64,000 bases of DNA, taken from IMG/VR virus record IMGVR_UViG_3300035181_001974. The stretch is one strand, 5' to 3'. A model generated the notes under the pieces. The model saw nothing but the letters and a program-made list of their open reading frames with translations. It was not told the DNA's origin and searched no databases. Positions 1 through 64,000 of this stretch are shown here, piece by piece (positions within the stretch are counted from its first letter, which is position 1; each line of letters begins with the position of its first letter). The translations under genes and the position numbers were made by a program. The DNA is from a virus.

Positions 1-47
1 TTGCATGAACTGCGGAAACAGCAAATGCGGGTGAGATACTTACCTGC

Positions 48-470
48 ATGAGAATCACGCCTCGGCAGGCCGTCCGAATCAACGAGATCATTCAGGAAGA
101 AGTGCAAACGGCGCTGGAAAAGCGCCGTGAGCCCTCGTTCAAGGAAATGGTCAGTGGATTTGACACCGACACGCAGTTGGTCATCCAGGAACGTCTTTCG
201 CAGCTTGTCTTCGAAGAGGCGACCTCGGCGGTCGAGAATTTCCAAAAGAAGGCCTACGCAATCATCGCGGAGGAGACCTACCGGAAGTCTGATGGGTTGA
301 ACCGCATCACTCCTCGGACCCTCAAGGAATCGCTGGAGTACGTTGATGATCTCGAAGATCTCCGCGCAAATATTACCGTTGAGATCAGCTCGCGGTTGAA
401 CGACCTGTCAGACGGCATCTACGAGGCCGTGGCTTCTGTCATTGACCACAACGATTCAGAGGAACTGTGA
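48..470 (+). CDS. hypothetical protein (may begin upstream of window)
   Basis: 140-aa ORF in the co-directional gene array; no recognisable motifs. Confidence 0.3.
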   Translation: MRITPRQAVRINEIIQEEVQTALEKRREPSFKEMVSGFDTDTQLVIQERLSQLVFEEATSAVENFQKKAYAIIAEETYRKSDGLNRITPRTLKESLEYVDDLEDLRANITVEISSRLNDLSDGIYEAVASVIDHNDSEEL

Positions 471-826
471 TGAAGATCAAGTTGGGAACCCTACGTCGCC
501 TGATCCGCGAAAGTGTCATCTCCGAAGTCGGACTGTCGCCGGCGCTCTTTCGTGCCGGCAACACTGCCGTCAAGGATCCTCTCGAGTCGCAGAACATTTC
601 GCAGGCCTTGGGCAACCTCGAGCGCCACTTCAGTAATTCTGTGATGCATGCACTGCTGTTGGCACACGCCGACAAGTACGACGAGGGCTCACGTGAATTT
701 GACGATGCGACCTACGAGCAGTTGAAGCAGGCCGCCGAGGGCGCGACTGAGACCATGATGTCGCAGGTCGGTAGCGCGGTCAAGGGCGCCTGGGCTCGTG
801 CTCTGAAGGGCAAGTCGGAGTCCTGA
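467..826 (+). CDS. hypothetical protein with conserved N-terminal leader motif (MMKIKLGTLRRLIRES)
   Basis: 119-aa ORF; start overlaps upstream stop (ATGA); N-terminal motif shared with 826, 16120, 35035-38094(-), 50223, 52683, 42213. Confidence 0.45.
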   Translation: MMKIKLGTLRRLIRESVISEVGLSPALFRAGNTAVKDPLESQNISQALGNLERHFSNSVMHALLLAHADKYDEGSREFDDATYEQLKQAAEGATETMMSQVGSAVKGAWARALKGKSES

Positions 827-1089
827 TGAAGGTTCGTCTGGGAGATCTGAGGCAGATCATCTGCGAGGAGTTCATGCGCGGCGTCCCAGAGTTCATGGTG
901 CGTCAGGCGACGGACGACTGCACTGATCGGATCCGCCAGCACGTCAAGCGGTTCATCCAGCTTCGCGCTGAGAATCCGTCACAGGCCCGTGAGTTGATGC
1001 AGATCGCCAACAAGACACTGGCTGAGCTCGACGAGAAGATGTACGCTGTGGCTGAAGACGCCCTCTGGCAATTCATCCAGCAGACGTGA
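826..1089 (+). CDS. hypothetical protein with conserved N-terminal leader motif (MKVRLGDLRQIICEEF)
   Basis: 87-aa ORF, start overlaps previous stop; same N-terminal motif family. Confidence 0.45.
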   Translation: MKVRLGDLRQIICEEFMRGVPEFMVRQATDDCTDRIRQHVKRFIQLRAENPSQARELMQIANKTLAELDEKMYAVAEDALWQFIQQT

Positions 1090-1407
1090 GTTGAAACAGT
1101 CGACCTAACGTAGGTTATACTTCTTTCTCGTGGAGAGGGAATACTACGAGTGCCAGTGCGGTTGTGCTGAACACACGTTATGTATTGCAGTTGACACTGA
1201 AGACGGCCTCGTGACGACCGAGGTCTTTCTGTCGCACTATCATCCGTGGTATCGTTGCCTTTGGATTGCGGTGAAGTATGTTTTCGGCTTTCAGAGCAAG
1301 TCGGGCGCCTTTGGCGCCGTTCTGCTGCAGCCCGTGGATTACCCATGTCTCCACAATCTGTTCGAGTGATCTGAGGCCATCATCGATGCCAAGAAAGAGG
1401 ACACAGA

Positions 1408-2172
1408 ATGAAGCAGAAGAAATCCGCAAAAACCAGCAAAGGTTCTCAGCCCCAAGTTGAGGTGCCGACTATTTCTTCGCCTCCTCCGGAGCCCATCAAG
1501 ATCAAGGGCAAAGGCGCTGGTCCCAACACCGTCGAGCTGGTCGGCATCTACGGTGGCGATCAGAGCCATGCCATGTCAGCCTGGACCAGTACCTCGCGGG
1601 ATCTGACCGACGAGAAGCGTGCCCGACTTCCGAAGTTGTTGAAGGACCTCGCTTCTGCTGGTCACGAGACGCCTTTCGAGAAGTCGTCTCTGCACTTCCT
1701 GGTGACGACTGACATTGCCACGCACATCCACCTGATCAAGCACCGCATCGGCGTTTCTGTCAATGCAGAATCGGCTCGATATAAGGAGCTGAAGGACGAC
1801 AAGTACTACGTGCCATTCGATTGGGACGATGAAGAACGTGCTCGTTACATCGATCACATGGAACAGGCGATGGAACGCTACCATGAAACGTTGGAGCGAC
1901 TCGTGACCAAGGGAGTGCCACGCAAGCGCGCCAAGGAGACCGCGAGGTTCTATCTACCTTACGGCAATCAGATCACGGCTGACGTGATGTTCAACTTTCG
2001 AAGCTTCGTCCACTTCCTGAGGCTGCGCTACTCGAAGCACGCTCAGGTCGAAGTGCGGCACATCGCGGAAGCGATGCTGAAGCTCGCCCAGATGACCGGA
2101 CAATTTCAGGCCAGCCTCGAGGCGTTCGAGCTGGTGATGCCTGACGGCAATCTCCGCGCACTGTACGTCTGA
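1408..2172 (+). CDS. thyX: flavin-dependent thymidylate synthase ThyX
   Basis: ThyX signature RHR...S.R present (HLIKHRIGVSVNAESARY); 254 aa, typical size. Confidence 0.85.
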   Translation: MKQKKSAKTSKGSQPQVEVPTISSPPPEPIKIKGKGAGPNTVELVGIYGGDQSHAMSAWTSTSRDLTDEKRARLPKLLKDLASAGHETPFEKSSLHFLVTTDIATHIHLIKHRIGVSVNAESARYKELKDDKYYVPFDWDDEERARYIDHMEQAMERYHETLERLVTKGVPRKRAKETARFYLPYGNQITADVMFNFRSFVHFLRLRYSKHAQVEVRHIAEAMLKLAQMTGQFQASLEAFELVMPDGNLRALYV

Positions 2173-2180
2173 GGAAACAC

Positions 2181-2762
2181 ATGGCCAAGTTGATCGTCAT
2201 TGAGGGCCCTGACAAGGTGGGCAAGGAGACGCAGTCAAAGCTGTTGACTGCATATTTGAAGCACAATGGTCACCGCGCAACTCTCGTTGAAGTACCATTC
2301 AACGACAACTTTACGCACAAGGCCATCTACTGGATGTTGAGAAAAGGTATTGCCAAGTCGATGCCCAATCTCTTTCAGTGGACGCAGTACATCAACAAGC
2401 GAATCTTTCAAACCTATCAGCTGCCCGAACTCGAGGCCGACAATGACTTTGTCGTGCTCGATCGTTGGGCGCTGTCGGCCATCGTCTACGGTTGTGCAGG
2501 CGGGGCAAATCCCCAATGGACCCGTGAACTGTGTTCACGCCTCCGTAAGCCCGACCTGACAATCGTATTGCACGGTCGATCTCACATCGATCGCAAGGAT
2601 GACGTCTATGAGAAGGATGACACCCTCCAGGCTCGTGTTCGAGTCCTTTACGCAGATCACGGGAAGCATGATCCCGACACGGTGCTAGTGTCTTGTGAGG
2701 GCACTCGCGTCAATGTTCATGAGCGAGTCATTGAACAGGTCAAGAAGCACGGCCTTCTTTGA
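2181..2762 (+). CDS. tmk: thymidylate kinase-like dNMP kinase
   Basis: P-loop IVIEGPDKVGKETQ resembling Tmk IEGxxGxGKTT; DRWALSAIVYG resembles the Tmk DR..S..AYQ motif. Confidence 0.65.
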   Translation: MAKLIVIEGPDKVGKETQSKLLTAYLKHNGHRATLVEVPFNDNFTHKAIYWMLRKGIAKSMPNLFQWTQYINKRIFQTYQLPELEADNDFVVLDRWALSAIVYGCAGGANPQWTRELCSRLRKPDLTIVLHGRSHIDRKDDVYEKDDTLQARVRVLYADHGKHDPDTVLVSCEGTRVNVHERVIEQVKKHGLL

Positions 2763-2783
2763 TCACCCGTCAGATGAAGGAGT

Positions 2784-3044
2784 ATGATACGAACCATGAG
2801 CCACAAACTGAATGACACCGTTATCGCGCGTATTGCCCAGATCGTCCAGGAGGGCATGATCCTTGGCATTGACGTCGTCGATCTGATGCGCCAGATCGAG
2901 GTTGAACCTGCCGGCGATGGCGAGACGTTGACCTTGACCCCCGCCTACGTGGCATCCATCAAGCAGATGCACGAGAAGTTGCTCGCGGAAGCGCAGGAGC
3001 ATCAGCAGGCCCGTCAGGGTTCGAGCGTCATCTTCAAGAGTTGA
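2784..3044 (+). CDS. hypothetical protein
   Basis: 86-aa ORF, co-directional, no motif. Confidence 0.3.
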   Translation: MIRTMSHKLNDTVIARIAQIVQEGMILGIDVVDLMRQIEVEPAGDGETLTLTPAYVASIKQMHEKLLAEAQEHQQARQGSSVIFKS

Positions 3045-3119
3045 TCGTGGAAGAGTTGTCTTGGTGGCAGATCCTGTTCATCGGAGTGATGCTCTTCCCG
3101 TGCATGATGTTCAGAGAGG

Positions 3120-3488
3120 ATGACCTACCCGATGAGTGATCCCGAGATCATCAAGCGCCTCAACGCCGGTTCTTGGATTCAACACTTCACGGCCGGCCAA
3201 CGCTACATGCATCACAGTCAGGTCAATGATCTCTTCCGAGAGCTCAGTGACGTCCTCGACTGGATGAGTTACACTGACATCGTCCTGTTCCAGGCCGGCG
3301 CTGATCCACACATCAATGACCCGTATGGCGGGTGGATGACAACGGAACAGTTGCGACTCCGAGACGCAATGGTCTTCGATGACCTAGCCAAAAGTCGCAC
3401 TCCAGTGGCCTGGACCTCGCAGGCGGCTATCAGACTGAGAAGGATGGTAGCATCCCAAAGGTGCTCGAGATCCACGATAACACGATAA
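3120..3488 (+). CDS. hypothetical protein
   Basis: 122-aa ORF. Confidence 0.3.
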   Translation: MTYPMSDPEIIKRLNAGSWIQHFTAGQRYMHHSQVNDLFRELSDVLDWMSYTDIVLFQAGADPHINDPYGGWMTTEQLRLRDAMVFDDLAKSRTPVAWTSQAAIRLRRMVASQRCSRSTITR

Positions 3489-3503
3489 CACGATAACACG
3501 ATG
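3473..3503. repeat. direct tandem repeat (CACGATAA) x ~4
   Basis: read directly: cacgataa cacgataa cacgataa cacgatg, ending 6 nt before the ATG at 3509. Confidence 0.7.
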
Positions 3504-3508
3504 CGCGA

Positions 3509-3895
3509 ATGCGTGAGGGTGTACGGATGACCGATCGTTTGCAGATGCTTTGGGACCAACAGGAGTCGTTCATGAGGCTCCTGCAGAAGAAGCGCGGTTT
3601 CCCGGACTTCCCGACTGACATTACGTCGAAGCAAGGGCAGAAGTTCCTGAAGGACATTCGCAATCACATCATGGAGGAACTGTTTGAGGCCGGGCAGCAT
3701 CTCAAGAATGCAAAGTCACACCGGGCGACTGAACTTCCTCACGTGGACCGCGAGGAATACAAAGAAGAGCTAGTCGATGCTCTGCATCTCTACCTCGAGC
3801 TCGTCATCGCCTCAGGTATCACATTGGATGAACTGTTCGAGGCTTACCTCGAAAAGGGTCGCACCAACGTGGAGCGCATCGAAAATGGCTATTGA
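3509..3895 (+). CDS. all-alpha NTP pyrophosphatase (MazG / dimeric dUTPase / dCTPase-like)
   Basis: 128 aa, helical, acidic EE..E pattern (IMEELFEA, VDREEYKEELVDALHLYLELV) typical of the MazG/dimeric dUTPase superfamily to which T4 gp56 dCTPase belongs. Confidence 0.5.
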   Translation: MREGVRMTDRLQMLWDQQESFMRLLQKKRGFPDFPTDITSKQGQKFLKDIRNHIMEELFEAGQHLKNAKSHRATELPHVDREEYKEELVDALHLYLELVIASGITLDELFEAYLEKGRTNVERIENGY

Positions 3896-3910
3896 CTGAT
3901 ACGGTTTATC

Positions 3911-4372
3911 ATGCTCTCTCAATTTCTCGAATTTTTCAAGCGGACCTTCTGGTCACCCAAACCTCAGGCTCGAGTCATCGAAGTCAAGCCAGAGGATGAG
4001 AAGTTTCGCCCGCAGCGCAGAAATCGATGGGTCCTTGCAATCGAAGGTCTGGACACGTTCCTCGTTAAGAGCGCTCAGCTGCCGATGCTTTGGGCCGCAG
4101 CAGACCGCCAGTCATTCTTGACAGCGCAGTTTTACGAGATCGAAGGGCAATCGATCTACTCACAGTTTCAGGAGTGGTGTCAAGAGAAGAAGTCGCGCCA
4201 AGCCGTCTTCAAGTTCATCAATGCCGCCGGCAGCGCGACTGAAGTATGGACCATGACAGTCAAGCCACTGCACGCCACACCGCAGTTTCTTGACTACGGC
4301 GACCCGTCTCCCGTTATCACTGAGGTGGTGATGCAGGTCGAGAACATTCGCGTCGAAGTCACTGACGCTTGA
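3911..4372 (+). CDS. hypothetical protein
   Basis: 153-aa ORF. Confidence 0.35.
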   Translation: MLSQFLEFFKRTFWSPKPQARVIEVKPEDEKFRPQRRNRWVLAIEGLDTFLVKSAQLPMLWAAADRQSFLTAQFYEIEGQSIYSQFQEWCQEKKSRQAVFKFINAAGSATEVWTMTVKPLHATPQFLDYGDPSPVITEVVMQVENIRVEVTDA

Positions 4373-4628
4373 ACTTGATGCCCTTCATCACAAAGTAGGT
4401 TGAGATCAAGTCAAGCGCGTCAGACCAGTCGTTTTTGTCTTTGGCCTTTTCGACGGCAGTGTCGACCTCTTCCTGAGTGGCCTGCATCTTCTCGCCTGCC
4501 CATAGCAACATGTCGATGAATGCGTCGGCCTGCTTCTTGTCCTTGGGGACCTGCAGGTTGACAGGCGCCTCGCTCAGCATGATTTCGCTGATGAACTCAC
4601 GAAGTAGCGCGAGGGTGGATTTCGACAT
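4359..4628 (-). CDS. hypothetical small protein (only clear minus-strand gene in this region)
   Basis: 89-aa ORF, not overlapped by a stronger plus-strand ORF; convergent with 3911..4372. Confidence 0.35.
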   Translation of the reverse strand: MSKSTLALLREFISEIMLSEAPVNLQVPKDKKQADAFIDMLLWAGEKMQATQEEVDTAVEKAKDKNDWSDALDLISTYFVMKGIKFKRQ

Positions 4629-4720
4629 GACTATAAGTAGGCCTTTCGGGCCCGCGAGTGCCTGTGCACAATCGTTACTCGTTGGGGTAGGATGAAAGTA
4701 CCCTTACGGGAGGTGAAGAC

Positions 4721-5677
4721 ATGGACTTTGACGTCAAAAAGCGCACAATCCTCTACGTTCGGCACGGTTCTCACGCCTATGGCCTGAACGTCGCCACCTC
4801 TGACGAGGACTTCAAGGGCGTTGCCATCGCTCCCAAGGAGTACTACTTGGGCTTCATGAAGACGTTCGAGCAGGCGGAACACATGGGTTCCAAGAGCGAC
4901 GGCGTCGACTCGGTAACCTATGCCCTCAACAAGTTTGCTAGGCTCGCTGCCGACTGCAACCCGAACATCATCGAGATCCTCCACGTGGCCGACAGGCACG
5001 TGTTGAAGATCGACGAGTTCGGCGAAGAGTTGCGCAGCATCAAGGACGAGTTCTTGTCCAAGAAGGCGAAGTTCACCTTCTCGGGCTATGCCCATGCCCA
5101 GCTGCAGCGCATCAAGACGCATCGCTCGTGGTTGCTCAACCCGCCCAAGGAAGCTCCTTCGAGGAAGTCATTCGGACTTTCCGAGACGAGCAAGGTCTCG
5201 AAGTCGGAGTTGGGTGCCTACGATGCGGCAGTCGCCGACGGGATTGAGCTGGACCTGCCCAAGGACGTGCTGACCCTGTTCACGCGGGAGAAGCAGTATC
5301 AGGCTGCGAAGACGCACTACGACCAGTACGTCAACTGGCTCAAGACTCGGAACCCAGCTCGTGCCGAGCTTGAGGCCAAGTGGGGTTTTGACGTGAAACA
5401 TGGCATGCACCTGATTCGCCTCAAGACCATGGCCGTTGAAATCCTCGAAGACCATAAGGTCTACGTGGACCGTCAGGAACGTGGCGACCGCGAAGAGATC
5501 CTGGCGTATCGCCGGGGCGAGCACGACTACGATGCCCTGATTGAGCGTGCCGATGCACTGGAGAAACGTGCCAACGAGCTCTATGAGACCTCAACCCTGC
5601 GTCGAGAGCCCGACCGTAAGCTCATCGACAAATTCGTGGTGTCGATGACGGAGCGGTACCTGACGCTCCACGGCTGA
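4721..5677 (+). CDS. Pol-beta superfamily nucleotidyltransferase (RlaP-like, RNA-repair associated)
   Basis: N-terminal YVRHGSHAYGLNVATSDEDFKGV fits the nucleotidyltransferase GS...D.D fold motif; sits next to pnkp and near an RNA ligase. Confidence 0.5.
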   Translation: MDFDVKKRTILYVRHGSHAYGLNVATSDEDFKGVAIAPKEYYLGFMKTFEQAEHMGSKSDGVDSVTYALNKFARLAADCNPNIIEILHVADRHVLKIDEFGEELRSIKDEFLSKKAKFTFSGYAHAQLQRIKTHRSWLLNPPKEAPSRKSFGLSETSKVSKSELGAYDAAVADGIELDLPKDVLTLFTREKQYQAAKTHYDQYVNWLKTRNPARAELEAKWGFDVKHGMHLIRLKTMAVEILEDHKVYVDRQERGDREEILAYRRGEHDYDALIERADALEKRANELYETSTLRREPDRKLIDKFVVSMTERYLTLHG

Positions 5678-5693
5678 CAACAAACGCAGCGAA

Positions 5694-5723
5694 TCAATGC
5701 GGGTCAGAGACGGCCCGCATTGA
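5694..5723 (+). terminator. hairpin downstream of 4721..5677 (possible intrinsic terminator)
   Basis: tcaatgcggg / cccgcattga 10-bp perfect inverted repeat with a 10-nt loop, followed by tgttgtg (weak U tract). Confidence 0.35.
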
Positions 5724-5763
5724 TGTTGTGCAAAACAACCATCACAGAGAATAGAGTCAAGGT

Positions 5764-6768
5764 ATGCGTACTCTCGTGATTTTCAAGGGCCTGCCGGGTT
5801 CCGGTAAGTCGACCGAAGCCGCGGCGCTGGTGAAGCGCGAGCCCAAGCGTTGGGTGCGCATCAACCGCGATGATTTGCGCGGCATGTGCGTGGGCCCTGG
5901 CAACAACCCACACGCTCGTGACAACTCTCGTGAGGACCTTGTTCGCTCAATGAAGGAAGCGCTGATGCGTCAGGCCTTCGACGCGGGTTACGATGTCATC
6001 CTGGATGACACGCACCTGGTGCCGATGACCGTCAAGAAGCTGCACGCTGCGGCTGCGAGCTATGGCGACGTCAAGGTCATCGAGAAGGGTGTCAATGTTG
6101 ATGTCAAGACCTGCATCGCTCGCGATGCACAGCGCACCGGGTTCGCTCATGTGGGTGAGAAGATCATCCTTGACATGGCCCGTGGCGCTGGCCTCGACAA
6201 GGGGCGCAAGCTCTCCGACAAGGAGTGCTACTACGAACCGCGGCCGGACTCGTTCCGAGTCATCATCCAGGACGAGAGCCTGCCGAAGGCGATCATGTGT
6301 GACCTCGATGGGACGTTGGCCATCATCGGCAACCGCACGCCATACGATGCGTCGAACTGCGACGAGATCGACAAGCCCAATTGGCCGGTGATCCGAACAG
6401 TCCTGGCGATGCACGCTCAGGGCTACAAGATCATGTTCATGTCGGGCCGCGACCAGAAGTACCGTCCCGAGACGCAGCGCTTCATTGAGAAGTACTGCCG
6501 CGTCGCCAACCCAGCATTCACGCAGGACATGGTGGAGACATCTGCGACCATGCCTATCCCGTACGAGCTGCACATGCGTGGCGAGACTGCGCCCGATCCG
6601 GGAAAGCTCGACCAGCGCAAGGACGCCGTCATCAAGCAGGAGCTGTTCGACAAGTTCGTGGCCGGTAAGTACCACGTGGACTTCGTCCTCGATGATCGCA
6701 ATCAGGTCGTCGACTTCTGGCGCAGCATCGGCCTGACCTGTTTTCAAGTAGCCCCAGGTGCGTTCTAG
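5764..6768 (+). CDS. pnkp: polynucleotide 5'-kinase / 3'-phosphatase (T4 PseT-like)
   Basis: N-terminal Walker A FKGLPGSGKST; C-terminal HAD phosphatase motif MCDLDGTLAI; two-domain layout like T4 Pnkp. Confidence 0.8.
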   Translation: MRTLVIFKGLPGSGKSTEAAALVKREPKRWVRINRDDLRGMCVGPGNNPHARDNSREDLVRSMKEALMRQAFDAGYDVILDDTHLVPMTVKKLHAAAASYGDVKVIEKGVNVDVKTCIARDAQRTGFAHVGEKIILDMARGAGLDKGRKLSDKECYYEPRPDSFRVIIQDESLPKAIMCDLDGTLAIIGNRTPYDASNCDEIDKPNWPVIRTVLAMHAQGYKIMFMSGRDQKYRPETQRFIEKYCRVANPAFTQDMVETSATMPIPYELHMRGETAPDPGKLDQRKDAVIKQELFDKFVAGKYHVDFVLDDRNQVVDFWRSIGLTCFQVAPGAF

Positions 6769-7175
6769 GAGGATTTACGGGTCATCTTCTGGTGGCTGGG
6801 TTCACCGTACTTCGAACAGCGATGAGATTTTCGCATCTTTGCGCGAGTTTTATCGCTGTGTCGTTTTCCTAACATGGGCCGTAACTTGCTGAAAGTAATG
6901 CGTTGTTCACGTGCTTTCTGTCGATCTTCTTCGCTAAAATTGTATGTCAGACCGCGCATGCCTTTGTTCCACTGAGTCTTTCCTTTCCGACTCTCACTGA
7001 TTTTGCGGGTTTCCTCGCTACACTGACAACCTTCACGCTGATCACGAAACCGGCGCCGGTCACTGTGGATCAACTTGCACCAAATTGTTGGCGGCAAAAG
7101 TTCGAGATCTCGAAGAACGACTTGCTTCGCTTGAAGACTGGCGACATCGATGAGTCCTGAAAACTGCAAGCGCAT
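6765..7175 (-). CDS. NUMOD3-repeat DNA-binding protein (homing-endonuclease-like remnant?)
   Basis: three NUMOD3-like repeats (CSEETRKISESRKGK, FSEEDRQKAREQRITFSK, GKRHSDKTRAKMRKSH); no catalytic nuclease motif recognisable. Confidence 0.4.
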   Translation of the reverse strand: MRLQFSGLIDVASLQAKQVVLRDLELLPPTIWCKLIHSDRRRFRDQREGCQCSEETRKISESRKGKTQWNKGMRGLTYNFSEEDRQKAREQRITFSKLRPMLGKRHSDKTRAKMRKSHRCSKYGEPSHQKMTRKSS

Positions 7176-7381
7176 CCAGGAAGCCGTGAAGGAGGCGGGA
7201 GCCCACCTCGACGGGAAGCTTCCGCTTCATCCCGGACTCGCGAAGCGTAACTCTTATGCTCACCTCTGGGAACGCATCAAGTCAACGAAGGGGAAGAGCT
7301 ACAAGGACTGCGGAGACGATGAGGTCGATGAGATCCTCACCATTGTGAAGCATTACCGCGACAACCCCTGCTGAGGATGCC

Positions 7382-7711
7382 ATGCCGAAGAAGTACATGG
7401 ACGATTACAACTACCACGACTGGACGCAGTTCATGGTCGATCGTCCTGAGAAGAAGCCCAAGGGTCCGCATTTCGCTGCCGTCCTGTTCGACACCCGGAC
7501 GGAGTGGATGCCGGCCTACGATTCTCACGATAGCGATTCATCGTCGACGGTGCCTGACATTCACTACTTTGCCTTCCCTGACAAGGAAACGCTCGGTGAG
7601 TGGGTCCTACGTGCGGCCAGGGACAAGAAGAACTTTTTCTTTTTCGAGGTCAGACAGTTGGGTAATGCACAACTGCAGGTCAGCGTCGACCTGGGTCTCG
7701 GTAGCTCGTAG
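7382..7711 (+). CDS. hypothetical protein
   Basis: 109-aa ORF; overlapping 7377..7847 frame is low-complexity and likely spurious. Confidence 0.35.
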   Translation: MPKKYMDDYNYHDWTQFMVDRPEKKPKGPHFAAVLFDTRTEWMPAYDSHDSDSSSTVPDIHYFAFPDKETLGEWVLRAARDKKNFFFFEVRQLGNAQLQVSVDLGLGSS

Positions 7712-8450
7712 ACCACGTGCTACGGCAGCGGCTACGATCCCTACAAGTGAAATCGAGGATGAGGCTCTTCGCGATCTTCTGCTAGGGACAATACGTGTAG
7801 GAAGCACGCAGTTCCTGGTCGGGTGGCGGCCTCGCGTGGATGTCTGATCACAAGCGCGCTTGGCTCTATACGACAGAGCAAGAATACAAGCGTCACCTTG
7901 GAATGGCTGCGAGCACCTGTGACGACTAGGGACCCTGGCCGGAGATCCACGAGTTCGAGATCACCCACGTCCAGACGATCGACGTCTCCGAGAGGCTGGC
8001 AAAGAATCGCTTTCGCTATCGAAATGCCGAGGCGACACGCAATGCCTATCGGCAGAAGCTCCGGCAGTTTGAGGATGCTCAACGCGTGGCATTCCTCGAG
8101 GATGAACTACGTTGGGCAAAAGAGTGCGCGGGTATGTAACTTCACGATTCAGTGGAATAGAATTGTAACATGTTGAAGTGCGGTGACCAGGTCAAGATGA
8201 CCGAGGAGTTCAAGGTGATTCTTCGTGGGCAGTGCACTCCGTGAAATCACAAGGGACTTCGAGGTCCTGCCGATTCAGAGCTGCCCGACGAGGGCTGCAT
8301 TTCCTGCTCGACCTCACGCGTAGATGAGTTCGGCGAGTGTCTTGGCATCGTCGGTGACTTTACGTATGAGGATGCGAAAGACTTCGTTGACGTTCGCTTG
8401 CAATCCAGCGGCCTGCGCTACGGATACGAACAGAAACATCTGGTGAAGCT

Positions 8451-9338
8451 ATGAGCGAGATGAAAAAGTTCCCGCGCACAAGACACATTCGTGGTTCGCG
8501 GTTCCAACATGGGGACGACGACCTCGAGGCCGTCCCGTGGGAGGAGCTCGCCGGCAAACACCTCCTCATCGAGGAGAAGATCGACGGTGCTAACGTCGGC
8601 ATTTCCTTCGTCGACGGTGAGATGAAGCTACAGTCGCGTGGGCACTACCTTCATGGAGGTCCCCGTGAAAAGCAGTTCGAACTGTTGAAACAGTGGGCAG
8701 CGACACATGAGATGGGTTTGTACGAGATGCTTGGCGAACGCTACGTGATGTACGGTGAGTGGATGTTCGCCTGTCACACGATCTGGTACGACAGGCTACC
8801 ACACTACTTCATGGAGTTCGACGTCTTCGACAGGGAGACCGACACGTTCCTGTCGACACCCGCCCGTGACGAGTTGCTGAGACGCACGTCTGCACCCGTC
8901 AGGATCGTGCCTGTGCGGGTGATCGCAACTGGCCTTGTGTCGGGCGTCGAAGAGCTGAAGTCTATGATCGGCCCGTCTGCGTTTGTGAGCGAGGGAAAGT
9001 CACGTCACAACGACTCGTTGCTGTCGTGCGAGTCTTCGTGGTACGATGCTGTTGTTGTGTGTAACGTCCTGGGTAAGAGGGGACACTACGTGTTCCAGCA
9101 GGACGAGTGGATCGCCAGATGTGAAGAGCTGCGAAAGAAGTACTACGTCGGTCCCACGATGGAGGGCCTCTACGTCAAGTGGGAGAAGGACGGTATCGTG
9201 AAGGGCCGCTACAAGTTCGTGCGTGACGACTTCGTCAGCCACATCGCGGGGCAAGACGAACACTGGCACGACAGACCCATCTTGCAGAACGGCCTGATTC
9301 CAGGTGCGCTGGAGCACATGTTCAGGAGCGACACGTGA
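8451..9338 (+). CDS. rnl: ATP-dependent RNA ligase (Rnl2-like)
   Basis: ligase motif I KxDG in LLIEEKIDGANVGISF; motif IV-like YGEWM; size ~295 aa. Confidence 0.75.
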   Translation: MSEMKKFPRTRHIRGSRFQHGDDDLEAVPWEELAGKHLLIEEKIDGANVGISFVDGEMKLQSRGHYLHGGPREKQFELLKQWAATHEMGLYEMLGERYVMYGEWMFACHTIWYDRLPHYFMEFDVFDRETDTFLSTPARDELLRRTSAPVRIVPVRVIATGLVSGVEELKSMIGPSAFVSEGKSRHNDSLLSCESSWYDAVVVCNVLGKRGHYVFQQDEWIARCEELRKKYYVGPTMEGLYVKWEKDGIVKGRYKFVRDDFVSHIAGQDEHWHDRPILQNGLIPGALEHMFRSDT

Positions 9339-9880
9339 TGAAGAACAAGCAGGAACCCAACCTCAACGATGTGGCCCGGTTCATCGGAGCCGCGCTGCGG
9401 TATCCCGTGCCGCGGTGCAATGGCTCGTGGTACACTGACGGGACGCAACCGTGGACGTCGACCATTATGGTCTACCAGCACAAGGTCAAGTTCGCAGACA
9501 TTCGAATCTACTGCACGTTGGCTGATCAAGCTCTCGTCACAGAACGTTGGTTGAAGACGGGGCACACTGGCGACCCTGACCAACAATTCATCGACGAGTG
9601 TTACATGTTCGATGCGCGGCACTACCGCGATTGCTACCTGTCGATGCTTGCACTGCTCCCCGGCCCCGTCGCGCAGTACGTCTGCGAGTCGGCTGACTAT
9701 TCGCTGTTGCTCGTGGCTGACCTCGAGGAACTTGATCGGGCCATCGCCTGGAACGCGGAGAAGTGGGAGAACGGCAAGTACCCGCAGTATCTGACGCACC
9801 TGTGCAGACGTTACGGGAACGGAAAGACGTTCGACGACGTGCGACAGTACGTGGCCAATGTCTGTCGCTTCAAGCTCTGA
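9335..9880 (+). CDS. hypothetical protein
   Basis: 181-aa ORF, start overlaps rnl stop. Confidence 0.4.
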   Translation: MMKNKQEPNLNDVARFIGAALRYPVPRCNGSWYTDGTQPWTSTIMVYQHKVKFADIRIYCTLADQALVTERWLKTGHTGDPDQQFIDECYMFDARHYRDCYLSMLALLPGPVAQYVCESADYSLLLVADLEELDRAIAWNAEKWENGKYPQYLTHLCRRYGNGKTFDDVRQYVANVCRFKL

Positions 9881-9912
9881 TCCAACAACCCACTTTGAAG
9901 TAAAATAAGATC

Positions 9913-10761
9913 ATGCCGAAGCTTGCATGGGCCACTGACGTTCACCTTGATTTCATCGCTGAAAGACCGGGGGCTCTTGTGGCTTTTGGCCAGGCGCTGA
10001 TCAAGGACAATCCTGACGCCGTCCTCCTGACGGGTGACATCTCGATCGCTCGTGATCTGACGTATCACTTGTCGGCCGTGGAGAAGGTCGTCGGCCGTCC
10101 GGTTTACTACGTTTTGGGCAATCACGATTACTACGGTGGCACTACCGAGACAGTCCGCAAGGAGATGAAGGATGTCAGCAATATGTCGCAGTTTCTGCGA
10201 TACCTGCCGACCACGCCTTACGTGGCGCTCTCGCCGGCGACGGCATTGGTGGGCCACGATGGATGGTACGATGCCCTCTACGGCGATGCTCGAAACTCGC
10301 GGTTCATCATGATGGACTGGCACCGGATCGGTGACTTCGTCAGCGAGGGCGCGATGGGCGCAGCGTCGATGTACGGCGGCCGTTCACCCAACTATAGCAA
10401 GATCATCTCGGTCTCGCGGAAGTTGGCTCACGAGGGGGTGACCCACGTGATGAACGGCATCAAGGCAGCTGCTCGCTACCACACGGTCATCCTGGTGGCA
10501 ACGCACTTCCCACCTTTCGAGGAATCGCATATCTTCGAGGGGCAGAAGGGCGACGCGGCGCACCAGCCTTGGTACACGTCGAAGATGATGGGCGACATGT
10601 TGAGGCAGGCCGCGCAGGCCTACCCGAAGGTTCGCTTTGAGGTCTTCGCGGGTCACACCCACGGGAAAGCAGATCTGCAGATTACGAACAACATGTTTGT
10701 TCACGTGGGCGGCGCTGAATACTACCAACCGCAGCTTCAGACGGTCATCAACGTCCCGTGA
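9913..10761 (+). CDS. calcineurin-like metallophosphoesterase
   Basis: motifs LLTGDISIARDL (GD), VLGNHDYY (GNHD), ATHFPPF (GH-type). Confidence 0.7.
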   Translation: MPKLAWATDVHLDFIAERPGALVAFGQALIKDNPDAVLLTGDISIARDLTYHLSAVEKVVGRPVYYVLGNHDYYGGTTETVRKEMKDVSNMSQFLRYLPTTPYVALSPATALVGHDGWYDALYGDARNSRFIMMDWHRIGDFVSEGAMGAASMYGGRSPNYSKIISVSRKLAHEGVTHVMNGIKAAARYHTVILVATHFPPFEESHIFEGQKGDAAHQPWYTSKMMGDMLRQAAQAYPKVRFEVFAGHTHGKADLQITNNMFVHVGGAEYYQPQLQTVINVP

Positions 10762-11015
10762 GCTACACCTTCAGGCACAGTCACACGGCCTCGGGGAAGC
10801 AGCACGTCTTCCAAGGCCCAGGACTGAGTCAGCACGGTTCGAGCGTTCATCTGCAACAACACAACAACGAATGGGCTATCAAGTGCCTGAACGACGATAA
10901 GGATCGTCATGATCTTGCGGCGGACGTCATCTGTCACATGTTGGACCATGCTTACGAGGCCGGCCGTGAGGTGGCCCGGTTCGAGATTAGAGAGACATTG
11001 AGGATCATGAAATGA
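10758..11015 (+). CDS. hypothetical protein
   Basis: 85-aa ORF overlapping neighbours by 4 nt. Confidence 0.3.
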   Translation: MSYTFRHSHTASGKQHVFQGPGLSQHGSSVHLQQHNNEWAIKCLNDDKDRHDLAADVICHMLDHAYEAGREVARFEIRETLRIMK

Positions 11016-11803
11016 AAATCGAAAAGTTCACGGACGGCCTAGCAATTCAAGCCGACTGTACCGACCTCGTGACCGTCCTGGCGACGGTCGAGGCCACCGG
11101 GAAGGTCGGTTTGATCATTGCGGATCCGCCATACGGAAACGTGGTCCGTGAAAAGTGGGACCGCGTTCAACAATCCGATAAGGCATTTGCATCGTGGATG
11201 ATCGATTGGACGCTGCGTTGGACGACCCACGCACTTCACGATGGGGGCGCGTTCTACGTCTGGGGTGGCATTGGGCAGCCGAGCTTCAGGCCGTTCATGC
11301 GCTACCTGTGCGACGTGGAGATCAAGGACCAATTTGAGCTGGCGAACCTGATCACCTGGAAGAAGCGCCGTGCCTACGGCGTGCAGTGGAACTACCTTTT
11401 TACTCGCGAGGAGCTTGCTTACTTCGTCAAGGGTCCCATGAAGAAGCCTAGAAAGTTCCATGTGCCTCTCTTGGATGAGAAGCGTGGTTATGCGGGCTAC
11501 AATGCGAAGTATCCGGCCAAAAGCGAGTTCTATCGACGCTCCAACGTCTGGACTGACATCACAGAATTGATGCGGGGCAAGGTCCACCCGACGGAGAAGG
11601 TTCAACGCCTTCACGAGGTCATGATTGAGGTTCACACAGACCCAGGCGAGTGGATCATCGATCCCTTCGCGGGCTCAGGCGTCACGGGCTTCGCGGCGCG
11701 AAAGCTCGGTCGTAGGTTCGCGTTGGTCGAAAGTGACCCAACGATCTTTGATGACATGGTGAAACGCCTCCGTGTAAACGAGCCACCGCCCGTTGTATCC
11801 TGA
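11012..11803 (+). CDS. DNA methyltransferase, beta-class (N6-adenine or N4-cytosine)
   Basis: motif IV IIADPPYGN precedes motif I IIDPFAGSGVTGFAA (IV then I order = beta class). Confidence 0.75.
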   Translation: MKIEKFTDGLAIQADCTDLVTVLATVEATGKVGLIIADPPYGNVVREKWDRVQQSDKAFASWMIDWTLRWTTHALHDGGAFYVWGGIGQPSFRPFMRYLCDVEIKDQFELANLITWKKRRAYGVQWNYLFTREELAYFVKGPMKKPRKFHVPLLDEKRGYAGYNAKYPAKSEFYRRSNVWTDITELMRGKVHPTEKVQRLHEVMIEVHTDPGEWIIDPFAGSGVTGFAARKLGRRFALVESDPTIFDDMVKRLRVNEPPPVVS

Positions 11804-11815
11804 AGCAGAGGACAC

Positions 11816-12124
11816 ATGGATACCAAGACAGCACCCGTCACGGAAGAAGAAGTCAAGGAAATCGAAGAGAATGCTGAGCACCTCAAGAAGGTTCTCAAGA
11901 CGTTCGAGAACCAGCACGCCTACGCTGGCCCACGTCGAGCTCGATTGGAGGCGCTGATGAAGCGCAAGATCACTCGCAAGTGGAAGCCCGAGAAGACGGC
12001 GAAGATGGTCAGACGTTTGATCGCAGCTGGCCGCGATGATGAGCAGGCCGTGAACGCCATTGATCACATCAAGCACCGCCTGGAGCAGCTGGGGCGCAGT
12101 GATCGTGAAGCTGACTCGCGATGA
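11816..12124 (+). CDS. hypothetical protein
   Basis: 102-aa basic/acidic ORF. Confidence 0.35.
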   Translation: MDTKTAPVTEEEVKEIEENAEHLKKVLKTFENQHAYAGPRRARLEALMKRKITRKWKPEKTAKMVRRLIAAGRDDEQAVNAIDHIKHRLEQLGRSDREADSR

Positions 12125-12531
12125 GGTGGTCGAGGCCCACTGAGAGTGGGCCGCCAACCATCACAAGCTAGAGGTCACATGCGAAGTTGAGGTGACGGTG
12201 ATCATCAAGTCAAACCCCAACCAGGTGTACGAAGCTAAACAGATCACCGTCACCTTCCCGGAAGCCGCCGGTCAACCCTACGACCGCGAAGGCGATCAAT
12301 ATCGCTGATGCCAACGTGGATCCAATATCAACCAGGGACTTCCTCCTCGCCAAAAGAAGGATCTGCTCGAGCGACTGAAGCCATTGCGGGTCCTTGAGGC
12401 CGAACTGAAAAGGTCGACATGCTGCTCGATGCTCTCGATGGCAAAGACCAAAGTCGCTGGGGCTACGATAGAGGGTGATGCTACTCTCAATGCGACCTAT
12501 CATGGCGACGTCATCGTAGTAAGATCGGCCA

Positions 12532-13314
12532 GTGAACAGTGTTCATCTGGCCGATGCCTTTTCTGTGATCCAGTCGCTGCCCGAGGAGAGCATCGATCTG
12601 GTCTATACCGATCCACCTTTTGGAACCGGCACCGTCCAGCGGGCTCAAAGACGCGTGGGCGATCAAGTATTCCCGGAAATGGGCTATAGTGACAGGTTTG
12701 AGGATTACGTGGGTTTTCTCGTGCCTCATCTGGCGGCCCTACACAGGGTCTTGAAACCGACAGGAACTCTCTACTTGCACCTGGACCCTCGTTGGGTTCA
12801 TTATGCCAAGGTGGAGCTCGATAAGATCTTCACGCGGGATAACTTCCTGAACGAGGTCATCTGGGCCTATGATTTCGGAGGCCGCGGCAAGGATCGCTGG
12901 CCCGCTAAACATGATACGATCCTGGTCTATGCCAAGGAACGTGGCAAGCACGTCTTCAATTGGAACGACATCGATCGCATTCCGTACATGGCACCGGGGC
13001 TTCAGAAGGACCCGGCACGGGCCGCTGCTGGAAAGGTGCCGACCGACGTGTGGTGGATGTCGATCGTGGGAACCGCGTCCAAGGAACGCACGGGTTATCC
13101 AAATCAGAAACCCGTCAAGTTGATCGAGCGAGCGATTCTGGCGTCTTCACCGCCGGAAGGAACAGTCCTCGATCCTTTCTGCGGATCGGGAACAACTGCC
13201 GTGGCGAGCGCGGGTCTTGGTCGTCAGTTCGTAGTAGGTGATGCCAACCCGCAGGCAATCGCAATAACAAAGGCTCGGCTAGATGCGTTGAGTGTCCACT
13301 ATATTTGTACTTAA
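12532..13314 (+). CDS. DNA methyltransferase, beta-class (N6-adenine or N4-cytosine)
   Basis: motif IV VYTDPPFGTG then motif I VLDPFCGSGTTAVAS. Confidence 0.75.
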   Translation: MNSVHLADAFSVIQSLPEESIDLVYTDPPFGTGTVQRAQRRVGDQVFPEMGYSDRFEDYVGFLVPHLAALHRVLKPTGTLYLHLDPRWVHYAKVELDKIFTRDNFLNEVIWAYDFGGRGKDRWPAKHDTILVYAKERGKHVFNWNDIDRIPYMAPGLQKDPARAAAGKVPTDVWWMSIVGTASKERTGYPNQKPVKLIERAILASSPPEGTVLDPFCGSGTTAVASAGLGRQFVVGDANPQAIAITKARLDALSVHYICT

Positions 13315-13340
13315 AGTATAAAGCTTGGTAGTATGTAGGC

Positions 13341-14501
13341 ATGCAACACCATGCCTTGACGTTCAAAGCGCCGATCGTCGAACTGCTCTATAACGCAGGC
13401 GTTCTGAATGAACGCACGAGTTGGCTGTTGGGCAAGGTGCACGAGCACGGTGGCTTCATTGCTGGTGGATTTGCGACTAAGATCGCCTCGATGCAGCTGG
13501 TTCATGGTGGACCAGAGCACTGGTTGAAGACCAACAAAGAGTTGATCGCGGCGGGCATTAAGCGGGCCGCAGTCCACCTTGGTACAGATGATCCGTTCAG
13601 TTACCTCAAGGTCGCGGCAAGCGAGAAGTCCCTAGTGTCTTCGTGCCAATGGTACGATCGACCCATCGAGACATACGAGATGTCCGAGCGACCAGTCATC
13701 AATGAGTTGAAGCGTTACATGGGCATCGGGATGGGCTCAGCCGGGCTCGACTTCAACAACATTCACCAGACAAGGCACTTCTGGAAGAAGAACATGGGTG
13801 ACATCGATGTCTGGTTCCGGAATCGCTACTGCCTGGAGACATTCCTGTTCGAGGTCAAGCAGTCGCCGCAATACCTCGAGCCTGCACGCATCGTCAACAA
13901 CATCACCCCAGCCGGCTTTGGTGAAGAGTTCATCTGCTTTGCTCAGGGCGGATTGGATGGGCAGTTGGTGCAGACGATTACCAAGTTCCTCGGATCTCCA
14001 GAAGAGATCGTGGACGGCTTTGACATTTACAACGCCGCCTGTTACATCGTCAATGACCAACTTTTCATTCCCGAGGGGTGGGAGTGGCTCTTCCAGAACA
14101 AGATGATTCACATTCACACCTGGAAGCAAAACTACATGATGTCACGGTTGGCCAAGTGGGTCAAGAAGCACGGGTACGACAACGGCCTGACGCCCGCTAG
14201 CCTGCAGATGTTGAACGACAACATCGATCAGGTGATCCAGGATATCGAGGCCGGCGGTTATGCTCCGGTTTACCGTGAGAATGCACCGCCGCGGAAGCCA
14301 TACGATTTCATCTTCAACTACCTGCATCCGATCATGCGATGCTTCTCGTCTGAAAACCTGATGAAACTCAGCATGTACTACCCGCCTGAGGCCTACAATT
14401 ACCCGATGAAGGAATTGTACAGGCGGACCTCGGCGTCGCTGCAGCCGACAATTGAGAAGCTTACGAATCCCAAGTCACAGGTCGAGACGGATTTGAATTG
14501 A
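13341..14501 (+). CDS. hypothetical protein
   Basis: 386-aa ORF; upstream contains tacttaaagtataaag. Confidence 0.4.
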   Translation: MQHHALTFKAPIVELLYNAGVLNERTSWLLGKVHEHGGFIAGGFATKIASMQLVHGGPEHWLKTNKELIAAGIKRAAVHLGTDDPFSYLKVAASEKSLVSSCQWYDRPIETYEMSERPVINELKRYMGIGMGSAGLDFNNIHQTRHFWKKNMGDIDVWFRNRYCLETFLFEVKQSPQYLEPARIVNNITPAGFGEEFICFAQGGLDGQLVQTITKFLGSPEEIVDGFDIYNAACYIVNDQLFIPEGWEWLFQNKMIHIHTWKQNYMMSRLAKWVKKHGYDNGLTPASLQMLNDNIDQVIQDIEAGGYAPVYRENAPPRKPYDFIFNYLHPIMRCFSSENLMKLSMYYPPEAYNYPMKELYRRTSASLQPTIEKLTNPKSQVETDLN

Positions 14502-14505
14502 TGTT

Positions 14506-15477
14506 TTGACATACTTAAAGTCGATGTACCTGACGCCCCGGAAACTGCGTAGAGGCGCCAAGATCGCGCTAGTGGCTCCGGCCTCGCCGTTCAAGACGGA
14601 TGAGGTGACGGAGGGCATGGATATCATGCGTGAGATGGGACTCGTTCCTGTCTTGGGTCCCTGCGTTCGCAACCTACGCAGCGACAACATCCACGCGGGC
14701 AGTCTTGCAGATCGCGCCGCAGAGCTCAATTGGGCATTTTCGGACCCAAGCATCAACGGCGTGCTCGCCGTTTGCGGCGGCATGGGTTCAGCTGCAATCC
14801 TTCCCTATCTCGACTATCGAATGATTCGAGCCTCGAGAAAGGCCCTGTTGGGCATGTCTGACATCACGGCGTTGAATGCGGGCATCCTGGCCCGTGCCGG
14901 GCTCATCTCTATCAACGGTCAATCGCCGTCGATTCGTCTCGATAAGGGCGAGGCCATTCGCCGAGCCGATTCCGACTCGTTTCGATTGACGTTGCGCCTG
15001 ATGATGTCTGACGAGCCTTGGGGAACTCAACCCTTTGATTTTTCTGAATATTTTCCGAGGACCGTGTGCCCTGGCAAGGCCACTGGTAACGTGATTGGTG
15101 GAAACGCTGACACCTTCGTGCACCTGCTCGGGACGCCGTACATGCCTGAACTTACGGGCACGATCCTTTTCATCGAAGACGTCCACAAGAGCGGTGAGAT
15201 TCTCGGCCGCGAGTTCCTTCACATGCGTCTTTCGGGCATGTTGAACATGGTCAATGGCATCGTCATCGGAGAATTTGCCGAGGTCCCTAAGCGGACTGAG
15301 GAACGTGAACCGTCCATTGAAAACTCGATCGAGGAGTACTTTCGAAATGGTCCTCCCTGCACGTATGGTTACCCATTCTCACATGGGCCGCTGACCGGGC
15401 CGGTACCGATCGGCGCGCAGTGTGAGATTGATGCTGACGTTGGACACGTCAGCTTCGACTTTGCGATGGCGCGCTAA
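14506..15477 (+). CDS. LD-carboxypeptidase (peptidase S66, LdcA/MccF family)
   Basis: N-terminal AKIALVAPASPF, catalytic-serine motif LLGMSDITALNAG, length 323 aa. Confidence 0.7.
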   Translation: MTYLKSMYLTPRKLRRGAKIALVAPASPFKTDEVTEGMDIMREMGLVPVLGPCVRNLRSDNIHAGSLADRAAELNWAFSDPSINGVLAVCGGMGSAAILPYLDYRMIRASRKALLGMSDITALNAGILARAGLISINGQSPSIRLDKGEAIRRADSDSFRLTLRLMMSDEPWGTQPFDFSEYFPRTVCPGKATGNVIGGNADTFVHLLGTPYMPELTGTILFIEDVHKSGEILGREFLHMRLSGMLNMVNGIVIGEFAEVPKRTEEREPSIENSIEEYFRNGPPCTYGYPFSHGPLTGPVPIGAQCEIDADVGHVSFDFAMAR

Positions 15478-15530
15478 GGCCTGCGTAAATCGCTGTTGAA
15501 TCGTTCAGTGCTCAACAAAGAGCACGGACG

Positions 15531-16106
15531 ATGCAATTCTTGGTCACGACTAGTTATAGTGGTCCTACGAGGTTTCTCATGAAGAGAGCCCTTCTACTCA
15601 ACGCCGACTACTCGCCGCTCCATTTCCTATCGGACGTGGAAGCATTTATCATGGTCTACAAGGGCATCGCCGAGATCGTCGATCTCAGTGGTAAGCCTTC
15701 CATCTGGGAAGGTGAACAGCTGACGAGTCCTGGACGTACTTGGGACGTGCCTGCCACGATCCGCGTTCTTGAGCGCGTTCACAAGCGCTGGAAGGTTCCG
15801 CGTTTCCGGAAGAAGGTCCTCTTCAACCGCGACAATTGGCAGTGTCAGTACTGTCATGCGCCGCTTCACTGGAGCAATGTGACGATCGACCACGTGCAGC
15901 CCAAGTCGCGTGGCGGCGGGACGAGTTGGAAGAATTGCGTGGCTTCTTGTAAACCATGCAACAAGAAGAAGGCCAACAAGACGCCCGTCGAGGCCGGCAT
16001 GCCTTTGCGAAAGGCTCCAATGGAGCCGTCTCCATTGCACTTCTGGGACGTCGCAAAGGGCAATGATTGGCATCCCGATTGGGAGATGTTCCTTCCTCAA
16101 GGCTGA
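15531..16106 (+). CDS. HNH endonuclease
   Basis: CQYCHAPLHWSNVTIDHVQPKSRGGGTSWKNCVASCKPCNKKK = canonical HNH/zinc finger pattern. Confidence 0.75.
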   Translation: MQFLVTTSYSGPTRFLMKRALLLNADYSPLHFLSDVEAFIMVYKGIAEIVDLSGKPSIWEGEQLTSPGRTWDVPATIRVLERVHKRWKVPRFRKKVLFNRDNWQCQYCHAPLHWSNVTIDHVQPKSRGGGTSWKNCVASCKPCNKKKANKTPVEAGMPLRKAPMEPSPLHFWDVAKGNDWHPDWEMFLPQG

Positions 16107-16119
16107 ATAGTTACTCTTC

Positions 16120-16371
16120 GTGAGTAACGACAAGCGAATCTCGCGGATCACTGTCGGACAACTCCGGCGGTCGATCCGCGAGGAGTTTAAGCGGTTGTGC
16201 GAAGCACGTGACTGTTGGGGAGGCTCGCAGCCTGAGGAGACGTACGACCAGTTGCTGGTCGACGATCCTGTTTACGCCGAGCGCAGCGTATACGTGCCTG
16301 ATGATATCAAGGACGCCATCAAAAAGTGGATGGTGGCCATGGGGCTCGATGGCCGCAAACGCTCGCGTTGA
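16120..16371 (+). CDS. hypothetical protein with N-terminal leader-like motif (ITVGQLRRSIREEF)
   Basis: 83-aa ORF. Confidence 0.4.
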   Translation: MSNDKRISRITVGQLRRSIREEFKRLCEARDCWGGSQPEETYDQLLVDDPVYAERSVYVPDDIKDAIKKWMVAMGLDGRKRSR

Positions 16372-16407
16372 GATTGTGTACAATACTTAGAGCGTAGGAG
16401 TCACTTC

Positions 16408-17559
16408 ATGCGATTGAGGCTGCAAGAGCTACAGAGGGTCGTCGATCGGACCTTGGCCGAAGAAAAGGCTGTCGATGCCCTCCGTCAGGAAGTGTCCCGG
16501 GTGCTAGGTCCATCCGTTCTGACGAACGTCAAGTTGGACCAGCTGGCCGAGGGCGCCAACGATCGGATCAGCGTGCTGGAGCGAACTGGCCGTGAGTCAC
16601 AGATCAACTTCAAACCTGCTGTGATGTTGAAGTTCGCTGATAGCGCGTCAGTCGAGGCCCGCGTGCTTGCGGCCAGGACGCTGCCGGAGCGGTACGTTGC
16701 TCGGATGCGCGGTGACAAGAGCGCCGCTGTTCGTCACGCAGTCGCTCGCCGGTTGCCTGCGAGCCTGGTCAAGGAGATGCTGAAGCGCACGCCCAATGAC
16801 GATGCACTTCGTGTCATCTTCCACGACAAGAAGTTGACAGAGGCCGGCCTGGCCACTCCCGACAAGAAAGACGAACCGTTTGACATGTACGGCGAAGAAC
16901 CGTTGGGCGACACCGTCAAACAGGACGGCGCGGCCACTGACGAGGGCCTGAGCGACGCCTGGTACGAGACAACGGCACACAAGTTCATTCAGGACTATGG
17001 CGGCAATATCGAAGGACAATGGGAAGAGCCTGTCGTTCACAGGTTCTGTGCTTCGTCGAAAGCCACGTCAGGCGTGGAAATCGACGAGAAGAAGCTCTAC
17101 AAAGAGATCATGAAGCAGCTTAAGGAGAAGGACGATCGGACTCTGGAACGCTATGCGTTGAAGGAGATCGCCCAGTCACTTCGTGAAGGCCTCGAGCCTG
17201 AGCTGCCGCAGCTCTTCTCAGAAGCGGTTGACCCGTTGGAAACGCTGCTGCACTCAGACGTCTCGGCCGCAGAGTACGTCAAGCAGGCCAACAAGCTGTT
17301 CAATGTCCGCGAGTCAGTGATGCCCAAGTCGCTACGCAAGTTTCGCGTTACGGAAGGACTCTCGGGTGATATCAAGATCCCATGCTTGGCCCGAGTGCCT
17401 GGCAACGGCAACGTCTCGCGGTTGGCGGAACGTGCCCTCGACCTCTACGTCAAGAACTGGAACATGCTTCAAGCGATGAACGGCGAGCCCGTCAGGATCA
17501 ACTGGTCGACAAATCCTACTAAGGCAGGAATGATTTCGTTCAACGCTGAGTTGAGGTGA
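16408..17559 (+). CDS. hypothetical protein (helical repeats)
   Basis: 383-aa ORF, N-terminus MRLRLQELQRVVDRTLAEE weakly resembles leader motif. Confidence 0.4.
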   Translation: MRLRLQELQRVVDRTLAEEKAVDALRQEVSRVLGPSVLTNVKLDQLAEGANDRISVLERTGRESQINFKPAVMLKFADSASVEARVLAARTLPERYVARMRGDKSAAVRHAVARRLPASLVKEMLKRTPNDDALRVIFHDKKLTEAGLATPDKKDEPFDMYGEEPLGDTVKQDGAATDEGLSDAWYETTAHKFIQDYGGNIEGQWEEPVVHRFCASSKATSGVEIDEKKLYKEIMKQLKEKDDRTLERYALKEIAQSLREGLEPELPQLFSEAVDPLETLLHSDVSAAEYVKQANKLFNVRESVMPKSLRKFRVTEGLSGDIKIPCLARVPGNGNVSRLAERALDLYVKNWNMLQAMNGEPVRINWSTNPTKAGMISFNAELR

Positions 17560-17563
17560 GACG

Positions 17564-18118
17564 ATGAGGCGCCTCGCAGAAACACTTGAGGTGCAGGTGG
17601 TCGTCTCAGACCCGAACGTCTCAATCGTCCTCGACAACATGTGTTCAGAGTGGGGCGCGCTGCCCTACCCGCAGCTTTCGGTGTTGCTGGTCCACCTGAA
17701 GTTTCTAGCGATGGTTCACCAGAATCATCACTGGACCTCGAAGGGTGATTTGTTCTACGGTGATCATCTGTTGTTCGACAGGCTGTACACTGCCGTCGTT
17801 GAAGAGGTCGACTCGATCGCTGAAAAGGCAGTTGGCCTGGGCACGACGGAGAATGTCAACTTGGCGTTGCAGACGTCGCAGATCATGCGACTCGTGCAGG
17901 GTTACGGGATGTCGCAAATGATCCCACAGCCGACGGAGCTGGCCAAGCGCAGCCTACTGGCTGAAATGAACTTTCTCGTTGTCGTCAAGAATCTGGTCGA
18001 CTCCATGAAGGAGGCTGGCACCTTGACGCGTGGCCTCGACAATTTGATCGCTGGCATCGAGGACAAGCACGAGGGCCACGTTTACCTGCTGAAACAGCGA
18101 ATCGCCACCGGAGTCTAA
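17564..18118 (+). CDS. Dps / ferritin-like protein
   Basis: LSVLLVHLKFLAMVHQNHHWTSKGDLFYGDHLLFDRLY...EEVDSIAEKAVGLG mirrors the Dps pattern LYV.YVKLHNFHWNVKG.NFF.LHE.FEE.Y.E...D..AERI..LG. Confidence 0.6.
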   Translation: MRRLAETLEVQVVVSDPNVSIVLDNMCSEWGALPYPQLSVLLVHLKFLAMVHQNHHWTSKGDLFYGDHLLFDRLYTAVVEEVDSIAEKAVGLGTTENVNLALQTSQIMRLVQGYGMSQMIPQPTELAKRSLLAEMNFLVVVKNLVDSMKEAGTLTRGLDNLIAGIEDKHEGHVYLLKQRIATGV

Positions 18119-18119
18119 C

Positions 18120-18347
18120 ATGAAGAAGTTGTTGGCAGCGCTGATCCTGGCGCTCGGACTCAGCGGTTGCGTGGTGGGCCACGGTGGCTATCCAGTTGCG
18201 TACTACGATTATCCGCCCGGCGCGATTTACGTGAGTCCTGGCGTCTACTATCATATGGGCGTCTACTACACTTGGCATTCGGGTTACAGGCGCTGGTACC
18301 CGCATCCTGGGTATGGACATCCTCACAGTGGCTTCCGCCGTCACTGA
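18120..18347 (+). CDS. small lipoprotein, Tyr/Gly/Pro/His-rich
   Basis: signal peptide with lipobox LSGC; mature part low-complexity YY/PG/H rich. Confidence 0.5.
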   Translation: MKKLLAALILALGLSGCVVGHGGYPVAYYDYPPGAIYVSPGVYYHMGVYYTWHSGYRRWYPHPGYGHPHSGFRRH

Positions 18348-18400
18348 GCGGTCATTCAAAGGCCCGTAGAATATTCAAAAGAATGTCGTGGCTGTGGCCA

Positions 18401-18943
18401 TCACTTGGCCGAAGGCCATTTGCCGGTTGCCTTGTGTTGCATCCAGGCCGCGAGTCCCTCAGGATTTTTGGCGCCAGCCTTCTTCGCCTTGGTGACCTTG
18501 TCCTTGAACTTCTTGGTTCCATTGATCCAAGACTTTGCGGCCTTCTTTGATGGGCCATTGCGCTTCTTGGCCTCGTTCACATCAGGCGTATAAGTTGCGC
18601 CGCAATCGTGGCACAGCAACTCGCCCGGCACGTCGGTCTCAATTGCGTACTGACCTCCACACTCAGGACAGGTCGGGAAACCGCCGGCCTCGAGCGCCTC
18701 GTTTCTCTCGTCTGGGACGCCTGGGACTGCGGGCGCATCACCGATGGGCTCGCCGAAGCGTTCAACTAGGATTTTGAACATGCGGCGCGCTGTCTCATCG
18801 AACTGTTGCTTCTTCATTGAACTAAATATCGCTTCCTGTGTTACATTGAGGGCATGGACAAGGCGAAGAGCAAAGCAGAACTCCTCATTGAGATGGCTAC
18901 AATCCTCTACGAGGTCGATCCGATGGGTCTTCACTCTCCGCAC
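18401..18943 (-). CDS. zinc-ribbon protein, hypothetical
   Basis: CPECGGQ...CHDCG zinc ribbon; 180 aa; convergent with the lipoprotein gene. Confidence 0.45.
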   Translation of the reverse strand: MRRVKTHRIDLVEDCSHLNEEFCFALRLVHALNVTQEAIFSSMKKQQFDETARRMFKILVERFGEPIGDAPAVPGVPDERNEALEAGGFPTCPECGGQYAIETDVPGELLCHDCGATYTPDVNEAKKRNGPSKKAAKSWINGTKKFKDKVTKAKKAGAKNPEGLAAWMQHKATGKWPSAK

Positions 18944-19195
18944 GATGACGAGTACGAGAGTGAGGCGTTGTCAATCCTGGCGCGCTTCAACGAGGCGGGT
19001 TTTCAACTCGCAGATGCCGAGGAAGCAACGCCCATTGCGGTTCAAATGGTCTCCGACGTCTTTCAGTTTTGGTTCGACGAAATGTCTCGCGGAAGCGCCG
19101 GCATTGATTGGGAGCCCGTGTCAAGACGCTTGTTGATTGCGTATCTCGAAAGCTACCCGCGTAAAGGCAGTGTAGAGCACGTGACGATTGGATAG
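18854..19195 (+). CDS. hypothetical protein
   Basis: 113-aa ORF partially overlapping the minus-strand gene; uncertain. Confidence 0.25.
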   Translation: MDKAKSKAELLIEMATILYEVDPMGLHSPHDDEYESEALSILARFNEAGFQLADAEEATPIAVQMVSDVFQFWFDEMSRGSAGIDWEPVSRRLLIAYLESYPRKGSVEHVTIG

Positions 19196-19204
19196 AATGG
19201 ACGC

Positions 19205-20227
19205 ATGAAGACTGTCCTCGTCACGGGAGCCGCTGGTTTTCTGGGTTCGCACTTGATGCTACATCACTTGAGGGCGGGTGACAAGGTCCTCGGCCTCGAC
19301 AATTTCTGTTCGTCGAAGCCGGAGTCGATTCAGGTCGATGAGATCAAGAAGTTTCCGCTGGCGACGTTGATGTACTGCGATATCGCTGACGTCCATGGAG
19401 ACAGTCGCTTTAGTCGCGTGATTCACGATTACGACACCGGGTCGATGCACTCGGTACGCTTCGACATCATCTACAACTTCGCCTGCCCAGCATCGCCGCC
19501 CATCTACCAGCGCATGCCCGTGGAGACCATGATGACCTGTACGCTAGGCGTCCAGAACGTCCTGGAACTGGCGGCATCGCATGGATCGATCGTGGTCCAC
19601 GCTTCGACTTCTGAGGTCTATGGTGATCCCGAGAGTTCGCCGCAGGTCGAGTCATACCGAGGTCGCGTCAACTCCTACGGGCCCAGAGCCTGTTACGACG
19701 AGGGAAAACGTGCGGCAGAGGCCCTGTGCTATGACTACCTACATACCCACGGTGTCGACGCTCGCATGGTCCGGATCTTCAACACCTACGGTCCGCACAT
19801 GGACCCATACGATGGCCGGGTCGTCAGCAATTTCATCGTCCAGGCCTTGAAGGGCGAGAAGTTGACGATCTACGGTGACGGTCAACAGACACGTAGCTTT
19901 TGTTACGTGGACGACCTGATCAAAGGCATTGTGACCTTGGGCGATCTGGGCAACAACCCGCGGATGCCCATCAACCTCGGCAACCCGCACGAGTTCACGA
20001 TGAATCAGTTGGCGAAGGAGGTCATTCACCAAATCTACGGTGGGCGCGAGGCACCTCACCGCGATGTGGCCCGTTGGTTTGACTACAAACCGCTGCCTGT
20101 CGATGACCCGACGCAGCGTCGGCCCGACATCACCCAAGCCCAGAATCGTCTAGGGTGGGAGCCCAAGGTGCAGCTCGCAGAAGGCCTCAAACGTTCCATC
20201 GATTACTTCCGGAAGGTCATCGCCTAG
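19205..20227 (+). CDS. uxs: UDP-glucuronate decarboxylase (UDP-xylose synthase, UXS)
   Basis: Rossmann VLVTGAAGFLGSHL; UXS-diagnostic blocks ASTSEVYGDPE, GPRACYDEGKR, RIFNTYGP, DGRVVSNFIVQALKGEKLTIYGDGQQTRSFCYVDDL, INLGNPHEFT, RRPDITQAQNRLGWEP, YFRK. Confidence 0.85.
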   Translation: MKTVLVTGAAGFLGSHLMLHHLRAGDKVLGLDNFCSSKPESIQVDEIKKFPLATLMYCDIADVHGDSRFSRVIHDYDTGSMHSVRFDIIYNFACPASPPIYQRMPVETMMTCTLGVQNVLELAASHGSIVVHASTSEVYGDPESSPQVESYRGRVNSYGPRACYDEGKRAAEALCYDYLHTHGVDARMVRIFNTYGPHMDPYDGRVVSNFIVQALKGEKLTIYGDGQQTRSFCYVDDLIKGIVTLGDLGNNPRMPINLGNPHEFTMNQLAKEVIHQIYGGREAPHRDVARWFDYKPLPVDDPTQRRPDITQAQNRLGWEPKVQLAEGLKRSIDYFRKVIA

Positions 20228-20301
20228 ATGTAAAACTGATCGCTTCCGGTTTACCATGACGACATGGTTCTTGCAGACATTGCTGCCGAGGTTGCCGCTG
20301 G

Positions 20302-20622
20302 TTGCATCGTTGTTTCATAGCTCGTCACCCAGCTGAAGCCCACCTGGAACAAGCTGCCCAAGTGGCTCCGCGTGCTGATACCCATTGGTATGGCCACGTT
20401 GCCGCAGATCGCCGACATGGCCGGCTTGGTACACACCAGATTTTCGTTCACGATGAAAGCGTGTACTACGAAATTAAGGGAAGGTGGTCTGACAAGGCGT
20501 GCTATCAGCTTGCACTGATGCGAATCAAGTTTCCTGAAGTGACTATCGTGGTCATTGACGGTGTCCAGTACCGTCAATTGGGTCTACAGTACCGTGACAA
20601 GGTAAGGTGGGAAGGTAAATGA
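20302..20622 (+). CDS. small PD-(D/E)xK-like ORF upstream of dnaE (possible homing-endonuclease relic)
   Basis: IFVHDESVYYEIKGRWSDK...TIVVIDG resembles the nuclease cores of HEG at 22907 ([12 protein letters not shown]...VVVASG) and the relic at 29868 (VYVEVKGWWRDD). Confidence 0.35.
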   Translation: MHRCFIARHPAEAHLEQAAQVAPRADTHWYGHVAADRRHGRLGTHQIFVHDESVYYEIKGRWSDKACYQLALMRIKFPEVTIVVIDGVQYRQLGLQYRDKVRWEGK

Positions 20623-20676
20623 CGCAGCAAGGAAAGGAGGACGCCAAGGGAAGCTCGGTGCGAGTGCCCCGACGAT

Positions 20677-22362
20677 TTGTCGGTTTGCACAACCACACGG
20701 GCTTCTCGTAATGCGCCCTTCGATGGTTTGGGCTATCCCGATGAACACTTCAAGTGGTGCATGGAGAACGGGCTCGATGGCCATGCCATCACCGAGCACG
20801 GGAACATGAACTCCTATGCCCACGCTCAACTGTGGGTCGAGGAGTGGGCCAAGGCCAATAAGGGAAAGTCGTTCAAGTACATTCCCGGCGTCGAGGCGTA
20901 CTACCATCCCGACCTGGAGCAATGGAAGAAGGACGTCGAACTCGCAGAGCAGGCGAAGGGAGACAGGAGGGTTGCGGCCAAGCTTGCTAAGGAGCAGGAA
21001 AAGCTGCAGACCAAGATCATCGCCACCATCGATGAAAATGATGAGACTGAGGACATTGAGATGTCCAACGCCTTGACTGTCGAAAACGAGGAAGAGTCCA
21101 AATCGACCAAACACTTCAATCCCGTCAACCGACGGCATCACCTAGTCATTCTGCCCAAGAACCAGAAGGGCCTGTTGGCGATCTTCGCAGCATGTTCGAA
21201 GGGATTCTTGAAGGGCTTCTACAAGTTCCCGCGCATTGACCATGCTGTCCTCAAAGAGGCAGCCAAAGGCGGCGACATCATCGTCAGCAGCGCTTGTATC
21301 GGCGGCATGCCGGCGTACTCCATATTCCAGGAAATCCAACAGTACAAGTTTGACGAGCTCGACGCACGGTTGCTCAGTGACCCTGTGCTGCTCGAGAAAT
21401 GCGTTGTCGCGGTGGGCAATACCTACCAGCACATGGTCGATGCAGTCGGCGAAGGAAACTACTTCCTCGAGCTGCAGTTCAATCGCCTACCGGCGCAGAA
21501 CCTCGTCAACCGCGCGATCCTGGAGTTCGCTCGTCGCAATGGGCTCAACAAGCAGCTGATCGTCACCGGCGATGCTCACTACTATAATCCCGATCGTTGG
21601 AAGGACCGTGAGCTCTACAAGCGCCTGGGTTGGATGAACTACCAGGAGATCAATCCTGACGCGATTCCGAAGTCGAAGGATGAGCTGAAGTGTGAGCTCT
21701 ATCCGAAGAACGCCCAACAGATGTGGGATGAGTACCAGCGCTCCAAGGAAGGCACCGACTGGTATGACGATGAAGTCGTCTGTGACGCCATTGAGCGGAC
21801 TCACGATATCGCACACAGTGTCATCGGGGAGATTCCACCCGATCGTTCGCCCAAGTTTCCGACGAGGTTGTTGGTGCCCGAAGGCACGACCTCGTTCAAT
21901 CACCTCATCTCGCTTTGTAAGGTGGGCATGGTGAAGCGTGGTCTTCAAGACAAGCCAGAGTATATCGCGCGCCTCAAGGAGGAACTCGGCGTCATTAAGG
22001 TGATGAAAAACTCTGACTACTTCATTTCCTACCAGAAGATCATGGAGCTGGCACGCAATGTGTGCCTTACCGGCCCAGCCCGCGGTTGTTTCGTTCCTGA
22101 GACGCGGGTTCTAATGGCTGACGGCATGCATGCTCCCATTGGCACCATCAAGGTGGGCGACGTTATCAAGGATGCATATGGTGTTGATCAGATGGTGACT
22201 CAGATCTTCAGGTATCAGGTTGATGAGGAGCTGCTAGAACTCGAGTTTGATGACGGTAAGAAGATCAGGTGCACCAAGGAGCATAAGTTTCTGACGAAGA
22301 ATCGTGGGTGGATTGAAGCACAACACTTGACTGAAGATGATGACCTAATCGAGGTTGAATGA
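20677..22362 (+). CDS. dnaE: DnaE N-terminal extein (PHP + palm start) fused to N-intein 1; true start at 20618 in another frame (frameshift)
   Basis: frame A 20618..20710 encodes MTQQGKEDAKGSSVRVPRRFVGLHNHTGFS* (PHP motif), frame of ORF continues NAPFDGLGYPDEH...; N-intein 1 = 22087..22359 (CFVPETRVLMADG...LIEVE). Confidence 0.8.
   Translation: MSVCTTTRASRNAPFDGLGYPDEHFKWCMENGLDGHAITEHGNMNSYAHAQLWVEEWAKANKGKSFKYIPGVEAYYHPDLEQWKKDVELAEQAKGDRRVAAKLAKEQEKLQTKIIATIDENDETEDIEMSNALTVENEEESKSTKHFNPVNRRHHLVILPKNQKGLLAIFAACSKGFLKGFYKFPRIDHAVLKEAAKGGDIIVSSACIGGMPAYSIFQEIQQYKFDELDARLLSDPVLLEKCVVAVGNTYQHMVDAVGEGNYFLELQFNRLPAQNLVNRAILEFARRNGLNKQLIVTGDAHYYNPDRWKDRELYKRLGWMNYQEINPDAIPKSKDELKCELYPKNAQQMWDEYQRSKEGTDWYDDEVVCDAIERTHDIAHSVIGEIPPDRSPKFPTRLLVPEGTTSFNHLISLCKVGMVKRGLQDKPEYIARLKEELGVIKVMKNSDYFISYQKIMELARNVCLTGPARGCFVPETRVLMADGMHAPIGTIKVGDVIKDAYGVDQMVTQIFRYQVDEELLELEFDDGKKIRCTKEHKFLTKNRGWIEAQHLTEDDDLIEVE
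22087..22359 (+). other. N-intein 1 (91 aa), followed by stop
   Basis: C1 after GPARG; block A CFVPETRVLMADG..GTIKVGDVI; block B TKEHKFLT. Confidence 0.8.
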
Positions 22363-22446
22363 AACTCAACTAAGTTTACCTGATCCTCGTCAAATGTCTA
22401 TTAGACAGGGATCTCAAGGCTTACATGAAGAGAGCGAACGCATATC

Positions 22447-22944
22447 ATGAAGCTCAGAAGTAAGACTGTCGTACCGTATAAGGGTGAGGTCGTAGACCTG
22501 TGTGTGGAAAACAGCCACACTTACAACGTGGAAGGTATTGCAGTCCACAATTCGGGCGGTGGCTCTCTGGTCGCCTACGTCCTATACATCACCGACTTGG
22601 ACCCGTTGTTCTGGGACCTGCCTTTCGCGCGATTCCTTAGCGTTCACAGGTGTCTGTCGCCAGACACAAAGGTATTGATGTCAGATGGTTCGTCGTCCGC
22701 GCTTCGAGACGTGAAAGTCGGTGACAGCGTTGTCTCACAGGATGGCTCACACCGTAAAGTTACGTTCACCATGACCACAAAACATGAGAAGACGTACCGC
22801 GTGAAGGTGAATGGTACTACGTTCACGTGTTCTGAAAATCATGTGTGGTTGACAGTGGGTCCTGATGGACAACCTGTGAAGAAGTATACATCTGAGCTGT
22901 CGACGAGTGACGAGCTGTACACGTACCACTATGAGCATCATTGA
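22447..22944 (+). CDS. dnaE: C-intein 1 (22447..22551) + extein 2 (22552..22650) + N-intein 2 (22651..22941)
   Basis: [35 protein letters not shown]|[33 protein letters not shown]|[13 protein letters not shown]... Confidence 0.8.
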
Positions 22945-23872
22945 GAAACAGTGTAAACACTGTGGTATTATGTTTCAGTTCAACTATGAGCCCAACTGCA
23001 AGGGTTCTGGTAGTAGGCTCCATCGCCCGTACTGCACTGATGAGTGTGCCGTCGCTCACAGGAAGCTGATGTCACACGCTCCCATGCCCTCGAGGCTTGT
23101 GAAGACGTGCGTCGAGTACGGCGATGAGTTCTACGTTCCAAAGTGTCACAACAACAGAAAACTATGTTCGAATGCGTGCAGGCACAAGTACACTGCGAAA
23201 GCGCTGACAAAGAATGAGCTCCGTACACTGACATGTGTACAGTGTCTAGGCACTTTCTCAACGAAGAACGTCAATCGCAGGTTCTGTTCACCCAAATGTT
23301 TCGCTGCATCGAGGTTTGACCGCCACACGTTGGTATGCGAAGTTTGTAGCGAACCGATCGTCACCAAGAAGAGCTACGTGCCGCGGTTCTGTTCCAAACG
23401 GTGCACCCGCGAGGCACAGTCACGTGATATGGTTGCTTCACATGTGAACGGACGCTCGTGTTTTCGTTCCGACATCCTAAACAGCCCGTACTTCAAGAGC
23501 TCGTTCGAAGCCGACTACTACAGATATTGCTTGCACCTCGGTAAGATGCCATTCTATGAACATAGGTCTTTCCATGTTGTCATCGATGGCAAAGAGAAGT
23601 GTTACACTCCAGACTTTTGGTTCAGTGATGAGGACCGATACGTGGAGTTGAAAGGTGTGCGAGAAGGCAAATCGCGTTTCTCAAAGTTGCTTAACTCAAA
23701 CGCACGTTCACGGGAAGTCGTTGTGGCGTCTGGTCAGCGCATCGACGTCGTGTACATGAATGACTTCTATGGTGAACTTCGTCGACAAGGTTTGTACCAT
23801 ACGATTGCCAATCTAGAGCACAGGGACTATGCAGGAACCCAACATCTCATCAGCAAGCACGGCCAAAATTGA
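22907..23872 (+). CDS. free-standing homing endonuclease (multi CxxC zinc-ribbon + PD-(D/E)xK core) between halves of intein 2
   Basis: six or more CxxC pairs; C-terminal [17 protein letters not shown] = PD..(D/E)xK motif; nested between N- and C-intein 2. Confidence 0.65.
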
Positions 23873-24566
23873 AGCTATCGAGGTTGTCGATGAAAGTGTA
23901 GAACTCATCGACATCGAGGTCGAAGGCCAGCATACGTTTTGGGTGTCCAACAACGATAGCGATTGGGTGCTGACACATAACTCTGGTGCTCCTGATATCG
24001 ACTGCGTCCACGAGGACCATCTTGTCGTCATGACAGACGGCACTCATAAGCGAGCTGTTGACATCATTGTCGGCGACGTCGTCCTGGGAGGCGATGGAAT
24101 GCCACACGCAGTAACTGCGACCTATGCTAGAAATTTGCGGCCATTCGAGGACGCTGTCTGGGTCAGAGTTAGGGCCAATGATGGTACGTTGGGCCACATT
24201 TTGGTGGTGCCCGGTCACAAATTTGTCAGAGCTGACGGCGTCATCGTGTACTGCCGCGACCTTAAGGTCGGAGATGAATTGATGGCATCATGCGGCAGCG
24301 TTGAGGTCGTATCGATCGAGCACGGTGGTTGGGGCTCTTCCAACGCTAGATACGTCGACCTGACTGTTGAAGACGATCACAGATTCCACGTGGTACCGTT
24401 CAATACGTCCATTCTAAGTGGAGGTGATCCATCACATGACGTCGGTTATTGCATGGGCGTCATTCCTGGCACGTTCCTTGCGTGTGGCGAAGGAGACAAT
24501 TTTTGCAGCGATTGGTGCGCGTCTAAGAGAAGAACAGACCACAGCGAGCGCAACTATGAAATTTGA
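23829..24566 (+). CDS. dnaE: C-intein 2 (to 23981) + extein 3 SGAPDID (23982..24002) + N-part of intein 3 (24003..24563)
   Basis: ...VELIDIEVEGQHTFWVSNNDSDWVLTHN|SGAPDID|CVHEDHLVVMTDGTHKRAVDIIVGDVV...PGHKFV...RYVDLTVEDDHRFHVV then a non-extein-like tail. Confidence 0.7.
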   Translation: MQEPNISSASTAKIEAIEVVDESVELIDIEVEGQHTFWVSNNDSDWVLTHNSGAPDIDCVHEDHLVVMTDGTHKRAVDIIVGDVVLGGDGMPHAVTATYARNLRPFEDAVWVRVRANDGTLGHILVVPGHKFVRADGVIVYCRDLKVGDELMASCGSVEVVSIEHGGWGSSNARYVDLTVEDDHRFHVVPFNTSILSGGDPSHDVGYCMGVIPGTFLACGEGDNFCSDWCASKRRTDHSERNYEI

Positions 24567-24868
24567 GCTGGAGTTGGGACCGTGTCCGAGCAACGTTGAT
24601 GCGGTGCAGCTTACAGACAACGGCGATTCTGCCGAGCAGATGATGTGATAGTGTCTGGCCTGGAAAGAATAGCTCAGACGAGAGCTGCAGAAAATCCTGA
24701 ATTTCAAGATTGTCAGGTCAAACTGCGCGTTAAAGGGTTTGAGCACGATTTGGCCCCCATACTATGGGGCTACGTCGTGCGATGACGCCGACGCCGACGA
24801 GCGCACAATTGACGCCATCTTCTGGCTCAAAGAAAATGCGTCCTCAAAGTTTGACGATGACATTAGCG

Positions 24869-26602
24869 TCACGCTGTGACGTCTAAGACGTAGCGAGAGT
24901 TGCTACAGCCATAGATGCGATAAACGCCGGCAGCCTCCGCTACCTGTTTTTCTGTTAGACCTTGCTTCTTGTTGGCTCGGTACTTGAACCTGTCGTAACG
25001 ATGCATGAAGTCAGTCCACCAGAAGCGAGCGACTGTGGTACCGTTGAACTTCATGCCTGAGGTGGCATAACCGTTTCCTCCCAAGCGATTGTCTGAGTAA
25101 GACATCAACCTCGCTGCATTGTTTTCTCTTGCTATAGCTTTTGCCTTTGATAGCAATTTTGACACCCCGCCTCGTACATGTGTGCCAAGCTTGAAGCACA
25201 GGCGAGCGATCTCAATCGTCGTTCTGTCTGCCCCATTTCGTGCCCACCTAAGGCTGCAGGCGCCTACGATTTCGCCCGATGAGGTTACCAATCGCACGGC
25301 AAATTGGGCCCTCACGTGACCGTCGAGGTGGCACTGATTGATGAATTCTCGAACTTCTTCGGGCTCGCAGCGTTCTGCTTTCAACTTACGCGCATCGACT
25401 TTGGTAGAAAACCCAAGGCGATGGCGCAACATGCTTTCGATTATCGGTCGTTTGTCGCGCCACTCATCCTCAAATAACGTGAAAAGCGATACGCCGGCTT
25501 TGAGGGACAGCAATCTCTTCTTTTCCGCGTGATCGTGCTCAAATCTATTGGCGGCCTCGCTGTGCCAGTATAGGCCATTGCACTCGATGGCAAACATGCG
25601 CGATGGAATGAGTATGTCGAGCTCCATTCCGCCGAGCGTCTTACGATCGCTAAGGACTGCGTCAGGTGCCAGCGTCTGGATAAATGCGTAGACGTCCTGT
25701 TGCCACCTGCTCGTTTTGTCTGACCAAGGCGGAAAGCAGGTGGGACACTTGGCCTCGTTGTTGAACACTGCGCCAACGCAACGCTCAAATATTGTTGAAC
25801 ATATCGTGCATTCGATGCGCGCTTTGGTGACAGTATCGACATATTCGTCAATGAGTTTAAGCTGCTTTTCTTTGAGGCGTTTTTGTACCTCGTCGTGCGT
25901 CAGCAACTTTGCCTTGCGCATTTTTTCAAGCGTTACGTCGCTAAAGAATCGTCCTTTCAACGAAGCGCTGATCTTCTTACTGCGAGATTCAATGATGCTA
26001 GACGTATCCTTTGTCAGGCCAAGTGACCAGCCGCTGTGCGTTGCATAATACCTCCGCAGGCTGTCGCTGATTTTTGCCGCCTTTTGTTTAAGGCTTTCGT
26101 TGTTTTCCTTTGTCTTGTCGGAGTTGTGGTGACCGTGTTCCTTGTAGTGAGCTCGCATGTTTGCAGCACTGGCTGACATGCGTTCGTCATTGTCTTTCGT
26201 CAGGCCTTTGTTCCATGACGAGGTGCCCTTGGACGCGTATGCGTGTTTTCGGCTACAACGTGGACACCGTTCGGGGTATCCTTTTTCTTGATCGATGAAC
26301 CTGACCCAGTCGCAACAATCGATGCACGTCTTCCTGCACCCTGGGTACCTTGTTTCATACACAACGACGGGTGATTTTTGGTGCGTTTTTGTGCAGTGCA
26401 ATGTCAACTTACGCCCGCTGTCATATGACGCCTCACACCACGGACACGCGTAAGTTGACACCTGTTTGGGAGGCCTGGCGTCTTCTCGCCTGTGTCGTGC
26501 CTCGTGGATCTTCAATGCTCGTAGCGTTTCGTGGTTTCGACCACAACGAGCGCATGTAAATTCAACTGTAGTTGAGTTAGGATTCATGTGATGGTCGTTC
26601 AT
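24869..26602 (-). CDS. homing endonuclease: C2H2 zinc fingers + NUMOD3 + Vsr-like (DUF559/EDxHD-type) nuclease + C-terminal GNAT-like domain; inserted antisense inside intein 3
   Basis: FTCARCGRNHETLRALKIHEARH and YACPWCEASY..HCTKTH fingers; NUMOD3-like GHHNSDKTKENNESLKQKAAKIS; nuclease core ELDILIPSRMFAIECNGLYWHSE...D; C-terminal RGGVSKLL...RFWWTD shared with 27288..29087. Confidence 0.7.
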   Translation of the reverse strand: MNDHHMNPNSTTVEFTCARCGRNHETLRALKIHEARHRREDARPPKQVSTYACPWCEASYDSGRKLTLHCTKTHQKSPVVVYETRYPGCRKTCIDCCDWVRFIDQEKGYPERCPRCSRKHAYASKGTSSWNKGLTKDNDERMSASAANMRAHYKEHGHHNSDKTKENNESLKQKAAKISDSLRRYYATHSGWSLGLTKDTSSIIESRSKKISASLKGRFFSDVTLEKMRKAKLLTHDEVQKRLKEKQLKLIDEYVDTVTKARIECTICSTIFERCVGAVFNNEAKCPTCFPPWSDKTSRWQQDVYAFIQTLAPDAVLSDRKTLGGMELDILIPSRMFAIECNGLYWHSEAANRFEHDHAEKKRLLSLKAGVSLFTLFEDEWRDKRPIIESMLRHRLGFSTKVDARKLKAERCEPEEVREFINQCHLDGHVRAQFAVRLVTSSGEIVGACSLRWARNGADRTTIEIARLCFKLGTHVRGGVSKLLSKAKAIARENNAARLMSYSDNRLGGNGYATSGMKFNGTTVARFWWTDFMHRYDRFKYRANKKQGLTEKQVAEAAGVYRIYGCSNSRYVLDVTA

Positions 26603-27445
26603 TCATTTTTGGCGTCCAACAAGAGCGTCGTTGTTCACAACACCGATCTTGCCAGGCGAGATGAGGTTCTTGATGAACTTCGAAACTTTTTTGGGTGGGA
26701 AAACGTCGTTCCCATCAGCAATTATAACTGTTTCAAACTAAAAACGCTTGTAAAGGATATCGGCAAGTTCTACGGCATCCCATTCGAGGAGACCAACGCT
26801 GCCACGCGGACCGTCGAGGACGAGGTCCGTAAGGCGACGATGAAGGAAGGCGACGACAAGAATCTGTTCGTCTTGACCTACGATGAGGCCATGGCCTTCC
26901 ACTGCAGGGCTCCTAAGGGCCCGGAGTCGAAGTCCATCTGCCAGGGCTGTAGCCCAGAGTGTAAGCAGCCGGTCAGCCCGTCGTTTCGCGGCTTCATTGA
27001 GAAGTACCCGGTCGTCGCCGAGTCGATCAAGATCCTCTTCAAGCAGAATCGTAGTCTCGGTCGTCACGCGGGTGGTGTGCTGATTGCAGACGATTTGCCC
27101 AACAAGATGCCTTTGGTGACGTCCAAAGGCAAGGCCGGCGTCCGCGAGCCACAGTCACCTTGGGTCGAGGGCGTAAATTATAAACACCTTGAGAAGATCG
27201 GAGAGTTCATCAAGTACGACCTCCTAGGTCTAGAAACGATGCGGCTCATCGAGCGCGCCATCGAGCTCATCATCAAAAAGGAACGACATGAAAGAGGGTG
27301 GTTTGAGATCCAACTCGACGATGGAACGACACGAGGCGTCTACGGCGACCAACGAATCGTCACCAGCAACAGGGGCACCATCCTTGCGAGGGAGCTCGGG
27401 CCCGGCGATGACATCGTGTCCTTCGAGGTGCCCACAGTGCAATGA
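26588..27445 (+). CDS. dnaE: very short C-part of intein 3 (at most 22 codons, ..HSFLASNKSVVVHN) + extein 4 (DnaE palm/fingers segment)
   Basis: VVVHN|TDLARRDEVLDELRNFFGWENVVPISNY..KTLVKDIGKFYGIPFEE aligns to E. coli [48 protein letters not shown]; later RHAGGVLIA, KYDLLGLETMRLIERAIELI; in-frame stop 3 codons upstream of the first listed start. Confidence 0.75.
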   Translation: MMVVHSFLASNKSVVVHNTDLARRDEVLDELRNFFGWENVVPISNYNCFKLKTLVKDIGKFYGIPFEETNAATRTVEDEVRKATMKEGDDKNLFVLTYDEAMAFHCRAPKGPESKSICQGCSPECKQPVSPSFRGFIEKYPVVAESIKILFKQNRSLGRHAGGVLIADDLPNKMPLVTSKGKAGVREPQSPWVEGVNYKHLEKIGEFIKYDLLGLETMRLIERAIELIIKKERHERGWFEIQLDDGTTRGVYGDQRIVTSNRGTILARELGPGDDIVSFEVPTVQ

Positions 27446-29087
27446 TCCATTGCGAAAAGCTAGCCTAAATTCGCTCCGCGCACATCTCCTTAAAAAGCAC
27501 GGGCTCAATGCGGAGGCTGCGTACCTTCTTTTTCGAGAGCACCCTGGACCGTGCGTTCAGTGTTCAGGGCCGGTCAAGTTCATGACCTTTCAAACGGGAT
27601 ATGAACGTCTCTGTGGAGTTTGTAGCAAGAAGAACTCTCAAGTAAGAGGTGCGCTTAGCCGGAAATCAAAATCATTGCCTGCATGGAACAAGGGGCTGTC
27701 AGAAACAACGTCTGAATCGGTTCGAAGGGCCGCACAAGGTTGTCGTGATTTCATCAAAAAACACGGGCACTGGAGAACAGGACAAACTAAAGAAAATAAT
27801 GAATCTATCACAAGAGCTGCGCATAACATCTCTCGAGCATTGACTGAAAAATGGCAAGTAGAAAAACACTGGACGCAGCACGGTCAGACGTCAGAAACTG
27901 ACGATAGGATCAAACGGCGATCAGAACGGATCGGCGAAGGCGTTCGCTTGAATCATTGGTCTCGGAACGCTAATTCTGAAGATATCAAACGTTCGATCAT
28001 CGAGACTAGAAAACGCCTTATCGAGAACGGCACTAACTCTCCTTTTCGGTTGTCTCTCGAAGAGGTCGAACGGCGAGTTGATGCACTGCGGTCGAGGTGG
28101 AACATCGAAAAATTTGAGTTTGCTGGATACTCAACACCGGTGCATGTGACATGCGTCAGTTGTAACGTACCTGATATTGTTCCCTTTAACGTCCTTTACA
28201 AGGGAAAGGTGTGTTCAACGTGCTACCCGGCTAATTTCTCTCGCTGGCATCGTGAGGTGTTCGATTTCTTCGTCAAGCTCGATTCGAACGCCATCGCCAA
28301 CGACAGACAGTCAATCGCGCCTTATGAGCTGGACATCGTGTCAGGTAACGGAAGGATTGCCATCGAGTGCAACGGTGTCTATTGGCACAGTGAGGCGACC
28401 GGTACTCCACCATCGTATCACCAAGACAAGTCGACTCGCGCTCTTGAGCGTGGTGTGTCGTTGCTACATATCTTCGACGATGAATGGCACCATGATGTAA
28501 AGAAAAACATCATCAAAAGCATGATCAGGGTAAAGCTTGGTCTTGCTACTCGCGTGATGGCACGAAAGCTACATCTTCGCAGCGGTCGTCCAGCCATCAC
28601 CGCTCAGTTCATGGCGAACAATCACCTCGATGGAAACACTCCTTCGTCGCATTCGTTCTGGCTAGAGGACATTGCTGGAAACATTATTTGTGCATTGACA
28701 TTGCGAAAACCGCACCAGCAGACTAAGTGGGGATCTAAGACAATTGAATTGGCGCGGGTTTCAACGGCCCGCGATACCATCGTCGTTGGAGGCATGTCGC
28801 GGTTGATCAACGCTGCCAGGGATTGGTCACGTGAGCATGGTTACCAAAAAATGATCACATACCGTGACATGAGGTTGGGTGGCACTGGCCGGGCGTATGA
28901 ACTATCTGGTTTTAGATTTGATCACATGACGCAGCCTAGGTTTTGGTGGACGGACGGACAAAATCGTATCGATAGATTTGCTGTCAGGGCGATTCCGGGG
29001 ATCGCATCACAAGAAGAGATGGCGATGGAACACAGGCTTTTTAAGATCTTTGGTTGCTCCAACGCGGTGTACGTTATGGACCTGTGA
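27411..29087 (+). CDS. homing endonuclease (paralog of 24869..26602) inserted directly in the dnaE extein; ORF track start 27288 is probably an overlap artefact
   Basis: Zn-finger/NUMOD3-like N-terminus, Vsr-like core ELDIVSGNGRIAIECNGVYWHSE, C-terminal GGMSRLI...RFWWTD...FGCSNAVYVMDL domain. Confidence 0.65.
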   Translation, partial: TSCPSRCPQCNDPLRKASLNSLRAHLLKKHGLNAEAAYLLFREHPGPCVQCSGPVKFMTFQTGYERLCGVCSKKNSQVRGALSRKSKSLPAWNKGLSETTSESVRRAAQGCRDFIKKHGHWRTGQTKENNESITRAAHNISRALTEKWQVEKHWTQHGQTSETDDRIKRRSERIGEGVRLNHWSRNANSEDIKRSIIETRKRLIENGTNSPFRLSLEEVERRVDALRSRWNIEKFEFAGYSTPVHVTCVSCNVPDIVPFNVLYKGKVCSTCYPANFSRWHREVFDFFVKLDSNAIANDRQSIAPYELDIVSGNGRIAIECNGVYWHSEATGTPPSYHQDKSTRALERGVSLLHIFDDEWHHDVKKNIIKSMIRVKLGLATRVMARKLHLRSGRPAITAQFMANNHLDGNTPSSHSFWLEDIAGNIICALTLRKPHQQTKWGSKTIELARVSTARDTIVVGGMSRLINAARDWSREHGYQKMITYRDMRLGGTGRAYELSGFRFDHMTQPRFWWTDGQNRIDRFAVRAIPGIASQEEMAMEHRLFKIFGCSNAVYVMDL

Positions 29088-29105
29088 AAGTACCTTTACA
29101 AAGAC

Positions 29106-29582
29106 ATGGCAAAAGTCGTTGCTAACGTTGACGCACATACAAATGCGGTATCATTCAATGACATCAAGACCTGGTTCGAGCAGCACATGCACCCGGCCGT
29201 CATTGATTTCACCGATCCCAAACCTTACGAGGTCTACGAGAAAGGCAAGTGGGCAGGCATCTTCCAGTGCGTCGACCAGGACACGGCAGTGCTGATGGGC
29301 GATGACTCGTACAAGTTGATCAAGGACGTCCATGTCGGTGACGAGGTGACGGTCTTCGATGAAGTCAAGCAGCAGTTCACCACATCAGTCGTCGACGTCG
29401 TTTACGACCAAGGACCCAAGGAGTGCATCGAGCTCGTGTTCGACGACGGCAAGAAGCTTGTCTGCACCGCTGATCATCCCATCTTGACGAAGAATCGCGG
29501 GTGGGTTGAGGCACAGCACCTAACCGAAGACGACGAGTTGATTGGGTCTAGCAGTGGTTACGAAGCTCGTGGATTGACGTGA
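29106..29582 (+). CDS. dnaE: extein 5 (29106..29267) + N-intein 4 (29268..29579)
   Basis: AVIDFTDPKPYEVYEKGKWAGIFQ|CVDQDTAVLMGDDSYKLIKDVHVGDEV...; N-intein 4 tail (LVFDDGKKLVCTADHPILTKNRGWVEAQHLTEDDELI) is paralogous to the N-intein 1 tail. Confidence 0.75.
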   Translation: MAKVVANVDAHTNAVSFNDIKTWFEQHMHPAVIDFTDPKPYEVYEKGKWAGIFQCVDQDTAVLMGDDSYKLIKDVHVGDEVTVFDEVKQQFTTSVVDVVYDQGPKECIELVFDDGKKLVCTADHPILTKNRGWVEAQHLTEDDELIGSSSGYEARGLT

Positions 29583-29666
29583 GGCGGGCGTTTTGGTCGC
29601 AGGTTTCGCCGCGACCGTGGCCATGTCGCCTTACAGAGACGCAACAGGCCCACGACTCCGCAACAT

Positions 29667-30056
29667 GTGATTGTACGGACGCGCTCCGCTCATCGTAGCG
29701 CCCCTTTGTACTTTCTGCACTCAGCGGGCAACGGGAACGGAAAGAATGGCGTCGTCGACCTGTATGACAACTGGCGTCATTGCATGGACGAGGGCTTCAG
29801 CGAGGAGGAGATCAGGATCCAGCTCACAAGAGAGGCGTACATGATCTTCCATCGTCAATGACCGACGTTGGAGCTCTTTAAGCGGGTGTACGTGGAAGTC
29901 AAGGGCTGGTGGCGTGATGATGCTAGGGAGAAGTTTGACGCATTCGTAACGTTGCATCCGACGCTCAAGTGTGCACTTGTCAGTGGATATGACCTACAGT
30001 TGCTAGAAAAGAAGGAGACGACGCTTGAAGCTTGTGTCATCACGCAGCGTGGGTAA
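29667..30056 (+). pseudogene. decayed homing-endonuclease relic (PD-(D/E)xK core) between halves of intein 4, with in-frame TGA at 29859..29861
   Basis: ...MIFHRQ*PTLELFKRVYVEVKGWWRDDAREKFDAF resembles [15 protein letters not shown] of HEG 22907; far too short for a functional HE. Confidence 0.5.
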
Positions 30057-30624
30057 GCGCCACGTCTACGACATCGAGGTGCGAAATCATCATAATTTCG
30101 TCGCTAACGACGTCGTTGTTCACAATTGCACGGGCCAGGGCGCTCAGCGACTCTTTGTCAAAGGCAAGCCCAAGAGCATCATCGACATCGCGACGCTGAC
30201 CAGCATCTATCGCCCGGGTCCCTTGGCCGCCAAAGTCGATCGACTGTACTTGGAGGCGAAGAATGACGGCAAGGAGTTGGAGTGGGGCGATCACCGCGTC
30301 AACGACATCCTGAAGAAGACATACTCGTGTTTGACGGGTGACACACATATCCTTACTGAGCAAGGTGAGGTTCCCATTAGACAAATCGTTGAACAAGGAA
30401 TGGTGGGAACTAAGCTTCCGTCATACAATGAAATGACGAAGACCGTCGAGATGGACGAAGTTGTCGCTGTCGCCTCAAACGGCGTACGTGACATCATCGA
30501 GGTTGAGCTGGAGGGTGGAGAAACTTTGTCTTTGACTGAAGATCACCTTGTCATGACGCCTCGTGGTTGGGTGCAAGCAGGTGAACTGACGTCTGAAGAC
30601 GAGATTTTGGGAATGAAGTACTGA
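30025..30624 (+). CDS. dnaE: C-intein 4 (30025..30126) + extein 6 (30127..30327) + N-intein 5 (30328..30621)
   Basis: MKLVSSRSVGKRHVYDIEVRNHHNFVANDVVVHN|CTGQG..IATLTSIYRPGPLAAKVDRLY...KKTYS|CLTGDTHILTEQGEVP...; IYRPGPL matches DnaE ALFRPGPL. Confidence 0.8.
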   Translation: MKLVSSRSVGKRHVYDIEVRNHHNFVANDVVVHNCTGQGAQRLFVKGKPKSIIDIATLTSIYRPGPLAAKVDRLYLEAKNDGKELEWGDHRVNDILKKTYSCLTGDTHILTEQGEVPIRQIVEQGMVGTKLPSYNEMTKTVEMDEVVAVASNGVRDIIEVELEGGETLSLTEDHLVMTPRGWVQAGELTSEDEILGMKY

Positions 30625-30630
30625 AACCAG

Positions 30631-30830
30631 GCTACTTCGTCGTGCCATCACTCAACCTCATCATCGAGTACGACGGCGACTATTGGCACAGTAACCCAGC
30701 GAAGCATGAACTAACACCTGCGATGAAGAAGCAATTTAGGCTTGATCAATTATGGACGCTTGCCACAAGAACTTGAGGCTTCACGGTGTACCGCGTCTGG
30801 GAGTCTGATGCCTTGAACTATCACCTCAAA
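30631..30830 (+). pseudogene. Vsr-like (DUF559/EDxHD-type) nuclease-core relic with in-frame stop, between halves of intein 5
   Basis: YFVVPSLNLIIEYDGDYWHSNPAKHE...RLDQLWTLATRT*GFTVYRVWESD matches only the catalytic core of HEGs 24869/27411/31990; no DNA-binding region. Confidence 0.5.
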
Positions 30831-30847
30831 TTGAGGACAATTTAGAC

Positions 30848-31093
30848 ATGAAGATTGATGATTTTGAAGAGGAGTTGCTTACGTCGTTCAAGAACTTTAT
30901 CAACACGATGAAGTCACATACGGCATTTGGAAAGCGTGATGATCTCACGTATGCCGACTGGTTCGACACATTTCGAGCTTATGAAGAGGTCGGAAATGAT
31001 ATGGAGCTCGAATACCATGGTCAACGTGTTTTGAGTGTTGATGGACCAGTGTGCCAACTCTGCGCATCATCATTGAACATGAAAGAAAAATGA
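30848..31093 (+). CDS. hypothetical small protein inside intein 5 gap
   Basis: 81-aa ORF. Confidence 0.35.
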   Translation: MKIDDFEEELLTSFKNFINTMKSHTAFGKRDDLTYADWFDTFRAYEEVGNDMELEYHGQRVLSVDGPVCQLCASSLNMKEK

Positions 31094-31094
31094 T

Positions 31095-31412
31095 ATGAGC
31101 GCAGATCTTTACACTAGCGAGATCGATGACGATGTTTATGGATCTCTAACGCTAGAGATGAACGTTCATGGGAATTTGCGAATCATTGCATATGATCCTG
31201 GGACTAGAGATTTGGTAGGTTGCTGTCAGTTTCCACCCTCGCATGAGGGTTTCAACGAAGCCCAACGATTGATCAACGCTTTGCAAGAATGGATGCGTCA
31301 TGTGGGGGAAAATCTCAACCCTTGCCGAGTCGTTCTAGGCAGTGATGCTTTGTCGCGCTCAATGTCATTACACATTGTTTGTCAGACTCATCGTGAAACG
31401 GAGCGTAAGTGA
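31095..31412 (+). CDS. hypothetical small protein inside intein 5 gap
   Basis: 105-aa ORF, start 1 nt after previous stop. Confidence 0.35.
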   Translation: MSADLYTSEIDDDVYGSLTLEMNVHGNLRIIAYDPGTRDLVGCCQFPPSHEGFNEAQRLINALQEWMRHVGENLNPCRVVLGSDALSRSMSLHIVCQTHRETERK

Positions 31413-32110
31413 TGCCTGACGTAGTTCCCGTCAAGATCCGTGCGATCAAGCGTGTTCCTGCACAGCCTGTGTACGACATCCAGGTCAAGAAGAACAACAA
31501 CTTCTTCGCAAATGGCCTTCTCGTGCATAACTGCATAATTTTTCAGGAACAGGTGATGGAACTCGCCGAGAAGGCTGCCGGCTTCCCGAAGGACAAGTGT
31601 GACGAGGTCCGTCGCGCAATCATGAAGCGCAGCATCTCGGGCGGTGAGGCGGCAAAGAAGGCAGCCCAAGAGACCCGTGACGGGTTCGTCAAGGGTTGCA
31701 TCGCCAACGGTTATACCGAGAAGGTGGCCAACAACCTCTACGACAAGATTCTGTACTTCGCGGGCTACGGCTTCAATAAAAGTTTGTACTTTTCGGAACC
31801 AGTAAATACCTTTTTTTCAGACGGCACGTTCAAAGAGACAAAGCAGCTTCAACACATCGAACCCGGCGACCTGGTCATGTCTCGTGATGAGAATTCAGGT
31901 AAAAACATCCTCGTCCCTGTTGTTGCAAAACACGACCACGGTGAGCTAGACTTGGTAGAAGTGGAGTTGGTGACCGGAGAGAAGGTAAAGTGCACGTGGG
32001 ATCACAAGTTCAGGACGAAGGAGACAAACGAGATGTTGCCCCTGTGGATGATTGCCGAACGGGGCCTCAGCATCGTTGTGACCGATGTAGCAGGCTCTTC
32101 GTCTACCTGA
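31409..32110 (+). CDS. dnaE: C-intein 5 (31409..31531) + extein 7 (31532..31780) + N-intein 6 (31781..32107, Ser1)
   Basis: ...PVYDIQVKKNNNFFANGLLVHN|CIIFQEQVMELAEK...KILYFAGYGFNK|SLYFSEPVNTFFSDGTFKE...TWDHKF; extein matches E. coli GIILYQEQVMQIAQ...VEKFAGYGFNKS. Confidence 0.8.
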   Translation: MMPDVVPVKIRAIKRVPAQPVYDIQVKKNNNFFANGLLVHNCIIFQEQVMELAEKAAGFPKDKCDEVRRAIMKRSISGGEAAKKAAQETRDGFVKGCIANGYTEKVANNLYDKILYFAGYGFNKSLYFSEPVNTFFSDGTFKETKQLQHIEPGDLVMSRDENSGKNILVPVVAKHDHGELDLVEVELVTGEKVKCTWDHKFRTKETNEMLPLWMIAERGLSIVVTDVAGSSST

Positions 32111-33039
32111 AGGCCTACGAAAAACACCAAGCTAGGTGCCAAGGATTCATACTCGGTGACAGTGAGAGTGTCACATGCCAAGTCTGTGGCTTCACGGGTA
32201 AGGCACTGGCAAAGCACTTGTCGGGGACGCATGGTATGAGCAAAGAAGAATACCTGAAAGCGTACCCGACTGCCGCAATCACATCGAAAGTCTCGACAGC
32301 GCGTTTCAAGCATCGTGGGCAGAATTTCGCCTGGCTCAAACGAGCGAAGGCACGCGGTGATGATTTGACTGCCTACAAGGAAAAGATGGGCCGTGCGGTC
32401 AGTGAGGCCATCACGAGCAATCCGGGCGAGAGGAAACGTCGCTCTGAACTAATGGGAGAACTTAATCGACGACCTGAAGCCCGTAAACGTTCATCAGACG
32501 TTGCAAGACTAACGTCAACCCGGCCTGAGATACTCAAGGCACGTGCTGAGCGCCTGGCCCGTTGGCGTGAGTTGAACCCCGATGAGTTCTACGAAAAGTG
32601 CACAAAAGCTGCACATGCTATTTGGCATAGCATTCCGGAATTAGCGTTGTTTGATTTGTTGAAAAACGTTGAAGGTTATGATTTTGTTCATAATCAGGTC
32701 GTCAAGTCAGTTGCTTTTCCAAACAAATCTAAAAGAAAGCAAGTTGACATTGCCGATCGATCAAGACACATTTATGTTGAATTTGATGGAATCATCCATT
32801 TTAATGCACGTATTAAAGGCGAGGATAATTTTGAACGAGTGAAGTGCATGGATGCAATGCTTGATGATTACATCACTAAACATGATTGGACACTCATTCG
32901 AATTTCTTACGATCAGTTCTCATACAAGGATGGCGGTCGCTTCGAACCTGATTGCTTGAAAAAGCTTTTTGAGATCCTGAAAGATCCTCGACCTGGCGTT
33001 CATCGGATAGGAAAAGCGTATGAAAAGACCGCCGTTTGA
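31990..33039 (+). CDS. free-standing homing endonuclease (Zn finger + basic NUMOD-like linker + Vsr-like core) between halves of intein 6
   Basis: CDRCSRL..HQARCQ and CQVCGF..H finger; core HIYVEFDGIIHFNARIKGEDN...LIRISYDQF (DUF559/Vsr pattern). Confidence 0.65.
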   Translation: MHVGSQVQDEGDKRDVAPVDDCRTGPQHRCDRCSRLFVYLKAYEKHQARCQGFILGDSESVTCQVCGFTGKALAKHLSGTHGMSKEEYLKAYPTAAITSKVSTARFKHRGQNFAWLKRAKARGDDLTAYKEKMGRAVSEAITSNPGERKRRSELMGELNRRPEARKRSSDVARLTSTRPEILKARAERLARWRELNPDEFYEKCTKAAHAIWHSIPELALFDLLKNVEGYDFVHNQVVKSVAFPNKSKRKQVDIADRSRHIYVEFDGIIHFNARIKGEDNFERVKCMDAMLDDYITKHDWTLIRISYDQFSYKDGGRFEPDCLKKLFEILKDPRPGVHRIGKAYEKTAV

Positions 33040-33244
33040 AATCGCACTGAATGACATTGCCCAACGCATGGGTCTGAGTCCGATCGAACTGTTACGGGCC
33101 GCGGCACGTTACCGACGCAAAAGCGAAACGAAGGTTGAACTCCAGCCGACTGACGAGTACATTGAAGAAGAGTATGCTAAAGCAATGCTTGATGAACCGA
33201 ACGCAGGAGCGATCGAAGACCTGTTGAAGGACCTGCTCACATGA
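33020..33244 (+). CDS. hypothetical small protein
   Basis: 74-aa ORF between HEG6 and C-intein 6. Confidence 0.3.
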   Translation: MKRPPFEIALNDIAQRMGLSPIELLRAAARYRRKSETKVELQPTDEYIEEEYAKAMLDEPNAGAIEDLLKDLLT

Positions 33245-34371
33245 GTAACATCAAGTCTATCACACCCGTGGGTCGACACCAGACCTATGACCTCGAAGTC
33301 GATCACCCGGATCACCAGTTCTATCTCGCTAACGGGATACTGACGTCTAACAGCCATGCAGTGGCATACGCCATTGACAGCTTCTGGTGCGCCTGGCTGA
33401 TGACATATCACGAGGAGGAATGGCTGTGTGCCTATCTCGAAAGCATGTCGCACACTCCTGCTCAACGTGCTAAGGCGTTCAGCGAGGTAAAGGCCTTGGG
33501 CTATCAGATCGTCCCGATCGACATCAACCTGGCGGGGCTCGGGTGGACCGCGCTGCCCGGCAAGAAGTTGATGCCGTCGATGACGTCCTGCAAGGGTGTC
33601 GGCGACTCGGCGGTCGAAGAGATCATGGCCAACCGTCCCTACAACACTATCGAGGAGTTGCTGTGGGATGACAACTTCGAGTGGAAACACAGCAAGTTCA
33701 ACAAGAAGGCGATGGAGGCCCTGGTCAAGATCGGTGCCTTCGGCAGTATGGACATCGTGGGCGAAGGCAAGGTCTTCAACAACTATCATCACATGCACGA
33801 GGTCCTCTTCGGTTCTCACGTGGAGACCGTGACCAAGAAGCGCAAGGGCGTCGAGGTCACCGAAGAGGTCGACATCGATCACGGGGCGTTGATCAAGCGA
33901 CACCCGAAGTCTGACCCGCACGAGGGCCTTAAGAACTTCTACCAGTTGGTCAGGGACTACGCTGACATCGAGGACTGGTCGTCTTCTGAACGTGCTCAAA
34001 ATATGGTCGACGTCTTCGGTGCTTTGGACGTCACCGCCATGATTGACATCGAAATCTTGGCTGCCTTGGAGAAGAAGGGCGTCAATAGCATTGACGACCT
34101 GGAGCACGGTGACACGGCGGTCGTCTGGTTTGTCACGGCCCCTGTTGCTGCAAAGAAGGGTGGCAAGCCGGTGACGGGCATCAAGAAGAAGACCCGCAAT
34201 GGCAAGGAATATGTGCAAATCTTTGCGGTTGGACCCACTGGCAAGGCCACGAAGATTTCTGTCTGGGGCGGCAAGGAGCTTCCTGACCCCTTCATCCTGT
34301 GTTGTGCCGAGGTCAAGAGGGACGACTTTGGCGCGTCGACGACGGTCTGGAAGTTGAGGGAAATCACGTAA
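33241..34371 (+). CDS. dnaE: C-intein 6 (33241..33351, ends TSN) + extein 8 = DnaE C-terminal region (fingers end, OB domain)
   Basis: MSNIKSITPVGRHQTYDLEVDHPDHQFYLANGILTSN|SHAVAYAIDSFWCAWLMTYH..; LGYQIVPIDINLAG matches E. coli GLKILPPDINSG; KGVGDSAVEEIMANR matches KGVGEGPIEAIIEAR. Confidence 0.8.
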   Translation: MSNIKSITPVGRHQTYDLEVDHPDHQFYLANGILTSNSHAVAYAIDSFWCAWLMTYHEEEWLCAYLESMSHTPAQRAKAFSEVKALGYQIVPIDINLAGLGWTALPGKKLMPSMTSCKGVGDSAVEEIMANRPYNTIEELLWDDNFEWKHSKFNKKAMEALVKIGAFGSMDIVGEGKVFNNYHHMHEVLFGSHVETVTKKRKGVEVTEEVDIDHGALIKRHPKSDPHEGLKNFYQLVRDYADIEDWSSSERAQNMVDVFGALDVTAMIDIEILAALEKKGVNSIDDLEHGDTAVVWFVTAPVAAKKGGKPVTGIKKKTRNGKEYVQIFAVGPTGKATKISVWGGKELPDPFILCCAEVKRDDFGASTTVWKLREIT

Positions 34372-34564
34372 ACATAAAACCCATGTACACCTACGAACAG
34401 TTGATCGAGAAGATAGTCCGTGCCAAGGTCTCGCTGGCAACCACCGCGGGCACTCGGACTCGTGCCCAGCTGAATGCGATCACGAGGGCTACGCTCCGTG
34501 CAACTGTGGGGCCACGGCACACAACAGTCATATCTCTGCGTCTTTGGAGGACCTGAAGCTATGA

Positions 34565-35038
34565 ATGACGAGGGCGTGCCCAACGCGGACGCACTCCGAC
34601 AGTGGGCCGAGGCTTGGGAAGCCGCTGAACAACAGTGGGAAGAGACGATGGAGAGGACGGAGCGCGACAACAGGTGCCTCGAGGAAGAAAGGATCGCAGA
34701 TGAGTCGACGCGGCATCGTGATAACGCTACAGGTCTCTCTCCCAACTTGGGATAAAGAAAAGAACCAGTGGATGTTGCCTCCTCCCAGCGTTAAGCTGGC
34801 GCGGAAGCTACGCATGGCCCTCAGCAATGACATGACAGAAGCCTCGGAGGAAGAGATCGAGGCGTATGCCGTCCAGCTAGCTGAGGACTTCAAGAAAGAA
34901 GTCACGCTTGATGAGTGGAGTGGATTTTTCCGCGGGATCATCGAGCGAGTTCGTGACTATGATCGCGAGGGTCACGAGCGACGTGCTAGATTTAGCAACA
35001 TCTCCCCGGGCATCGGCAACCGCAAGGACGACGTTTAG
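34565..35038 (+). CDS. hypothetical protein
   Basis: 157-aa ORF; overlapping alternative frames make the start uncertain. Confidence 0.3.
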   Translation: MTRACPTRTHSDSGPRLGKPLNNSGKRRWRGRSATTGASRKKGSQMSRRGIVITLQVSLPTWDKEKNQWMLPPPSVKLARKLRMALSNDMTEASEEEIEAYAVQLAEDFKKEVTLDEWSGFFRGIIERVRDYDREGHERRARFSNISPGIGNRKDDV

Positions 35039-38000
35039 CCGTCAATCGGCTCCCAGATCTGGCTGTGATCCGAGTCAGCCTTCTTGACCTTGAGCTTGCC
35101 GTCGTCCGTCTTGGAAATGACTGCCTGCTCACCGGCCGAGAACTGCGTGTCTTGTCCGGCCACGTAGGCTTGACCTTTCAATCGCGTCGCGGCCGGGTGA
35201 CCTTTGAATCGGCCGTAGATTTTGTAGGTCGTCTTCGGACCCTTGGCTGCCGTGGGCTCAATCGCTGCAGCTGCGGCGGGCGCGGCAGCTGTTGCCTTCG
35301 ACGGCGGCGACTTCTTAATCGGCGGCGCCACGTTTTCTGGTGCATTTTCCTCACGGGCGCCCGAGGCCGTCGTCATCAACGGGAATGCGGTCAACAGGTA
35401 CCTGTCGCCATACTTGACCATCGCCATGTTGTACGGGTGACCACCGCTACCCGGAGCATGGACAGCCTTGACGTATGTGACCTCGGCACCGCGCTTCAAG
35501 GCAACCTGAGGTAGGTTCTTGGTGTACGTCTCACGGCCATTCGGGCTCGTGAACTTCCAGTAGACCGCGCCCTTGGTGCGCATCCTGGACGCACGGCTGC
35601 GATTCGGTGACAACTTCGTGTACTTGCCACCGCGGATGACGGGCTCGGAAGAGTAACGATTGACCTCGATCTCTTCACTTTCGATCTCGTCATTTTCGCG
35701 GCCGGTGATGTCAAAAGCCGAGACATCATTGCTGATGTAGTACGTCCTGCCCGGGCGTGCGCCGGCCGAGCCGACCTCAGAGCGCCTTGGCTCAACGCTG
35801 CCACGAACCTTGTTCAGGGCATGCATGGCAGCAGCCGCGCCCGCGGGCGTCAGCTGGAACAGCGCGCCCTTGTCGATACCCGGCGGTGCCCAGTACCAAG
35901 CTGAGCCGCTGGCATTGATGCCTCGCACGGGTTCCTTGCCGTGTTGAGTGCTCTTCCACAAATCGTGGCGTCGAACCAGGCGACCCATCCAGTCAAACCA
36001 TGCTGACTCGATTTCTTCGCGGGTGGCGTGGCCGTTGTTCTGCAGCAAGAAGATGACAATGAACTCGTCAGACTTGAGAGACTTTGTCGAGATGTCGCGC
36101 CAGGAGGGATTCATGATGTCCTGGTTCTCGTTTTCGTCGCTGAGCTCTTCCAACAAGATCCTACGCATGCCCATCGCAGCCTTGACATAGGCCTCAGCGA
36201 CCTTTAGGGACTTCAGAGTCTTGCGAGCGACCCTCCTGACGAAGTTGTCGCTGTCTTTGGTCAAGGCCTGCAGGACATCGTTGCCGACAGCGGCATTTGA
36301 CGCGGCAGCCGCGCGGATGGCGACGGCCTCATCGCGGGATAGCTGTTTCAGAACATTAACGGGCGTGTTGGGGTTAGCAGCCACCGCGGCCCGCGTAGAA
36401 GTCGACTCATCACCTGCGAGGACAGCTAGGTCCTCCTTGGGCGTGACCGGATTGTGGGCCACCGCAAAGCGGTAGGCGTGATTCTTGCTGAGGGCGAACT
36501 TGCTGGCATTTGACGCTCCGATCGACGGGTTCTGCAATAGCGCCGTCCTGATGTCGGGCGTGACCGACTTCCACAACAACTCGACAGTGTCAGAGTCGAT
36601 GTTCGACTGCTTCAACAACTTGATCAAGAACTGCGTCGACAACTTGTCACGGAGCTTAACGATCAAGGCACCTAGGTGAGCCGGTGGCAGGTTGGGTGCC
36701 TTCATGATGTTCTTCAGGTCGTATTCGTCAGTGACGGGGATCAACATGAGCTGCTCGGGCGTCAAGTTCAGTTCGTCAATGTGTCTCAACACCTGACCTG
36801 CGACGACGTGGTAATGTGAAGCAGAGCTGCTTTCCACGGCTTCCTTGAACTGCTCAAGCGTGTAGCGCCCGCTTTTGATCAAGGCCCACCATGCATCGTG
36901 TTTTGCCATGTCATTCTTGAAGTTCGGAATGACCTTAACGATCTCGTCCTTCAATGCGTCAGGAGCGCGTGGATTCTCCATGATGGCCGCGATGACGGCC
37001 TCGTTGCCGCTCTTCACCAACTGCGTGAAGTTCTCTTCTGTCAGGTTGGCATGTTCGATGGCCCGCTTGATGTAGTAGCTGTTGCCGCCATCGCCGATCT
37101 TCTGAATGAAGAACATCGCCGCATCGGGCGTCAAGTTGCCGATGTTGTCGCTGAGCGCATACATCAAGAATGAAAGCATGTACTTGTCTTCTCCGGTCTC
37201 GACCTTCTTCGCCGCGAGATCATAGACCTTCTGCACCACCCGCAACGTCATCTTGGCACTCTTGGCGATTTTTTGTAGCGCCTGCGAAGACACGTCTTTG
37301 CCCGCCATCAGGTCATTGACATGCTCCTCAACCGCGCGTTGTTCGTCCTCAACCTCACGGGTCAGTGGGACCTTCTTGACGTGAGCCTCAATCTTTGACC
37401 AGATTGCCGGCCACTCGACGCCCACGTGTTTAGCAACTGTCGATACCGGGACTCGTTTGTCAGAGGCATCGTAGGCCTCATTATTGCGGCCCGCCTCGTC
37501 ACGAATGACGATGGCGTACTTGGAACTCGGAGGCGGGGGTGTGGTCTGCAACTGCGTCTTGTCAATGACGAAGTAGAACTTGTTGTTGCTGGTTGAATAC
37601 GTCGAGAAGTAGTTGTGGCTCGTGGTCGCTGCAATGCACCACTTGGTTCCGATGCCGTACTTGCAGGAGGCTCCCATGGTGTGAGGACGGATGACCAACC
37701 AGTGATCATCATTGTAGATCACGTCAGAATCAGCCTTGGCCTGCTTGGACTCCTGGCTCTTCGACTTGCCACCCAAGGCCTGGACAGCGGTCTCGATGGC
37801 GCTGGGATCTTCATACTGGTTGATGTCCTTCTTCTCGAGTCGCTGCTTGTTGCCGTCGAACAATCGCATGTTCTGGACGACGACGTTGACTGAAAAGCCA
37901 TCGTCGACCTGCTTGGCACACCACATCAGGTACTTGTTGTTGGACCCTTGCGGCTGATTCTCGACTAGGTCATCGAAGTCCTCGTCGGAAATGTCAGGGT

Positions 38001-38094
38001 ACCGTTCACGGGCGTCTTCTATGCGGCCTTCGACGAGAATCTCAACGTAGCTTTCTAGGATTGACTCGCGCAATGTGCCCAGGGTGACCTTCAT
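35035..38094 (-). CDS. large (1019 aa) protein: N-terminal leader motif, central HEAT/ARM-like repeats, C-terminal domain shared with 52683..54134
   Basis: starts MKVTLGTLRESILESYVE; repeats such as VRAAVAANPNTPVNVLKQLSRDEAVAIRAAAASNAAV; C-terminal TYKIYGRFKG...DGKLKVKKADSDHSQIWEPI. Confidence 0.6.
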   Translation of the reverse strand: MKVTLGTLRESILESYVEILVEGRIEDARERYPDISDEDFDDLVENQPQGSNNKYLMWCAKQVDDGFSVNVVVQNMRLFDGNKQRLEKKDINQYEDPSAIETAVQALGGKSKSQESKQAKADSDVIYNDDHWLVIRPHTMGASCKYGIGTKWCIAATTSHNYFSTYSTSNNKFYFVIDKTQLQTTPPPPSSKYAIVIRDEAGRNNEAYDASDKRVPVSTVAKHVGVEWPAIWSKIEAHVKKVPLTREVEDEQRAVEEHVNDLMAGKDVSSQALQKIAKSAKMTLRVVQKVYDLAAKKVETGEDKYMLSFLMYALSDNIGNLTPDAAMFFIQKIGDGGNSYYIKRAIEHANLTEENFTQLVKSGNEAVIAAIMENPRAPDALKDEIVKVIPNFKNDMAKHDAWWALIKSGRYTLEQFKEAVESSSASHYHVVAGQVLRHIDELNLTPEQLMLIPVTDEYDLKNIMKAPNLPPAHLGALIVKLRDKLSTQFLIKLLKQSNIDSDTVELLWKSVTPDIRTALLQNPSIGASNASKFALSKNHAYRFAVAHNPVTPKEDLAVLAGDESTSTRAAVAANPNTPVNVLKQLSRDEAVAIRAAAASNAAVGNDVLQALTKDSDNFVRRVARKTLKSLKVAEAYVKAAMGMRRILLEELSDENENQDIMNPSWRDISTKSLKSDEFIVIFLLQNNGHATREEIESAWFDWMGRLVRRHDLWKSTQHGKEPVRGINASGSAWYWAPPGIDKGALFQLTPAGAAAAMHALNKVRGSVEPRRSEVGSAGARPGRTYYISNDVSAFDITGRENDEIESEEIEVNRYSSEPVIRGGKYTKLSPNRSRASRMRTKGAVYWKFTSPNGRETYTKNLPQVALKRGAEVTYVKAVHAPGSGGHPYNMAMVKYGDRYLLTAFPLMTTASGAREENAPENVAPPIKKSPPSKATAAAPAAAAAIEPTAAKGPKTTYKIYGRFKGHPAATRLKGQAYVAGQDTQFSAGEQAVISKTDDGKLKVKKADSDHSQIWEPIDG

Positions 38095-38359
38095 GCATGG
38101 TAATTATTCCCTCCATCGTGCGGGTGCACGCCTAAGTGTAAACCGAGGGCGTACTAAAGTACTTTCATGTCATGTCGTCGAATGATGATATTGTCAAGGT
38201 CACCTGTCCTGAGTGCGGGGCACCTCACTGGGCGTTCGACCCACAAAAGTGGCACACCAATCGTGGGTTGCTGTGCAGTCCGTGTTGGGTCCGAATTCGA
38301 CCAGGAATCATCCAAACGATCACAAACTCCCTACAGGAACTCTACGACAGTAGCAAACC

Positions 38360-38929
38360 ATGAAGCAGCAGGTCCTCTTCGGCTGCGGTTGGCCGCCTCG
38401 CCCGAATCGCACGGATCCCGAGGTGCTCGAGCGCCTGCTCGATGCCCTGATGCCACGCGTCATTCAGTGGATGAAGTCCGCGGGCGATGACACCGACAAG
38501 TTTGAGAAATCCTACCTGAAGGAGATCCATGATGACCTGAGAAGTGCCGTCAGGTTCGACGACGATGCGTACGACATTGCCAAGATGTTGGACAACATTC
38601 ACTACTGGGAGGTTGATCACGAGCTCCTCCACCTCTTGGAGGATGTAGCTTACATGCGAATCAAGGCTCACAATTCTCTGATCGCGGAATGGGTAAACCA
38701 CCATGGGGTTACTCCCAAATATTCTGTGGGCCAACGTGTGACCTTTAAGCACCGTGGCAAGGACCAGGTGGGTGAGGTGTCGAAGGTTGAGGAACAGCTG
38801 GCGCAGTACGTGGTCTTCTGCGAGTCCCTGGGACACGTGCGCAAGGGCGTGGGCAGTCACGGGCTCTACGTGAACTATGAAAACGTGCAAGATGCGCCCG
38901 AGCTGAACACGCCGATTCCCACGGTTTAA
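38360..38929 (+). CDS. hypothetical protein
   Basis: 189-aa ORF. Confidence 0.4.
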   Translation: MKQQVLFGCGWPPRPNRTDPEVLERLLDALMPRVIQWMKSAGDDTDKFEKSYLKEIHDDLRSAVRFDDDAYDIAKMLDNIHYWEVDHELLHLLEDVAYMRIKAHNSLIAEWVNHHGVTPKYSVGQRVTFKHRGKDQVGEVSKVEEQLAQYVVFCESLGHVRKGVGSHGLYVNYENVQDAPELNTPIPTV

Positions 38930-39044
38930 GATAATCGGCATGGCGTAACGCGGGATAGAGTTTCGTGTAGTAACAGATGTTGATTTCCCAAGATTGTATT
39001 TGATCTTGCCCGTCAAGATCCAGACGTAATCTGGAAGGAAGTAA

Positions 39045-39584
39045 ATGAAACAATCACTAACGTTTTTTGTCGGACCAGATCGTTGTGGTAAGACCGAGAT
39101 GGCCCGCGAGCTTTCGCGGGTAACTGGCATTCCGTATTTCAAGGCGACCTCAGAATACACCTCATTTCTAAGCTCGCGGGTCACCAAGAACGACAAATTC
39201 TTGAATCAACTGCGTTTCGCAGATCCCCGTGTATATGACCTGTTGAAGCAAACGGGCTACAGTGTCATCTTCGACCGAGGCTTTCCGTGTGAGTATGCAT
39301 ATGCAAAGGTATTTGGCCGTGAGACCGACTTGATGATGCTGCGACACATGGACGAGGCATGGGCATCATTGGGCGCTCGCGTGATCTTTGCGCAACGCTC
39401 CAATTACGCGGGTATCAAGGACGACCTCGACCCTAGCATTGGAGAAGAGCTGCTGACCAGCCTTCACAGCGCCTATGAGGAATTTGCAAGTTGGTCGAAG
39501 TGCAGGATCTTGAGGTTGAACGTTGACGACGAGAACCTCGCCCGCGAGACCGAGGAAATCATCGACTTCCTTAACAAGGACTGA
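39045..39584 (+). CDS. P-loop nucleoside/nucleotide kinase (dNK / dNMP-kinase family)
   Basis: Walker A FFVGPDRCGKTEMAREL; later DRGFPCEYAYAKVFG resembles dNK/Tmk DR...S..AY; candidate kinase for hm-dCMP. Confidence 0.45.
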   Translation: MKQSLTFFVGPDRCGKTEMARELSRVTGIPYFKATSEYTSFLSSRVTKNDKFLNQLRFADPRVYDLLKQTGYSVIFDRGFPCEYAYAKVFGRETDLMMLRHMDEAWASLGARVIFAQRSNYAGIKDDLDPSIGEELLTSLHSAYEEFASWSKCRILRLNVDDENLARETEEIIDFLNKD

Positions 39585-39585
39585 C

Positions 39586-40269
39586 ATGGCAAAACCCATC
39601 AATTACGACAGTGGCTTCTTTGACGATGGTCGGCAGTATTTCGCTCACGGGCTACCGGCGTGGAAGGATTTCGTTTTGAATGTTCTGAAGGCTGAGTCGA
39701 TTGCCGACTTCGGCTGCGGTCAAGGTGATTGGTTGGAGCCGCTCGAGGGCAGCATCCCGGTCTGGGGCTGCGATGGCTTCGCTGACGTCAATCAGCTGAG
39801 GATCGATGTCAAGAACTTCCAAAAGATCGACATTGGGACTGTGTCGCCTCAGAACCTGACGGTGGGCTCACGCGATGTCTGCATGTCGCTCGAGGCGATG
39901 GAACACGTGACTCATGACAAAGAGTCGAACTTTTTGGACTGCCTGTTGTCGCCGGATCCGAGGCTCGTAGTCTTCGGCGTGGCCTCGGGCTGGGGTACCT
40001 ATGATGCCAACTTGACGTTGAAGGTCAATCGGTTGGGCGAGCGCCTGCCGGGAGGGCCAGATTGGCACCCACAGTGGGGGCGTCACCATGTCAACTGCCA
40101 ACCGGTCGACGAGGTCATCAAGAAGATGGCGACCCGCGGGTACGTGGTCGATCCCGCGTTGTCAGCTGCATTTGCCAACCTCAAGGTGCCAGGTAAGGGC
40201 AATCGCCTGAAGTGTGCCTTTGCGAGCTTCTACCGCAAGAACACTCGTGTCTACAAGAAGGCGACCTGA
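39586..40269 (+). CDS. class I SAM-dependent methyltransferase
   Basis: motif I IADFGCGQGDWLEPL; start taken at MAKPINYD (ORF-track start 39523 overlaps upstream gene in another frame). Confidence 0.5.
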   Translation: MAKPINYDSGFFDDGRQYFAHGLPAWKDFVLNVLKAESIADFGCGQGDWLEPLEGSIPVWGCDGFADVNQLRIDVKNFQKIDIGTVSPQNLTVGSRDVCMSLEAMEHVTHDKESNFLDCLLSPDPRLVVFGVASGWGTYDANLTLKVNRLGERLPGGPDWHPQWGRHHVNCQPVDEVIKKMATRGYVVDPALSAAFANLKVPGKGNRLKCAFASFYRKNTRVYKKAT

Positions 40270-40547
40270 TGCACCCCTGTTGCTACTATGGGAAAGACAC
40301 TTCTGACTACAAGAACCACTATGGTATGGAGTGTCTTCTCATGGAAGCAAAAAGTGTGGAGGCAAGATTATTGCACCCAATGTGTTGCCTATAGTCTGTG
40401 TTCGAGACATGTCTTTTTTCTAGAGCTTCAGGTGCTTGCATAGCATTTGACGCCATAGCGATTGATCGACGTTTGTCGCTTGGCCTGATCGCTTGCCTTT
40501 TCCTTCAACCCAATACAACTTGATAAACAAGTAGTAGATACTGCTTC

Positions 40548-41885
40548 ATGGAACACAAGAGGCTCTTGATCGAGACACAGTTGAGCAATTACAATACCTA
40601 CGGTAAGTTTCTGCTCGAATGTGACTCAGGATGGCAGATGGTGATGGGCCGCGTCCGTGAAATGCTGAAGCTCAATCCTGACCTTCACATTGACGTGATG
40701 TGCCCCAAGACGGGTGATCCCGCTGGTCGTCAGGTTATCACAGATCCCCGGGATGTCAATGCTGACCTGTGGGCCAAGTACGGTGAGGATGGCGAGCGCC
40801 GTCTGAATTTCATCGAGCACGAGATCATCGCCAACGCGTTGGTGACACGGTACGACTTCAACTGGTCGGCACTCGCCAGTGCCCTTGATCTCGGAATGCA
40901 GAAGATCGGCAAAAAGCCCAAGTGGGACGCGGTCTACATCAACGACCCAATGCACCTTCGCAACTTCAAGGCGTTGTTCCACGTGACTGGTGGTTATAGG
41001 CCCAGGTTTTACGTGCACAGTCACTTCGTCGACGTACCTTCTTGTCCCAAGTTTCCGGAAGAGGCCTCGCTCTGGTTCGGCCAGCTTGAGGCAGCCATAA
41101 AGGCTGACTGGAACTTCTGGCAGTGTCCCTCGGCCTTGAAGGAGTTCGAGCGCGAGGCTGACAATGTCCTGAAGCGGGACATTGTCAATGACATCTTGAT
41201 GAAGTCGGATCCCTGGGACGATGGTTACTCAGCCGAGGAGATCAACTCTAAGCCCGACATGAGCAACGTCAGGTTTGATCCCGACCTGTTGAATCGCTGG
41301 CACGCCGAAGGCAAGGTCATCCTCTTCGTCCCGAACCGTGTCGGCGGGCGCGGTCGTTCGTCGGACTACACCAACTGTGGCAAGTTCATGTTTGACATCT
41401 TGCCGAAACTCCGTGAACTGCGCCAGGACTTCGTTGTGCTAGCGGGCAACCCCAGCCAGAAGTTCTTCAACCACGAGCTCGAGAAGGAGTGCGGGCCTAA
41501 TGGCTACGTTTCATTGGTCCCGGATGCCTTTAACCGCGACGAGTTCAAGGTCATCTGTCGTCAGGCTGACATCGCTGTCAGCCTCTATGATCAGGACACC
41601 TATGGGGGCACCGCCGCTCGAGAATGCATTGAGCTCGGGTGTATGCCTCTGTGGATCGATAACTTCGAATATTCGAGCATCGCTCAGGAGGCCAGTAAGT
41701 GGCCCTTCTTGGCGTCGCCGGACTTCAAGGATCTGCATCACATTGCTTCAGCTTTGATTCATAACATCAAGGAACGACCTGCGTACATGAAGGACTGGCT
41801 CGATCGTCTGCGGACGGTCGTCCGAGCTCGATGTTCGTACGAGGCCACGACGCCGATGGCGATGAAGCGCATGGACCTGCTGTGA
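40548..41885 (+). CDS. putative GT-B fold glycosyltransferase
   Basis: C-terminal half KVILFVPNRVGGRGRSSDY...ADIAVSLYDQDTYGGTAARECIELGCMPLW resembles the GT4-like nucleotide-sugar binding domain; weak. Confidence 0.4.
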   Translation: MEHKRLLIETQLSNYNTYGKFLLECDSGWQMVMGRVREMLKLNPDLHIDVMCPKTGDPAGRQVITDPRDVNADLWAKYGEDGERRLNFIEHEIIANALVTRYDFNWSALASALDLGMQKIGKKPKWDAVYINDPMHLRNFKALFHVTGGYRPRFYVHSHFVDVPSCPKFPEEASLWFGQLEAAIKADWNFWQCPSALKEFEREADNVLKRDIVNDILMKSDPWDDGYSAEEINSKPDMSNVRFDPDLLNRWHAEGKVILFVPNRVGGRGRSSDYTNCGKFMFDILPKLRELRQDFVVLAGNPSQKFFNHELEKECGPNGYVSLVPDAFNRDEFKVICRQADIAVSLYDQDTYGGTAARECIELGCMPLWIDNFEYSSIAQEASKWPFLASPDFKDLHHIASALIHNIKERPAYMKDWLDRLRTVVRARCSYEATTPMAMKRMDLL

Positions 41886-42212
41886 AGAACGATAAAGATC
41901 CCGATCACATGGATCAATTCATTTTCGCGAGGTGGCTCGACAGTCTACCTGCAAATAAAGAGAAAAGCGCTTCAAAGAGGTTGCTGAGGCTGCCCGTGAG
42001 AAAGAAAAGAAGCGCATCGAAGAGCTAAAGAAAGTGCCCGTCAGACCCACGGATTCTTGCGTATTCTGTGGGGGACTCGTTAGTGCTGAGTTCAAAAACA
42101 TCAATTTCGGTGGTCGTCTGGCAATTTCAAGGGCACTCTTGCGAGAAGTGTAGGCCTAGTTATAGGCCCCCTCCGCCTAAGGTAATAATTACCTGCCAGG
42201 GAGACTCCGCCG

Positions 42213-43007
42213 ATGAAGAAGTCAGAGCTTGTTCAAATGATCCGTGAAGAGGTACTCGCCGTCGTAGCCAACCTCATGGAGGCCGCTGCAGCGCCTCCGA
42301 AGTCATTTTCCGAGTTTCGCAAGGCATTTGCCATGGCGCTCGAACAGGCCGGTGCGCCGGATGATCTCGTCGACGAGGCCCTCGATGAGGATTACGAAGG
42401 TGGGCCCATCTTCGGCGCGATTTACGAGGCGTGGACCAATATCGAGGCCGAGATGTCTGGCATCCGTGATCCTGCAGAACGCCATGATACGTGGCTCGAT
42501 ATGGTCGAGTTCTACGTTCACGATGCAGTTCTTGACATGGCGGACAGTTACTTCAACGCCATGAACTATGCCCCAGGTCACAGGCCCGCAAAGTTCGATC
42601 CGAAGGCACTGGCAACGGCCGTCGTTTCCGTGATGTCGGGTTCGAAGACAACTGCTCTCATCAAGAAGGCTCCGAAGACGCTGACTGAGGTCGTCAATGC
42701 TGTGCGTGAGGCCATACGCCTCAAGGGGACGAAGGTCACCTGTTCGCCCATGCCGGATGCAAAGACGTTGAAGACGAAGTGCAGTATGATGGTTCCGCCC
42801 GAGCAGTGCATGAAAGTGTCAATATATCTTGATGAGGTCATGATAAAGCTTGGATTTGAGTCCTCGATCGAGGATCCTGCTGCGATCCTAGCAGACACTT
42901 CCGATGAGGGTTTGTTTGCCGACTACACCAGCCCGTCAATTCGTGGTGTCTTGGATGCTGACCCTGTCCGGGGTACCATCTTTTTGTCGCTAAACACGAC
43001 CCGTTGA
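42213..43007 (+). CDS. hypothetical protein with N-terminal leader-like motif (MKKSELVQMIREEVL)
   Basis: 264-aa ORF; upstream GGTAATAATTACC. Confidence 0.4.
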   Translation: MKKSELVQMIREEVLAVVANLMEAAAAPPKSFSEFRKAFAMALEQAGAPDDLVDEALDEDYEGGPIFGAIYEAWTNIEAEMSGIRDPAERHDTWLDMVEFYVHDAVLDMADSYFNAMNYAPGHRPAKFDPKALATAVVSVMSGSKTTALIKKAPKTLTEVVNAVREAIRLKGTKVTCSPMPDAKTLKTKCSMMVPPEQCMKVSIYLDEVMIKLGFESSIEDPAAILADTSDEGLFADYTSPSIRGVLDADPVRGTIFLSLNTTR

Positions 43008-43039
43008 ACTAAGGACTCTGTGAGGCATATAATGACCTC

Positions 43040-43999
43040 ATGAGAGTTTTGATTACGGGTGCCGCGGGTTTTATAGGTTCGAACCTGACGAAGGCGTGTC
43101 TAGATGCTGGGTGGCACGTCACCTGCGTCGATGACCTGAGCAACGGTCACCGCGAATTCTTGCCATCGCCCATCGCAGTGCGCTTTCAACCCAACGACTT
43201 TGCGAACTCCACGGTCCTCGATCGGATCAGGCGTCAGGAGTTTGACACGGTCATTCACCTGGCGGCGGTCCCGCGGGTCTCTTACTCAGTCCTCTATCCC
43301 TTGAGAACGCATGAGGTCAACGTCGACAAGACATTGCTCCTCCTGGAGGCTTGCAAGGGCAATGTCAATCACGTCGTCTTCGCCTCCAGCTCATCTGTGT
43401 ACGGAGGCGCTGATGTGCTGCCGACCCCTGAGACTTTTCCACGGAATCCCAAGTCGCCTTATGCTCTGCAGAAGGCGATCATTGAGGACTATCTGCGGTT
43501 GTACAGCGAGCTTTACGGTCTCGACTCAGCCTGCATGCGGTTCTTCAACGTCTTCGGACCCAATCAACTCGGCGATTCACCGTACGCTACTGCGGTTTCT
43601 GCGTGGTTGACGGCGATCAAGAAAGGCGTGCCTATGCGCTCCGACGGTGACGGCTCACAGTCCCGTGACATGTGTTACGTGGACAACGTGGTGTCAGCCT
43701 GCATGAAGGCAGCCACGTATTCTGGAAAGCTTGGAGCCGAAACATTCAACGTGGCGTGCGGTGATCGAACGACGAACAAAGAGATCCTTGAGGAGCTCAA
43801 GCGTCGTTATCCGGGCGCTTCCTATGTCGATGCCCCTTGGCGCCCGGGTGATGTGATGCACACGCAGGCCGACGTTTCGAAAGCTGAGCGTGTACTCGGG
43901 TACATCCCCGTGGTACGATTCTGGGACGGCTTGGACCGCACCATCAAGTGGTACGAGGACAACTGGTCGTGGACCAAGGTATTGAAGCTGCACACATGA
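43040..43999 (+). CDS. UDP-sugar 4-epimerase (extended SDR; candidate UDP-xylose 4-epimerase)
   Basis: VLITGAAGFIGSNL; SSSSVYGG; catalytic SPYALQK (YxxxK); RFFNVFGPNQ. Confidence 0.7.
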   Translation: MRVLITGAAGFIGSNLTKACLDAGWHVTCVDDLSNGHREFLPSPIAVRFQPNDFANSTVLDRIRRQEFDTVIHLAAVPRVSYSVLYPLRTHEVNVDKTLLLLEACKGNVNHVVFASSSSVYGGADVLPTPETFPRNPKSPYALQKAIIEDYLRLYSELYGLDSACMRFFNVFGPNQLGDSPYATAVSAWLTAIKKGVPMRSDGDGSQSRDMCYVDNVVSACMKAATYSGKLGAETFNVACGDRTTNKEILEELKRRYPGASYVDAPWRPGDVMHTQADVSKAERVLGYIPVVRFWDGLDRTIKWYEDNWSWTKVLKLHT

Positions 44000-44184
44000 A
44001 AATCATCGAAACAACACACGCTGTTACAAGCAGTAATGATCTACGCACTGCTCTAAGAGAACATGTCGACACTGCGAAGTTTGCTGGGTTTCTACCTTCC
44101 CAACAAGAACCGGTGCTCTTGGAGCTTGTGAGTCTAAAGAATGGATCGCTGGTAATCAAAACATCGAGAAGCGTGGAGGAATAG

Positions 44185-44844
44185 TTGATTCAAATTCAAT
44201 ACAAGGTTGCCGATGTTCGCTCCTTGTTTAAGGACCTCAAGGAACGCCAGGAACACGTTACTGACAAGTCTGGTTGCAAGATGATCGAGGTCGTCGGTGC
44301 TACGTTCATCGCTAACGAAACATCGATCTTCGGAACGGTCAATCAGGACTACGTGGCTCGTGAGATTGAATGGTATCGCTCCATGTCACGGAACGTCAAT
44401 GACATCCCCGGTGGAGCACCAGCGGTCTGGAAGGCTTGTTCATCGAAGAGAGGCGAGATCAACTCCAATTATGGTTACCTCATCTGGAGCGAGGACAACT
44501 ACAAGCAATATGACCACGTGCTAGCAGAGCTGAAGCGTGCTCCGGAGAGCCGGCGTGCCGAGATGATCTATACGCGGCCCTCAATCTGGAAGGAATATAA
44601 CCGCGATGGGATGAGTGATTTCATCTGCACGGACTCAGTTCAGTATTTCATTCGCAACGGTCAAGTCATTGCTGACGTTCGCATGAGGTCGAACGACGTC
44701 GTCTTTGGATACAAGAACGACAAAGCCTGGCAGGATTATGTTCACCAGCAGTTGGCGGCAGATTTGGGTCTACCCGTGGGTCCAATGATCTGGCACGCTG
44801 GGTCACTTCATGTCTATGAACGACATTGGAATCTCATTGATTGA
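44185..44844 (+). CDS. deoxycytidylate 5-hydroxymethyltransferase (T4 gp42-like, ThyA fold)
   Basis: long collinear matches to T4 gp42: KGEINSNYGYLIWSEDNYKQYD, PESRRAEMIYTRPS, DGMSDFICTDSVQYFIRNG, VRMRSNDVVFGYKNDKAWQDYV, AGSLHVYERH; TTG start. Confidence 0.85.
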   Translation: MIQIQYKVADVRSLFKDLKERQEHVTDKSGCKMIEVVGATFIANETSIFGTVNQDYVAREIEWYRSMSRNVNDIPGGAPAVWKACSSKRGEINSNYGYLIWSEDNYKQYDHVLAELKRAPESRRAEMIYTRPSIWKEYNRDGMSDFICTDSVQYFIRNGQVIADVRMRSNDVVFGYKNDKAWQDYVHQQLAADLGLPVGPMIWHAGSLHVYERHWNLID

Positions 44845-45124
44845 TCACGATCGATTAGTACGATACGTCTTGCCTTCAAGCGATAATCATCGCTTGGCAG
44901 CCATTTATTGAATCTATGATGACTTGTGCATGCATCAGGGTGACGATGGTTACGTCGGCATTGCATACAAGCATCGTTTCGCTTCAAGAATCATCGTACA
45001 CGATGTGCACATAACATTGTATGTCCACATTGCTCATTAACGTGAAGAGGACCTACGATGTTGCGATACCACTTGATAAATTGCAAAAGTACCGTGAACT
45101 CTACCAGGATTCTACATACGGCAA

Positions 45125-45303
45125 ATGAAGCGCAAGCCCGTACCTAACATTGAGGACCTCTTCGTGGCGGCGATTCAATCGTCGCTTGAGGCAGCGCACC
45201 TCCTCAAGTTGTCGCACGACCAGTTCATGGCCCTTGTGGAAGGTGCTTGGCAGGTCGATGCGGAACGTATGTCGAAAGAAACCCAAGAAGGCAAGGAGAA
45301 ATA
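45125..45303 (+). CDS. hypothetical small protein (59 aa, below ORF-track cutoff)
   Basis: ATG at 45125, ends ...EGKEK* just before 45307; located in an otherwise AT-richer intergenic region. Confidence 0.3.
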
Positions 45304-45306
45304 GCA

Positions 45307-45852
45307 ATGACCTGTATCATTGGTTTGGTGGACGGTAAGAACGTGTGGCTCGGCGGCGATCGTGCCGCGACGGGCGGCAATCTAGGTCGCACCCTCATCA
45401 AGCATCCCAAGATCTTCACGAAGAGCGGTATTGGCATCGGCGTCAGCGGCTCGTCCAAGGTCATGGATGCCATCCAACACGCCATCGAGTTCCCGAAGCA
45501 CGAGGAAGGCGTGGCGACTAAGACGTTCCTCGTTAATGATCTGATCCCGGCCTTCCGCGAGGGTCTGAAGAAGCTCGACTGCCTCGTTGAACACCACGGG
45601 CAGTGGTATTTTCACGGTGCCTTGTTGATCGGGTACAGAGGCGAACTGCACATGGTCGAGGGCAACTTCCAGCTCATTGAGAGTGCACGGGAGTTTGACG
45701 CGATCGGCAGCGGCGCCGAGCCAGCACTGGGTAGCCTCCGTGCCACGCGAAATGAGGGGCCGAAGAAGAGGATCCTCGAGGCGCTCAAGGTTTCTGCAGA
45801 AAACAATGCCGGCGTCGCACCACCGTTTGACACCCTGATGGTGAAAGGTTGA
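45307..45852 (+). CDS. HslV / proteasome-beta-like Ntn-hydrolase, paralog 1
   Basis: MTCIIGLVDGKNVWLGGDRAATGG.. compare HslV [24 protein letters not shown]; C-terminal DAIGSGAEPALGSLRA matches HslV AIGSGGPYAQAAARAL. Confidence 0.6.
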   Translation: MTCIIGLVDGKNVWLGGDRAATGGNLGRTLIKHPKIFTKSGIGIGVSGSSKVMDAIQHAIEFPKHEEGVATKTFLVNDLIPAFREGLKKLDCLVEHHGQWYFHGALLIGYRGELHMVEGNFQLIESAREFDAIGSGAEPALGSLRATRNEGPKKRILEALKVSAENNAGVAPPFDTLMVKG

Positions 45853-45855
45853 ACC

Positions 45856-46401
45856 ATGACCTGCATTGTCGCACTGGAACACGAGGGTACTGTCTGGGTC
45901 GGTGGTGACTCTGCAGGCATCGATGGTTTGAGCATCTGCAACCGGGCCGATGAGAAGGTCTTTATCAACGAGAACCTCATCATGGGGTTCTGCGGGTCCT
46001 TCCGCATCGGTCAGTTGCTACGCTACTCGCTCGAGGTCCCCGAGCAATCGGTGAAGCAGACCGACGACATGGAGTACCTGGTCAATGACTTTGTTGATGC
46101 TGTCAGAGAACTCCTGAATGAGAAGGGCGCGGCGAAGAAGGAGAACGAGCTGGAAGAGCATGAGTCGTCCTTCATCGTTGGCTTCAAGGGTAAGATTTAC
46201 GTGGTTGAAGAGGACTACCAGGTGGGTCGACCCCGTGAGAACTACGCGGCCGTGGGCTGCGGCGCCCAGATCGCTCTGGGCGCCCTGTACGCTACGAGGA
46301 ACAGCAACATGCAACCCCAAGATCGTCTCCGCGTGGCCCTCGAGGCCGCAGCAGAGTACAGCGCGGGCGTTCGAGGACCCTTCGCCTTTTTGAGCCTCTG
46401 A
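45856..46401 (+). CDS. HslV / proteasome-beta-like Ntn-hydrolase, paralog 2
   Basis: MTCIVALEHEGTVWVGGDSAGIDG..; AAVGCGAQIALGALYA. Confidence 0.6.
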   Translation: MTCIVALEHEGTVWVGGDSAGIDGLSICNRADEKVFINENLIMGFCGSFRIGQLLRYSLEVPEQSVKQTDDMEYLVNDFVDAVRELLNEKGAAKKENELEEHESSFIVGFKGKIYVVEEDYQVGRPRENYAAVGCGAQIALGALYATRNSNMQPQDRLRVALEAAAEYSAGVRGPFAFLSL

Positions 46402-46413
46402 CACAGGAGAGAG

Positions 46414-46989
46414 ATGCAGAACCCTTCCTTCACCGTTTTCTGCGGTCCGATGTTCTCGTCAAAAACATCGCGACTGTTGATGGAACTGGAGCGTTGCAAG
46501 TTCCAGCACAAGTCCGTCGCGGTCTTCAAGCCGCAGATCGACACTCGTTATGCAGTCGGTGACATTGTCAGTCACAGCGGCTGGCGAGCGCAGGCTGTGA
46601 CGGTGAAGGAAGGCGCCGACCTGTTGCAGCACATCCTCGACAGCGACACCGACTACAAGGTCATCGCTGTCGACGAGGCCTTCATGATTCACGGGATCGC
46701 TGAAGTGCTAATTTTCTTGTATCGCTCGGGTTTCTCGATCATCGTCTCCACGTTGGACATGGCCGCCAATGGGAAGCCATTCCCGGAAGTCACCCAACTG
46801 TTGCCTTGGGCGACCGAGGTCATCAAGTGTACCGCTGTCTGCACTGTTTGCGGCCGTGATGCTCATTATACGCATAAGAAGGTCACGGGCGGTGATGAAC
46901 ACACCGTCGAGGTGGGCGGCGACGAGCTCTACGAGCCGCGGTGTTGGGAGCACCACTTGCTGATCAACAACAAGCACAAGATGCCTTGA
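46414..46989 (+). CDS. tdk: thymidine kinase
   Basis: P-loop VFCGPMFSSKTS; zinc motif CTAVCTVCG...C..H; size 191 aa. Confidence 0.85.
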   Translation: MQNPSFTVFCGPMFSSKTSRLLMELERCKFQHKSVAVFKPQIDTRYAVGDIVSHSGWRAQAVTVKEGADLLQHILDSDTDYKVIAVDEAFMIHGIAEVLIFLYRSGFSIIVSTLDMAANGKPFPEVTQLLPWATEVIKCTAVCTVCGRDAHYTHKKVTGGDEHTVEVGGDELYEPRCWEHHLLINNKHKMP

Positions 46990-47004
46990 CAAATACATCA
47001 TCAG

Positions 47005-47457
47005 ATGACGCTAAAATCACTCATTACCGAGGCGGTACGGGCGCACCTGTTTGAACAGGTCCGCAAGAAGTTCAACATGCACCTGCCCGATGATCTCAGG
47101 CAGTTGGCGACCCTCTTCAAGAGCGCTGGACACCAGCTCTACGTTGTCGGCGGTTCAGTCCGCGATGCTTTGCTGGGCAAGGAGCCCAAGGATTACGACG
47201 TTGCGACTGAGGCGACTCCTGACCAGGTTATTTCGCTCCTGGAGACTGATCCCGGCCTCAAGATCCTGCCCATCGGCAAGTCATTCGGCGTCGTCAAGGT
47301 GATCACTCCCGAGGGCGGTGAATATGAGATCGCCACCTTCCGCAAGGAGACGTATGCTTCTAATACTAGGGATGACTTTGTGAAGTTTATCCGCGCAAAG
47401 GGACCAGAGTATGAGAAAAGGCTTCGTCTGTTCATTGATCGATCCGATCACGCCTAA
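47005..47457 (+). CDS. cca: CCA-adding tRNA nucleotidyltransferase, N-terminal piece (head domain) - gene interrupted
   Basis: LYVVGGSVRDALLGKEPKDYDVATEATPDQV...GEYEIATFRKETY is the class II CCA/polyA polymerase head; the continuation motif (RRDLTINA) is found only in the downstream ORF 47654..48529. Confidence 0.75.
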   Translation: MTLKSLITEAVRAHLFEQVRKKFNMHLPDDLRQLATLFKSAGHQLYVVGGSVRDALLGKEPKDYDVATEATPDQVISLLETDPGLKILPIGKSFGVVKVITPEGGEYEIATFRKETYASNTRDDFVKFIRAKGPEYEKRLRLFIDRSDHA

Positions 47458-47614
47458 AATTCGTTACGTTGGTATAACTGTAGGACCGTGGAATAAAGGT
47501 GTTCTGGCAACTCAAGAACACAAACGTAAATTGGGTGTTCCCAAGCCCCTAGAACAAAAGAACATTCAGAACGTATTGCTCAATCAAAACGTGAAATGTG
47601 GGCAAAAGGATTGA
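47411..47614 (+). pseudogene. GIY-YIG homing-endonuclease-like relic inside the CCA gene interruption
   Basis: KGFVCSLIDPITPKIRYVGIT mirrors I-TevI GIYQIKNTLNNKVYVGSA (GIY...YIG spacing); ORF only 67 aa. Confidence 0.4.
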
Positions 47615-47653
47615 CCGGTCGACTTACTACAACTTCTAAGAAAGACGTAACAG

Positions 47654-48529
47654 ATGACGTGGCAAAAGATAGCAAAGGAAATATTTCCTGAAGAATTCAA
47701 GCAATTTGAAAGACTTAATGGTCGTCGGCCCGACGCGGTCGAGTTCACTGACATTGCTTCGGACGTGCAGCGCCGCGATCTGACGATCAACGCCTTGTTC
47801 TACGACATCGACAAAGGGGAGATCGTCGACTTCGTCGGCGGAATCGACGACATCCAGAACGGGATCGTCAAGGCAGTTGGAGACCCAGGTGCGCGATTTG
47901 CAGAAGACAGGTTGCGCATCCTGCGGGCCCTGCGATTTGCGACACGCATGGGGTCACAACTTGACCCTGCGACGGCTCAGGCCATCAAAAATGACAATAA
48001 GTTGAGCGGGGTTTCCCCTGAACGAATTAGAGACGAGTTTTTGAAGGGCATTCTAGCGACCCGATCTGTGCCGTCGTTCCTTGACATGATGGAGGAGTAC
48101 GACCTCTGGCCACAGGTGTTCCCGGGTCTTAACGTTGCGCGGGTTCCGATCGACACGAAGAACGTGCCGGTGGTTCTCGCCCGATTGTTGTGGGGTAACG
48201 CTCCCGATCTTGTGGCAAAGCGCCTTAATGCGTTGAAGTACTCTGCCGACGAGGTAGCGCAGGTGACGTTTCTCCTGCGATTCAAGGACTTGACTCCCGA
48301 GAATGCCTTCAGGCTACGCAAGGCTTACCTGATCAGCAAGCTGTCGGACAAGGACTTGATTGAGTTCGCTGCAATGAAGAGCACGCCTGAACCGCGCTTG
48401 GTTCGAGCCTTCCTGAAGTACAGGCCCACCATCACAGGTGATGAGCTAATGGCACAAGGATTCACGGGCGCTCAGTTGGGCAAGGAGATGGAGCGCCGTG
48501 AGACGGAGCTCTTCAAGGAGTTACTGTGA
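47654..48529 (+). CDS. cca: CCA-adding tRNA nucleotidyltransferase, C-terminal piece
   Basis: GRRPDAVEFTDIASDVQRRDLTINALFYDIDKGEIVDFVGGIDDIQNGIV...AVGDPGARFAEDRLRILRALRFATRMG = canonical continuation of the head plus neck. Confidence 0.75.
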   Translation: MTWQKIAKEIFPEEFKQFERLNGRRPDAVEFTDIASDVQRRDLTINALFYDIDKGEIVDFVGGIDDIQNGIVKAVGDPGARFAEDRLRILRALRFATRMGSQLDPATAQAIKNDNKLSGVSPERIRDEFLKGILATRSVPSFLDMMEEYDLWPQVFPGLNVARVPIDTKNVPVVLARLLWGNAPDLVAKRLNALKYSADEVAQVTFLLRFKDLTPENAFRLRKAYLISKLSDKDLIEFAAMKSTPEPRLVRAFLKYRPTITGDELMAQGFTGAQLGKEMERRETELFKELL

Positions 48530-48984
48530 TGACCCACAATAGCGAAGAACTGCGGCCCACCTGGCCTTCGATCTGGATGGCAGTCGCCAAGACGATTGCC
48601 TTGCGTTCTTACGATCCCAGGCTAAAGGTGGGCGCCATCGTCGTCTCATACGACAATACCCAGATGTTGTCGATCGGGTACAACGGCAACTACAAAGGCG
48701 GGCCACACGAGCACGAGTCGAAGGAACCTGGCAAGTCAGGCTTTATTCACGCCGAGGTCAATGCGCTGGTCAAGTGTGACTTCAACTTTCCCAAGAAGAA
48801 ACACCTGTACGTGACTCACAGCCCGTGCAAGGACTGCGCCAAGTTGATCATCAATGCTGAGATTGCCCGAGTTGTTTATGAGATTCCCTACCGCGATCCG
48901 GCAGGGCTAAATCTCCTGCGGTCCGTCGGTATTGAAGTGCTATCGCTAGAGGATGCGATTATCAACTCAAGATTGGCCCGTTGA
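48526..48984 (+). CDS. dCMP deaminase
   Basis: zinc-binding HAEVNAL and PCKDCAKLI motifs; 152 aa. Confidence 0.85.
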   Translation: MMTHNSEELRPTWPSIWMAVAKTIALRSYDPRLKVGAIVVSYDNTQMLSIGYNGNYKGGPHEHESKEPGKSGFIHAEVNALVKCDFNFPKKKHLYVTHSPCKDCAKLIINAEIARVVYEIPYRDPAGLNLLRSVGIEVLSLEDAIINSRLAR

Positions 48985-49244
48985 CTTTTACGTCAAAAGC
49001 ATCAATACGTACATTCAGTACGACAGCGAATATTGGCACGGTCTTGACCGCTCCATCGACGTCATGATGGCATCACAAATCCACGTGACAAAGGAATCTA
49101 TCGCAACTGGCTTTCAGATCGTGCAAAGGATGAGTGGTTTACCGCTCAAAACATGACTCTATCGATAGTTGTACATGGAAGAACGAAAGCCAATCGTGAT
49201 GACCTGCGTCTCAAGCTGGAGAGAATACTTACCGCCAGGGCCCG

Positions 49245-49529
49245 ATGAAGACACTGACTGAGGCTGATGTCCTTCGCATTATGCGTGAGGAATGGGATAA
49301 CAAGGTCAATCAACTCGCTGAGACCATCGACGTCGCACTGACGGCGAAACTGGGCAAAGGTGATGAGAAGATCGTCATCTCTCCCGAGCTAAAGGTACTG
49401 CACAAGAAGAGCGGCATCCGCTACACGGTTGACTCCGTCGGGCCCCGCGATTGCATTCTCCGAACGCCGGAAGGTGAGACCTTCCTTGTTGACGCTACAA
49501 CCTTGGAGCAAGAATATGAGCTTGACTGA
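49245..49529 (+). CDS. hypothetical protein
   Basis: 94-aa ORF. Confidence 0.35.
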   Translation: MKTLTEADVLRIMREEWDNKVNQLAETIDVALTAKLGKGDEKIVISPELKVLHKKSGIRYTVDSVGPRDCILRTPEGETFLVDATTLEQEYELD

Positions 49530-50226
49530 CAAAGACACGGGCCTCGACGTCGACGGCCTTCTAAGGAAGTCCGTGAAGGAGACGATGGGCGCGGCACGCG
49601 AGCCTCTCAAGGAAGCGTACGTGGCCGAGCAGAAGCCCTTCAAACAGGTCTCCGAGCTCATCTCACAGAAGACCAAGGACGCTCACACCGCCCTCTACAA
49701 GGACTACATTGAGCAAGTGAATCAGGTCTCGTCGGAGCTCGACACCGCAGATCGTTCGGGTGCCAATTCGAAGCACAGCGACTTCAGATCGTTGAAGCTA
49801 GACGAGGCATACAACCTCAATGCCGTCTGGCTGCACGAGTTGTACTTTGCCAACTGTTTCGATCCTCACAGCGAGATCGTGATGGATTCGATCTCGTACC
49901 TGAAGCTACAGCGTGACTTCGGGACCTTCGAGGACTGGCAACGTGACTTCATTGCCTGCGGCATGGCGGCGGGCAACGGTTGGGTGGTGTGCGGTTATCA
50001 CGCCTTCTTGAAGCGCTATGTCAATGTCATCATCAGCAATCACAGCCAGGACGTCATGGTTGGGTTGTACCCTATCATCGTGGTCGACATGCATGAACAT
50101 GCCTACTACCGCGACTACCTGTCCGACAAGAAAAGCTATCTCATCTCGCAGATGCGCGAGTTCAACTGGACCGTGATCGAAGACCGCTTCAAGCGCGGTG
50201 AGGCGATTGCAGTGGCGGTGAAGTGA
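49516..50226 (+). CDS. Fe/Mn superoxide dismutase-like protein
   Basis: C-terminal NGWVVCGYH...PIIVVDMHEHAYYRDY matches SOD G.GWAWL...P.LG.DVWEHAYY; N-terminal His ligands only partly conserved; start taken at MSLTDKD. Confidence 0.55.
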   Translation: MSLTDKDTGLDVDGLLRKSVKETMGAAREPLKEAYVAEQKPFKQVSELISQKTKDAHTALYKDYIEQVNQVSSELDTADRSGANSKHSDFRSLKLDEAYNLNAVWLHELYFANCFDPHSEIVMDSISYLKLQRDFGTFEDWQRDFIACGMAAGNGWVVCGYHAFLKRYVNVIISNHSQDVMVGLYPIIVVDMHEHAYYRDYLSDKKSYLISQMREFNWTVIEDRFKRGEAIAVAVK

Positions 50227-50822
50227 TGGACAGAAAGATCAGGATCAAGGTCGGCGATCTGAAGCGAATCCTCCGCGAGGAATTTCTACGTGAGGCCGGC
50301 GGCAATGATCCCACGGCCGGTAAGGAACCTGAGCGTGAGGACGGCGAGGACTCTGTCGACGCGCAGATCGATCGTTACCTCGGAGAATACGAGAGCGAAG
50401 CCAAGTCCGCCAAGACCGAAGGCAAGGACTGGCGTCGCGCGGTCCGGCGCATTGTCGAGGCCGGCGATGACGAGGGTGACAATGAAGGTGGCGATGATGA
50501 GTTCGGCCTCGGCGACGAAGGCAGCGACGCGCCCTCGAAGCCCGGCGTCGATTCCATCGACATGGACTCTTATGCCAATTCTGTGATGCGCCTGATCGAC
50601 AACGCCGCGTCACTGTTGGAGTTGCGCAACACATTGCTCCGTCGAGCGGCCAACTTCCTGGGCAAGAACTATGCCCCAGAAGTCGTAGAGGCGTTCAAGG
50701 AGAACCTGCGTTCTGAGCACGGCATCGAGATCGGTAAGTCGCCTGAAGAGGCAGCCGACGATGAGTTCCCGGCTCCCGCCGCCGCCCGAGCTGGGGGTGG
50801 TGCCGGAGGCGCTCCCGCATGA
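50223..50822 (+). CDS. acidic protein with N-terminal leader motif (RIKVGDLKRILREEFLRE)
   Basis: 199 aa, Asp/Glu-rich middle, Gly/Ala-rich tail. Confidence 0.45.
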   Translation: MMDRKIRIKVGDLKRILREEFLREAGGNDPTAGKEPEREDGEDSVDAQIDRYLGEYESEAKSAKTEGKDWRRAVRRIVEAGDDEGDNEGGDDEFGLGDEGSDAPSKPGVDSIDMDSYANSVMRLIDNAASLLELRNTLLRRAANFLGKNYAPEVVEAFKENLRSEHGIEIGKSPEEAADDEFPAPAAARAGGGAGGAPA

Positions 50823-51160
50823 GACATGACATCTTCCAGTCACGAAAATGCATCCACGTCAAGCTGACGAAGGAAGTTCACGCAGCCCTGCGGGCGCGGC
50901 TCTTCCAACACGGCATTTCGATGCAGGATGTCTTTGACGAGTTTGCTCGTCAAGTGGCGGAAGGCTCGCCTCGGGCAATTGCCATCGTCGACGGCCTCGT
51001 CAATCGCAAGTTGCGTGAGGTGATCGACGGCAAGCCCAAAAAGCGTCGCATCGAAGGTTTCGGTGAACTGGACTCAGAGGCGTTGTACAGTTTGATCAAC
51101 AGGGACGAACAAGATGGAACTCAAGATGGAAAGCCCGACGCCAAAGAAGAGCTTGCTTAA
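50819..51160 (+). CDS. hypothetical protein
   Basis: 113-aa ORF. Confidence 0.35.
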   Translation: MRHDIFQSRKCIHVKLTKEVHAALRARLFQHGISMQDVFDEFARQVAEGSPRAIAIVDGLVNRKLREVIDGKPKKRRIEGFGELDSEALYSLINRDEQDGTQDGKPDAKEELA

Positions 51161-51416
51161 CAAGCTAATCGACAAGGCCATTGATACTTCAGCGAAGGTC
51201 ATGGACTTGAAGAACGACATCCTTGACCTGGCACACAACGTCAACATATTGACCAAGTCAGTCGTCGGAGTCGCGCAGGCGGTTCAGTCGCATCATCAGG
51301 CGATTTCGGAGCTGTACGCCATCCAGGCGCAGATTCTTAAGGTCATGAATGGCAACTCTCTTGATTCCAAGCTCTCCGAAGGCAAGAAGAAGGAGGGGCG
51401 TGACAAGCCTAACTGA
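51114..51416 (+). CDS. hypothetical coiled-coil protein
   Basis: 100-aa ORF. Confidence 0.3.
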   Translation: MELKMESPTPKKSLLNKLIDKAIDTSAKVMDLKNDILDLAHNVNILTKSVVGVAQAVQSHHQAISELYAIQAQILKVMNGNSLDSKLSEGKKKEGRDKPN

Positions 51417-51418
51417 AT

Positions 51419-51811
51419 ATGACGTGGTTGCTAACAACTTGGGCATTCGTCAAGAAGTACTGGCAGATCGGCCTCCTAGTCCTTGGAGTCATCGTCGGAT
51501 TCATCCTGTTTCGCGGGCAGGGTAGTGACTACGCTAAGCGCCTGAAGGAGATTCAGGACGCTCACGATGATGAAATCAAGCAAATCAACGCCGCTCGCGC
51601 TGAAGAAGAGCGCCAACATGATCTCGATGTCAAGCGCCTGCAGGATGCTCTGAGCGCAGTTCAGGCACAGTATGATGCTGCCAAGAAGGACCTCGACGAC
51701 AAGAAGAAGAAGGAGATCGAGGACATCGTCAAGCAGTACGGTTCGAATCCTAACGAGCTCGCCAAGCAGTTGAGCGCGGCGACTGGCTTTCAGATCGTCC
51801 TACCTGCGTGA
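51419..51811 (+). CDS. membrane protein, N-terminal TM helix + coiled coil
   Basis: WLLTTWAFVKKYWQIGLLVLGVIVGFILF hydrophobic segment then heptad-rich region. Confidence 0.4.
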   Translation: MTWLLTTWAFVKKYWQIGLLVLGVIVGFILFRGQGSDYAKRLKEIQDAHDDEIKQINAARAEEERQHDLDVKRLQDALSAVQAQYDAAKKDLDDKKKKEIEDIVKQYGSNPNELAKQLSAATGFQIVLPA

Positions 51812-51825
51812 TGTAGTATGAGGGC

Positions 51826-52341
51826 ATGTGGAAAAGACTCTTCTCCCTTATCCTCTGTTTCACATTGATCTTTAGCTATGTTCGCCCGGCGTTGGCCGAC
51901 GACAACGGCGTGACGTTGCCTGACATCACCGTCCCTGACGGTGAAAAAGACCTAGGCGCAGTCATTTCGCCGATGAAGAAGGGCGACAAGGCGCCCTTCA
52001 CTGGCATCCTCCTGTCCCCTAAGGCTGTGGCGACGGTGATCGCTCAGCTACACGCTGCCAACGATCAGATCAAGATCGAGGTAGATCGCGCGAGGGGCGA
52101 GGACAAGGCCCAGTGCGATTTCAAGCTTTTTGAAGCCAAAGCGAAGTCAGACGCAGACCAGAAGGTGTTGCAGGCTCAGATTGACGCCAAGCAGAAGGAG
52201 CTCAATGCGGCCGAAGAGCAACTCAAGAAGGCGCAGTCGTCAAACTCTTGGATGCCCGTCTACGTGGGTCTGGGCGCCGCAGGCGGGATTGGCCTCACGT
52301 TGTTGACTGTCTACACGGTGTCGAAGGTGACCAGCAAATAA
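51826..52341 (+). CDS. secreted/membrane coiled-coil protein (signal peptide, C-terminal TM)
   Basis: MWKRLFSLILCFTLIFSYVRPALA|DD signal; C-terminal VYVGLGAAGGIGLTLLTVYTV. Confidence 0.4.
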   Translation: MWKRLFSLILCFTLIFSYVRPALADDNGVTLPDITVPDGEKDLGAVISPMKKGDKAPFTGILLSPKAVATVIAQLHAANDQIKIEVDRARGEDKAQCDFKLFEAKAKSDADQKVLQAQIDAKQKELNAAEEQLKKAQSSNSWMPVYVGLGAAGGIGLTLLTVYTVSKVTSK

Positions 52342-52362
52342 CGCGAGCGTCCTATTTAGACC

Positions 52363-52680
52363 GTGCCGGACACTTCGGAGGCTCCCATGGCAGACGATAA
52401 CACAACTCCTGACCCGACTGAGGTCAAACCAGCGTGGTACTGGATCAAGGACACAAAAGGCTATGGCTCTGTCACTGTGACGATGGTTTTCGTCGCCTTT
52501 TGGGTGACGACCTTGGCCTACATTGTCTCGTTGGTCGAGAAGATCGGCGGCGTGACGATCAGACCGTTTGACGTGGCAGCATGCTCTGCTTACTTTATTC
52601 CGATCTTGACGCTGTACTTTGGCCGCAAGTTCACTGACGCCAAGTTCGGAACTGCCTCGACACCCGGTCCCAAGGACTGA
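52363..52680 (+). CDS. small membrane protein (2 TM)
   Basis: two hydrophobic stretches. Confidence 0.35.
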   Translation: MPDTSEAPMADDNTTPDPTEVKPAWYWIKDTKGYGSVTVTMVFVAFWVTTLAYIVSLVEKIGGVTIRPFDVAACSAYFIPILTLYFGRKFTDAKFGTASTPGPKD

Positions 52681-52682
52681 GC

Positions 52683-54134
52683 ATGAGCAAGGTCACAGTC
52701 ACCGAGGAGGCCATCCGTGAGATGGTCCGCGAGGTCCTTGACAACAAGGACCTTGGCCGCGTTCTGGTGCCTGAGGGCACCGGCAAAACCGATGAACCAA
52801 TCAAGGTCAATGACGTGGTCGATCCTTCGGCCGCCGTGACCAATCCCGGCAACCCAGATTTTCGGCCACACAGCCGAGCAGAGCTCAAGGTTGCTGTCGA
52901 TGCGCTTAGCGCAGATCTGCCCGATGAAAAGGTGCCCGATGTCTACGAGAAGTTGGTCGGTGCCCTTGAGGTTTCACAAGAAAAGGATGATGGGGACAAG
53001 ATGAAGAAGGACACGAAGACCGAGGCTGTGATCCGTGCTGCGGTCAGGCAGCATCTGCGTGATAACCTCGACCTGACCGAGGCCTTTCCGAAGAAACAGA
53101 AGGAGTTTGGTCCAGTCGTCGGACCTCTGCCCCCTGTCACGAAGGTCCCGACGGGCGTTCACGGTGCTGAGTACATGCGCAAGGCCGAGAAGTACCGCAA
53201 GGACCTCAGGTCGGCACTGAAGGGTCCTTTGGAGGAACCAGAAGCTGACGAGGTCGAGGCGATGGCTGACGATGACGCTCGCAAGTTCAAAACTGTCTCT
53301 GACGTGGGCGGCGCCTCCTTCCAGGACATCGCTGCCGAGCTTGGCTTTTCAGTTGCGGGCGCCAAGCAGGCCGTCGACAAGGCGATGGCGAAGGCCCAAT
53401 GGTTGGGTCAGCTCGAGGAGGAATCTCCCGAGGAACTCGAAATCCTCGTTCTGTCAGCCATAAATGACTACATCAAGCTGTTGACCAAGTCGGGCGAACT
53501 GACGGCTGCCGACGTGCAGCTGATGAAGGATCATCCAGACATCGTCCGCGAGCTCGACGGCTTCCGCGAGTTCCTCGACAAGTCGATTCGCAAGGCCCGC
53601 AAGACTAATCAGGCTATCATCAATCCTATCAGCGACGAGGGCGGCGAGGCTCCCAAAGTCACCGCCTCCGCGGCCGCATCTGCAGCGCCACCCGCGACGG
53701 CTCCCGCTGCCAAGGCCGGTAAGGACACGTACAAGGTCTACAAGGGTGGACCGAAGTACGGTGGCGCCTCCGTGGTGACGCGGTACAAGGGTAAGGTCTA
53801 CGGCAAGTCGGGCGCCTCGGAGTTCAAACCGGGTGAGACAGGTCGGGTCTCGATGGATGGCGACAAGCTAAAGGTCAAGAAGACGGGCTCTGATCACACT
53901 CAAATTTGGGATCCGGTCGGCGAGTCGAAGGTCATCAAGAAGGTGATCAAGAAGGGCAACGTCACCATCGTCCTCGAGGCCGGTGCCCGCATGGTCGGCA
54001 CCGGCGACCAGGTGACTTGCAAGTTCTGTGGGCAGCCAGTTGAGGTGATGATCGCAATTCCGGGTGGCGAGAAGTACCTCGACGACCACGGCCCGTGTCA
54101 CGGGTCAAAATCGCGAGTCGCAGCAGCTACCTGA
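52683..54134 (+). CDS. 483-aa protein with N-terminal leader-like motif and C-terminal domain shared with 35035..38094
   Basis: MSKVTVTEEAIREMVREVL; C-terminal DTYKVYKGGPKYGG...DGDKLKVKKTGSDHTQIWDPV. Confidence 0.5.
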   Translation: MSKVTVTEEAIREMVREVLDNKDLGRVLVPEGTGKTDEPIKVNDVVDPSAAVTNPGNPDFRPHSRAELKVAVDALSADLPDEKVPDVYEKLVGALEVSQEKDDGDKMKKDTKTEAVIRAAVRQHLRDNLDLTEAFPKKQKEFGPVVGPLPPVTKVPTGVHGAEYMRKAEKYRKDLRSALKGPLEEPEADEVEAMADDDARKFKTVSDVGGASFQDIAAELGFSVAGAKQAVDKAMAKAQWLGQLEEESPEELEILVLSAINDYIKLLTKSGELTAADVQLMKDHPDIVRELDGFREFLDKSIRKARKTNQAIINPISDEGGEAPKVTASAAASAAPPATAPAAKAGKDTYKVYKGGPKYGGASVVTRYKGKVYGKSGASEFKPGETGRVSMDGDKLKVKKTGSDHTQIWDPVGESKVIKKVIKKGNVTIVLEAGARMVGTGDQVTCKFCGQPVEVMIAIPGGEKYLDDHGPCHGSKSRVAAAT

Positions 54135-54142
54135 GGTGATGC

Positions 54143-54910
54143 ATGGACTTCGGGCAACCTAACGCAGTAATTGTTGCAGCAGTTCAGTTCGAGCCTAAGC
54201 TGTTCGACGTGAGGCAGAACCTCGCGACAGCGCAGCAGTTGGCCTTCGAGGCTGCTGCAAAGGGCGCTCGCGTGATCGTGTTGCCCGAGCTCTGCACCTC
54301 CGGCTATGTCTTCCGCAATCCCCGCGAGGCGATGGAGTGCGCTCAGACCCGTGATGGGTACCAAACAGAAGCGTTCCTGCCGATCGCTCGACGGTTCAAC
54401 TGTCACATCGTCTTCGGTTATCCAGAGCTCCGCGAAGGCATGCTGTACAACTCAGCGGCTACCGTGGGCCCTGGAGGCCTCGTAGGAAATTCGCAGAAAC
54501 ACAACCTATGGGGCAATGACAATCTTTGGGCGCAGCCTTCAGATGTTCAACATGAGGTCCTGGTAACTCCGGTCGGTCGCCTGGGTGTGCTGATCTGTCG
54601 GGATGCCATGAACAAGTACCGGGAATCGTACCAGTTCTTCAAGCCCGGTCACAAGTTCTATCCCAAAGGCTCAGTCGACACCATTGCACTGTTGACCAAC
54701 TGGGGCGCTGCCTTCGGTTATCCTGACTCGGCCTGGGTCGAGCTGGTCGAGGACACTCGAGCCAACTTGATCGTCAGCAACCGCGTGGGTGAAGAACGTG
54801 ACCTGAAGTGGAAGGGCGGTTCCTGCATCATTGACCGCGATCGTCGGATCTGGACCAATGGCTCTTCCTTCACAGAGTCGGCCGTCGTCGGTGGAGTGGT
54901 GTTGCTGTGA
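54143..54910 (+). CDS. carbon-nitrogen hydrolase (nitrilase superfamily)
   Basis: VAAVQFEP...RVIVLPELCTSGY (catalytic Glu), LICRDAMN (catalytic Cys). Confidence 0.65.
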   Translation: MDFGQPNAVIVAAVQFEPKLFDVRQNLATAQQLAFEAAAKGARVIVLPELCTSGYVFRNPREAMECAQTRDGYQTEAFLPIARRFNCHIVFGYPELREGMLYNSAATVGPGGLVGNSQKHNLWGNDNLWAQPSDVQHEVLVTPVGRLGVLICRDAMNKYRESYQFFKPGHKFYPKGSVDTIALLTNWGAAFGYPDSAWVELVEDTRANLIVSNRVGEERDLKWKGGSCIIDRDRRIWTNGSSFTESAVVGGVVLL

Positions 54911-55278
54911 AGTTGACGGACCTACACGAGGAGTTCATCAACGTGGCGCGAAGACCGATGCAATTCGGTCGCCTGCCCGTCAATACCCGTAGGGTTGAAC
55001 TGCCCGTGGTGCCGATGGATCGTTGGGTCAAGGAAGGCTCGCCAGCCCATCTGACGAAGACGTATAAGTTTCGCAGGCAGTCTGATCGCAATCCCTTTGT
55101 GTTGGCCTTGATGGAATACGAGGAACAGGTTGGACACCACGCGCGGTTGACCCTAGATGAGGATACCGTGAAGGTGGAGCTGCTGACGAGGGACATCGAG
55201 CAGGTCACAGAACTCGACAAGGAATTTGCTAAGTACGCTGACGACGTCTACAAGGACCTCGCCATGCGGCCCGATTGA
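54907..55278 (+). CDS. hypothetical protein
   Basis: 123-aa ORF. Confidence 0.35.
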   Translation: MKLTDLHEEFINVARRPMQFGRLPVNTRRVELPVVPMDRWVKEGSPAHLTKTYKFRRQSDRNPFVLALMEYEEQVGHHARLTLDEDTVKVELLTRDIEQVTELDKEFAKYADDVYKDLAMRPD

Positions 55279-55292
55279 TGTAAGATTGGGAG

Positions 55293-55691
55293 ATGGAAGC
55301 AAAGGCTGACACTAGCAGAGTCCTGATGAGCGAGATCCTCGAGGGTCACCTCGATGATGCGGAAAAGTCACAGCAACCCCTAGGCTTCATTATTGCCGTT
55401 ATCGGAGTCCAGGTGGGCGCTGGCATCGAGACCGTCGTCGGCTCGGTCAAATCGTATCGTGCTGAAAAGGCCGTGGTCGAGGTTCACGATCTCGAGGCAA
55501 GAGTGACGATCGAGGATGGTTACGGCCTAGTTCAAGCCGGGACTTCATTGAAGATTGCGGGCTTTGAGCTACACTTTGGCGAGGAAATCCACCGCGTCGA
55601 GGGGCCGATGATCATTCAAGGCCTCGGTCTGCAGGATCTCGATCCACAAAGAGGGATGTGCACTGTGTCCATGCAGCTGCGCCGCGAGTGA
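55293..55691 (+). CDS. hypothetical protein
   Basis: 132-aa ORF. Confidence 0.35.
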   Translation: MEAKADTSRVLMSEILEGHLDDAEKSQQPLGFIIAVIGVQVGAGIETVVGSVKSYRAEKAVVEVHDLEARVTIEDGYGLVQAGTSLKIAGFELHFGEEIHRVEGPMIIQGLGLQDLDPQRGMCTVSMQLRRE

Positions 55692-56128
55692 CCTATTTAC
55701 GACCTGAGGACGTTCTTGCCATGAAAAGCCATTGTTGCAGCTATGATTCGGGATGCTACGCTCCTAGCGCCGACTACAACTATGAAGACGTGGATTGTGA
55801 CTGCAGTTGCGAGCGCTGCGCCGAGAGCGAGCTCTACCGTGAGCCACTGGCACCGGAAGGCGCTCCTCCGTGCGGTGAATGTGGAGCGCTAGAAAACGAG
55901 CCACACGCCCCAGGCTGCCCCGCCGAGCCCGCCACGGGCCTCGCTGAATCAGCCCGTCGTCGATCGACGAGCGATCAGATCATCGGTTCGTTCGACAAGT
56001 TCATGGACGCCACCTTGATCAAGGAGGCCGCATCGCGCACCGTCGTGGCCAAGGACACGCCACAGCGCATCTACAACAAGAAGTACCGCGAGACGCCTGC
56101 AAACCGCACCCGCGTCGGAGGCAAGTGA
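55658..56128 (+). CDS. Cys-rich hypothetical protein
   Basis: CCSYDSGCY, CDCSCERC, CGECG clusters. Confidence 0.35.
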   Translation: MHCVHAAAPRVTYLRPEDVLAMKSHCCSYDSGCYAPSADYNYEDVDCDCSCERCAESELYREPLAPEGAPPCGECGALENEPHAPGCPAEPATGLAESARRRSTSDQIIGSFDKFMDATLIKEAASRTVVAKDTPQRIYNKKYRETPANRTRVGGK

Positions 56129-56721
56129 TGACACAGAAACTGAAGACAGGTAAGAGCCTCGGCGTCTTCTTCGACACGCTCGTTGAGGAGGCAGTGAAGC
56201 AGGCGCTGTACCAGCGTTCGCTGCAGGAAAAAGAAAAGCAGGATTCGTTGTCATCGTCAATGACGTCGACAGACCCTGATGAGGCGCCCGACAAGGCTCC
56301 TGACGTTGATCACTCGTCAAAGACAGGTGATGACGATGAGGAGGCGATGGAATCGGGCAAGGTCAGTGCTGACGATGTCATCGAAAAGCTCAACGCGATT
56401 CGTTCAGGCCACTCCTTCCGCGACGAGAAGGTCAAAGGCAACATGCAGCAGTACGTGGAGTCCCTGTCAGACGCAGAGAAGACCGCGCTGTTGGCCTTCC
56501 TGAAGGGCATCTCGCAGATTGTGACAGGCGAGATTGCGGCGCAGCAGGCCTCTGACCCGAGCGAGAAGCCCGCAGACGTCAAGATGAAAAAGGGCCCGGA
56601 GCCAGCGCAGGTCAAGCACATCAAGCCCAACGTCATCAAGTCGCAGCAGCCCAAGACGAGCAAGAAGCCGGGCGCTGAGGACACCTCAGGACCGGTCCCG
56701 ATCACTCCCAAGAAGAAGTGA
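56125..56721 (+). CDS. hypothetical acidic/disordered protein
   Basis: 198-aa ORF. Confidence 0.35.
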   Translation: MMTQKLKTGKSLGVFFDTLVEEAVKQALYQRSLQEKEKQDSLSSSMTSTDPDEAPDKAPDVDHSSKTGDDDEEAMESGKVSADDVIEKLNAIRSGHSFRDEKVKGNMQQYVESLSDAEKTALLAFLKGISQIVTGEIAAQQASDPSEKPADVKMKKGPEPAQVKHIKPNVIKSQQPKTSKKPGAEDTSGPVPITPKKK

Positions 56722-56753
56722 TCAATCTGACAATCTCAGTTTAGGGTACACGC

Positions 56754-56963
56754 ATGCAACCAATCATTGAAACAAGGGTGATCTCTCTGCCAAGGGGCGG
56801 CGAACTCGAGGTCGGAATGACCCAAGGGCTGATCGACAGGATCAGGTATCAGTTCGGCCTGTCACCTGACCAGAAGATCGAAGACGATCACGTGAGGATG
56901 TTCGTCTGGGGTTCAGTCAATTCGGCCGTCGACAAGGCTGAACTGGAGATGGCACATGGCTGA
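56754..56963 (+). CDS. hypothetical small protein
   Basis: 69 aa. Confidence 0.3.
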   Translation: MQPIIETRVISLPRGGELEVGMTQGLIDRIRYQFGLSPDQKIEDDHVRMFVWGSVNSAVDKAELEMAHG

Positions 56964-57225
56964 GAAGGAAACGTTGGTCGAGTACATCCAGTTGGTGGCT
57001 GAGGCCCGGATGCGTGAGGCCGACGTTTCCGATGGCACGAGGGTTCCACACGGATCAACGAAGCACATCAAGGACCTCGAGGCCCGCATTGCTGATCTGA
57101 CGCGGTGGCGTGACAAGCAACGTAAAGGTTCTGAGGCACGAGCCAACTATGCCCGCGTGGTCGCTCGCCTGAAGGCAGAGTTGAAGTCAGCGAGGCGCGC
57201 CGCAGAAAAGGCGAAGAAGAAATGA
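56956..57225 (+). CDS. hypothetical small basic protein
   Basis: 89 aa. Confidence 0.3.
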   Translation: MAEKETLVEYIQLVAEARMREADVSDGTRVPHGSTKHIKDLEARIADLTRWRDKQRKGSEARANYARVVARLKAELKSARRAAEKAKKK

Positions 57226-59342
57226 TCCTGAATGAAGGCGGTGCTGCAGGTCACCTGCAACACCTGTACGAAAATCTGGAGCTAACCTTTGGCGAGATCA
57301 AAGAGGTCATCACCAATGCCTCGGAGGGCAAACTGGAGAAGGCTTCTGAGAAGCTCGATGGCATGAACCTCGTCTTCACCTACGACGTGTCGGAGGGTCG
57401 CCTGAAGGTCGCCCGCACCGGCAGTGACATCAAGGGAGGAGGCATGGACGCGGCGGGCCTGGCGAAGAAGTTCTTCGGACGCGGAAATGTGGAGGTCGCC
57501 TTCAATTCGGCCTTTAAGGTCCTAAATGATGCCCTAGGATCGCTCGGCAAGCAGGACGCAATCAAGGTCTTTGGCGAGACGGGCACGCGGTGGTACTCAA
57601 TGGAGATCATCTACTCCCCAGAGCCCAATACCATCATCTACGATTCCAACAGCATCATTTTTCACGGGTGGCCTATCTTTCAGGTCAACAAGGACGGCAG
57701 CGTCGACCAGACCGACGATGACACCGGTGTTGAGCTGCTTTCAAGGCGCGTTGACCAGATGCAGAAGGCGATCTCGCTCCGCGACTGGCGAGTCCGCGGG
57801 CCCTCTCTGCTCAACTTGAAGCGATTGTCGGATGGCAGCGTGGCAGCCAAGGCCATCTCGCGGATTGATGCGGCAATGGCCACTGCGGGCGTCGATGATT
57901 CCAACACGGTCTATGACTACCTGCGTGTCCTGATGTCGCAGGAGGTCGCAGAGCTCGGGCTGCCCAAGTCTGCCGCCGCCGCCGTTGTTGAGAGGTCGAT
58001 CACGGCGCCCGGAGCTCCAGGCGTGCCGGAGATCAAGAAGATGCTGCCTAAGGAACAGCAAGCTGTCGCTGCTGACTTCGTCAAGCGTTCCGAAGACCTT
58101 CTGAAGCGTATGGTCCAGCCCATCGAACAGGCGATCACGGATTTTGCAATTGAGGTGCTCCGTGGTGTTGACTCGACGTTGATCTCCAAGTCTGACGAGG
58201 AGGTCGCCCGTCTCCGTGCGCAGTTGCAGAAGGCGATCAGGGCAATCGAGGCCTCAGGTAACGCAGCAGCGATGGACGTCCTGCAGAAGGAAATGTCTCG
58301 CCTGGGCCGCGTTGAAAATATCAGTGCGGCGATGGAAGGCATGGTCTTCTTCTACAAGGGCAAGGCCTACAAGTTTACGGGCGCATTTGCGCCAGCTCAC
58401 CAGATCTTGTCATTGTTCAAGTACGGACGCAAGGGCATCCCGAAAATGGACATTGGCGAGGCACGTCTACGCGCCGCTATTAGCCGCCTCCTCCGTGAGG
58501 GCGGCCATGCCTTTGACAACGTGGGCCCAATCTCACTGCAGGACTTTCGTTCTGTTTGGCCTCAGTTGAAGGCCGACCTGATGGCACTGGGCTGCACCAA
58601 GGTCGAATTTATTGGCACCACGGGCAAGAAGCAGCTGATGGGCGACATCGACCTGGCGGCAGAATATCCTGGGACCCGCGATGAACTCTACGCTGCCGCC
58701 GTCGACATGTTTGGCAAGTCTTCAGTCGAGAAGATCGGATCGAACATCGTCTCTATCAGCTATCTGGTTCCCTCGTCTGGGACTCACGTGCAGGTTGACG
58801 TGATGATGGGCAAGGTCGGCTACATGACCTGGTCCCGCTTCGGAACCTCACCTGATCCGGGCCACGTGGACTACTCGCCCGTCAAGGGCGTCGGTCGCAA
58901 TGTGTTGCTCAACGTCATCAATAGGTTCGCGGCGGCTCAGCAGTTCCCAGGCCAGCAGACCGACCTTGATCGCACGCGTTACAGTGTTGACTTCGACAAA
59001 GGCCTGTTCAAGGTCGTCCAGACCAAGCGTAACAAAACGCCCGGCAAGCCACCACTCAAGGACTGGCGCACGGTGGAGCGTGAGCTGGTCAGCGACGATC
59101 CCAACAAGATTGCCTCTGTGATGTTCGGCAAGGGCGTCAAGGCTGACGATCTCCGCCGCATCGAAGACGTGGCCGCAGCGCTCAGGCGCTCGCCGCTGCT
59201 CAATAGGCTCGCACCTGAGATTCTTGCCACGTTTGCTCAGGAAATGAGGGAGTTGGTGGCTAAGACGCCCCACATGCTGGGAGATGACCCTGATAGTGCA
59301 CTCCGCTATATCGATATGATAGCTAGTGGCAAGGAGACTTAG
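57222..59342 (+). CDS. hypothetical large protein (706 aa)
   Basis: long uninterrupted ORF, no motif recognised. Confidence 0.45.
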   Translation: MILNEGGAAGHLQHLYENLELTFGEIKEVITNASEGKLEKASEKLDGMNLVFTYDVSEGRLKVARTGSDIKGGGMDAAGLAKKFFGRGNVEVAFNSAFKVLNDALGSLGKQDAIKVFGETGTRWYSMEIIYSPEPNTIIYDSNSIIFHGWPIFQVNKDGSVDQTDDDTGVELLSRRVDQMQKAISLRDWRVRGPSLLNLKRLSDGSVAAKAISRIDAAMATAGVDDSNTVYDYLRVLMSQEVAELGLPKSAAAAVVERSITAPGAPGVPEIKKMLPKEQQAVAADFVKRSEDLLKRMVQPIEQAITDFAIEVLRGVDSTLISKSDEEVARLRAQLQKAIRAIEASGNAAAMDVLQKEMSRLGRVENISAAMEGMVFFYKGKAYKFTGAFAPAHQILSLFKYGRKGIPKMDIGEARLRAAISRLLREGGHAFDNVGPISLQDFRSVWPQLKADLMALGCTKVEFIGTTGKKQLMGDIDLAAEYPGTRDELYAAAVDMFGKSSVEKIGSNIVSISYLVPSSGTHVQVDVMMGKVGYMTWSRFGTSPDPGHVDYSPVKGVGRNVLLNVINRFAAAQQFPGQQTDLDRTRYSVDFDKGLFKVVQTKRNKTPGKPPLKDWRTVERELVSDDPNKIASVMFGKGVKADDLRRIEDVAAALRRSPLLNRLAPEILATFAQEMRELVAKTPHMLGDDPDSALRYIDMIASGKET

Positions 59343-59345
59343 ACT

Positions 59346-60731
59346 ATGCCGACGATCATCCAGAAGAAGATTCCTGAGGTGCTGCGGCACATTATTCGAC
59401 AGATGCTGGTCGAGAAGCTCATCGTTGAGGCTGACGATGAGTCACAGTCCTTGCCCACCTCAACGTTCAAGGCCGGCGAGGAATTTGACGCCCTCGAGAA
59501 GGCTGCCAAGGAGCGCTACGAGGCCGCGCAGGCTGAGCTCAAGGCCTGGGATGAAAACGAAAAGCGACGCGTCAACTTTCCGGCCGCTGTCGATGCCCTT
59601 AGGGCCTCCAAGAAGATCAGCAAGGACAATGCGCGCAAGGAGTTGATGAGCAACCCCGCGACGCGGTACGATGTCAAGCTGGCGCAGACCAAACGGCCGA
59701 CGCTTGAGAAGCAGCTCGCCAAGGCCGAGACGGAATACGCTGAGTACAATCCTGAACTTCGCGGTTACGTCCGGGCTCGGTCCGGCGGTGCCAAAACTGC
59801 GGCCGATAAGGTGATGCCCCCGAATGGGAAGGCAGTCCGCCTGTCAATCGACAGCGTCAAGCCACTGAGGTGGTACGCCTGGCCCCCGATAGGATCGTCA
59901 AAGTTGATCTACCATGATGCCAATGACAAGAACGTGGGCCCAGGCGAGCAGTGGCTGGCCTGGCTGTTTGGCGGCCAGGTCCAGGGCGGCGGCGTTCCAT
60001 TCGACGTTGTCACTCCTGACGGTCGCATTTGGGAGGTCAAGGAGCTCAAGAAATCCTCAGACACCATTCGCCCGGGCACTGAAGGTCGCAAGGCATTCAA
60101 GCGCGCCAAGAAGCGCCTCGAGGGCATCGTCCAGCAACTGCGTAACTTTTCGATCCTGGCCCGGCGCTCGGGGTTCCTGCAACCCGGCGAGCTAGATGAG
60201 ACTGACAAGCGGATCGTCGACTACGTCAACGTCTTCGTGGAAGACGACTATGAGATGATCGTCGGCAAGGGTGAGATCTCGCGGGACAGATTCATTGCCC
60301 TCCGCGGCGTGCTCAAGGCACTGCAGCAGTTCCGTCAGAAGCACGGCAACCAAACGTCAATGGAGGACCAACCTGACACGCGGGTTGCCTTGAACGACAA
60401 GGAAGTCAAGGTCGACAAGCCAACGTTCATCGACGTGGCCAAAAAGGTAGAGAAGTCCACCGGCACCAAGAACATCCTGGCCGACTTTGAGAAGATTGAT
60501 CTGCTACTGTCGACGCTAAAGGACCCTGCCTTCGAGAACCCAGCTGAGTTCTTCAATGAGTGGTTCCTTTCGGTCGACGTCAACGAGGTCTTCTCGGAGA
60601 CCGACGGCGTCATCGTTGTCAACCCACGTGGGTTCATGATGATACCCAAGTCGATGTTGAAGAAGGCCCTGCGGTTCGACAAGGTCACGCAGATGCAGCC
60701 CAGGTTTGCCCTAACGCTGCCTCACAACTGA
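59346..60731 (+). CDS. hypothetical protein (461 aa)
   Basis: long ORF. Confidence 0.45.
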   Translation: MPTIIQKKIPEVLRHIIRQMLVEKLIVEADDESQSLPTSTFKAGEEFDALEKAAKERYEAAQAELKAWDENEKRRVNFPAAVDALRASKKISKDNARKELMSNPATRYDVKLAQTKRPTLEKQLAKAETEYAEYNPELRGYVRARSGGAKTAADKVMPPNGKAVRLSIDSVKPLRWYAWPPIGSSKLIYHDANDKNVGPGEQWLAWLFGGQVQGGGVPFDVVTPDGRIWEVKELKKSSDTIRPGTEGRKAFKRAKKRLEGIVQQLRNFSILARRSGFLQPGELDETDKRIVDYVNVFVEDDYEMIVGKGEISRDRFIALRGVLKALQQFRQKHGNQTSMEDQPDTRVALNDKEVKVDKPTFIDVAKKVEKSTGTKNILADFEKIDLLLSTLKDPAFENPAEFFNEWFLSVDVNEVFSETDGVIVVNPRGFMMIPKSMLKKALRFDKVTQMQPRFALTLPHN

Positions 60732-60733
60732 CG

Positions 60734-61384
60734 TCAGCCTTTTAGGTACCGAGACACGAAGTCGCGGATCAAGGCCTCGCCCCTGACCTTTTTGCTTGTG
60801 AGCTTCTTCGCTGCAGGCTTTTTGGCAGGGGCTGCCGGGGCCTTGGGCGCCGACAAGATGTTCCAGACGGCCTCGCGGTCGATTTCTTTTGGCAGGTTGG
60901 CAATGAAGCCCTTCTTGTCTCCCGTGGACAGGAACTGTCGCATCTTGGTGCCGCTAACGTTAACCGTCTGGGTCCTCTCGATCGGCTTCAGAATAATCTG
61001 CCCATTGTGGAATAGGTTTCCAGCATACTTGTCGAGCGATTTTTCCGGGAAGTTTTGTGCAAGGTCCTCGGGATCAGCGTAGATGGTGAAGATGTCCTCG
61101 GTGTCGCCGGCCTCATTGGCCTCGCCAATGTCTTCATAGACGTTTCGGACAGGCGAACCGCCGTACGTCACGCGGACGTTGCCTGGCAGCGAGGGCTCAA
61201 TGAACCTCTTCCAGATCTGCTCCATGTCGGAGCCAAGGATGGGCAGCTCACCAGGCCGCATGCGATCGCTGAGGCTTACGTATAGGTGGACTTCATCATT
61301 TTCCTTGGCTGCCCACCGCACCAGGCCATCGTGACCTGCGTGAAATGGTTTCGCCGACATCGCGATCAGACCGATAGTTGCCAT
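60734..61384 (-). CDS. cytidylyltransferase-like nucleotidyltransferase (candidate NMN adenylyltransferase)
   Basis: N-terminal GLIAMSAKPFHAGHDGLV = (T/H)xGH nucleotidyltransferase motif. Confidence 0.5.
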   Translation of the reverse strand: MATIGLIAMSAKPFHAGHDGLVRWAAKENDEVHLYVSLSDRMRPGELPILGSDMEQIWKRFIEPSLPGNVRVTYGGSPVRNVYEDIGEANEAGDTEDIFTIYADPEDLAQNFPEKSLDKYAGNLFHNGQIILKPIERTQTVNVSGTKMRQFLSTGDKKGFIANLPKEIDREAVWNILSAPKAPAAPAKKPAAKKLTSKKVRGEALIRDFVSRYLKG

Positions 61385-61419
61385 GTCAAAATCTCCGGAT
61401 CCAGTGTAGGATAACTAGC

Positions 61420-61884
61420 ATGGGAGCAAAGAACAAGGAGCACAAGGAGCGCCGAAAGACCATCTCTTGTGGCACGCTGGTGTACAGGTTTGGAGAAACC
61501 TGGGATGACACGTGTATTTTGCTGGTGAAGCAGTTCGCTCACAAGGACTCGTGGGGCATTCCCAAGGGTCACATGCACGAAGGCGAGACACCGGAACAGT
61601 GCGCGACCCGTGAGACCCGTGAAGAAGCAGGAATTGACGTCATCCTAGAGGATCGTCTGCCTGACGCGTATGCCGGCTACAAGCATGAAGACAAGACCGT
61701 GGTCTCGTACCTGGCACAGCAATCGTGCTCACGGGTGCCTGATGCCAGCGATCCAGATTCTGAGGTCGCCGACGCGCGTTGGTTCAGGGTCGGCGAGCTG
61801 CCGATCATTCACGCCTACCAACGTGCGTTGATTGCAGAGGCCGTCAATCGCCTGCATGAGGCCTTTCATAAGGAGGAAGGGTGA
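61420..61884 (+). CDS. NUDIX hydrolase
   Basis: Nudix box GHMHEGETPEQCATRETREEAGI; start taken at MGAKNKEH. Confidence 0.75.
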   Translation: MGAKNKEHKERRKTISCGTLVYRFGETWDDTCILLVKQFAHKDSWGIPKGHMHEGETPEQCATRETREEAGIDVILEDRLPDAYAGYKHEDKTVVSYLAQQSCSRVPDASDPDSEVADARWFRVGELPIIHAYQRALIAEAVNRLHEAFHKEEG

Positions 61885-62227
61885 AGGCCAATCCACCGTC
61901 AGTCGATGAGGATTTCTATATCGAAATCAAGTACCCAGTGTCGGGTAGTGTTGACCAAGTGCAGGACGCCGCAGACATTGAGTTCCTTCGACAGAACCTG
62001 TATCGAGCTCTCAAGATCCTGTCGGAGTTGCTGAATGGACCCGAAAATAGTCGAGGCCCTTGCTGATGTCTTTACGTATGCCGCTCACGTGGATGAGTGG
62101 AAGGTCATCAATCGTGAATTGTTGAAGACGTTGCCGGCACCCCTGCGCAAGGAAGTCAACATCAACCGTTACGAACTAGCGCGACGTTGGTCTGAAATGT
62201 CGGGGCGCCCGGTGGTATTTAGTCGAG

Positions 62228-63346
62228 ATGAAGCGCCTCAAGGAACATCAGGTCCTACGTGAGTACGTCAGAACAGTCCTGAAAGAGGGGGACGACGTTG
62301 CCTCTGTGATGAGTGCTGCCTACGCGATGACGCCGTATGGCGTTCACTACACGTCGGGCGATATGCTCTACAAGGCGTTTGTTAAGCCTTTCGTTGACGT
62401 GGTCGACGTCGCCGTTGGCAAGACCAAGGAGATGAGCCAGCGCGTTCAGACCCTGGCCAAGGTCGGCTTTGAGGCAGTGGCGACGAGCCTGCTGCCTTTC
62501 TTGACGTCTGATTACAAGGAGATCTTCGACAAGGAAAAGGAAGAGCTCGACAAGATCCGCAACGAGTACAGTGAGGTCTATGCAGCGACCTGGGACGCCT
62601 TCAAGCAGACCGATGTGGCGCTGACGGCGTTCTTCTGTTATCCTGGTGCCGTCCTGACGGGCGTCATGGCCAAGAAGGCCCCTGATGTTGCGCTAAGAAT
62701 GTTGGGCATCCTGTCGGGCGGCACGCTGGACTCGTGGATCGAAAAGGTCCGTAAGGCAATCGGCGGGGGCTTTGGTACTGGCAAAAGCAGCAAGGATCAC
62801 TTCGAATCACCAGCGGGCGGCTATGGAGGTGGCGGCACGATGGGCATGGACTATATGTACGGATTCGATTATGGCGGGGGCGGAGGTTACGGTGGCACTC
62901 ACGAGAGCGTCATCCGTGAGGACGATCAAAAGAAAAACAAGAAGCAGAAGGTGGTCGACCTGATCACCTCTGAAAAAGTCGTCAAGAAGGCGCTCAGTTC
63001 GCCGGAGGCTCAGCGTATGCAGAAGAAAGCGCGGGCGGCAGTGCACAATACCTTGAAGACAGTGTTGGAACATGCTCAGGCCGTCTGCACCGCCAAGTCG
63101 GTGGAAGAGCTACAGAAGAAGATCGGCAAGCCGTTGAAGGGACTCGATAAACTACAGCAAGCCAAGCCCGAGGAACGCCAGGCTGCAGAGCAGCAGATGC
63201 TAGCAACGGTCAAGAAATCCATGAAGGAGTTCTATGTGAAGTCGTTGGAAGGCAACGTCAAGCAGGTCCTCGAGGCCGGCATTCCCAAGAACAGCGGCTA
63301 TGTTCGAGACTACGAGAGCGTTATTCAGAAGATCAAAAGCTTCTGA
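62228..63346 (+). CDS. hypothetical protein with Gly/Tyr-rich segment
   Basis: 372 aa; GGYGGGGTMGMDYMYGFDYGGGGGYGG. Confidence 0.4.
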   Translation: MKRLKEHQVLREYVRTVLKEGDDVASVMSAAYAMTPYGVHYTSGDMLYKAFVKPFVDVVDVAVGKTKEMSQRVQTLAKVGFEAVATSLLPFLTSDYKEIFDKEKEELDKIRNEYSEVYAATWDAFKQTDVALTAFFCYPGAVLTGVMAKKAPDVALRMLGILSGGTLDSWIEKVRKAIGGGFGTGKSSKDHFESPAGGYGGGGTMGMDYMYGFDYGGGGGYGGTHESVIREDDQKKNKKQKVVDLITSEKVVKKALSSPEAQRMQKKARAAVHNTLKTVLEHAQAVCTAKSVEELQKKIGKPLKGLDKLQQAKPEERQAAEQQMLATVKKSMKEFYVKSLEGNVKQVLEAGIPKNSGYVRDYESVIQKIKSF

Positions 63347-63378
63347 ACACTGAGTTCACGTGTAGTATCTTTCAGAAC

Positions 63379-63672
63379 ATGGCAAAGCGAAGCAAGGGTC
63401 CTGAGAAACAGTATAACATCGGCGAGATGATGCCGGATGAGGTTAACGCCCTACGCGCCCTCGTCAAGGAGTTCATCGGCAAGATCAACAATGTCGACAA
63501 CGAGATCGACCTCCTCAAGGAGGACCGCAAGGAAATCATCGAGGAGTACGCAGAAAAGCTCGACATGAAGACGCTGACGGCTGCCCTCCGTGTCGTCCAG
63601 ATTCAGCGTGGCGTGGCGCACAAAGATACGTTCGACTTGTTCATCGAGGCATTGACTGATCCTGCTCAGTGA
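63379..63672 (+). CDS. hypothetical protein
   Basis: 97 aa. Confidence 0.35.
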   Translation: MAKRSKGPEKQYNIGEMMPDEVNALRALVKEFIGKINNVDNEIDLLKEDRKEIIEEYAEKLDMKTLTAALRVVQIQRGVAHKDTFDLFIEALTDPAQ

Positions 63673-63686
63673 TGTAGGATTGTTAC

Positions 63687-63986
63687 ATGGACGATCGAGC
63701 GTTTGCTGATGAAGTGATCGAGCGTCTCAATGACATTGTCGTTGACCCTGACGTTGCCCAGGATGTTGGACGTCTCATCCTGTACGGAAAGACGCCTATC
63801 TCCTCGAAGGCCACGCTAAATCACAAATCAATCCAGTGCCCAACTGGTCTTTTGGGATTTCTTGGCCAGTTGAATGGTATCGTGGGAACAATCGATTCTG
63901 GCCCTCGTGAGAGTTGGGGCTTCATTGTTGCAAGATTTGAAGGCAATCGTCTGATCAAGTTCGAGAGAACCAAGGAGCAGCCGTGA
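63687..63986 (+). CDS. hypothetical protein
   Basis: 99 aa. Confidence 0.35.
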   Translation: MDDRAFADEVIERLNDIVVDPDVAQDVGRLILYGKTPISSKATLNHKSIQCPTGLLGFLGQLNGIVGTIDSGPRESWGFIVARFEGNRLIKFERTKEQP

Positions 63987-64000
63987 CTGACAAACCTGAG

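What the first reader, a model, noticed from the sequence alone, without database searches (positions are those of the whole stretch)
467..520. Family of at least 8 unrelated proteins sharing an N-terminal leader ending in an (I/L)xE site: candidate capsid-targeting/propeptide signal
Starts of ORFs 467 (MMKIKLGTLRRLIRES), 826 (MKVRLGDLRQIICEEF), 16120 (RITVGQLRRSIREEF), 35035..38094 on minus (MKVTLGTLRESILESY), 50223 (RIKVGDLKRILREEF), 52683 (TVTEEAIREMVREVL), 42213 (SELVQMIREEVL) and 16408 (RLRLQELQRVVDRTL) share the pattern hydrophobic-K/R-hydrophobic-G/x-x-L-R/K-x-x-I/L-x-E-E. Sizes range from 83 to 1019 aa and the rest of the sequences are unrelated. T4 internal proteins carry a ~10-aa capsid-targeting sequence removed by the prohead protease at (L/I)xE. 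The same logic here would mark these as proteins packaged into the head and possibly injected, including a 1019-aa HEAT-repeat protein.
Basis: partly seen in the sequence, partly recalled or inferred. Interest (0 to 1): 0.65.

Follow-up and report, generated by a model that had tools for sequence, protein, structure and literature searches.

The report
Shared head-targeting leader on phage proteins
Several otherwise unrelated proteins of this uncultured T4-like giant phage start with the same 16-residue tag, which most likely directs them into the assembling virus head and is then cut off, so the tag could flag proteins that the phage carries into its host.

Summary
Five ORFs (470, 826, 16120, 50223 on +; 38094 on -) start with M-K-[IVL]-x-[LV]-G-x-L-[RK]-x-x-[IL]-x-E-[ES]-h. 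The motif occurs nowhere else in the six-frame translation, and codons vary synonymously. The other three named ORFs are only weak matches. The tag is a local form of a very common N-terminal motif (consensus MKITKxQLKQIIKEEL). It gave over 1000 metagenomic proteins and at least 120 IMG/VR stretches, often in arrays. Contigs carrying orthologues of window genes, and a strict-leader contig, encode a T4-type head module: Portal_T4, Peptidase_S77 (gp21 family, cuts after L/I-x-E) and Gp23 capsid protein. Conserved small proteins inside that module carry the same motif. In one complete 484-kb relative, 15 of 18 leader ORFs lie in the structural gene block, several flanking the protease gene. The 1019-aa protein shares a domain with a mass-spectrometry-confirmed PA5oct virion protein. 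Best reading (about 0.6): a prohead-core targeting propeptide that works like the T4 capsid-targeting sequence but is unrelated to it in sequence. Cleavage and packaging are inferred, not shown, and the window's own protease gene was not seen.

The parts
470..517 (+). Leader 1: MKIKLGTLRRLIRESV, first 16 codons of ORF 470-826 (118 aa). Its ATG overlaps the stop of ORF 48-470 (TGATG).
   Evidence: 17.1 bits with an HMM trained without window sequences
470..826 (+). Leader-bearing ORF, 118 aa, no known family
826..873 (+). Leader 2: MKVRLGDLRQIICEEF, start of ORF 826-1089 (87 aa)
   Evidence: 13.8 bits. The family is conserved with its leader in P0004, P0007, P0008, P0013, P0016 and L012.
826..1089 (+). 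87-aa leader-bearing protein. The AF2 model shows a confident helical hairpin (residues 22-86) with a low-confidence, detached leader helix (residues 5-16).
16141..16188 (+). Leader 3: SRITVGQLRRSIREEF, offset 7 residues from the GTG start of ORF 16120-16371 (83 aa)
   Evidence: 10.5 bits; orthologue in L005 starts MKIRLGALREFIREAL
50238..50285 (+). Leader 4: IRIKVGDLKRILREEF, offset 5-6 residues from the start of ORF 50223-50822 (199 aa, very acidic tail)
   Evidence: 7.1 bits; tail net charge -21
38047..38094 (-). Leader 5: MKVTLGTLRESILESY, start of the 1019-aa ORF 35035-38094
35035..38094 (-). 1019-aa leader-bearing protein. Residues 51-167 resemble PA5oct gp205 (virion protein by MS) and an ORF in the structural region of L102. 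It has LRV repeats and a C-terminal 70-residue domain shared with ORF 52683.
4578..4628 (-). Weak candidate leader MSKSTLALLREFISEIM of ORF 4359-4628 (89 aa)
   Evidence: 3.5 bits; not significant alone
16408..16455 (+). Weak, degenerate leader MRLRLQELQRVVDRTL of ORF 16408-17559 (383 aa). It lacks Glu at position 14.
   Evidence: 3.0 bits; L005 orthologue starts MQLKLDALQKVVKDTL
42213..42257 (+). Weak candidate, second half of the motif only: MKKSELVQMIREEVL, ORF 42213-43007
   Evidence: 1.7 bits
52683..52739 (+). Weak candidate, second half of the motif only: MSKVTVTEEAIREMVREVL, ORF 52683-54134 (483 aa). It shares a domain with the 1019-aa protein.
   Evidence: 2.0 bits
3911..4372 (+). Paralogue of the T4 gp19-type tail tube protein. 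It is one of the links between the window and the T4-like clade.
   Evidence: E 9e-10 to the tube protein of L037/L004, which hits Pfam Phage_T4_gp19 at 27.8 bits, just under the 28.2-bit curated cut-off

Best explanation
The 16-residue N-terminal segment is M-K-[ILV]-[TRK]-[LAV]-[GS..]-x-L-[RK]-x-[ILV]-I-[RK]-E-[EA]-h. I read it as a prohead-core targeting propeptide of a large clade of uncultured T4-like phages.

Proposed mechanism: the amphipathic leader makes a protein co-assemble with the scaffolding core. The core's own conserved small proteins, and the N-terminus of the capsid protein, carry the same motif. Once the shell closes, the gp21-family (Peptidase_S77) prohead protease cuts after the nearly invariant Glu14 of the I-x-E site. 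This frees the mature protein inside the head, from where it may be ejected into the host with the DNA.

Shown here: the motif exists, is specific to N-termini and is selected at the peptide level. It is abundant and occurs in arrays. It is linked to T4-type head and tail gene blocks and to S77 proteases on the same contigs.

Inferred: binding to the core, cleavage at Glu14, presence in virions and injection.
For: 1. Motif statistics in the window.

2. Profile of 63 distinct leaders from the window-type loci. L8 is found in 63/63, R/K9 in 62/63, I12 in 59/63 and E14 in 60/63. Conservation stops after position 16. Of 281 further leaders, 275 have I12 and 278 have E14, and 263 of 298 hits start at Met1. 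The best-kept residues are therefore those of an I-x-E site. T4 gp21 cuts after L/I-x-E (PMC9026906).

3. The lineage has the matching protease. Contigs 3300005529_000001 and 3300016471_001002 carry orthologues of the window's 706-aa protein (59% and 51% identity in the best segment). They also carry Portal_T4, Peptidase_S77 (86.8 and 96.1 bits) and Gp23. The strict-leader contig 3300044641_009805 (L007) does too (L231, 99.3 bits).

4. The same motif sits on conserved head-module proteins. One family lies 1-2 genes after the protease (M-A-K-L-T-K-x-x-L-K-x-h-V-K-E-C-L-V-E-I-L-A-E-G-L, 33 distinct sequences). A second reads KLTxxxLKRIIxEE (27 distinct sequences; most lie between the protease and capsid genes, a few elsewhere in the loci). 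A third lies between TerL and portal. Leader ORFs also follow the capsid gene directly.

5. Arrays of 2-7 leader ORFs lie between or around the sheath and tube genes.

6. Of 118 loci found through the motif alone, 37 hold TerL, 33 the portal and 21 the S77 protease.

7. In the complete 484-kb genome LR756508.1 there are 18 leader ORFs (2 in the shuffle). Fifteen lie in the 141.9-227 kb structural block, which is 17.7% of the genome. Five of them flank the protease gene. My own binomial arithmetic gives about 3e-9.

8. The 1019-aa protein resembles PA5oct gp205, annotated as a structural protein by ESI-MS/MS. It also resembles an ORF in the structural region of L102.

9. AF2 places the leader as a separate, low-confidence helix (pLDDT about 55) on a confident core (about 90).

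10. T4 precedent. gp67 MEGLIE|A, gp22 MLKEQLIAE|A, gp24 MAKINELLRE|S, Alt MELITELFDE and gp23 FLTE|A all carry short N-terminal h-x-E propeptides (the bars mark motif-conforming positions that I placed; PMC9026906 documents only the L/I-X-E rule, a Glu-Ala bond in gp22 and LIE-9 in gp21). The 10-19-residue CTS of the internal proteins is sufficient for packaging (PMC9026906; PMC3012670).

11. Predicted capsid-protein maturation sites in the clade read (Q/E)(L/V)L(R/K)E|x. They resemble the leader's second half.
Against: There is no proteomic or biochemical evidence for cleavage, packaging or ejection.

The window's own protease and capsid genes lie outside the 64 kb plus 10-kb flanks, so that link rests on relatives.

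In the window the leader genes lie among nucleotide-metabolism and replication genes. ORFs 48, 470 and 826 are translationally coupled just downstream of a ribonucleotide reductase gene. T4 alt also lies outside the head cluster, so this is weak counter-evidence.

The residue after the putative cut is mostly Glu, not the Ala, Ser or Thr seen at the T4 sites read here. Conservation continues to a hydrophobic residue at position 16, and much further in the post-protease family, as expected for a helix that stays functional.

The leader has no sequence similarity to the T4 CTS.

Expression timing is unknown. The T4 late promoter TATAAATA is absent even upstream of the capsid genes of this clade.
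Confidence: 0.6

Rival explanations
1. Permanent docking helix. The leader is a virion-assembly motif that is not removed. It would be an amphipathic N-terminal helix that anchors proteins to the scaffold, core, shell or tail lumen by helix-helix contacts and stays on the mature protein.
For: Conservation runs past the putative scissile bond to a hydrophobic position 16, and in the post-protease family through ECLVEILAEGL. Arrays lie between the sheath and tube genes, so a tail location is conceivable. Some proteins carry two leader copies in tandem, which suits avidity for a lattice. ORF 16408 and its L005 orthologue keep the motif but lack Glu14.
Against: The most invariant residues include exactly I12 and E14, the gp21-type site. 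The S77 protease is encoded on the same contigs. In T4 every comparable N-terminal h-x-E segment read here belongs to a protein known to be processed (PMC9026906). Sequences after the leader are often linker-like.
Confidence: 0.17
2. The signal is not a virion signal. The leader could deliver proteins to a chaperonin, as reported for the N-terminus of T4 gp23. It could be a degradation or regulatory tag read by the phage's two HslV/proteasome-like peptidases (45247-46401). Or it could be a generic membrane- or nucleic-acid-binding amphipathic helix.
For: In the window the leader genes sit among replication and nucleotide-metabolism genes. A related contig encodes what reads like a GroEL-type chaperonin, judged from its N-terminal sequence only (L011). 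The window encodes two proteasome-like peptidases. The capsid-protein N-terminus resembles the leader, and the reference list of PMC3012670 cites a 2005 paper on gp23 N-terminal targeting to GroEL. The leader has a net charge of about +3.
Against: This does not explain the concentration of leader genes in the structural block of a complete genome (15 of 18). It also does not explain the conserved leader-bearing genes next to the S77 protease or the virion-protein homology of the 1019-aa protein. Most carriers are about 100 aa and partly disordered, so they are unlikely chaperonin clients.
Confidence: 0.12
3. Direct shell binding of the encapsulin type. The first half of the G-type leader (h-x-h-G-x-L-R/K-R) would bind a pocket on the inner face of the HK97-fold capsid protein, as cargo-loading peptides do in encapsulins. 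It would not bind the scaffold core.
For: The native M. xanthus targeting peptide PLTVGSLRRGG (PMC7925596) scores 16.3 bits on the PSSM of leader positions 3-10. That is about 1e-6 per random 8-mer. In the window proteome only 5 of the 17,629 8-mers reach that score, a count that equals the number of strict leaders. Window leader 3 reads ITVGQLRR.
Against: The encapsulin family consensus LGIGSLKG/RG scores -2.6 and 0.1 bits, and the T. maritima peptide scores below zero. Gly6 is absent from the far more common KLT-type leaders. The targeting peptides described in that paper are C-terminal (PMC7925596). The comparison was chosen after the fact from a handful of peptides.
Confidence: 0.08
4. Chance resemblance, a nucleic-acid-level element (a shared translation-initiation region or recombination cassette), or a remnant of common ancestry of paralogues.
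For: Short motifs rich in L, R, I and E are common in helices. Leader genes occur in arrays that could arise by duplication.
Against: The strict motif occurs 5 of 5 times at ORF starts and never internally. Shuffles give 0. Codons differ synonymously and upstream DNA is unrelated. The peptide is kept across loci of 30-63% G+C. The tails have no detectable similarity, apart from one shared domain.
Confidence: 0.03

Closest known systems
[quoted passage not shown]
   Same: A short N-terminal leader on otherwise unrelated, mostly small proteins. It ends in hydrophobic-x-Glu, the gp21 cleavage motif. The phage encodes a gp21-family protease. Carrier genes are diverse and scattered through the genome (PMC9026906, PMC3012670).
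   Different: The sequence is unrelated: T4 Alt starts MELITELFDE, against MKIxLGxLRRIIREA here. The leader here is 16 residues, longer than the 10 residues shown to be sufficient for IPIII, and has a basic amphipathic character. There are many more carriers: 5 or more in 64 kb, up to 10 per roughly 10-kb locus, and 18 in one genome. Tandem double leaders occur. The residue after the cut is usually Glu. Nothing has been shown experimentally.
N-terminal propeptides of T4 prohead core and shell proteins (gp22, gp67, gp21, gp24, gp23 delta region)
   Same: Conserved head-module proteins next to the protease gene carry the same type of N-terminus as the accessory cargo. In T4, gp22 MLKEQLIAE|A and gp24 MAKINELLRE|S are of the same h-h-x-E kind (bars placed by me from the motif).
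   Different: The small head-module proteins of this clade have no Pfam or PHROG match and no detectable homology to gp22, gp67 or gp68.
Propeptides of phiKZ, 201phi2-1 and SPN3US head and ejection proteins
   Same: Many head-internal and ejected proteins are processed after Glu by a distant gp21 relative in giant phages (PMC9026906; PMC5694885 listed).
   Different: Their motif is S/A-x-E with no other determinants. Here the P3 residue is Ile or Leu, and a full 16-residue consensus is kept.
Encapsulin family-1 cargo-loading (targeting) peptides, e.g. M. xanthus PLTVGSLRRGG
   Same: A short peptide that loads diverse cargo into an HK97-fold shell. The G-type leaders match h-T-V-G-x-L-R-R closely.
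   Different: Those described are C-terminal and are not known to be removed (the latter from my own knowledge). The family consensus does not match. Most leaders of this clade lack the Gly.
Genomic setting of the bS21-encoding huge phages and Microcystis phage Mel-JY01
   Same: The same head-module layout (TerL, T4 portal, S77 protease, hypothetical genes, bS21, scaffold, Gp23). Late co-transcription of the protease with its downstream hypothetical gene is reported (PMC9723584).
   Different: In the passages I searched, that paper does not describe an N-terminal motif. Mel-JY01 itself has only degenerate versions of it.

Membership tests
T4-type capsid targeting sequence / gp21-processed N-terminal propeptide (functional class) | Short leader at the extreme N-terminus of otherwise unrelated proteins | tested here: met
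   All 5 strict matches are at ORF starts. Of 298 hits in other loci, 263 start at Met1. Tails are unrelated apart from one shared domain.
T4-type capsid targeting sequence / gp21-processed N-terminal propeptide (functional class) | Leader ends in the gp21 cleavage motif L/I-x-E | tested here: met
   I12 in 59/63 and E14 in 60/63; 275/281 and 278/281. Motif definition from PMC9026906.
T4-type capsid targeting sequence / gp21-processed N-terminal propeptide (functional class) | Genome encodes a gp21-family (Peptidase_S77) prohead protease with a T4-type portal and Gp23 capsid protein | tested here: inconclusive
   Met on contigs of relatives that also carry orthologues of window genes or strict leaders. 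Pfam Peptidase_S77 scores are 86.8, 96.1 and 99.3 bits, and L160 also has Gp23 and Portal_T4. The window's own genome could not be read beyond 10 kb on either side.
T4-type capsid targeting sequence / gp21-processed N-terminal propeptide (functional class) | Association with the prohead core (scaffold and core proteins) | tested here: met
   By gene context only. The same motif is found on conserved small proteins between TerL, portal, protease and capsid genes. In a complete genome, 15 of 18 leader ORFs lie in the structural block.
T4-type capsid targeting sequence / gp21-processed N-terminal propeptide (functional class) | Leader is removed by the protease, and the mature protein is found inside virions and ejected | not testable with these tools
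   This needs virion proteomics or protease assays. The only indirect support is the homology of the 1019-aa protein to the MS-detected PA5oct gp205.
T4 CTS (sequence family) | Sequence similarity to the T4 internal-protein / Alt leaders | tested here: not met
   By eye, the T4 N-termini read (e.g. Alt MELITELFDE, gp22 MLKEQLIAEA) share only the terminal h-x-E with the leader consensus. The leader is not a sequence homologue.
phiKZ-like propeptides | Cleavage motif S/A-x-E with a small residue at P3 | tested here: not met
   P3 is Ile or Leu in over 94% of leaders. Motif as given in PMC9026906.
Encapsulin family-1 targeting peptide | Match to the family consensus (D-G-S-L-G-I-G-S-L-K/R-G) with a conserved GSL | tested here: not met
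   The consensus peptides score -2.6 and 0.1 bits. Only the M. xanthus native peptide matches, at 16.3 bits. Gly6 is absent from most leaders.
Encapsulin family-1 targeting peptide | C-terminal position on the cargo protein | tested here: not met
   Leaders are N-terminal. C-terminal position as described in PMC7925596.

The most novel reading that the evidence does not exclude
The tag would be a portable address label that defines a large, fast-evolving packaged and injected proteome, with tens of cargo proteins per genome, gene arrays in hyperplastic regions and double tags. This would hold across a globally distributed clade of uncultured T4-like phages. In addition, the G-type first half (h-T-V-G-x-L-R-R) would bind the inner face of the HK97-fold capsid protein in the way encapsulin cargo-loading peptides bind their shells. 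That would link phage internal-protein loading and encapsulin cargo loading, mechanistically or by descent.
Probability: 0.1. Interest if true: 0.85.

Novelty: new variant of a known kind. Interest (0 to 1): 0.62.

Why it matters
If the tag marks head-packaged proteins, a simple sequence rule would predict the injected proteome of hundreds of uncultured large phages from marine, freshwater and other metagenomes. In T4, proteins delivered this way include a restriction-enzyme inhibitor (IPI) and a host RNA-polymerase modifier (Alt). The tagged set is almost entirely without known families, so it would be a focused list of candidate anti-defence and take-over effectors.

It would also show that the T4 'CTS plus gp21' logic is an old and expandable system rather than a peculiarity of the T-even phages. 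And it would supply a new 16-residue tag for loading foreign proteins into capsids. I found no description of the motif in the searchable literature.

Tried and rejected
- Megablast of 25 kb against cultured phages gave no match. tblastn of consensus leaders against 50,697 phage records gave nothing for the G-type. The KLT-type gave only the uncultured 484-kb record LR756508.1.
- Pfam and PHROG searches of leader-bearing proteins and of the small head-module proteins gave essentially nothing: one PAP2 domain, plus the LRV and PHROG hits of the 1019-aa protein.
- A word-index search with the G-type leader profile returned only 3 hits.
- Cluster look-ups returned no informative names or isolates.
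- Walking out of the window to find its own head module was not possible, because look-ups are limited to window proteins. The flanks contain dUTPase, exonuclease, DnaB and ribonucleotide reductase on one side, and lysozyme and a C1 peptidase on the other, but no head genes.
- The idea of a DNA- or RNA-level element was rejected because of synonymous codon variation.
- A ribbon-helix-helix N-terminus was considered. I rejected it by inspection: the strand-helix spacing differs, and the tails are unrelated and often disordered.
- The T4 late promoter TATAAATA was tested as a timing marker. It is present upstream of 0.6% of leader genes, 0.5% of controls and 0% of capsid genes, so it is uninformative for this clade.
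- The PDB sequence search of the 1019-aa protein gave nothing.
- The encapsulin resemblance holds for one peptide only.
Full report
**What the window is.** The 64 kb has 54.8% G+C, no tRNA genes and no close relative among 50,697 cultured phage records. It encodes phage-type replication and nucleotide-metabolism genes. These include a DnaE-type polymerase broken up by inteins, two large homing-endonuclease-like genes and two HslV/proteasome-like peptidases, as well as ThyX, thymidylate kinase and RNA-repair enzymes. Identical genes occur on metagenomic contigs from several samples, some of them in the 0.2-1 Mb size class. It is therefore part of a large uncultured phage genome.

**The observation.** Each occurrence lies within 5-19 residues of an upstream stop, that is at the start of an ORF, and there is no internal occurrence. 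The five ORFs are 470-826, 826-1089, 16120-16371 and 50223-50822 on the + strand, and 35035-38094 on the - strand.
- A degenerate nucleotide version has 2 matches against 0.00 expected.
- The five leaders use different synonymous codons, and their upstream DNA is unrelated, so the peptide is what is conserved.
- An HMM trained only on leaders from other contigs scores four of the five at 7-17 bits. Shuffled proteomes give 0.05 hits of 6 bits or more.
Singly this is not significant. However, weak N-terminal hits as a group are far more frequent than in shuffles: 9 against 0.65.
- Two further clear members lie just downstream of the window, in L016.
- The tails are unrelated apart from a 70-residue domain shared by the 1019-aa and 483-aa proteins.

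**The motif is widespread.**
- A roughly 38-bit degenerate DNA pattern found 14 IMG/VR contigs of up to 324 kb. In all of them, even the unconstrained positions follow MKI(K/R)LGxLRRIIRE(A/E).
- The loci around those hits contain more leader ORFs, including a second form, MKLTxxQLRxIIREE.
- A profile made from the five window leaders alone retrieved 15 proteins at E < 1e-3 from 1.84 billion representatives. All 15 start at residue 1, apart from second copies in proteins that carry two tags in tandem.
The 118 loci that could be read hold 298 leader ORFs, 263 of them starting at Met1, with up to 10 per locus. The median protein length is 107 aa and the consensus is MKITKRQLKQIIKEELEKVL.
- The word-index search returned 1046 proteins with E ≤ 1, among them Tara Oceans and Pacific Ocean Virome sequences.
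- In both sets the invariant residues are L8, R/K9, I12 and E14, and conservation ends at position 16.
- I found no mention of these strings in the searchable literature. Papers on capsid targeting sequences deal mainly with T4, its vaccine and vector uses, P1 and SPN3US.

**Link to a T4-type head.**
- One strict-leader gene (L004) lies between a gp18-type sheath gene and a gp19-type tube gene, with a T4 baseplate gene nearby.
- The closest isolate by sheath is Microcystis phage Mel-JY01. Its head module is TerL, Portal_T4, Peptidase_S77, bS21, scaffold and Gp23.
- Relatives found through the sheath show arrays of 2-7 leader ORFs between or around the sheath and tube genes.
- Relatives found through the capsid protein number at least 599 stretches. 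Between the protease and capsid genes they carry conserved small proteins with the same motif at the N-terminus. One family, just after the protease, reads M(A)KLTKxxLKxhVKECLVEILAEGL. Another reads KLTxxxLKRIIxEE. A third lies between TerL and portal.
- An HMM built without these families still finds them: 20 hits of 7 bits or more against 2 in shuffles. All are on the coding strand, and 16 of the 20 lie within 7 residues of an upstream Met.
- The link to the window's own lineage is direct. Orthologues of the window's 706-aa protein lie on contigs 3300005529_000001 (369 kb) and 3300016471_001002 (211 kb). The capsid search returned the same two contigs, as well as the strict-leader contig of L007. 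Pfam confirms Peptidase_S77 on all three, and Gp23 and Portal_T4 on L160.
- The window also holds a gp19 paralogue and shares several genes with these contigs.

**A complete genome.** LR756508.1 (484 kb, uncultured) has its structural genes at 141.9-227 kb. Eighteen ORFs carry the leader at 8 bits or more (2 in a shuffle). Fifteen of them lie in that block, which is 17.7% of the genome, and all 18 are on the + strand, like every structural landmark gene. Five flank the S77 protease gene, and four form an array after the tube gene. My own binomial estimate is about 3e-9. Of the 118 loci found by the motif alone, 37 contain TerL and 21 the protease. A Tara contig shows the same neighbourhood with precomputed Pfam labels.

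**Other support.**
- Residues 51-167 of the 1019-aa protein align with PA5oct gp205, which is annotated as a structural protein by ESI-MS/MS and lies next to the terminase-like ORF. A further homologue lies in the structural region of L102.
- AF2 on the 87-aa family gives a confident helical hairpin (residues 22-86, pLDDT about 90). The leader is a separate helix (residues 5-16) with pLDDT about 55, as expected for a detachable extension.
- By alignment to T4 gp23 (FLTE|AEIGG), the capsid proteins of this clade have a conserved (Q/E)(L/V)L(R/K)E|x site. Their extreme N-terminus also resembles the leader.

**Comparison with what is known.** T4 gp21 cuts after L/I-x-E. The internal proteins carry 10-19-residue propeptides, and the first 10 residues of IPIII are sufficient for packaging. 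In that work, residues 4 and 7 govern targeting and residues 8 and 10 govern processing. The internal proteins of T-even phages are described as diverse proteins that share only the CTS (PMC9026906; PMC3012670). The T4 genome itself shows gp67 MEGLIE|A, gp22 MLKEQLIAE|A, gp21 MNEPQLLIE, gp24 MAKINELLRE|S and Alt MELITELFDE (the bars mark motif-conforming positions that I placed, not sites read from the papers).

The present tag works on the same plan but is not a sequence relative. It is longer and basic, and it is carried by many more proteins. It also occurs doubled. The phiKZ-type motif (small residue-x-E) does not fit. The native M. xanthus encapsulin targeting peptide fits the first half of the G-type leaders strikingly well (16.3 bits), but the encapsulin consensus does not. 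I treat that as a lead only.

**Verdict.** The most likely explanation, at about 0.6, is a prohead-core targeting propeptide removed by the S77 protease. The main rival is the same targeting role without cleavage (about 0.17). Roles unrelated to the virion get about 0.12, direct encapsulin-like shell binding about 0.08, and chance or a nucleic-acid element about 0.03.

The weak points are these. There are no protein-level data. The window's own protease gene was not seen. The window's leader genes are dispersed among metabolic genes. The residue after the putative cut is Glu. Expression timing is unknown, since the promoter test was uninformative.

Noticed in passing
window 20677-34371: The DnaE-type DNA polymerase III alpha gene (PHP domain, Hint/intein signals) appears broken into many ORFs. 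Several start with intein-like ends (e.g. ...VVHNC). They are interleaved with two large homing-endonuclease-like genes (24869-26602 on -, 27288-29087 on +) and other small ORFs.
   Followed up: partly
window 45247-45852 and 45856-46401: Two adjacent paralogous HslV/proteasome-like peptidase genes (PHROG 1040; Pfam Proteasome for the second), both starting MTC(I/V). This looks like a phage-encoded two-subunit proteasome-like protease of unknown role.
   Followed up: partly
window 3911-4372: A paralogue of the gp19-type tail tube protein sits among nucleotide-metabolism genes, far from any tail module (E 9e-10 to the L037 tube protein).
   Followed up: partly
window 35044-35244 (-) and 53712-53918 (+): The 1019-aa and 483-aa proteins share a 70-residue domain (K.TYK.Y...KLKVKK..SDH.QIW.P), 43% identical, E 4e-12. 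Its function is unknown. It ties a strict-leader protein to a weak-leader protein.
   Followed up: partly
proteins P0002, P0009, P0011, P0017, P0018: Some metagenomic proteins carry two copies of the leader in tandem, separated by 3-90 residues. P0011 may be a fusion of two genes in one frame.
   Followed up: no
L039 13068-14340; L041 5441-8285; L051 6695-7733; LR756508.1 219.1-219.9 kb: Hyperplastic arrays of 3-7 small leader-bearing ORFs lie between or around the tail sheath and tube genes. Many of these phages also have two sheath paralogues in tandem.
   Followed up: partly
L160 5850-6377, L161 5792-, L140 5945-: An ORF that reads like a peptide deformylase (judged by eye from its sequence, not scanned) lies inside the head module, between the S77 protease and the leader-bearing core protein. 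L160 also has a homing-endonuclease-like ORF there, and bS21 genes lie in the same module in relatives (PMC9723584).
   Followed up: no
capsid-protein N-termini, L066-L145: The first ~16 residues of the Gp23-type capsid proteins (MSKSFTLNQLTEGIR(D/E)R) resemble the leader (T..QL...IRE). The predicted maturation site QLLRE|x is highly conserved.
   Followed up: partly
window 47005-47457 and 47654-48529: A CCA-adding / poly(A) polymerase-family enzyme is split into two ORFs, with the head domain divided between them. This could be a frameshift, an intron or a real split.
   Followed up: no
window 49245-50226: The Fe/Mn superoxide dismutase ORF (49429-50226, TTG start) probably starts further downstream. 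An overlapping ORF, 49245-49529, begins MKTLTEADVLRIMREEW, which weakly resembles a leader.
   Followed up: no
upstream regions of leader genes in IMG/VR loci: The overlapping 8-mers of ATGAATGGATTAGC occur upstream of about 14 of 353 leader genes, against 3-6 of 2491 control genes. This may be an element specific to one sub-clade. It is unexplained.
   Followed up: no
window 4721-9338: A cluster resembling an RNA-repair module: RlaP nucleotidyltransferase, a PNKP-like kinase/phosphatase and an RNA ligase, followed by a metallophosphatase.
   Followed up: no

Follow-up and report, generated by a model that had tools for sequence, protein, structure and literature searches.

Results

The window, i.e. 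the whole stretch of DNA analysed here, covers 64 kb out of about 309 kb of an uncultivated jumbo phage, and all open reading frames named in an earlier note on this DNA were found in it at their positions. The phage polymerase is of the DnaE type (PolIII alpha). The gene at 19205-20227 (plus strand, 340 aa) had been read as a UDP-glucuronate decarboxylase, that is a UDP-xylose synthase (UXS), and comparison with solved structures together with signature residues bore this out. In a phmmer search against PDB the best match was human UXS1 (hUXS1; E 4.5e-83), the following family scored 2e-32, and the bit score was 282 with hUXS1 against 116 with the best epimerase, while UAXS and ArnA reached 81 and 59. 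Identity to the pSymB Uxs of Sinorhizobium meliloti amounts to 52% across 341 aa. Enzymes of the UXS group have the canonical SDR triad (Thr118, Tyr147 and Lys151 in hUXS1) and a GxxGxxG motif for NAD near the N-terminus, and Ser119, Glu120 and Arg277 are specific to them, being absent from epimerases (PMC3438964). All six defining residues are kept in the phage protein, namely the triad (T135, Y164, K168) and the UXS-specific set (S136, E137, R305), R305 lying within DDPTQRRPD, which aligns with DDPQKRKPD of hUXS1; the NAD site reads GAAGFLG (aa 8-14). The protein has an insertion of ~18 aa behind the first beta-alpha unit. NCBIfam gave no model above its cut-off for it, and no UXS-specific model was among the matches returned. 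Judged from these features, the gene product is predicted to be capable of turning UDP-glucuronate into UDP-xylose.

The hydroxymethylase lies at 44185-44844 (plus strand, 219 aa, TTG start). As claimed before, it is gp42-like: it matches T4 dCMP hydroxymethylase (PDB 1b5e family) with an E value of 8.3e-76 and is 52-56% identical to gp42 of T4-like phages. The catalytic cysteine is Cys148, and at the positions equivalent to L143, N177 and D169 of E. coli ThyA the phage enzyme has Asp, Asp and the retained Asp. In this D/C/D/D signature the acidic residue at L143 stands for water access and Asp at N177 for dCMP specificity, the catalytic Cys and the Asp at D169 completing it. The signature was found in 30 of 30 relatives linked to the glycosyltransferase described below, across two lineages of ThyA homologues, and in 51 of the 52 homologues from the wider phage group. 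Such an enzyme very probably makes 5-hydroxymethyl-dCMP from dCMP. The diagnostic substitution of 5-hydroxy-dCMP synthases of the RB69 gp48/DLP3 gp80 type is D169N (PMC13326640). A synthase of the RB69 type was considered and rejected, since the Asp is retained (within MRSNDV) and the D169N marker is absent; likewise, 5-hydroxycytosine chemistry does not agree with an identity of only ~25% to the homologue of Dhakavirus WG01, which has Asn, against the 52-56% to gp42.

Directly upstream, at 43040-43999 (plus strand), lies the gene of a 319-aa NAD-dependent nucleotide-sugar 4-epimerase, a full-length extended SDR (Pfam Epimerase, E 6e-51) with the motifs GAAGFIG, S116-S118 and Y141-x3-K145. Its PDB matches (10ke 9e-54, 6dnt 1e-50, WbgU 9e-49, WbpP 3e-44, E. 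coli GalE 1e-27) place it in a WbpP/WbgU-like lineage. It is about 40% identical to UDP-HexNAc 4-epimerases of the WbgU/WbpP type and 31% identical to the GalE-type gene adjoining S. meliloti Uxs, which we take to be SmUxe (SMb20459). Because the latter value is the lower one, orthology with SmUxe was rejected; thus, from the former description of this protein as GalE/Uxe type, the 4-epimerase-type extended SDR is retained and the Uxe part is not. GalE-family enzymes are often promiscuous, and in spite of the failed orthology this protein may, as far as its sequence tells, act on UDP-Xyl/UDP-L-Ara. T275 occupies the gatekeeper position (GalE Y299, WbpP S306) and is invariant across the clade. 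Taken together, G102, A209 and S306 of WbpP, which we assume to be the small positions of WbpP-type enzymes, are replaced here by P78, T184 and T275, and the conservation of these residues in the clade indicates that the epimerase is not of a plain HexNAc type. Signature residues of UXS or of dehydratases are missing, Ser and Thr occurring at the positions of UXS Glu120 and Arg277, a pattern recorded for UDP-GlcA epimerases (PMC3438964). The nearest cellular homologues reach at most 44% identity, and UXS is encoded within 6 kb in 3 of the 80 nearest.

The glycosyltransferase gene (40548-41885, plus strand, 445 aa) gave no sequence-family match, and no sequence similarity was detected between its product and T4 alpha- or beta-glucosyltransferase. 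The predicted structure is a complete GT-B fold (GT4-like), with two Rossmann-like domains and a cleft between them, and goes beyond the GT-B-like nucleotide-sugar domain reported previously. A strict EX7E motif, which would bind the donor, is absent from the C-terminal domain; at the corresponding place there is an invariant D350-x-YGGT-xx-R-E359. The model marks the 445-aa protein as a glycosyltransferase of the GT-B type that depends on nucleotide sugars; its fold match is generic, and the protein is acidic.

Two genes precede it on the same strand. The P-loop kinase at 39045-39584, noticed as such earlier, carries Walker A as GPDRCGKT (aa 10-17) and is nucleotide-kinase-like. It resembles thymidylate kinases (phrog_761 'thymidylate kinase', 9.6e-10; AAA_28 at 24.9 bits, under the cut-off) and shows weak homology (E 5e-6) to a 'thymidylate kinase' that phage WG01 encodes next to its 5hoC synthase. 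In 29 of 30 related loci its gene adjoins that of the glycosyltransferase; we infer that it is an hm-dCMP kinase. A canonical Tmk, separate from it, is encoded at 2181-2762. The 227-aa protein at 39586-40269 scored under the cut-off for Pfam Methyltransf_23 (E 0.0037), and about 20 of its 94 homologues have a precomputed PF13489 match. Its AF2 model (pLDDT 88.6) has a class I SAM-dependent methyltransferase fold, all of the best 50 Foldseek matches are SAM methyltransferases, including the sugar-nucleotide methyltransferases TylM1, KijD1 and CalS10, and motif I reads DFGCGQG (aa 41-47), in agreement with the original annotation. The gene is accessory, being present in a subset of relatives only: of 30 related loci, 5 have it at 68% identity or more and 4 others in a weak form (29-34%). 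A 264-aa acidic protein (pI 4.7) encoded between the glycosyltransferase and the epimerase (42213-43007, plus strand) gave no match in Pfam and PHROG searches and occurs in only 3 related loci (41-47% identity), and its membership in the module is uncertain.

The neighbours of the module serve replication and nucleotide metabolism (PolIII alpha, TK, dCMP deaminase); structural or lysis genes are not among them. The module genes are short and soluble-looking. Among the window ORFs scanned, no MazG- or gp56-like dCTPase was found, and a NUDIX protein (61378-61884) was the sole pyrophosphatase candidate. Motifs of UDP-glucose dehydrogenase and of sugar-1-P nucleotidyltransferases had no credible match within the window, so UDP-GlcA would come from the host or be provided by the remaining part of the genome.

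A search of 50,697 deposited phage genomes gave no close relative, at the DNA or the protein level, for the region, for the polymerase or for the glycosyltransferase; in IMG/VR the polymerase had more than 600 matches. Relatives were collected via PolIII-anchored loci with a PolIII alignment as query (a single-protein PolIII query gave only 3 loci). The order kinase - glycosyltransferase - epimerase - hydroxymethylase is kept in contigs from ENA, JGI and IMG/VR, and the four genes are found together in dozens of contigs from related uncultivated jumbo phages. In 28 of 30 loci the hydroxymethylase gene directly follows the epimerase gene, the two being 10 bp apart or overlapping (by 4 bp in locus L005), and this adjacency holds in more than 40 distinct phages despite a swap of the ThyA-homologue lineage. 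At each adequately covered glycosyltransferase locus, a ThyA homologue with the hydroxymethylase signature was found within about 5 kb.

UXS occupies a fixed site upstream of PolIII alpha in at least 20, about 24, IMG/VR contigs, and in the clade it is intact, the catalytic motifs being kept in 28 of 32. The distance between UXS and the glycosyltransferase is 20 kb here and 8.5 kb in locus L004, with the polymerase gene in between. Among 41 distinct phages, 13 have both UXS and this glycosyltransferase, 4 the glycosyltransferase only, 1 UXS only and 23 neither; UXS thus accompanies 13 of 17 glycosyltransferase carriers and 1 of 24 other phages, an association which is uncorrected for phylogeny and stems mostly from one subclade. 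Phages with PolIII at least 62% identical all have both genes, and outside this subclade the corresponding counts are 2, 4, 1 and 23. In the 4 relatives with the glycosyltransferase only, UXS is absent at its usual site, which indicates that phage UXS is not strictly required by the glycosyltransferase. Since the 23 relatives with neither gene still have the epimerase-hydroxymethylase pair, UDP-xylose is not required by the epimerase. Relatives without UXS have another second SDR and another protein in the same cassette, which fits swappable donor/transferase pairs. The 341-aa protein in the glycosyltransferase slot of such relatives showed no similarity to the window glycosyltransferase family in profile comparison.

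Discussion

The presence of a hydroxymethylase beside a glycosyltransferase and enzymes tailoring sugar nucleotides suggests that the DNA of this phage is probably sugar-coated, and the occurrence of kinase, glycosyltransferase, epimerase and hydroxymethylase together in dozens of contigs speaks for hm-dC DNA that is decorated with a sugar. In the mechanism that we propose, dC in phage DNA would be replaced by 5-hydroxymethyl-dC and afterwards glycosylated. The P-loop kinase would phosphorylate hm-dCMP, and the phage polymerase would incorporate the resulting hm-dCTP. After replication, the GT-B enzyme would move a sugar from a UDP-sugar to the 5-CH2OH group in DNA; that hm-dC in DNA is glycosylated by this particular enzyme seems rather probable. 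Phage enzymes would re-tailor the donor pool in the window phage and in the relatives closest to it: UXS would convert host UDP-GlcA into UDP-xylose, from which the epimerase may then give UDP-L-arabinose, and the SAM methyltransferase may methylate the sugar or its nucleotide precursor. Given UXS and this possible epimerase step, the likeliest adduct would be pentosyl-hm-dC (+132 Da), with xylose or L-arabinose as the leading candidates, and a pentose as the sugar on hm-dC is a tentative assignment that falls some way short of an even chance. The statement as a whole, in which hm-dC is made and then glycosylated, with a pentose as the foremost candidate, we hold to be nearly as probable as its opposite. 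The earlier proposal of a phage UDP-pentose pathway feeding an hm-C glycosyltransferase is thus upheld in that UXS is real and the module is linked to a hydroxymethylase; it is weakened by the lack of orthology between the epimerase and Uxe, by the persistence of the epimerase without UXS, and by a UXS association that concerns mostly one subclade. A Uxe-like coupling of the epimerase to UXS has to be abandoned, as the epimerase is kept in relatives lacking UXS and so few of its cellular homologues have UXS nearby.

In the T4 system, gp42 dCMP hydroxymethylase, gp1 dNMP kinase, gp56 dCTPase and the alpha- and beta-glucosyltransferases lead to glucosyl-hydroxymethylcytosine, and the glucosyltransferases require no phage-made donor. 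The window phage is an unrelated jumbo phage with a DnaE-type polymerase; its kinase is thymidylate-kinase-like and not gp1-like, a dCTPase is missing from the window ORFs scanned, and it encodes donor-tailoring enzymes, UXS and the epimerase, which T4 does not have. The view that RB69 arabinosylates hm-C, on which the earlier note had drawn, is outdated: RB69 DNA contains arabinofuranosyl-5-hydroxycytosine, and RB69, DLP3 and HY126 have arabinosyl-5-hydroxycytosine systems, the RB69 route leading from ribulose-5-P through Ara5P and Araf-1-P to UDP-Araf by means of an isomerase, a kinase/uridylyltransferase and a phosphatase (PMC13326640). The 5-hydroxy-dCMP synthase of these three phages is a flavin-dependent D169N enzyme, whereas the window enzyme keeps D169, at about 25% identity, and in contrast to the ribulose-5-P route the window donor would arise by UDP-GlcA decarboxylation, in the pyranose series.

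A kinase - glycosyltransferase - ThyA-homologue architecture is a hallmark of cytosine-glycosylation clusters (PMC13326640). The module resembles the hexosyl-cytosine cluster of RL38J1/Pootjesviridae, where a divergent GT-B lies next to a nucleotide kinase and a ThyA homologue, and Rhizobium phage RL38J1 likewise encodes a UDP-sugar interconverting enzyme; in RL38J1 this is a UDP-galactopyranose mutase and the base is 5-hydroxycytosine, whereas the window would combine hydroxymethylcytosine with a decarboxylase and a 4-epimerase. The two-step logic of UXS plus 4-epimerase is that of the S. meliloti Uxs/Uxe pathway to UDP-L-arabinose (Gu et al. 2011, as cited in PMC6024577 and PMC8196924), but in the window the two genes are apart and the epimerase belongs to the WbpP/WbgU-like branch. 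Shewanella phage Thanatos has a pentose, putatively xylose, on cytosine and makes UDP-xylose by the pyrophosphorylase TH1_063 (PMC12838424); its ThyA homologue was shown to produce 5hoC (PMC13326640). A phage enzyme for UDP-xylose is common to both, but Thanatos is a T4-like phage, and the window phage encodes UXS in place of a pyrophosphorylase and a gp42-type hydroxymethylase in place of 5hoC chemistry. The literature searched for a link of UXS or xylose to phage hmC gave nothing past the 2018 RB69 speculation.

One alternative would be that hm-dC carries a hexose, an N-acetylhexosamine or a uronic acid, the epimerase making the 4-epimer of an abundant host donor (UDP-Glc to UDP-Gal, UDP-GlcNAc to UDP-GalNAc, or UDP-GlcA to UDP-GalA), and UXS supplying a second, optional sugar or acting outside the DNA pathway. 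The nearest solved relatives of the epimerase are indeed UDP-GlcNAc/GalNAc 4-epimerases (6dnt, WbgU and WbpP, 1e-50 to 3e-44), its Ser/Thr pattern at the Glu120/Arg277 positions is that of UDP-GlcA epimerases (PMC3438964), and it is the epimerase, not UXS, to which the hydroxymethylase is physically coupled, in a pair much commoner than UXS (23 phages with the pair only, and 4 with the glycosyltransferase but not UXS). However, P78, T184 and T275 are conserved in the clade where WbpP-type residues are small, the conserved UXS is intact and shows enrichment alongside this glycosyltransferase family, and a single glycosyltransferase was recognised in the module. We regard a non-pentose sugar as unlikely, though a serious contender.

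It is also conceivable that UXS, the epimerase and the glycosyltransferase act off DNA, on virion or other proteins or on host envelope polysaccharides, their position beside the hydroxymethylase reflecting shared early-gene expression only. Auxiliary metabolic genes for such protein glycosylation or envelope remodelling occur in many large phages, large phages and giant viruses commonly encode nucleotide-sugar SDRs and GT4-like enzymes that are unconnected with DNA modification, UXS-like genes were found in unrelated surroundings on over 200 further viral contigs, and both the generic fold match and the acidic character of the glycosyltransferase would agree with this. Such a role is made improbable by the epimerase-hydroxymethylase adjacency, kept through the ThyA-lineage swap and extending to translational overlap, by the constant proximity of a hydroxymethylase to the glycosyltransferase, and by a neighbourhood of nucleotide metabolism and replication. 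Very improbable, in our opinion, is that UXS is mainly a host-takeover enzyme, which would drain UDP-glucuronate so that the host could no longer make capsule or exopolysaccharide or modify its lipid A with Ara4N, with the hm-dC glycosyltransferase independently using an unmodified host donor such as UDP-glucose. The separation of UXS from the module by the polymerase gene, the 4 relatives that retain the glycosyltransferase without UXS and the example of the T4 enzymes would allow it, but it leaves unexplained both the near-confinement of UXS to this glycosyltransferase family (13 versus 1) and the module's constant 4-epimerase of its own, and no precedent was found in the searched literature.

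Pentosylation of hm-dC, the reading that we prefer, may be part of a broader pattern, in which this large environmental group of jumbo phages, wholly uncultivated, would replace cytosine by hydroxymethylcytosine and combine it with a swappable sugar cassette, the window's subclade making a pyranose pentosyl-hm-dC via UXS. The pentose would then be present as xylosyl- or L-arabinosyl-hm-dC, possibly methylated. We consider this joint reading speculative, and less probable than its parts.

Phage DNA with hypermodified cytosines is protected against restriction enzymes, CRISPR nucleases and glycosylases, and the systems that make these bases are a source of new enzymes for epigenetic sequencing and DNA labelling. 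On hmC, the sugar known so far is glucose, in T-even phages. On 5-hydroxycytosine, arabinofuranose and hexoses are known (RB69, DLP3, RL38J1; PMC13326640). If true, pentosyl-hmC made via a phage UXS would add a base and a donor pathway that are both new, neither yet described for any virus, and would show hmC glycosylation to be widespread and varied among environmental jumbo phages, none of which is in culture.

Results

All ORFs named in the earlier note were found where it had placed them. The window (about 55% GC) derives from the genome of a jumbo phage that is uncultivated; the product of 40548-41885 recurs with identical sequence on JGI and Logan assembly contigs of up to 309 kb. No nucleotide match to the window was detected in 50,697 deposited phage genomes, and its DnaE-type polymerase shares at most 26% identity with that of any isolate. 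An RNA-repair-like set is also encoded, comprising an RlaP-family nucleotidyltransferase (4721-5677), a polynucleotide kinase-phosphatase (5764-6768), an RNA ligase (8451-9338) and a metallophosphoesterase (9913-10761).

The claim of a gp42-like dCMP hydroxymethylase (44185-44844) was confirmed by the match to T4 gp42 (E 8e-76), by 52-56% identity to gp42 of T4-like phages, and by active-site residues as in T4. The distinction between gp42 and 5-hydroxy-dCMP synthases is important, because RB69 and DLP3 DNA was shown to contain arabinosyl-5-hydroxycytosine, not arabinosyl-hmC, and the ThyA homologues of these phages to be flavin-dependent 5-hydroxy-dCMP synthases, a type diagnosed by Asn at the position of E. 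coli ThyA D169 (PMC13326640, 2026). RB69 was thus wrongly invoked as a precedent for arabinosylated hmC. In our alignment with E. coli ThyA and with the T4 and WG01 sequences from GenBank records, the window protein reads MRSNDV, with Asp kept at the D169 position, and, as T4 gp42, it has Asp at the positions of N177 (dCMP specificity) and L143 (water access). The enzyme of the RB69-like Dhakavirus WG01 has Asn at 169 and is 25% identical to the window protein. Taken together, these three residues and the distance from WG01 indicate that 44185-44844, as judged from its sequence, is a true hydroxymethylase; the kept Asp at D169 and the 25% identity rule out a 5-hydroxy-dCMP synthase.

ThyA homologues in loci linked to the window-type glycosyltransferase are of two lineages: one is gp42-like, with 219-271 aa, and the other, about 30% identical, has 280-360 aa. 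The D/C/D/D hydroxymethylase signature is present in both (30/30 homologues). The second lineage occupies the same position in the related phage loci L009, L015, L019, L020, L023, L024, L027, L028, L032-L034 and L037. In a wider, polymerase-anchored set, 51 of the 52 ThyA homologues bear the signature, and the whole phage group appears to make hm-dC. In a single homologue from this wider set (L243, 16264-17166), Cys takes the place of D169.

Since ThyX (1408-2172), a canonical thymidylate kinase (2181-2762), thymidine kinase (46414-46989) and dCMP deaminase (48526-48984) are encoded, the phage has a full dTTP supply route plus the hm-dC route. A NUDIX hydrolase (61378-61884; Pfam 1.3e-19) is the window's only dCTP/dNTP pyrophosphatase candidate for excluding dC from DNA. 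There are also two N6/N4-type DNA methyltransferases (11012-11803 and 12532-13314; Pfam N6_N4_Mtase 7.5e-27 and 1.4e-43), and the phage DNA may carry base methylation besides the modified cytosine. Two adjacent proteasome/HslV-like Ntn-hydrolase subunits (45247-45852 and 45856-46401, the second matching Pfam Proteasome at 4e-6) are kept downstream of the hydroxymethylase in relatives.

The protein encoded at 40548-41885 gave no sequence match in Pfam, NCBIfam, PHROG or PDB, nor any in a tblastn search of isolated phages; 415 homologues (57-67% identity) were found on large metagenomic contigs. Its AlphaFold2 model, built with 40 homologues as input, is confident (pLDDT 91.9, pTM 0.88), and the modelled fold bears out the GT-B assignment. 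The structures 6kih and 2gej and one of BshA likewise headed the matches published for the DNA arabinosyltransferases of RB69 and DLP3 (PMC13326640). The kinase at 39045-39584 was rightly described as a P-loop enzyme: it carries a Walker A motif, matches the thymidylate kinase family weakly, and bears a weak similarity to the 'thymidylate kinase' adjoining the WG01 5hoC synthase. As a separate canonical Tmk already adjoins ThyX (1408-2762), the thymidylate-kinase-like protein could plausibly be the enzyme that phosphorylates hm-dCMP. The methyltransferase (39586-40269) is by fold, as had been proposed, a SAM methyltransferase, of class I; its structural matches include sugar-nucleotide methyltransferases, and of 30 related loci only 5 have the gene at 68% identity or more. 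Between polymerase and kinase lies a 1019-aa protein (35035-38094, minus strand) with faint LRV repeat matches, found in the same place and at 45-64% identity in several relatives.

For the UXS (19205-20227), Pfam indicated the extended-SDR superfamily and nothing narrower, and no NCBIfam model scored above its cut-off. Comparison with PDB sequences was decisive for the predicted identity: the best match was human UDP-glucuronate decarboxylase UXS1 (E 4.5e-83, 282 bits), followed by UDP-glucose 4-epimerase (2e-32) and, below that, UDP-apiose/xylose synthase and ArnA. The S. meliloti pSymB Uxs is 52% identical over the full length. The SDR triad Thr118, Tyr147, Lys151 and the UXS-specific Ser119, Glu120, Arg277 (Eixelsberger et al., PMC3438964) all have counterparts (T135, Y164, K168; S136, E137, R305), and the description of this gene as an unmistakable UXS was correct. 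Such genes are rare in isolated phages; among the matches listed, only ten records reach at least 42% identity, of which four are isolates (one Pseudomonas phage, three cyanophages) and six are unannotated sequences of metagenomic or faecal origin. In IMG/VR they are not rare (280 matching stretches). The catalytic motifs are kept in 28/32, and the site is fixed in about 24 contigs, in the order HNH, 383-aa protein, Dps-like protein, UXS, PolIII alpha.

UXS and glycosyltransferase are 20 kb apart in the window and 8.5 kb apart in the related locus L004; inteins and homing endonucleases that enlarge the polymerase gene account for about 13 kb of the former gap. This DnaE-type PolIII alpha gene spans about 13 kb (20677-34440), with Hint/intein segments at 20677-22362 (C-terminal part), 22447-22944, 23829-24566, 29106-29582 and 30025-30624, and two internal homing-endonuclease-like ORFs of 577 and 599 aa (24869-26602, minus strand, and 27288-29087). 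In L004 and L005 it is one intact ORF (1179-1205 aa).

The second SDR (43040-43999) had been read as a GalE/Uxe-type epimerase. Sequence matches uphold the 4-epimerase type; the Uxe type was rejected, as identity is 31% to the GalE-type gene that immediately follows Uxs in S. meliloti, presumably the characterised SmUxe, versus about 40% to the best solved relatives, UDP-GlcNAc/GalNAc 4-epimerases, and as UXS lies within 6 kb in only 3 of 80 of its nearest cellular homologues (at most 44% identity). The small WbpP/WbgU positions G102, A209 and S306, whose role is described in the WbpP literature, correspond to P78, T184 and T275, residues kept throughout the phage clade; by these sequence comparisons the protein is not a plain member of the UDP-GlcNAc/GalNAc group either.

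Two ENA contigs (227 kb and 341 kb) keep the order kinase, glycosyltransferase, epimerase, ThyA homologue, TK, CCA enzyme, dCMP deaminase, SOD, with a 10-bp gap or a 4-bp overlap between the epimerase and ThyA-homologue genes. In the window, two separate ORFs (47005-47457 and 47654-48529) encode the CCA-adding/poly(A) polymerase-family enzyme, which is one ORF of 380-402 aa in L004/L005. Among 30 IMG/VR loci with the window-type glycosyltransferase, the epimerase accompanies it in 28 and the kinase in 29, and a ThyA homologue is present in every adequately covered locus. In 41 distinct phages (near-identical polymerases collapsed, both regions observable), UXS was present in 13 and absent from 4 of those with the glycosyltransferase, and present in 1 and absent from 23 of those without it (Fisher's exact test, phylogeny ignored, p = 1.6e-6). 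Both genes occur in every phage whose PolIII is 62% or more identical; outside this subclade the counts, in the same order, are 2, 4, 1 and 23.

Discussion

On gene context and fold, the best-supported reading has the phage making hm-dC DNA, in which the GT-B enzyme would then glycosylate hm-dC. Of the proposed UDP-pentose pathway feeding an hm-C glycosyltransferase, this is the better-supported part; less certain is the other, that the phage UXS would supply the UDP-pentose donor in the window's subclade. No Ugd motif was found within the window, so the source of UDP-GlcA would be the host or the remaining 245 kb.

One rival explanation is that the adduct is a hexose, HexNAc or uronate and UXS is peripheral. 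Candidate substrates of the second SDR are UDP-Xyl/Ara, UDP-Glc/Gal, UDP-HexNAc or UDP-GlcA/GalA, and it might accept UDP-xylose or might not; that it is more widely distributed suggests that a donor supplied by the host would serve. The related locus L223 lacks UXS between the usual flanking genes, yet has glycosyltransferase and epimerase; against this rival stands the association of UXS with the glycosyltransferase across the 41 phages. That association also speaks against another rival, UXS as a host-takeover enzyme. Finally, the sugar enzymes might act on a non-DNA target: nucleotide-sugar use by 40548-41885 follows from its modelled fold, which does not show DNA to be the acceptor; against this rival, its neighbours include the hydroxymethylase.

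Where relatives have neither UXS nor the window-type glycosyltransferase, the place between kinase and epimerase is taken by an unknown protein of 341 aa together with another SDR, which suggests a swappable cassette. In one example (L200, IMG/VR 3300022752_005671, 15393-18201), the 341-aa protein has no family match and the SDR is closest to T. maritima UDP-glucose 4-epimerase GalE (4zrm, E 1e-45); the two may form an alternative donor/transferase cassette.

Glycosylation of hm-dC by the GT-B enzyme would work like the T4 glucosyl-hmC system, although the window phage encodes donor-tailoring enzymes and uses an unrelated glycosyltransferase. The RB69, DLP3 and RL38J1 systems have a similar cluster layout; however, in RB69-type systems the base is 5hoC rather than hmC, and the donor route is ribulose-5-P isomerisation rather than UDP-GlcA decarboxylation. 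A Uxs/Uxe route was proposed speculatively for RB69 in 2018 and later superseded by the Ru5P route. In our literature search, no publication connected a phage UXS with DNA modification; such a link would therefore be a new variation on the known cytosine glycosylation systems.

Follow-up and report, generated by a model that had tools for sequence, protein, structure and literature searches.

Split inteins whose halves flank a free-standing homing endonuclease gene (HEG) have been reported from ocean metagenomes under the name "fractured genes" (Dassa et al. 2009, PMC2677866). Three DnaE loci belong to that set, as do the gp41-1, NrdJ-1, and IMPDH-1 split inteins, and the accompanying model already has the HEG being lost and the split intein left behind. 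Split inteins also occur in cyanobacterial DnaE (Ssp/Npu), where the halves are encoded at distant loci and the native C-extein is Cys-Phe-Asn (PMC3585056). The NrdA of Aeromonas phage Aeh1 is split by mobE and reassembled via insertion-derived tails (Crona et al. 2010, PMC3045599), while the T4 mobA/gene 60 cassette combines a homing endonuclease with a 50-nt translational bypass (Bonocora et al. 2011, as cited in bioRxiv 10.1101/2022.08.31.505936). Genes with many inteins include the Trichodesmium ribonucleotide reductase, with four, and Anaeramoeba Prp8, with five (both cited in PMC10710043).

The original prediction described a fractured dnaE gene in viral metagenomic DNA, and its existence was confirmed by our analysis of the window, the whole 64-kb stretch of DNA studied. 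The DnaE-coding stretch had been placed at 20618-34371; the location was correct, but the gene starts at an ATG at 20619. It runs from 20619 to 34371 on the plus strand as eight separately translated ORFs (P1-P8).

20619-20708 plus 20716-22362, plus strand: P1, dnaE codons 1-30, extein 1, and the intein 1 N fragment
20716-22086, plus strand: extein 1, remaining PHP domain and beginning of the palm, up to ...GPARG (from Pfam and the L003/Taq alignment)
22087-22362, plus strand: intein 1 N fragment, 91 aa, Cys1, block B CTKEH; stop codon included
22447-22944, plus strand: P2, intein 1 C fragment (35 aa, ...AVHN), extein 2 (33 aa, SGGGS...FLSVHR), and intein 2 N fragment (97 aa, Cys1, CSENH)
23829-24566, plus strand: P3, intein 2 C fragment (51 aa, ...LTHN), extein 3 (7 aa, SGAPDID), and intein 3 N fragment (187 aa)
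26591-27445, plus strand: P4, a first part (26591-27286) and a tail (27287-27445)
26591-27286, plus strand: P4 first part, intein 3 C fragment (17-18 aa, MVVHSFLASNKSVVVHN) and extein 4 (215 aa)
29106-29582, plus strand: P5, a 15-aa head (MAKVVANVDAHTNAV), extein 5 (39 aa), and intein 4 N fragment (104 aa, Cys1, CTADH)
30025-30624, plus strand: P6, intein 4 C fragment (34 aa), extein 6 (67 aa), and intein 5 N fragment (98 aa, Cys1, LTEDH)
31409-32110, plus strand: P7, intein 5 C fragment (41 aa), extein 7 (83 aa), and intein 6 N fragment (109 aa, Ser1, CTWDH)
33241-34371, plus strand: P8, intein 6 C fragment (37 aa, ...GILTSN) and extein 8 (339 aa, HhH and C-terminal region)

When joined, the host-protein parts of the eight ORFs make a DnaE of 1270 aa. 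The joined exteins cover the full length of L003, an intact homologue of 1193 aa, with no overlaps between them, and their alignment with Taq DnaE (2hpi, E 1.4e-85) runs through every junction, which bears out the predicted colinearity. Pfam searches revealed PHP, DNA_pol3_alpha, DNA_pol3_finger, and HHH_6 in DnaE order across the ORFs, with Hint-family matches at the ORF ends. The PHP His residues are kept, as are the catalytic motifs PDID (extein 3) and KYDLLGL (extein 4, where KYDLLGLE bears the third catalytic Asp), and none of the eight extein segments has an internal stop or frameshift. As at least seven independent contigs from several samples carry the window sequence, the longest being 309 kb, an assembly artifact is ruled out; the P8 protein is identical on 7 contigs. 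No intron RNA families were found in the locus. P6 has a TTG start with an AAGGAG motif 7 nt ahead of it, and a clear Shine-Dalgarno motif is absent from several pieces.

The N-terminal motifs HNHTGFS and ITEHGNM were correctly recognized in the original prediction, but they do not share an unbroken frame. They span a frame break at 20709, preceded by the remains of a HEG.

20302-20622, plus strand: HEG remnant upstream of dnaE, a decayed 3' end of PD-(D/E)xK type, ending ...WEGK-stop and overlapping the dnaE ATG
20619-20708, plus strand: dnaE codons 1-30, MTQQGKEDAKGSSVRVPRRFVGLHNHTGFS, N-terminal extension and PHP motif I; last codon Ser TCG
20709-20715, plus strand: coding gap TAATGCG, comprising a stop codon, one extra base, and the candidate landing codon GCG

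The first 30 codons lie in a different frame from the codons that follow, and reading resumes at CCC (20716) after the 7-nt gap. Ungapped relatives have TCN or AGY directly before CCN TTY GAY GG. Eight gapped variants were found, interrupted at the same codon by 7, 9, 9, 11, 12, 15, 15, and 16 nt; the gap ends in UCN in six of them. Each has an N-terminal extension of 12-18 residues, and the gapped variants have in common a 19-25-residue N-terminus carrying an (R/K)KE motif, as against mostly 7 residues in ungapped relatives. A HEG, remnant, or trace lies directly upstream in 6/8 gapped variants versus once among ~75 ungapped loci. The remnant in the window is 48% identical to residues 203-267 of an intact 267-aa gene in the same place in L001 (tblastn), and full-length copies precede dnaE in L001, L002, and L010.

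Judging from these sequences, ribosomes probably bypass the gap. On meeting the stop after Ser-30, the ribosome would most likely hop 7 nt (UCG to GCG) and resume at Pro, yielding the peptide ...HNHTGFSPFDGLGYPDEHFK. The gap is read as the 3' edge of a decayed HEG cassette that brought in, besides the HEG, a further N-terminal extension and a substitute for the first conserved motif; the gap belongs to the cassette and, by analogy with T4 mobA/gene 60, probably shielded its carrier from its own nuclease. As that cassette is described in the cited preprint, the likeness includes a HEG immediately upstream that overlaps the target gene start, the arrival of a new N-terminal extension with a replacement conserved host motif, a coding gap a few dozen codons in, and a gap that persists where the HEG has often decayed. 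On the same source, the host gene differs (dnaE here, a topoisomerase there), as do the nuclease (PD-(D/E)xK-like versus MobA family), the gap (7-16 nt, with no take-off stem-loop found, versus 50 nt), and the take-off codon (Ser UCN versus Gly GGA). Since there is no sequence homology between the two, the dnaE 5' cassette is an analogue of the T4 system and not a member of it.

It is possible, if in our view doubtful, that the gap is not bypassed, so that the first 30 residues form a micro-peptide followed by a later start, or the motif is lost and PHP is inactive. A TTG at 20677 could open the downstream frame, in the window alone; the landing codon GCG of the window is merely near-cognate, pairing at two of three positions; and a conserved stem-loop stimulator was not found, unstimulated short hops being inefficient in E. 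coli according to the review in bioRxiv 10.1101/2022.08.31.505936. In 6/7 variants examined, however, the downstream frame opens just 3-9 nt before the resume codon and then has no start codon for 17-31 codons, yet PFDGLGYP..AITEHG is conserved with synonymous changes. The upstream side is constrained equally: on both flanks all 15 codons vary synonymously among the eight variants with the amino acids conserved. Furthermore, the gaps fall in all three frames and in 8/8 variants a UCN Ser precedes the stop codon with which the gap opens; ungapped relatives use AGY for this Ser in 10/17 cases, and the hop product ...HNHTGFS-PFDGLG... has exactly the spacing of ungapped relatives and Taq DnaE. 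A bypass remains the reading we prefer.

The six inteins all keep Cys or Ser at position 1, the block-B His, the terminal Asn, and Ser, Thr, or Cys at +1. As N+C fusions, five of them reach Pfam gathering scores for intein/Hint families, while intein 6 falls below these (E 1.4e-5) yet matches the Npu DnaE intein (4kl5) at E 2.8e-11. Intein 1 matches the NrdJ-1 split intein (8ubs, E 8e-10) and intein 2 matches gp41-1 (E 2e-6). A PDB sequence search with intein 3 gave no match, but the structural matches to its AlphaFold model were Hint folds only, ~30 at E<1e-3. Hint homology or fold is supported for each of the six, in keeping with the six DNA-level-split inteins originally predicted, and a six-frame scan of the 64 kb revealed no Hint-like segments outside this gene. 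Every C fragment opens with a start codon, and P1 and P2 are separated by four in-frame stop codons. The break site is canonical in five inteins, as in Npu DnaE, NrdJ-1, and gp41-1. In intein 3 the break lies near the C-terminus, and the N fragment extends beyond its blocks A, B, and F into an unconstrained tail, which past ...HRFHVVPF is 15% identical between the window and L013.

Intein 6 resembles the cyanobacterial DnaE intein in its host protein and has the Npu intein as its closest solved relative, with the N/C break aligning. By our mapping onto the DnaE motif, its site would lie 4 residues downstream (GFNK/S versus Y/CFN). It also has Ser1, Ser+1, and a terminal SN, where the cyanobacterial inteins have Cys at both positions and an Asn preceded by Ser or His, and its halves are adjacent with a nuclease gene between them.

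The DNA between the pieces contained the following nuclease genes and relics.

22363-22446, plus strand: gap 1, a deletion scar in which the last ~25-31 codons of a PD-(D/E)xK nuclease gene remain
22907-23872, plus strand: intein 2 gap nuclease gene, 321-aa ORF, likely ATG 22931; zinc-finger-like repeats, PD...ELK core
24869-26602, minus strand: intein 3 gap nuclease gene, 577 aa, Vsr-like/EDxHD-type with a Mom/GNAT-like C-terminal domain
27288-29087, plus strand: P4/P5 nuclease gene, 599-aa ORF, probable start 27408 giving 559 aa; paralogue of the 577-aa nuclease
29583-30024, plus strand: gap 4, nuclease-gene relic
30625-31408, plus strand: gap 5, Vsr-like relic 30636-30842 (last 69 residues) and small ORFs 30848-31093 and 31095-31412
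31990-33039, plus strand: intein 6 gap nuclease gene, 349 aa, ROS/MucR-type zinc finger, ...YVEFDGIIHF core

Intact genes in gaps 2, 3, and 6 and relics in gaps 4 and 5 had been predicted correctly; gap 1, thought to be empty, holds a 3'-end relic as well. Each intact gene has a homologue in a relative, at the same place for those of the intein 2 and intein 3 gaps and of the P4/P5 junction. The intein 2 gap nuclease, with PHROG endonuclease-family matches, is 78% identical to that of L021. The 577-aa nuclease matches phrog_3339, annotated "homing endonuclease" (E 3.5e-59), weakly resembles I-Bth0305I (3r3p), and shares 57% identity over 570 aa with the product of a minus-strand gene of L013; its gene overlaps the P4 start. 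The P4/P5 nuclease (phrog_3339, E 1e-59) is 62% identical to that of L092, and the 349-aa nuclease is 54% identical to a 379-aa gene of L013 and 35% to a 467-aa gene of L023. An overlapping 74-aa ORF (33020-33244) may be the frameshifted 3' end of this last gene, the frame break being weakly supported.

The relics were traced by tblastn. That of gap 1 (22392-22484) is 61-74% identical to the C-termini of genes filling the gap in L001, L023, L092, and L093; that of gap 4 (29886-30050) corresponds to the last 55 of 288 residues of an intact PD-(D/E)xK gene in L016 (64% identity, E 9e-18); and that of gap 5, for which PHROG matches were also obtained, is 58% identical to a 278-aa gene of L016 (E 1e-23). 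The intein 4 gap of L023 holds a different, intact gene for a 248-aa Vsr-like protein. Gaps 1, 4, and 5 thus retain the last 31, 55, and 69 codons of genes intact in L001/L023, L016, and L016/L092, respectively. Free-standing HEGs would have landed within inteins already invading dnaE, and the relatives support the earlier reading of the mixed decay stages as a snapshot of the homing cycle.

A seventh junction, between P4 and P5 (27287-29150), consists of a splicing-dead intein remnant and a nuclease gene.

27287-27445, plus strand: P4 C-terminal tail, 52 aa, degenerate second half of an intein N fragment

The tail scored 19.4 bits against an HMM of intein N fragments, as high as none of 500 shuffles, and was the sole non-training match in a six-frame scan of the window; it had no Pfam match. 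Its block B has changed from TxxH to YGDQ, its dN/dS is 0.37 against L022, and it is common to relatives L022, L092, L095, and L096. The P5 head is block-G-like, as judged by eye. The junction has no Cys/Ser nucleophile, block A, block-B His, or C-terminal Asn, and because these catalytic residues are missing, we consider it a degenerate remnant and expect a two-chain enzyme. Six trans-splicing reactions had been predicted to rebuild one chain of ~1250 aa, a claim that this junction contradicts; the product is probably two chains. The two would hold together non-covalently here, with the remnant of tail and head perhaps serving as a docking handle. As in Aeh1 NrdA, the coding sequence of an essential enzyme is interrupted by a free-standing nuclease gene with no functional intein at the site, and both halves bear extra tails missing in unsplit homologues. 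Unlike in NrdA, the P4 tail is recognizable as intein-derived and is shared by several relatives, its role in assembly being putative.

In the proposed scheme, the eight ORFs would be translated independently, matching intein halves would pair (N halves are acidic, most C halves neutral or basic), and six protein trans-splicing reactions would yield one chain from exteins 1-2-3-4 and another from exteins 5-6-7-8. We infer both the splicing activity of the six inteins and their orthogonality. Inteins 1 and 4, with N fragments 48% and C fragments 41% identical, are similar enough that they might cross-react, mis-joining exteins.

We think it unlikely that only some junctions splice and that elsewhere, most plausibly at intein 3 and possibly at 6, the halves just hold fragments together, giving three or more non-covalent chains. 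The P4/P5 junction indicates that the lineage tolerates an unspliced break with intein-derived tails, Aeh1 NrdA functions in this way (PMC3045599), and intein 3 combines its missing PDB match with an atypical break, a C fragment of just 17-18 aa, and an unusual block B (PGHKF, without the usual Thr). However, the position 1 nucleophile, block-B His, terminal HN/SN, and +1 nucleophile are invariant in inteins 3 and 6 across diverged copies, which would be unexpected if the chemistry were dispensable, and they are precisely the residues lost at P4/P5. In addition, extein 3 has only 7 aa between two inteins and holds the catalytic Asp pair, which would be hard to position unless covalently joined.

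For every one of the six inteins, diverged relatives (50-78% identity) supply copies split in the same way; the relatives with split inteins are L001, L013, L016, L021, L023, L092, L093, L095, and L096. Related metagenomic phages have up to five junctions each, and the piece with the intein 2 C fragment, SGAPDID, and the intein 3 N fragment was found in 4 further clusters. In L095 and L096 the pieces lie 5.4-5.6 kb apart with unrelated genes between them and are still intact. The arrangement in the window is, on these sequences, the extreme of a pattern recurring in a clade of large metagenomic phages. That the locus is a dead gene, wrecked by successive nuclease-gene invasions in a phage replicating with another polymerase of its own or of the host, is very improbable: eight pieces, a frame break at codon 30, a junction without a working intein, and three visibly decaying nuclease genes do resemble heavy damage, and the window shows 64 kb of a >300-kb genome that could encode another polymerase elsewhere, but the extein segments are uninterrupted with all catalytic motifs retained, the split pieces are conserved in relatives even kilobases apart, dN/dS is 0.04-0.27 for intein halves (0.20 for the intein 1 N fragment against L001) versus 0.16 for extein 8, with synonymous divergence saturated, and unconstrained segments of the same ORFs, such as the intein 3 tail, look neutral.

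From the anatomy, homologies, conservation, and recurrence in relatives, all directly observed, we consider it likely that this is the working DnaE-type replicative polymerase gene of a >300-kb jumbo phage, repeatedly invaded by inteins and free-standing HEGs and expressed by trans-splicing, two-chain assembly, and a 5' hop. The first interpretation is partly supported; it had missed the seventh junction, the 5' coding gap, and the recurrence in relatives.

Fractured genes as such have been described before, and the locus shares with those of Dassa et al. the architecture at each of six junctions, nuclease families (Vsr-like, of the I-Bth0305I type, and others), and homologues of NrdJ-1 (intein 1) and gp41-1 (intein 2). 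Each of their loci, however, was a short fragment bearing a single split intein, part of a second being seen in one DnaE fragment, whereas here a complete gene has six, with a 7-aa extein between two of them, an opposite-strand nuclease gene, an intein broken near its C-terminus, and a junction decayed to a non-splicing remnant. Like the Trichodesmium and Anaeramoeba genes as cited, it encodes a conserved essential protein into which inteins have inserted independently at several sites; theirs are contiguous and cis-splicing, and these are all split at the DNA level. In the published literature, as cited in PMC10710043, we found no protein with more than five inteins, none of them split, so that six split inteins exceed any published count found and, on that source, are as exceptional as predicted. 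One polymerase gene thus displays six split inteins, a dead remnant, and HEGs at several stages of decay.

The dnaE gene was found distributed over eight ORFs (P1 to P8) on the + strand, at 20619-34371 of the window. Pfam searches placed PF02811, PF07733, PF17657 and PF14579 across the pieces in canonical DnaE order (PHP, palm or DNA_pol3_alpha, DNA_pol3_finger, and HHH_6), with Hint-family matches at the ORF ends. The host-protein parts of the ORFs (exteins 1-8), cut at the intein boundaries, summed to 1270 aa and held neither stop codons nor frameshifts. When joined, they covered the full length of the uninterrupted 1193-aa DnaE homologue of a related metagenomic virus (L003), without gaps or overlaps, and they were colinear with Thermus aquaticus DnaE (2hpi) across every junction (E 1.4e-85). 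The original prediction of a DnaE in eight colinear pieces was thereby borne out. The PDID motif of extein 3 aligned with PDID of the Taq enzyme, and KYDLLGL of extein 4 with its KMDFLGL; we take the PDxD and KxDxLGL motifs to be the catalytic residues, after E. coli D401, D403, and D555. Extein 3, which carries the catalytic Asp pair, is only seven residues long and sits between two inteins.

Junctions in the reassembled protein (spliced position; flanking residues, with a slash at the junction)
Intein 1: 487/488; GPARG/SGGGS
Intein 2: 520/521; FLSVHR/SGAPDID
Intein 3: 527/528; PDID/TD
Junction without a working intein (P4/P5): 742/743; ELIIKKER/SFNDIK
Intein 4: 781/782; GIFQ/CTGQ
Intein 5: 848/849; KTYS/CIIFQ
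Intein 6: 931/932; GFNK/SHAV

At six of the junctions the upstream ORF runs into an intein N fragment and a stop codon, and the next ORF on the same strand opens with a start codon and the C fragment. The N fragments stop after 91-109 residues (187 in intein 3), and the C fragments carry blocks F and G and end in HN, or SN in the case of intein 6, followed by Ser, Thr, or Cys. P1 and P2 lie in one frame, yet four in-frame stops separate them. Position 1, invariant among homologues, is Cys in inteins 1-5 and Ser in intein 6. The block B sequences are, in order, CTKEH, CSENH, PGHKF, CTADH, LTEDH, and CTWDH; intein 3 lacks the Thr and keeps the His, which is invariant in 11 homologues of this intein. 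The C-terminal Asn and +1 residues are HN/S, HN/S, HN/T, HN/C, HN/C, and SN/S.

The fused N and C fragments of inteins 1, 4, and 5 passed the Pfam gathering score of Intein_splicing, and that of Hom_end_hint was passed by intein 2 and, after removal of a duplicated stretch, by intein 3. The intein 6 fusion fell under the Pfam cut-off (E 1.4e-5); it matched the Npu DnaE split intein (PDB 4kl5) with E 2.8e-11 and the same break point. Intein 1 matched NrdJ-1 (E 8e-10) and intein 2 matched gp41-1 (E 2e-6), both of which come from the original "fractured genes" (PMC2677866). Intein 3 had no sequence match in the PDB. Its N fragment was modeled by AlphaFold on 11 homologues as a confident all-beta domain (pLDDT 80-90), and the approximately 30 best PDB structure matches in a fold search were exclusively Hint folds. 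Block F already lies inside this N fragment, and the C fragment is merely MVVHSFLASNKSVVVHN (17 aa), so the break lies near the intein C-terminus. The six DNA-level split inteins originally proposed were thus upheld as Hint domains, by Pfam for inteins 1-5, by 4kl5 for intein 6, and also by fold matches for intein 3. Introns in their place were ruled out, since an Rfam E-value scan of 19500-35500 returned no intron RNA family and every C fragment opens with a start codon. The window scan revealed no Hint-like sequence elsewhere. Pairwise identity among the six is 22-33%, except between inteins 1 and 4 (48% for the N and 41% for the C fragments). The co-resident inteins are presumably mutually orthogonal.

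Near-identical DNA was not found among GenBank phages, and phage proteins matched extein 1 at only about 25% identity (Bacillus and Streptomyces phages), so the virus has no cultured relative; the species-representative genomes likewise held no relative above 50% identity and so gave no pointer to a host. The same sequence was found on contigs of up to 309 kb, and an assembly artefact was ruled out by the presence of the same proteins on 6-7 independent contigs. The neighboring genes encode ThyX, dTMP kinase, RNA repair proteins, DNA methylases, thymidine kinase, and dCMP deaminase, a neighborhood typical of a large phage. Scans for promoters and terminators did not rise above shuffled background.

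Each of the six inteins recurs, split in the same way, among related metagenomic virus loci, at 50-78% identity.

Relatives with the same split inteins
L001 and L093: intein 1
L021: intein 2
L013: inteins 3, 5, and 6
L016: inteins 4 and 5
L023: inteins 1, 4, and 6
L092: inteins 1, 3, 5, and 6, plus the P4/P5 junction
L095 and L096: inteins 1, 2, and 3, plus the P4/P5 junction

Compared with L013, L001, L023, and L022, the intein halves showed non-synonymous divergence of 0.05-0.25 at saturated synonymous sites. The resulting dN/dS of 0.04-0.27 (0.16 for extein 8), together with the conserved catalytic residues, suggests protein splicing activity; the intein 3 tail past block F evolves freely. 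From these sequence comparisons we consider it likely that this dnaE is functional through trans-splicing. Short ORFs predominate among the 268 database relatives of extein 8, with lengths that match splits at site 6, site 5, or the P4/P5 junction, and none of approximately 58 more distant marine relatives shows an interruption. With seven junctions, the window holds the most fragmented dnaE copy seen.

Several features of the locus were observed in the comparison with relatives. In L095 (10621-16240) and L096 (9070-11028 and 11846-17216), 2-5.6 kb of unrelated genes, including 17 small ORFs, DnaJ, UDP-galactopyranose mutase, and EamA, lie between the two halves of either intein 3 or the P4/P5 junction; these pieces are losing their linkage but remain intact. 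The fingers region (exteins 5-7, 29106-32110) has only 42-58% identity to L001 and L002, versus 71-74% for exteins 1 and 8, and the C-extein of intein 5, CIIFQEQVMELA, agrees with that of the distant L003 and of intein 5 carriers and not with that of L001 and L002 (GLLVFQEGVMALA). This pattern suggests that flanking sequence was imported along with the inteins, by co-conversion or recombination. The palm region of extein 4 contains a Cys-rich insertion of about 25 aa (26900-26980, ...FHCRAPKGPESKSICQGCSPECKQPV...), also present in L013 and L022 but not in L001, L002, or L003, that may be a small zinc-binding loop.

The DNA between the intein halves (gaps 1-6) holds free-standing nuclease genes or their remains. 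Gap 2 contains an intact 321-aa ORF of the PD..ELK type, gap 3 an intact 577-aa Vsr-like gene on the opposite strand (phrog_3339, E 3.5e-59), and gap 6 an intact 349-aa gene. Of the nuclease genes in gaps 1, 4, and 5, only the last 31, 55, and 69 codons remain, respectively. The surviving part is always the 3' end, abutting the start of the next polymerase piece, and intact versions occupy the same places in relatives (gap 1 in L001, L023, and L092; gap 4 in L016; gap 5 in L016 and L092). Of the mix of intact, decayed, and absent endonuclease genes described originally, the intact genes in gaps 2, 3, and 6 and the relics in gaps 4 and 5 stood, and the supposedly empty gap 1 proved to hold its 31-codon relic. 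The intein 4 gap is occupied by a PD-(D/E)xK gene in L016 and by a Vsr-like gene in L023; one intein gap can host different nuclease families.

The two large Vsr-like genes, that of gap 3 (24869-26602, - strand) and the one between P4 and P5 (27288-29087, + strand), are paralogues with 32% identity, and both have a Mom-like/GNAT-like C-terminal domain (phrog_1384, with a weak Acetyltransf_1 match). The minus-strand nuclease gene and P4 meet head to head, their starts overlapping by 12 nt, an arrangement also seen in L013. A 74-aa ORF at 33020-33244 bridges the gap-6 nuclease gene and P8, overlapping the end of the former and the start of the latter. It resembles the C-terminus of the longer L023 homologue; the nuclease gene may have a frame break near 33030, which could be early decay. 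The remainder of the intein 5 gap holds two small ORFs without assigned function, 30848-31093 (81 aa), called as a gene in all independent contigs, and 31095-31412 (105 aa). Outside dnaE, a 67-aa ORF after the dCMP deaminase gene (48953-49156, ...IQYDSEYWHG...) is what remains of a Vsr-like nuclease gene, with tblastn matches to nuclease genes of L023, L016, and L092. A gene for a CCA-adding/poly(A)-polymerase-type nucleotidyltransferase is present as two ORFs about 200 nt apart, 47005-47457 and 47654-48529, which match Pfam head domain positions 1-77 and 73-125. The small ORF between them (47411-47614) contains IRYVGIT and is possibly a GIY-YIG nuclease relic; the nucleotidyltransferase would add another fractured gene to the window, this one without an intein.

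The seventh junction, between P4 and P5, differs from the others. P4 has a 52-aa C-terminal tail and P5 a 15-aa head, both absent from unsplit relatives, and between them lies a 599-aa paralogue of the gap-3 nuclease. An HMM of intein N fragments gave the tail 19.4 bits, a score reached by 0 of 500 shuffles, and the tail was the sole non-training match in a six-frame scan of the window. It aligns with the second half of an N fragment, where YGDQ stands in place of the block-B TxxH (Gln at the His position). The remnant lacks the nucleophile, block A, and the terminal Asn, and therefore the junction cannot splice; with the block-B His also missing, a seventh working intein is ruled out. Tails of this type are conserved in L022, L092, L095, and L096 (dN/dS 0.37 versus L022), and in L096 the two halves of the junction lie 5.4 kb apart. 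The closest precedent is the NrdA of phage Aeh1, split by mobE, in which insertion-derived tails are needed for assembly (PMC3045599). The P4/P5 junction would have moved from splicing to a docking remnant. The single chain rebuilt by six trans-splicing reactions that was originally predicted is contradicted by this non-splicing junction, and two chains, of about 790 and 545 aa, are expected as the end product of the locus.

Neither is the N-terminus of the polymerase continuous, as had been assumed. The ORF from 20619 stops after ...FVGLHNHTGFS, and the polymerase resumes one base out of frame. Codon 30 (Ser, TCG) is followed by TAATGCG (20709-20715), and reading resumes at CCC (20716). Ungapped relatives have this Ser followed directly by Pro/Thr-Phe-Asp-Gly. 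Eight independent variants carry an insert at exactly this Ser codon; a second pattern scan of viral contigs gave only three that were already known.

Variants with a gap at the Ser codon (locus; insert length)
Window, 20619-20716, + strand; 7 nt
L010; 9 nt
L020 (L020/L021); 9 nt
L095, 6690-6760; 11 nt
L017; 12 nt
L027 (L026/L027); 15 nt
L002, 5860-5990; 15 nt
L001, 5009-5130; 16 nt

In all eight, a stop codon directly follows the UCN Ser codon, designated the candidate take-off codon. The insert ends in a UCN codon in six of the eight (GCG in the window), which gives UCN-UCN take-off and landing pairs. The two codons are identical in two of these, and the remaining UCN-UCN pairs are presumably readable by a single tRNA-Ser(UGA). 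The pairs UCG to GCG in the window and UCU to ACU in L020 match at two of three positions. On both flanks of the gap, synonymous variation was found at all 15 codons with the protein sequence kept, and a hop from the Ser to the landing codon gives the exact spacing of Taq DnaE.

Ribosomal bypassing is the most likely reading of these comparisons, and we rate it at slightly better than even; the hop product would be FVGLHNHTGFS-PFDGLGYPDEHFK. Of the seven variants examined, six have a downstream frame that begins just 3-9 nt ahead of the resume codon and then lacks a start codon for 17-31 codons, which makes re-initiation past the gap unlikely. Read-through or +1 frameshifting as a general mechanism is ruled out, since the gaps fall in all three frames and several hold two different stop codons. 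Around the take-off codon, no hairpin common to the variants was detected; the folding z-scores (-0.06 to -1.95) were similar to those of ungapped relatives.

The gapped variants have further features in common. All have an N-terminus of 19-25 residues with an (R/K)KE motif, versus mostly 7 residues in ungapped relatives. In six of the eight, a PD-(D/E)xK nuclease gene or its remains lies directly upstream and overlaps the ATG; three copies are intact, and the window retains 65 codons. The PHROG matches of this gene are phrog_9019 and phrog_945 (PD-(D/E)xK/resolvase-like), not the MobA family. The anatomy resembles that of the T4 mobA/gene 60 cassette, where the bypass insert protects its carrier from its own nuclease (bioRxiv 10.1101/2022.08.31.505936). 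The present arrangement differs in having no sequence homology to that cassette, another host gene, no take-off hairpin, and far shorter gaps. We give an even chance to one joint reading: the gaps would be programmed hop sites that, with the upstream nuclease, the N-terminal extension, and a replacement FVGLHNHTGFS, form a mobile cassette, the second independently evolved family of homing endonuclease gene plus bypass after T4 mobA/gene 60, and, in the same gene, the replicase would consist of two chains, put together by six orthogonal natural split inteins and a docking handle left by the dead intein.

Other relatives vary at the same boundary. L014 (5213-5330), L018, L031, and L032 have an HNH/endonuclease VII-like ORF (...GLLCRNCN...) directly upstream of an ungapped dnaE; with different nuclease ORFs at this place, the 5' boundary of dnaE appears to be a preferred site for several nuclease families. 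L016 (111-300) has the (R/K)KE-type extension (MNSNNRKETVRTPNRF...) with neither a gap nor an upstream nuclease gene, and may be either a precursor state or a cassette from which the gap was precisely deleted.

Work published in 2009 described split inteins whose halves are separated by a free-standing nuclease gene; it included three single-intein DnaE fragments and a nuclease-loss model (PMC2677866). The present locus shares with those fractured genes the split halves, here at six junctions, and the nuclease ORFs or 3' relics in between. The cyanobacterial DnaE intein precedes Cys-Phe-Asn (PMC3585056) and has a different insertion point, four residues upstream of intein 6 at GFNK/S. A phage dnaE with multiple split inteins was not found in the literature, and the published maximum that we found is five inteins, contiguous (PMC10710043), versus six split inteins here. 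Also new are the 7-aa extein between two inteins, the conserved atypical break in intein 3, the candidate bypass cassette, and the putative docking remnant at P4/P5.

Should all six reactions take place, eight translation products would be assembled into an essential enzyme by six trans-splicings, the largest intein number reported for one gene among the literature found. The locus would then also be a natural experiment in how much fragmentation by selfish elements a gene can survive. Among its relatives the proposed stages can be followed, from invasion through nuclease decay and nuclease loss to the separation of the pieces and, at last, a loss of splicing with a docking remnant kept. As tools, it offers six natural split inteins, one Ser/Ser and one with a 17-aa C fragment, of the kind sought for multi-fragment protein ligation. 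If the 5' gap is bypassed, there would be eight natural variants for the study of short hops, and programmed hopping tied to nuclease self-immunity would count as a solution found repeatedly, not as a peculiarity of T4.
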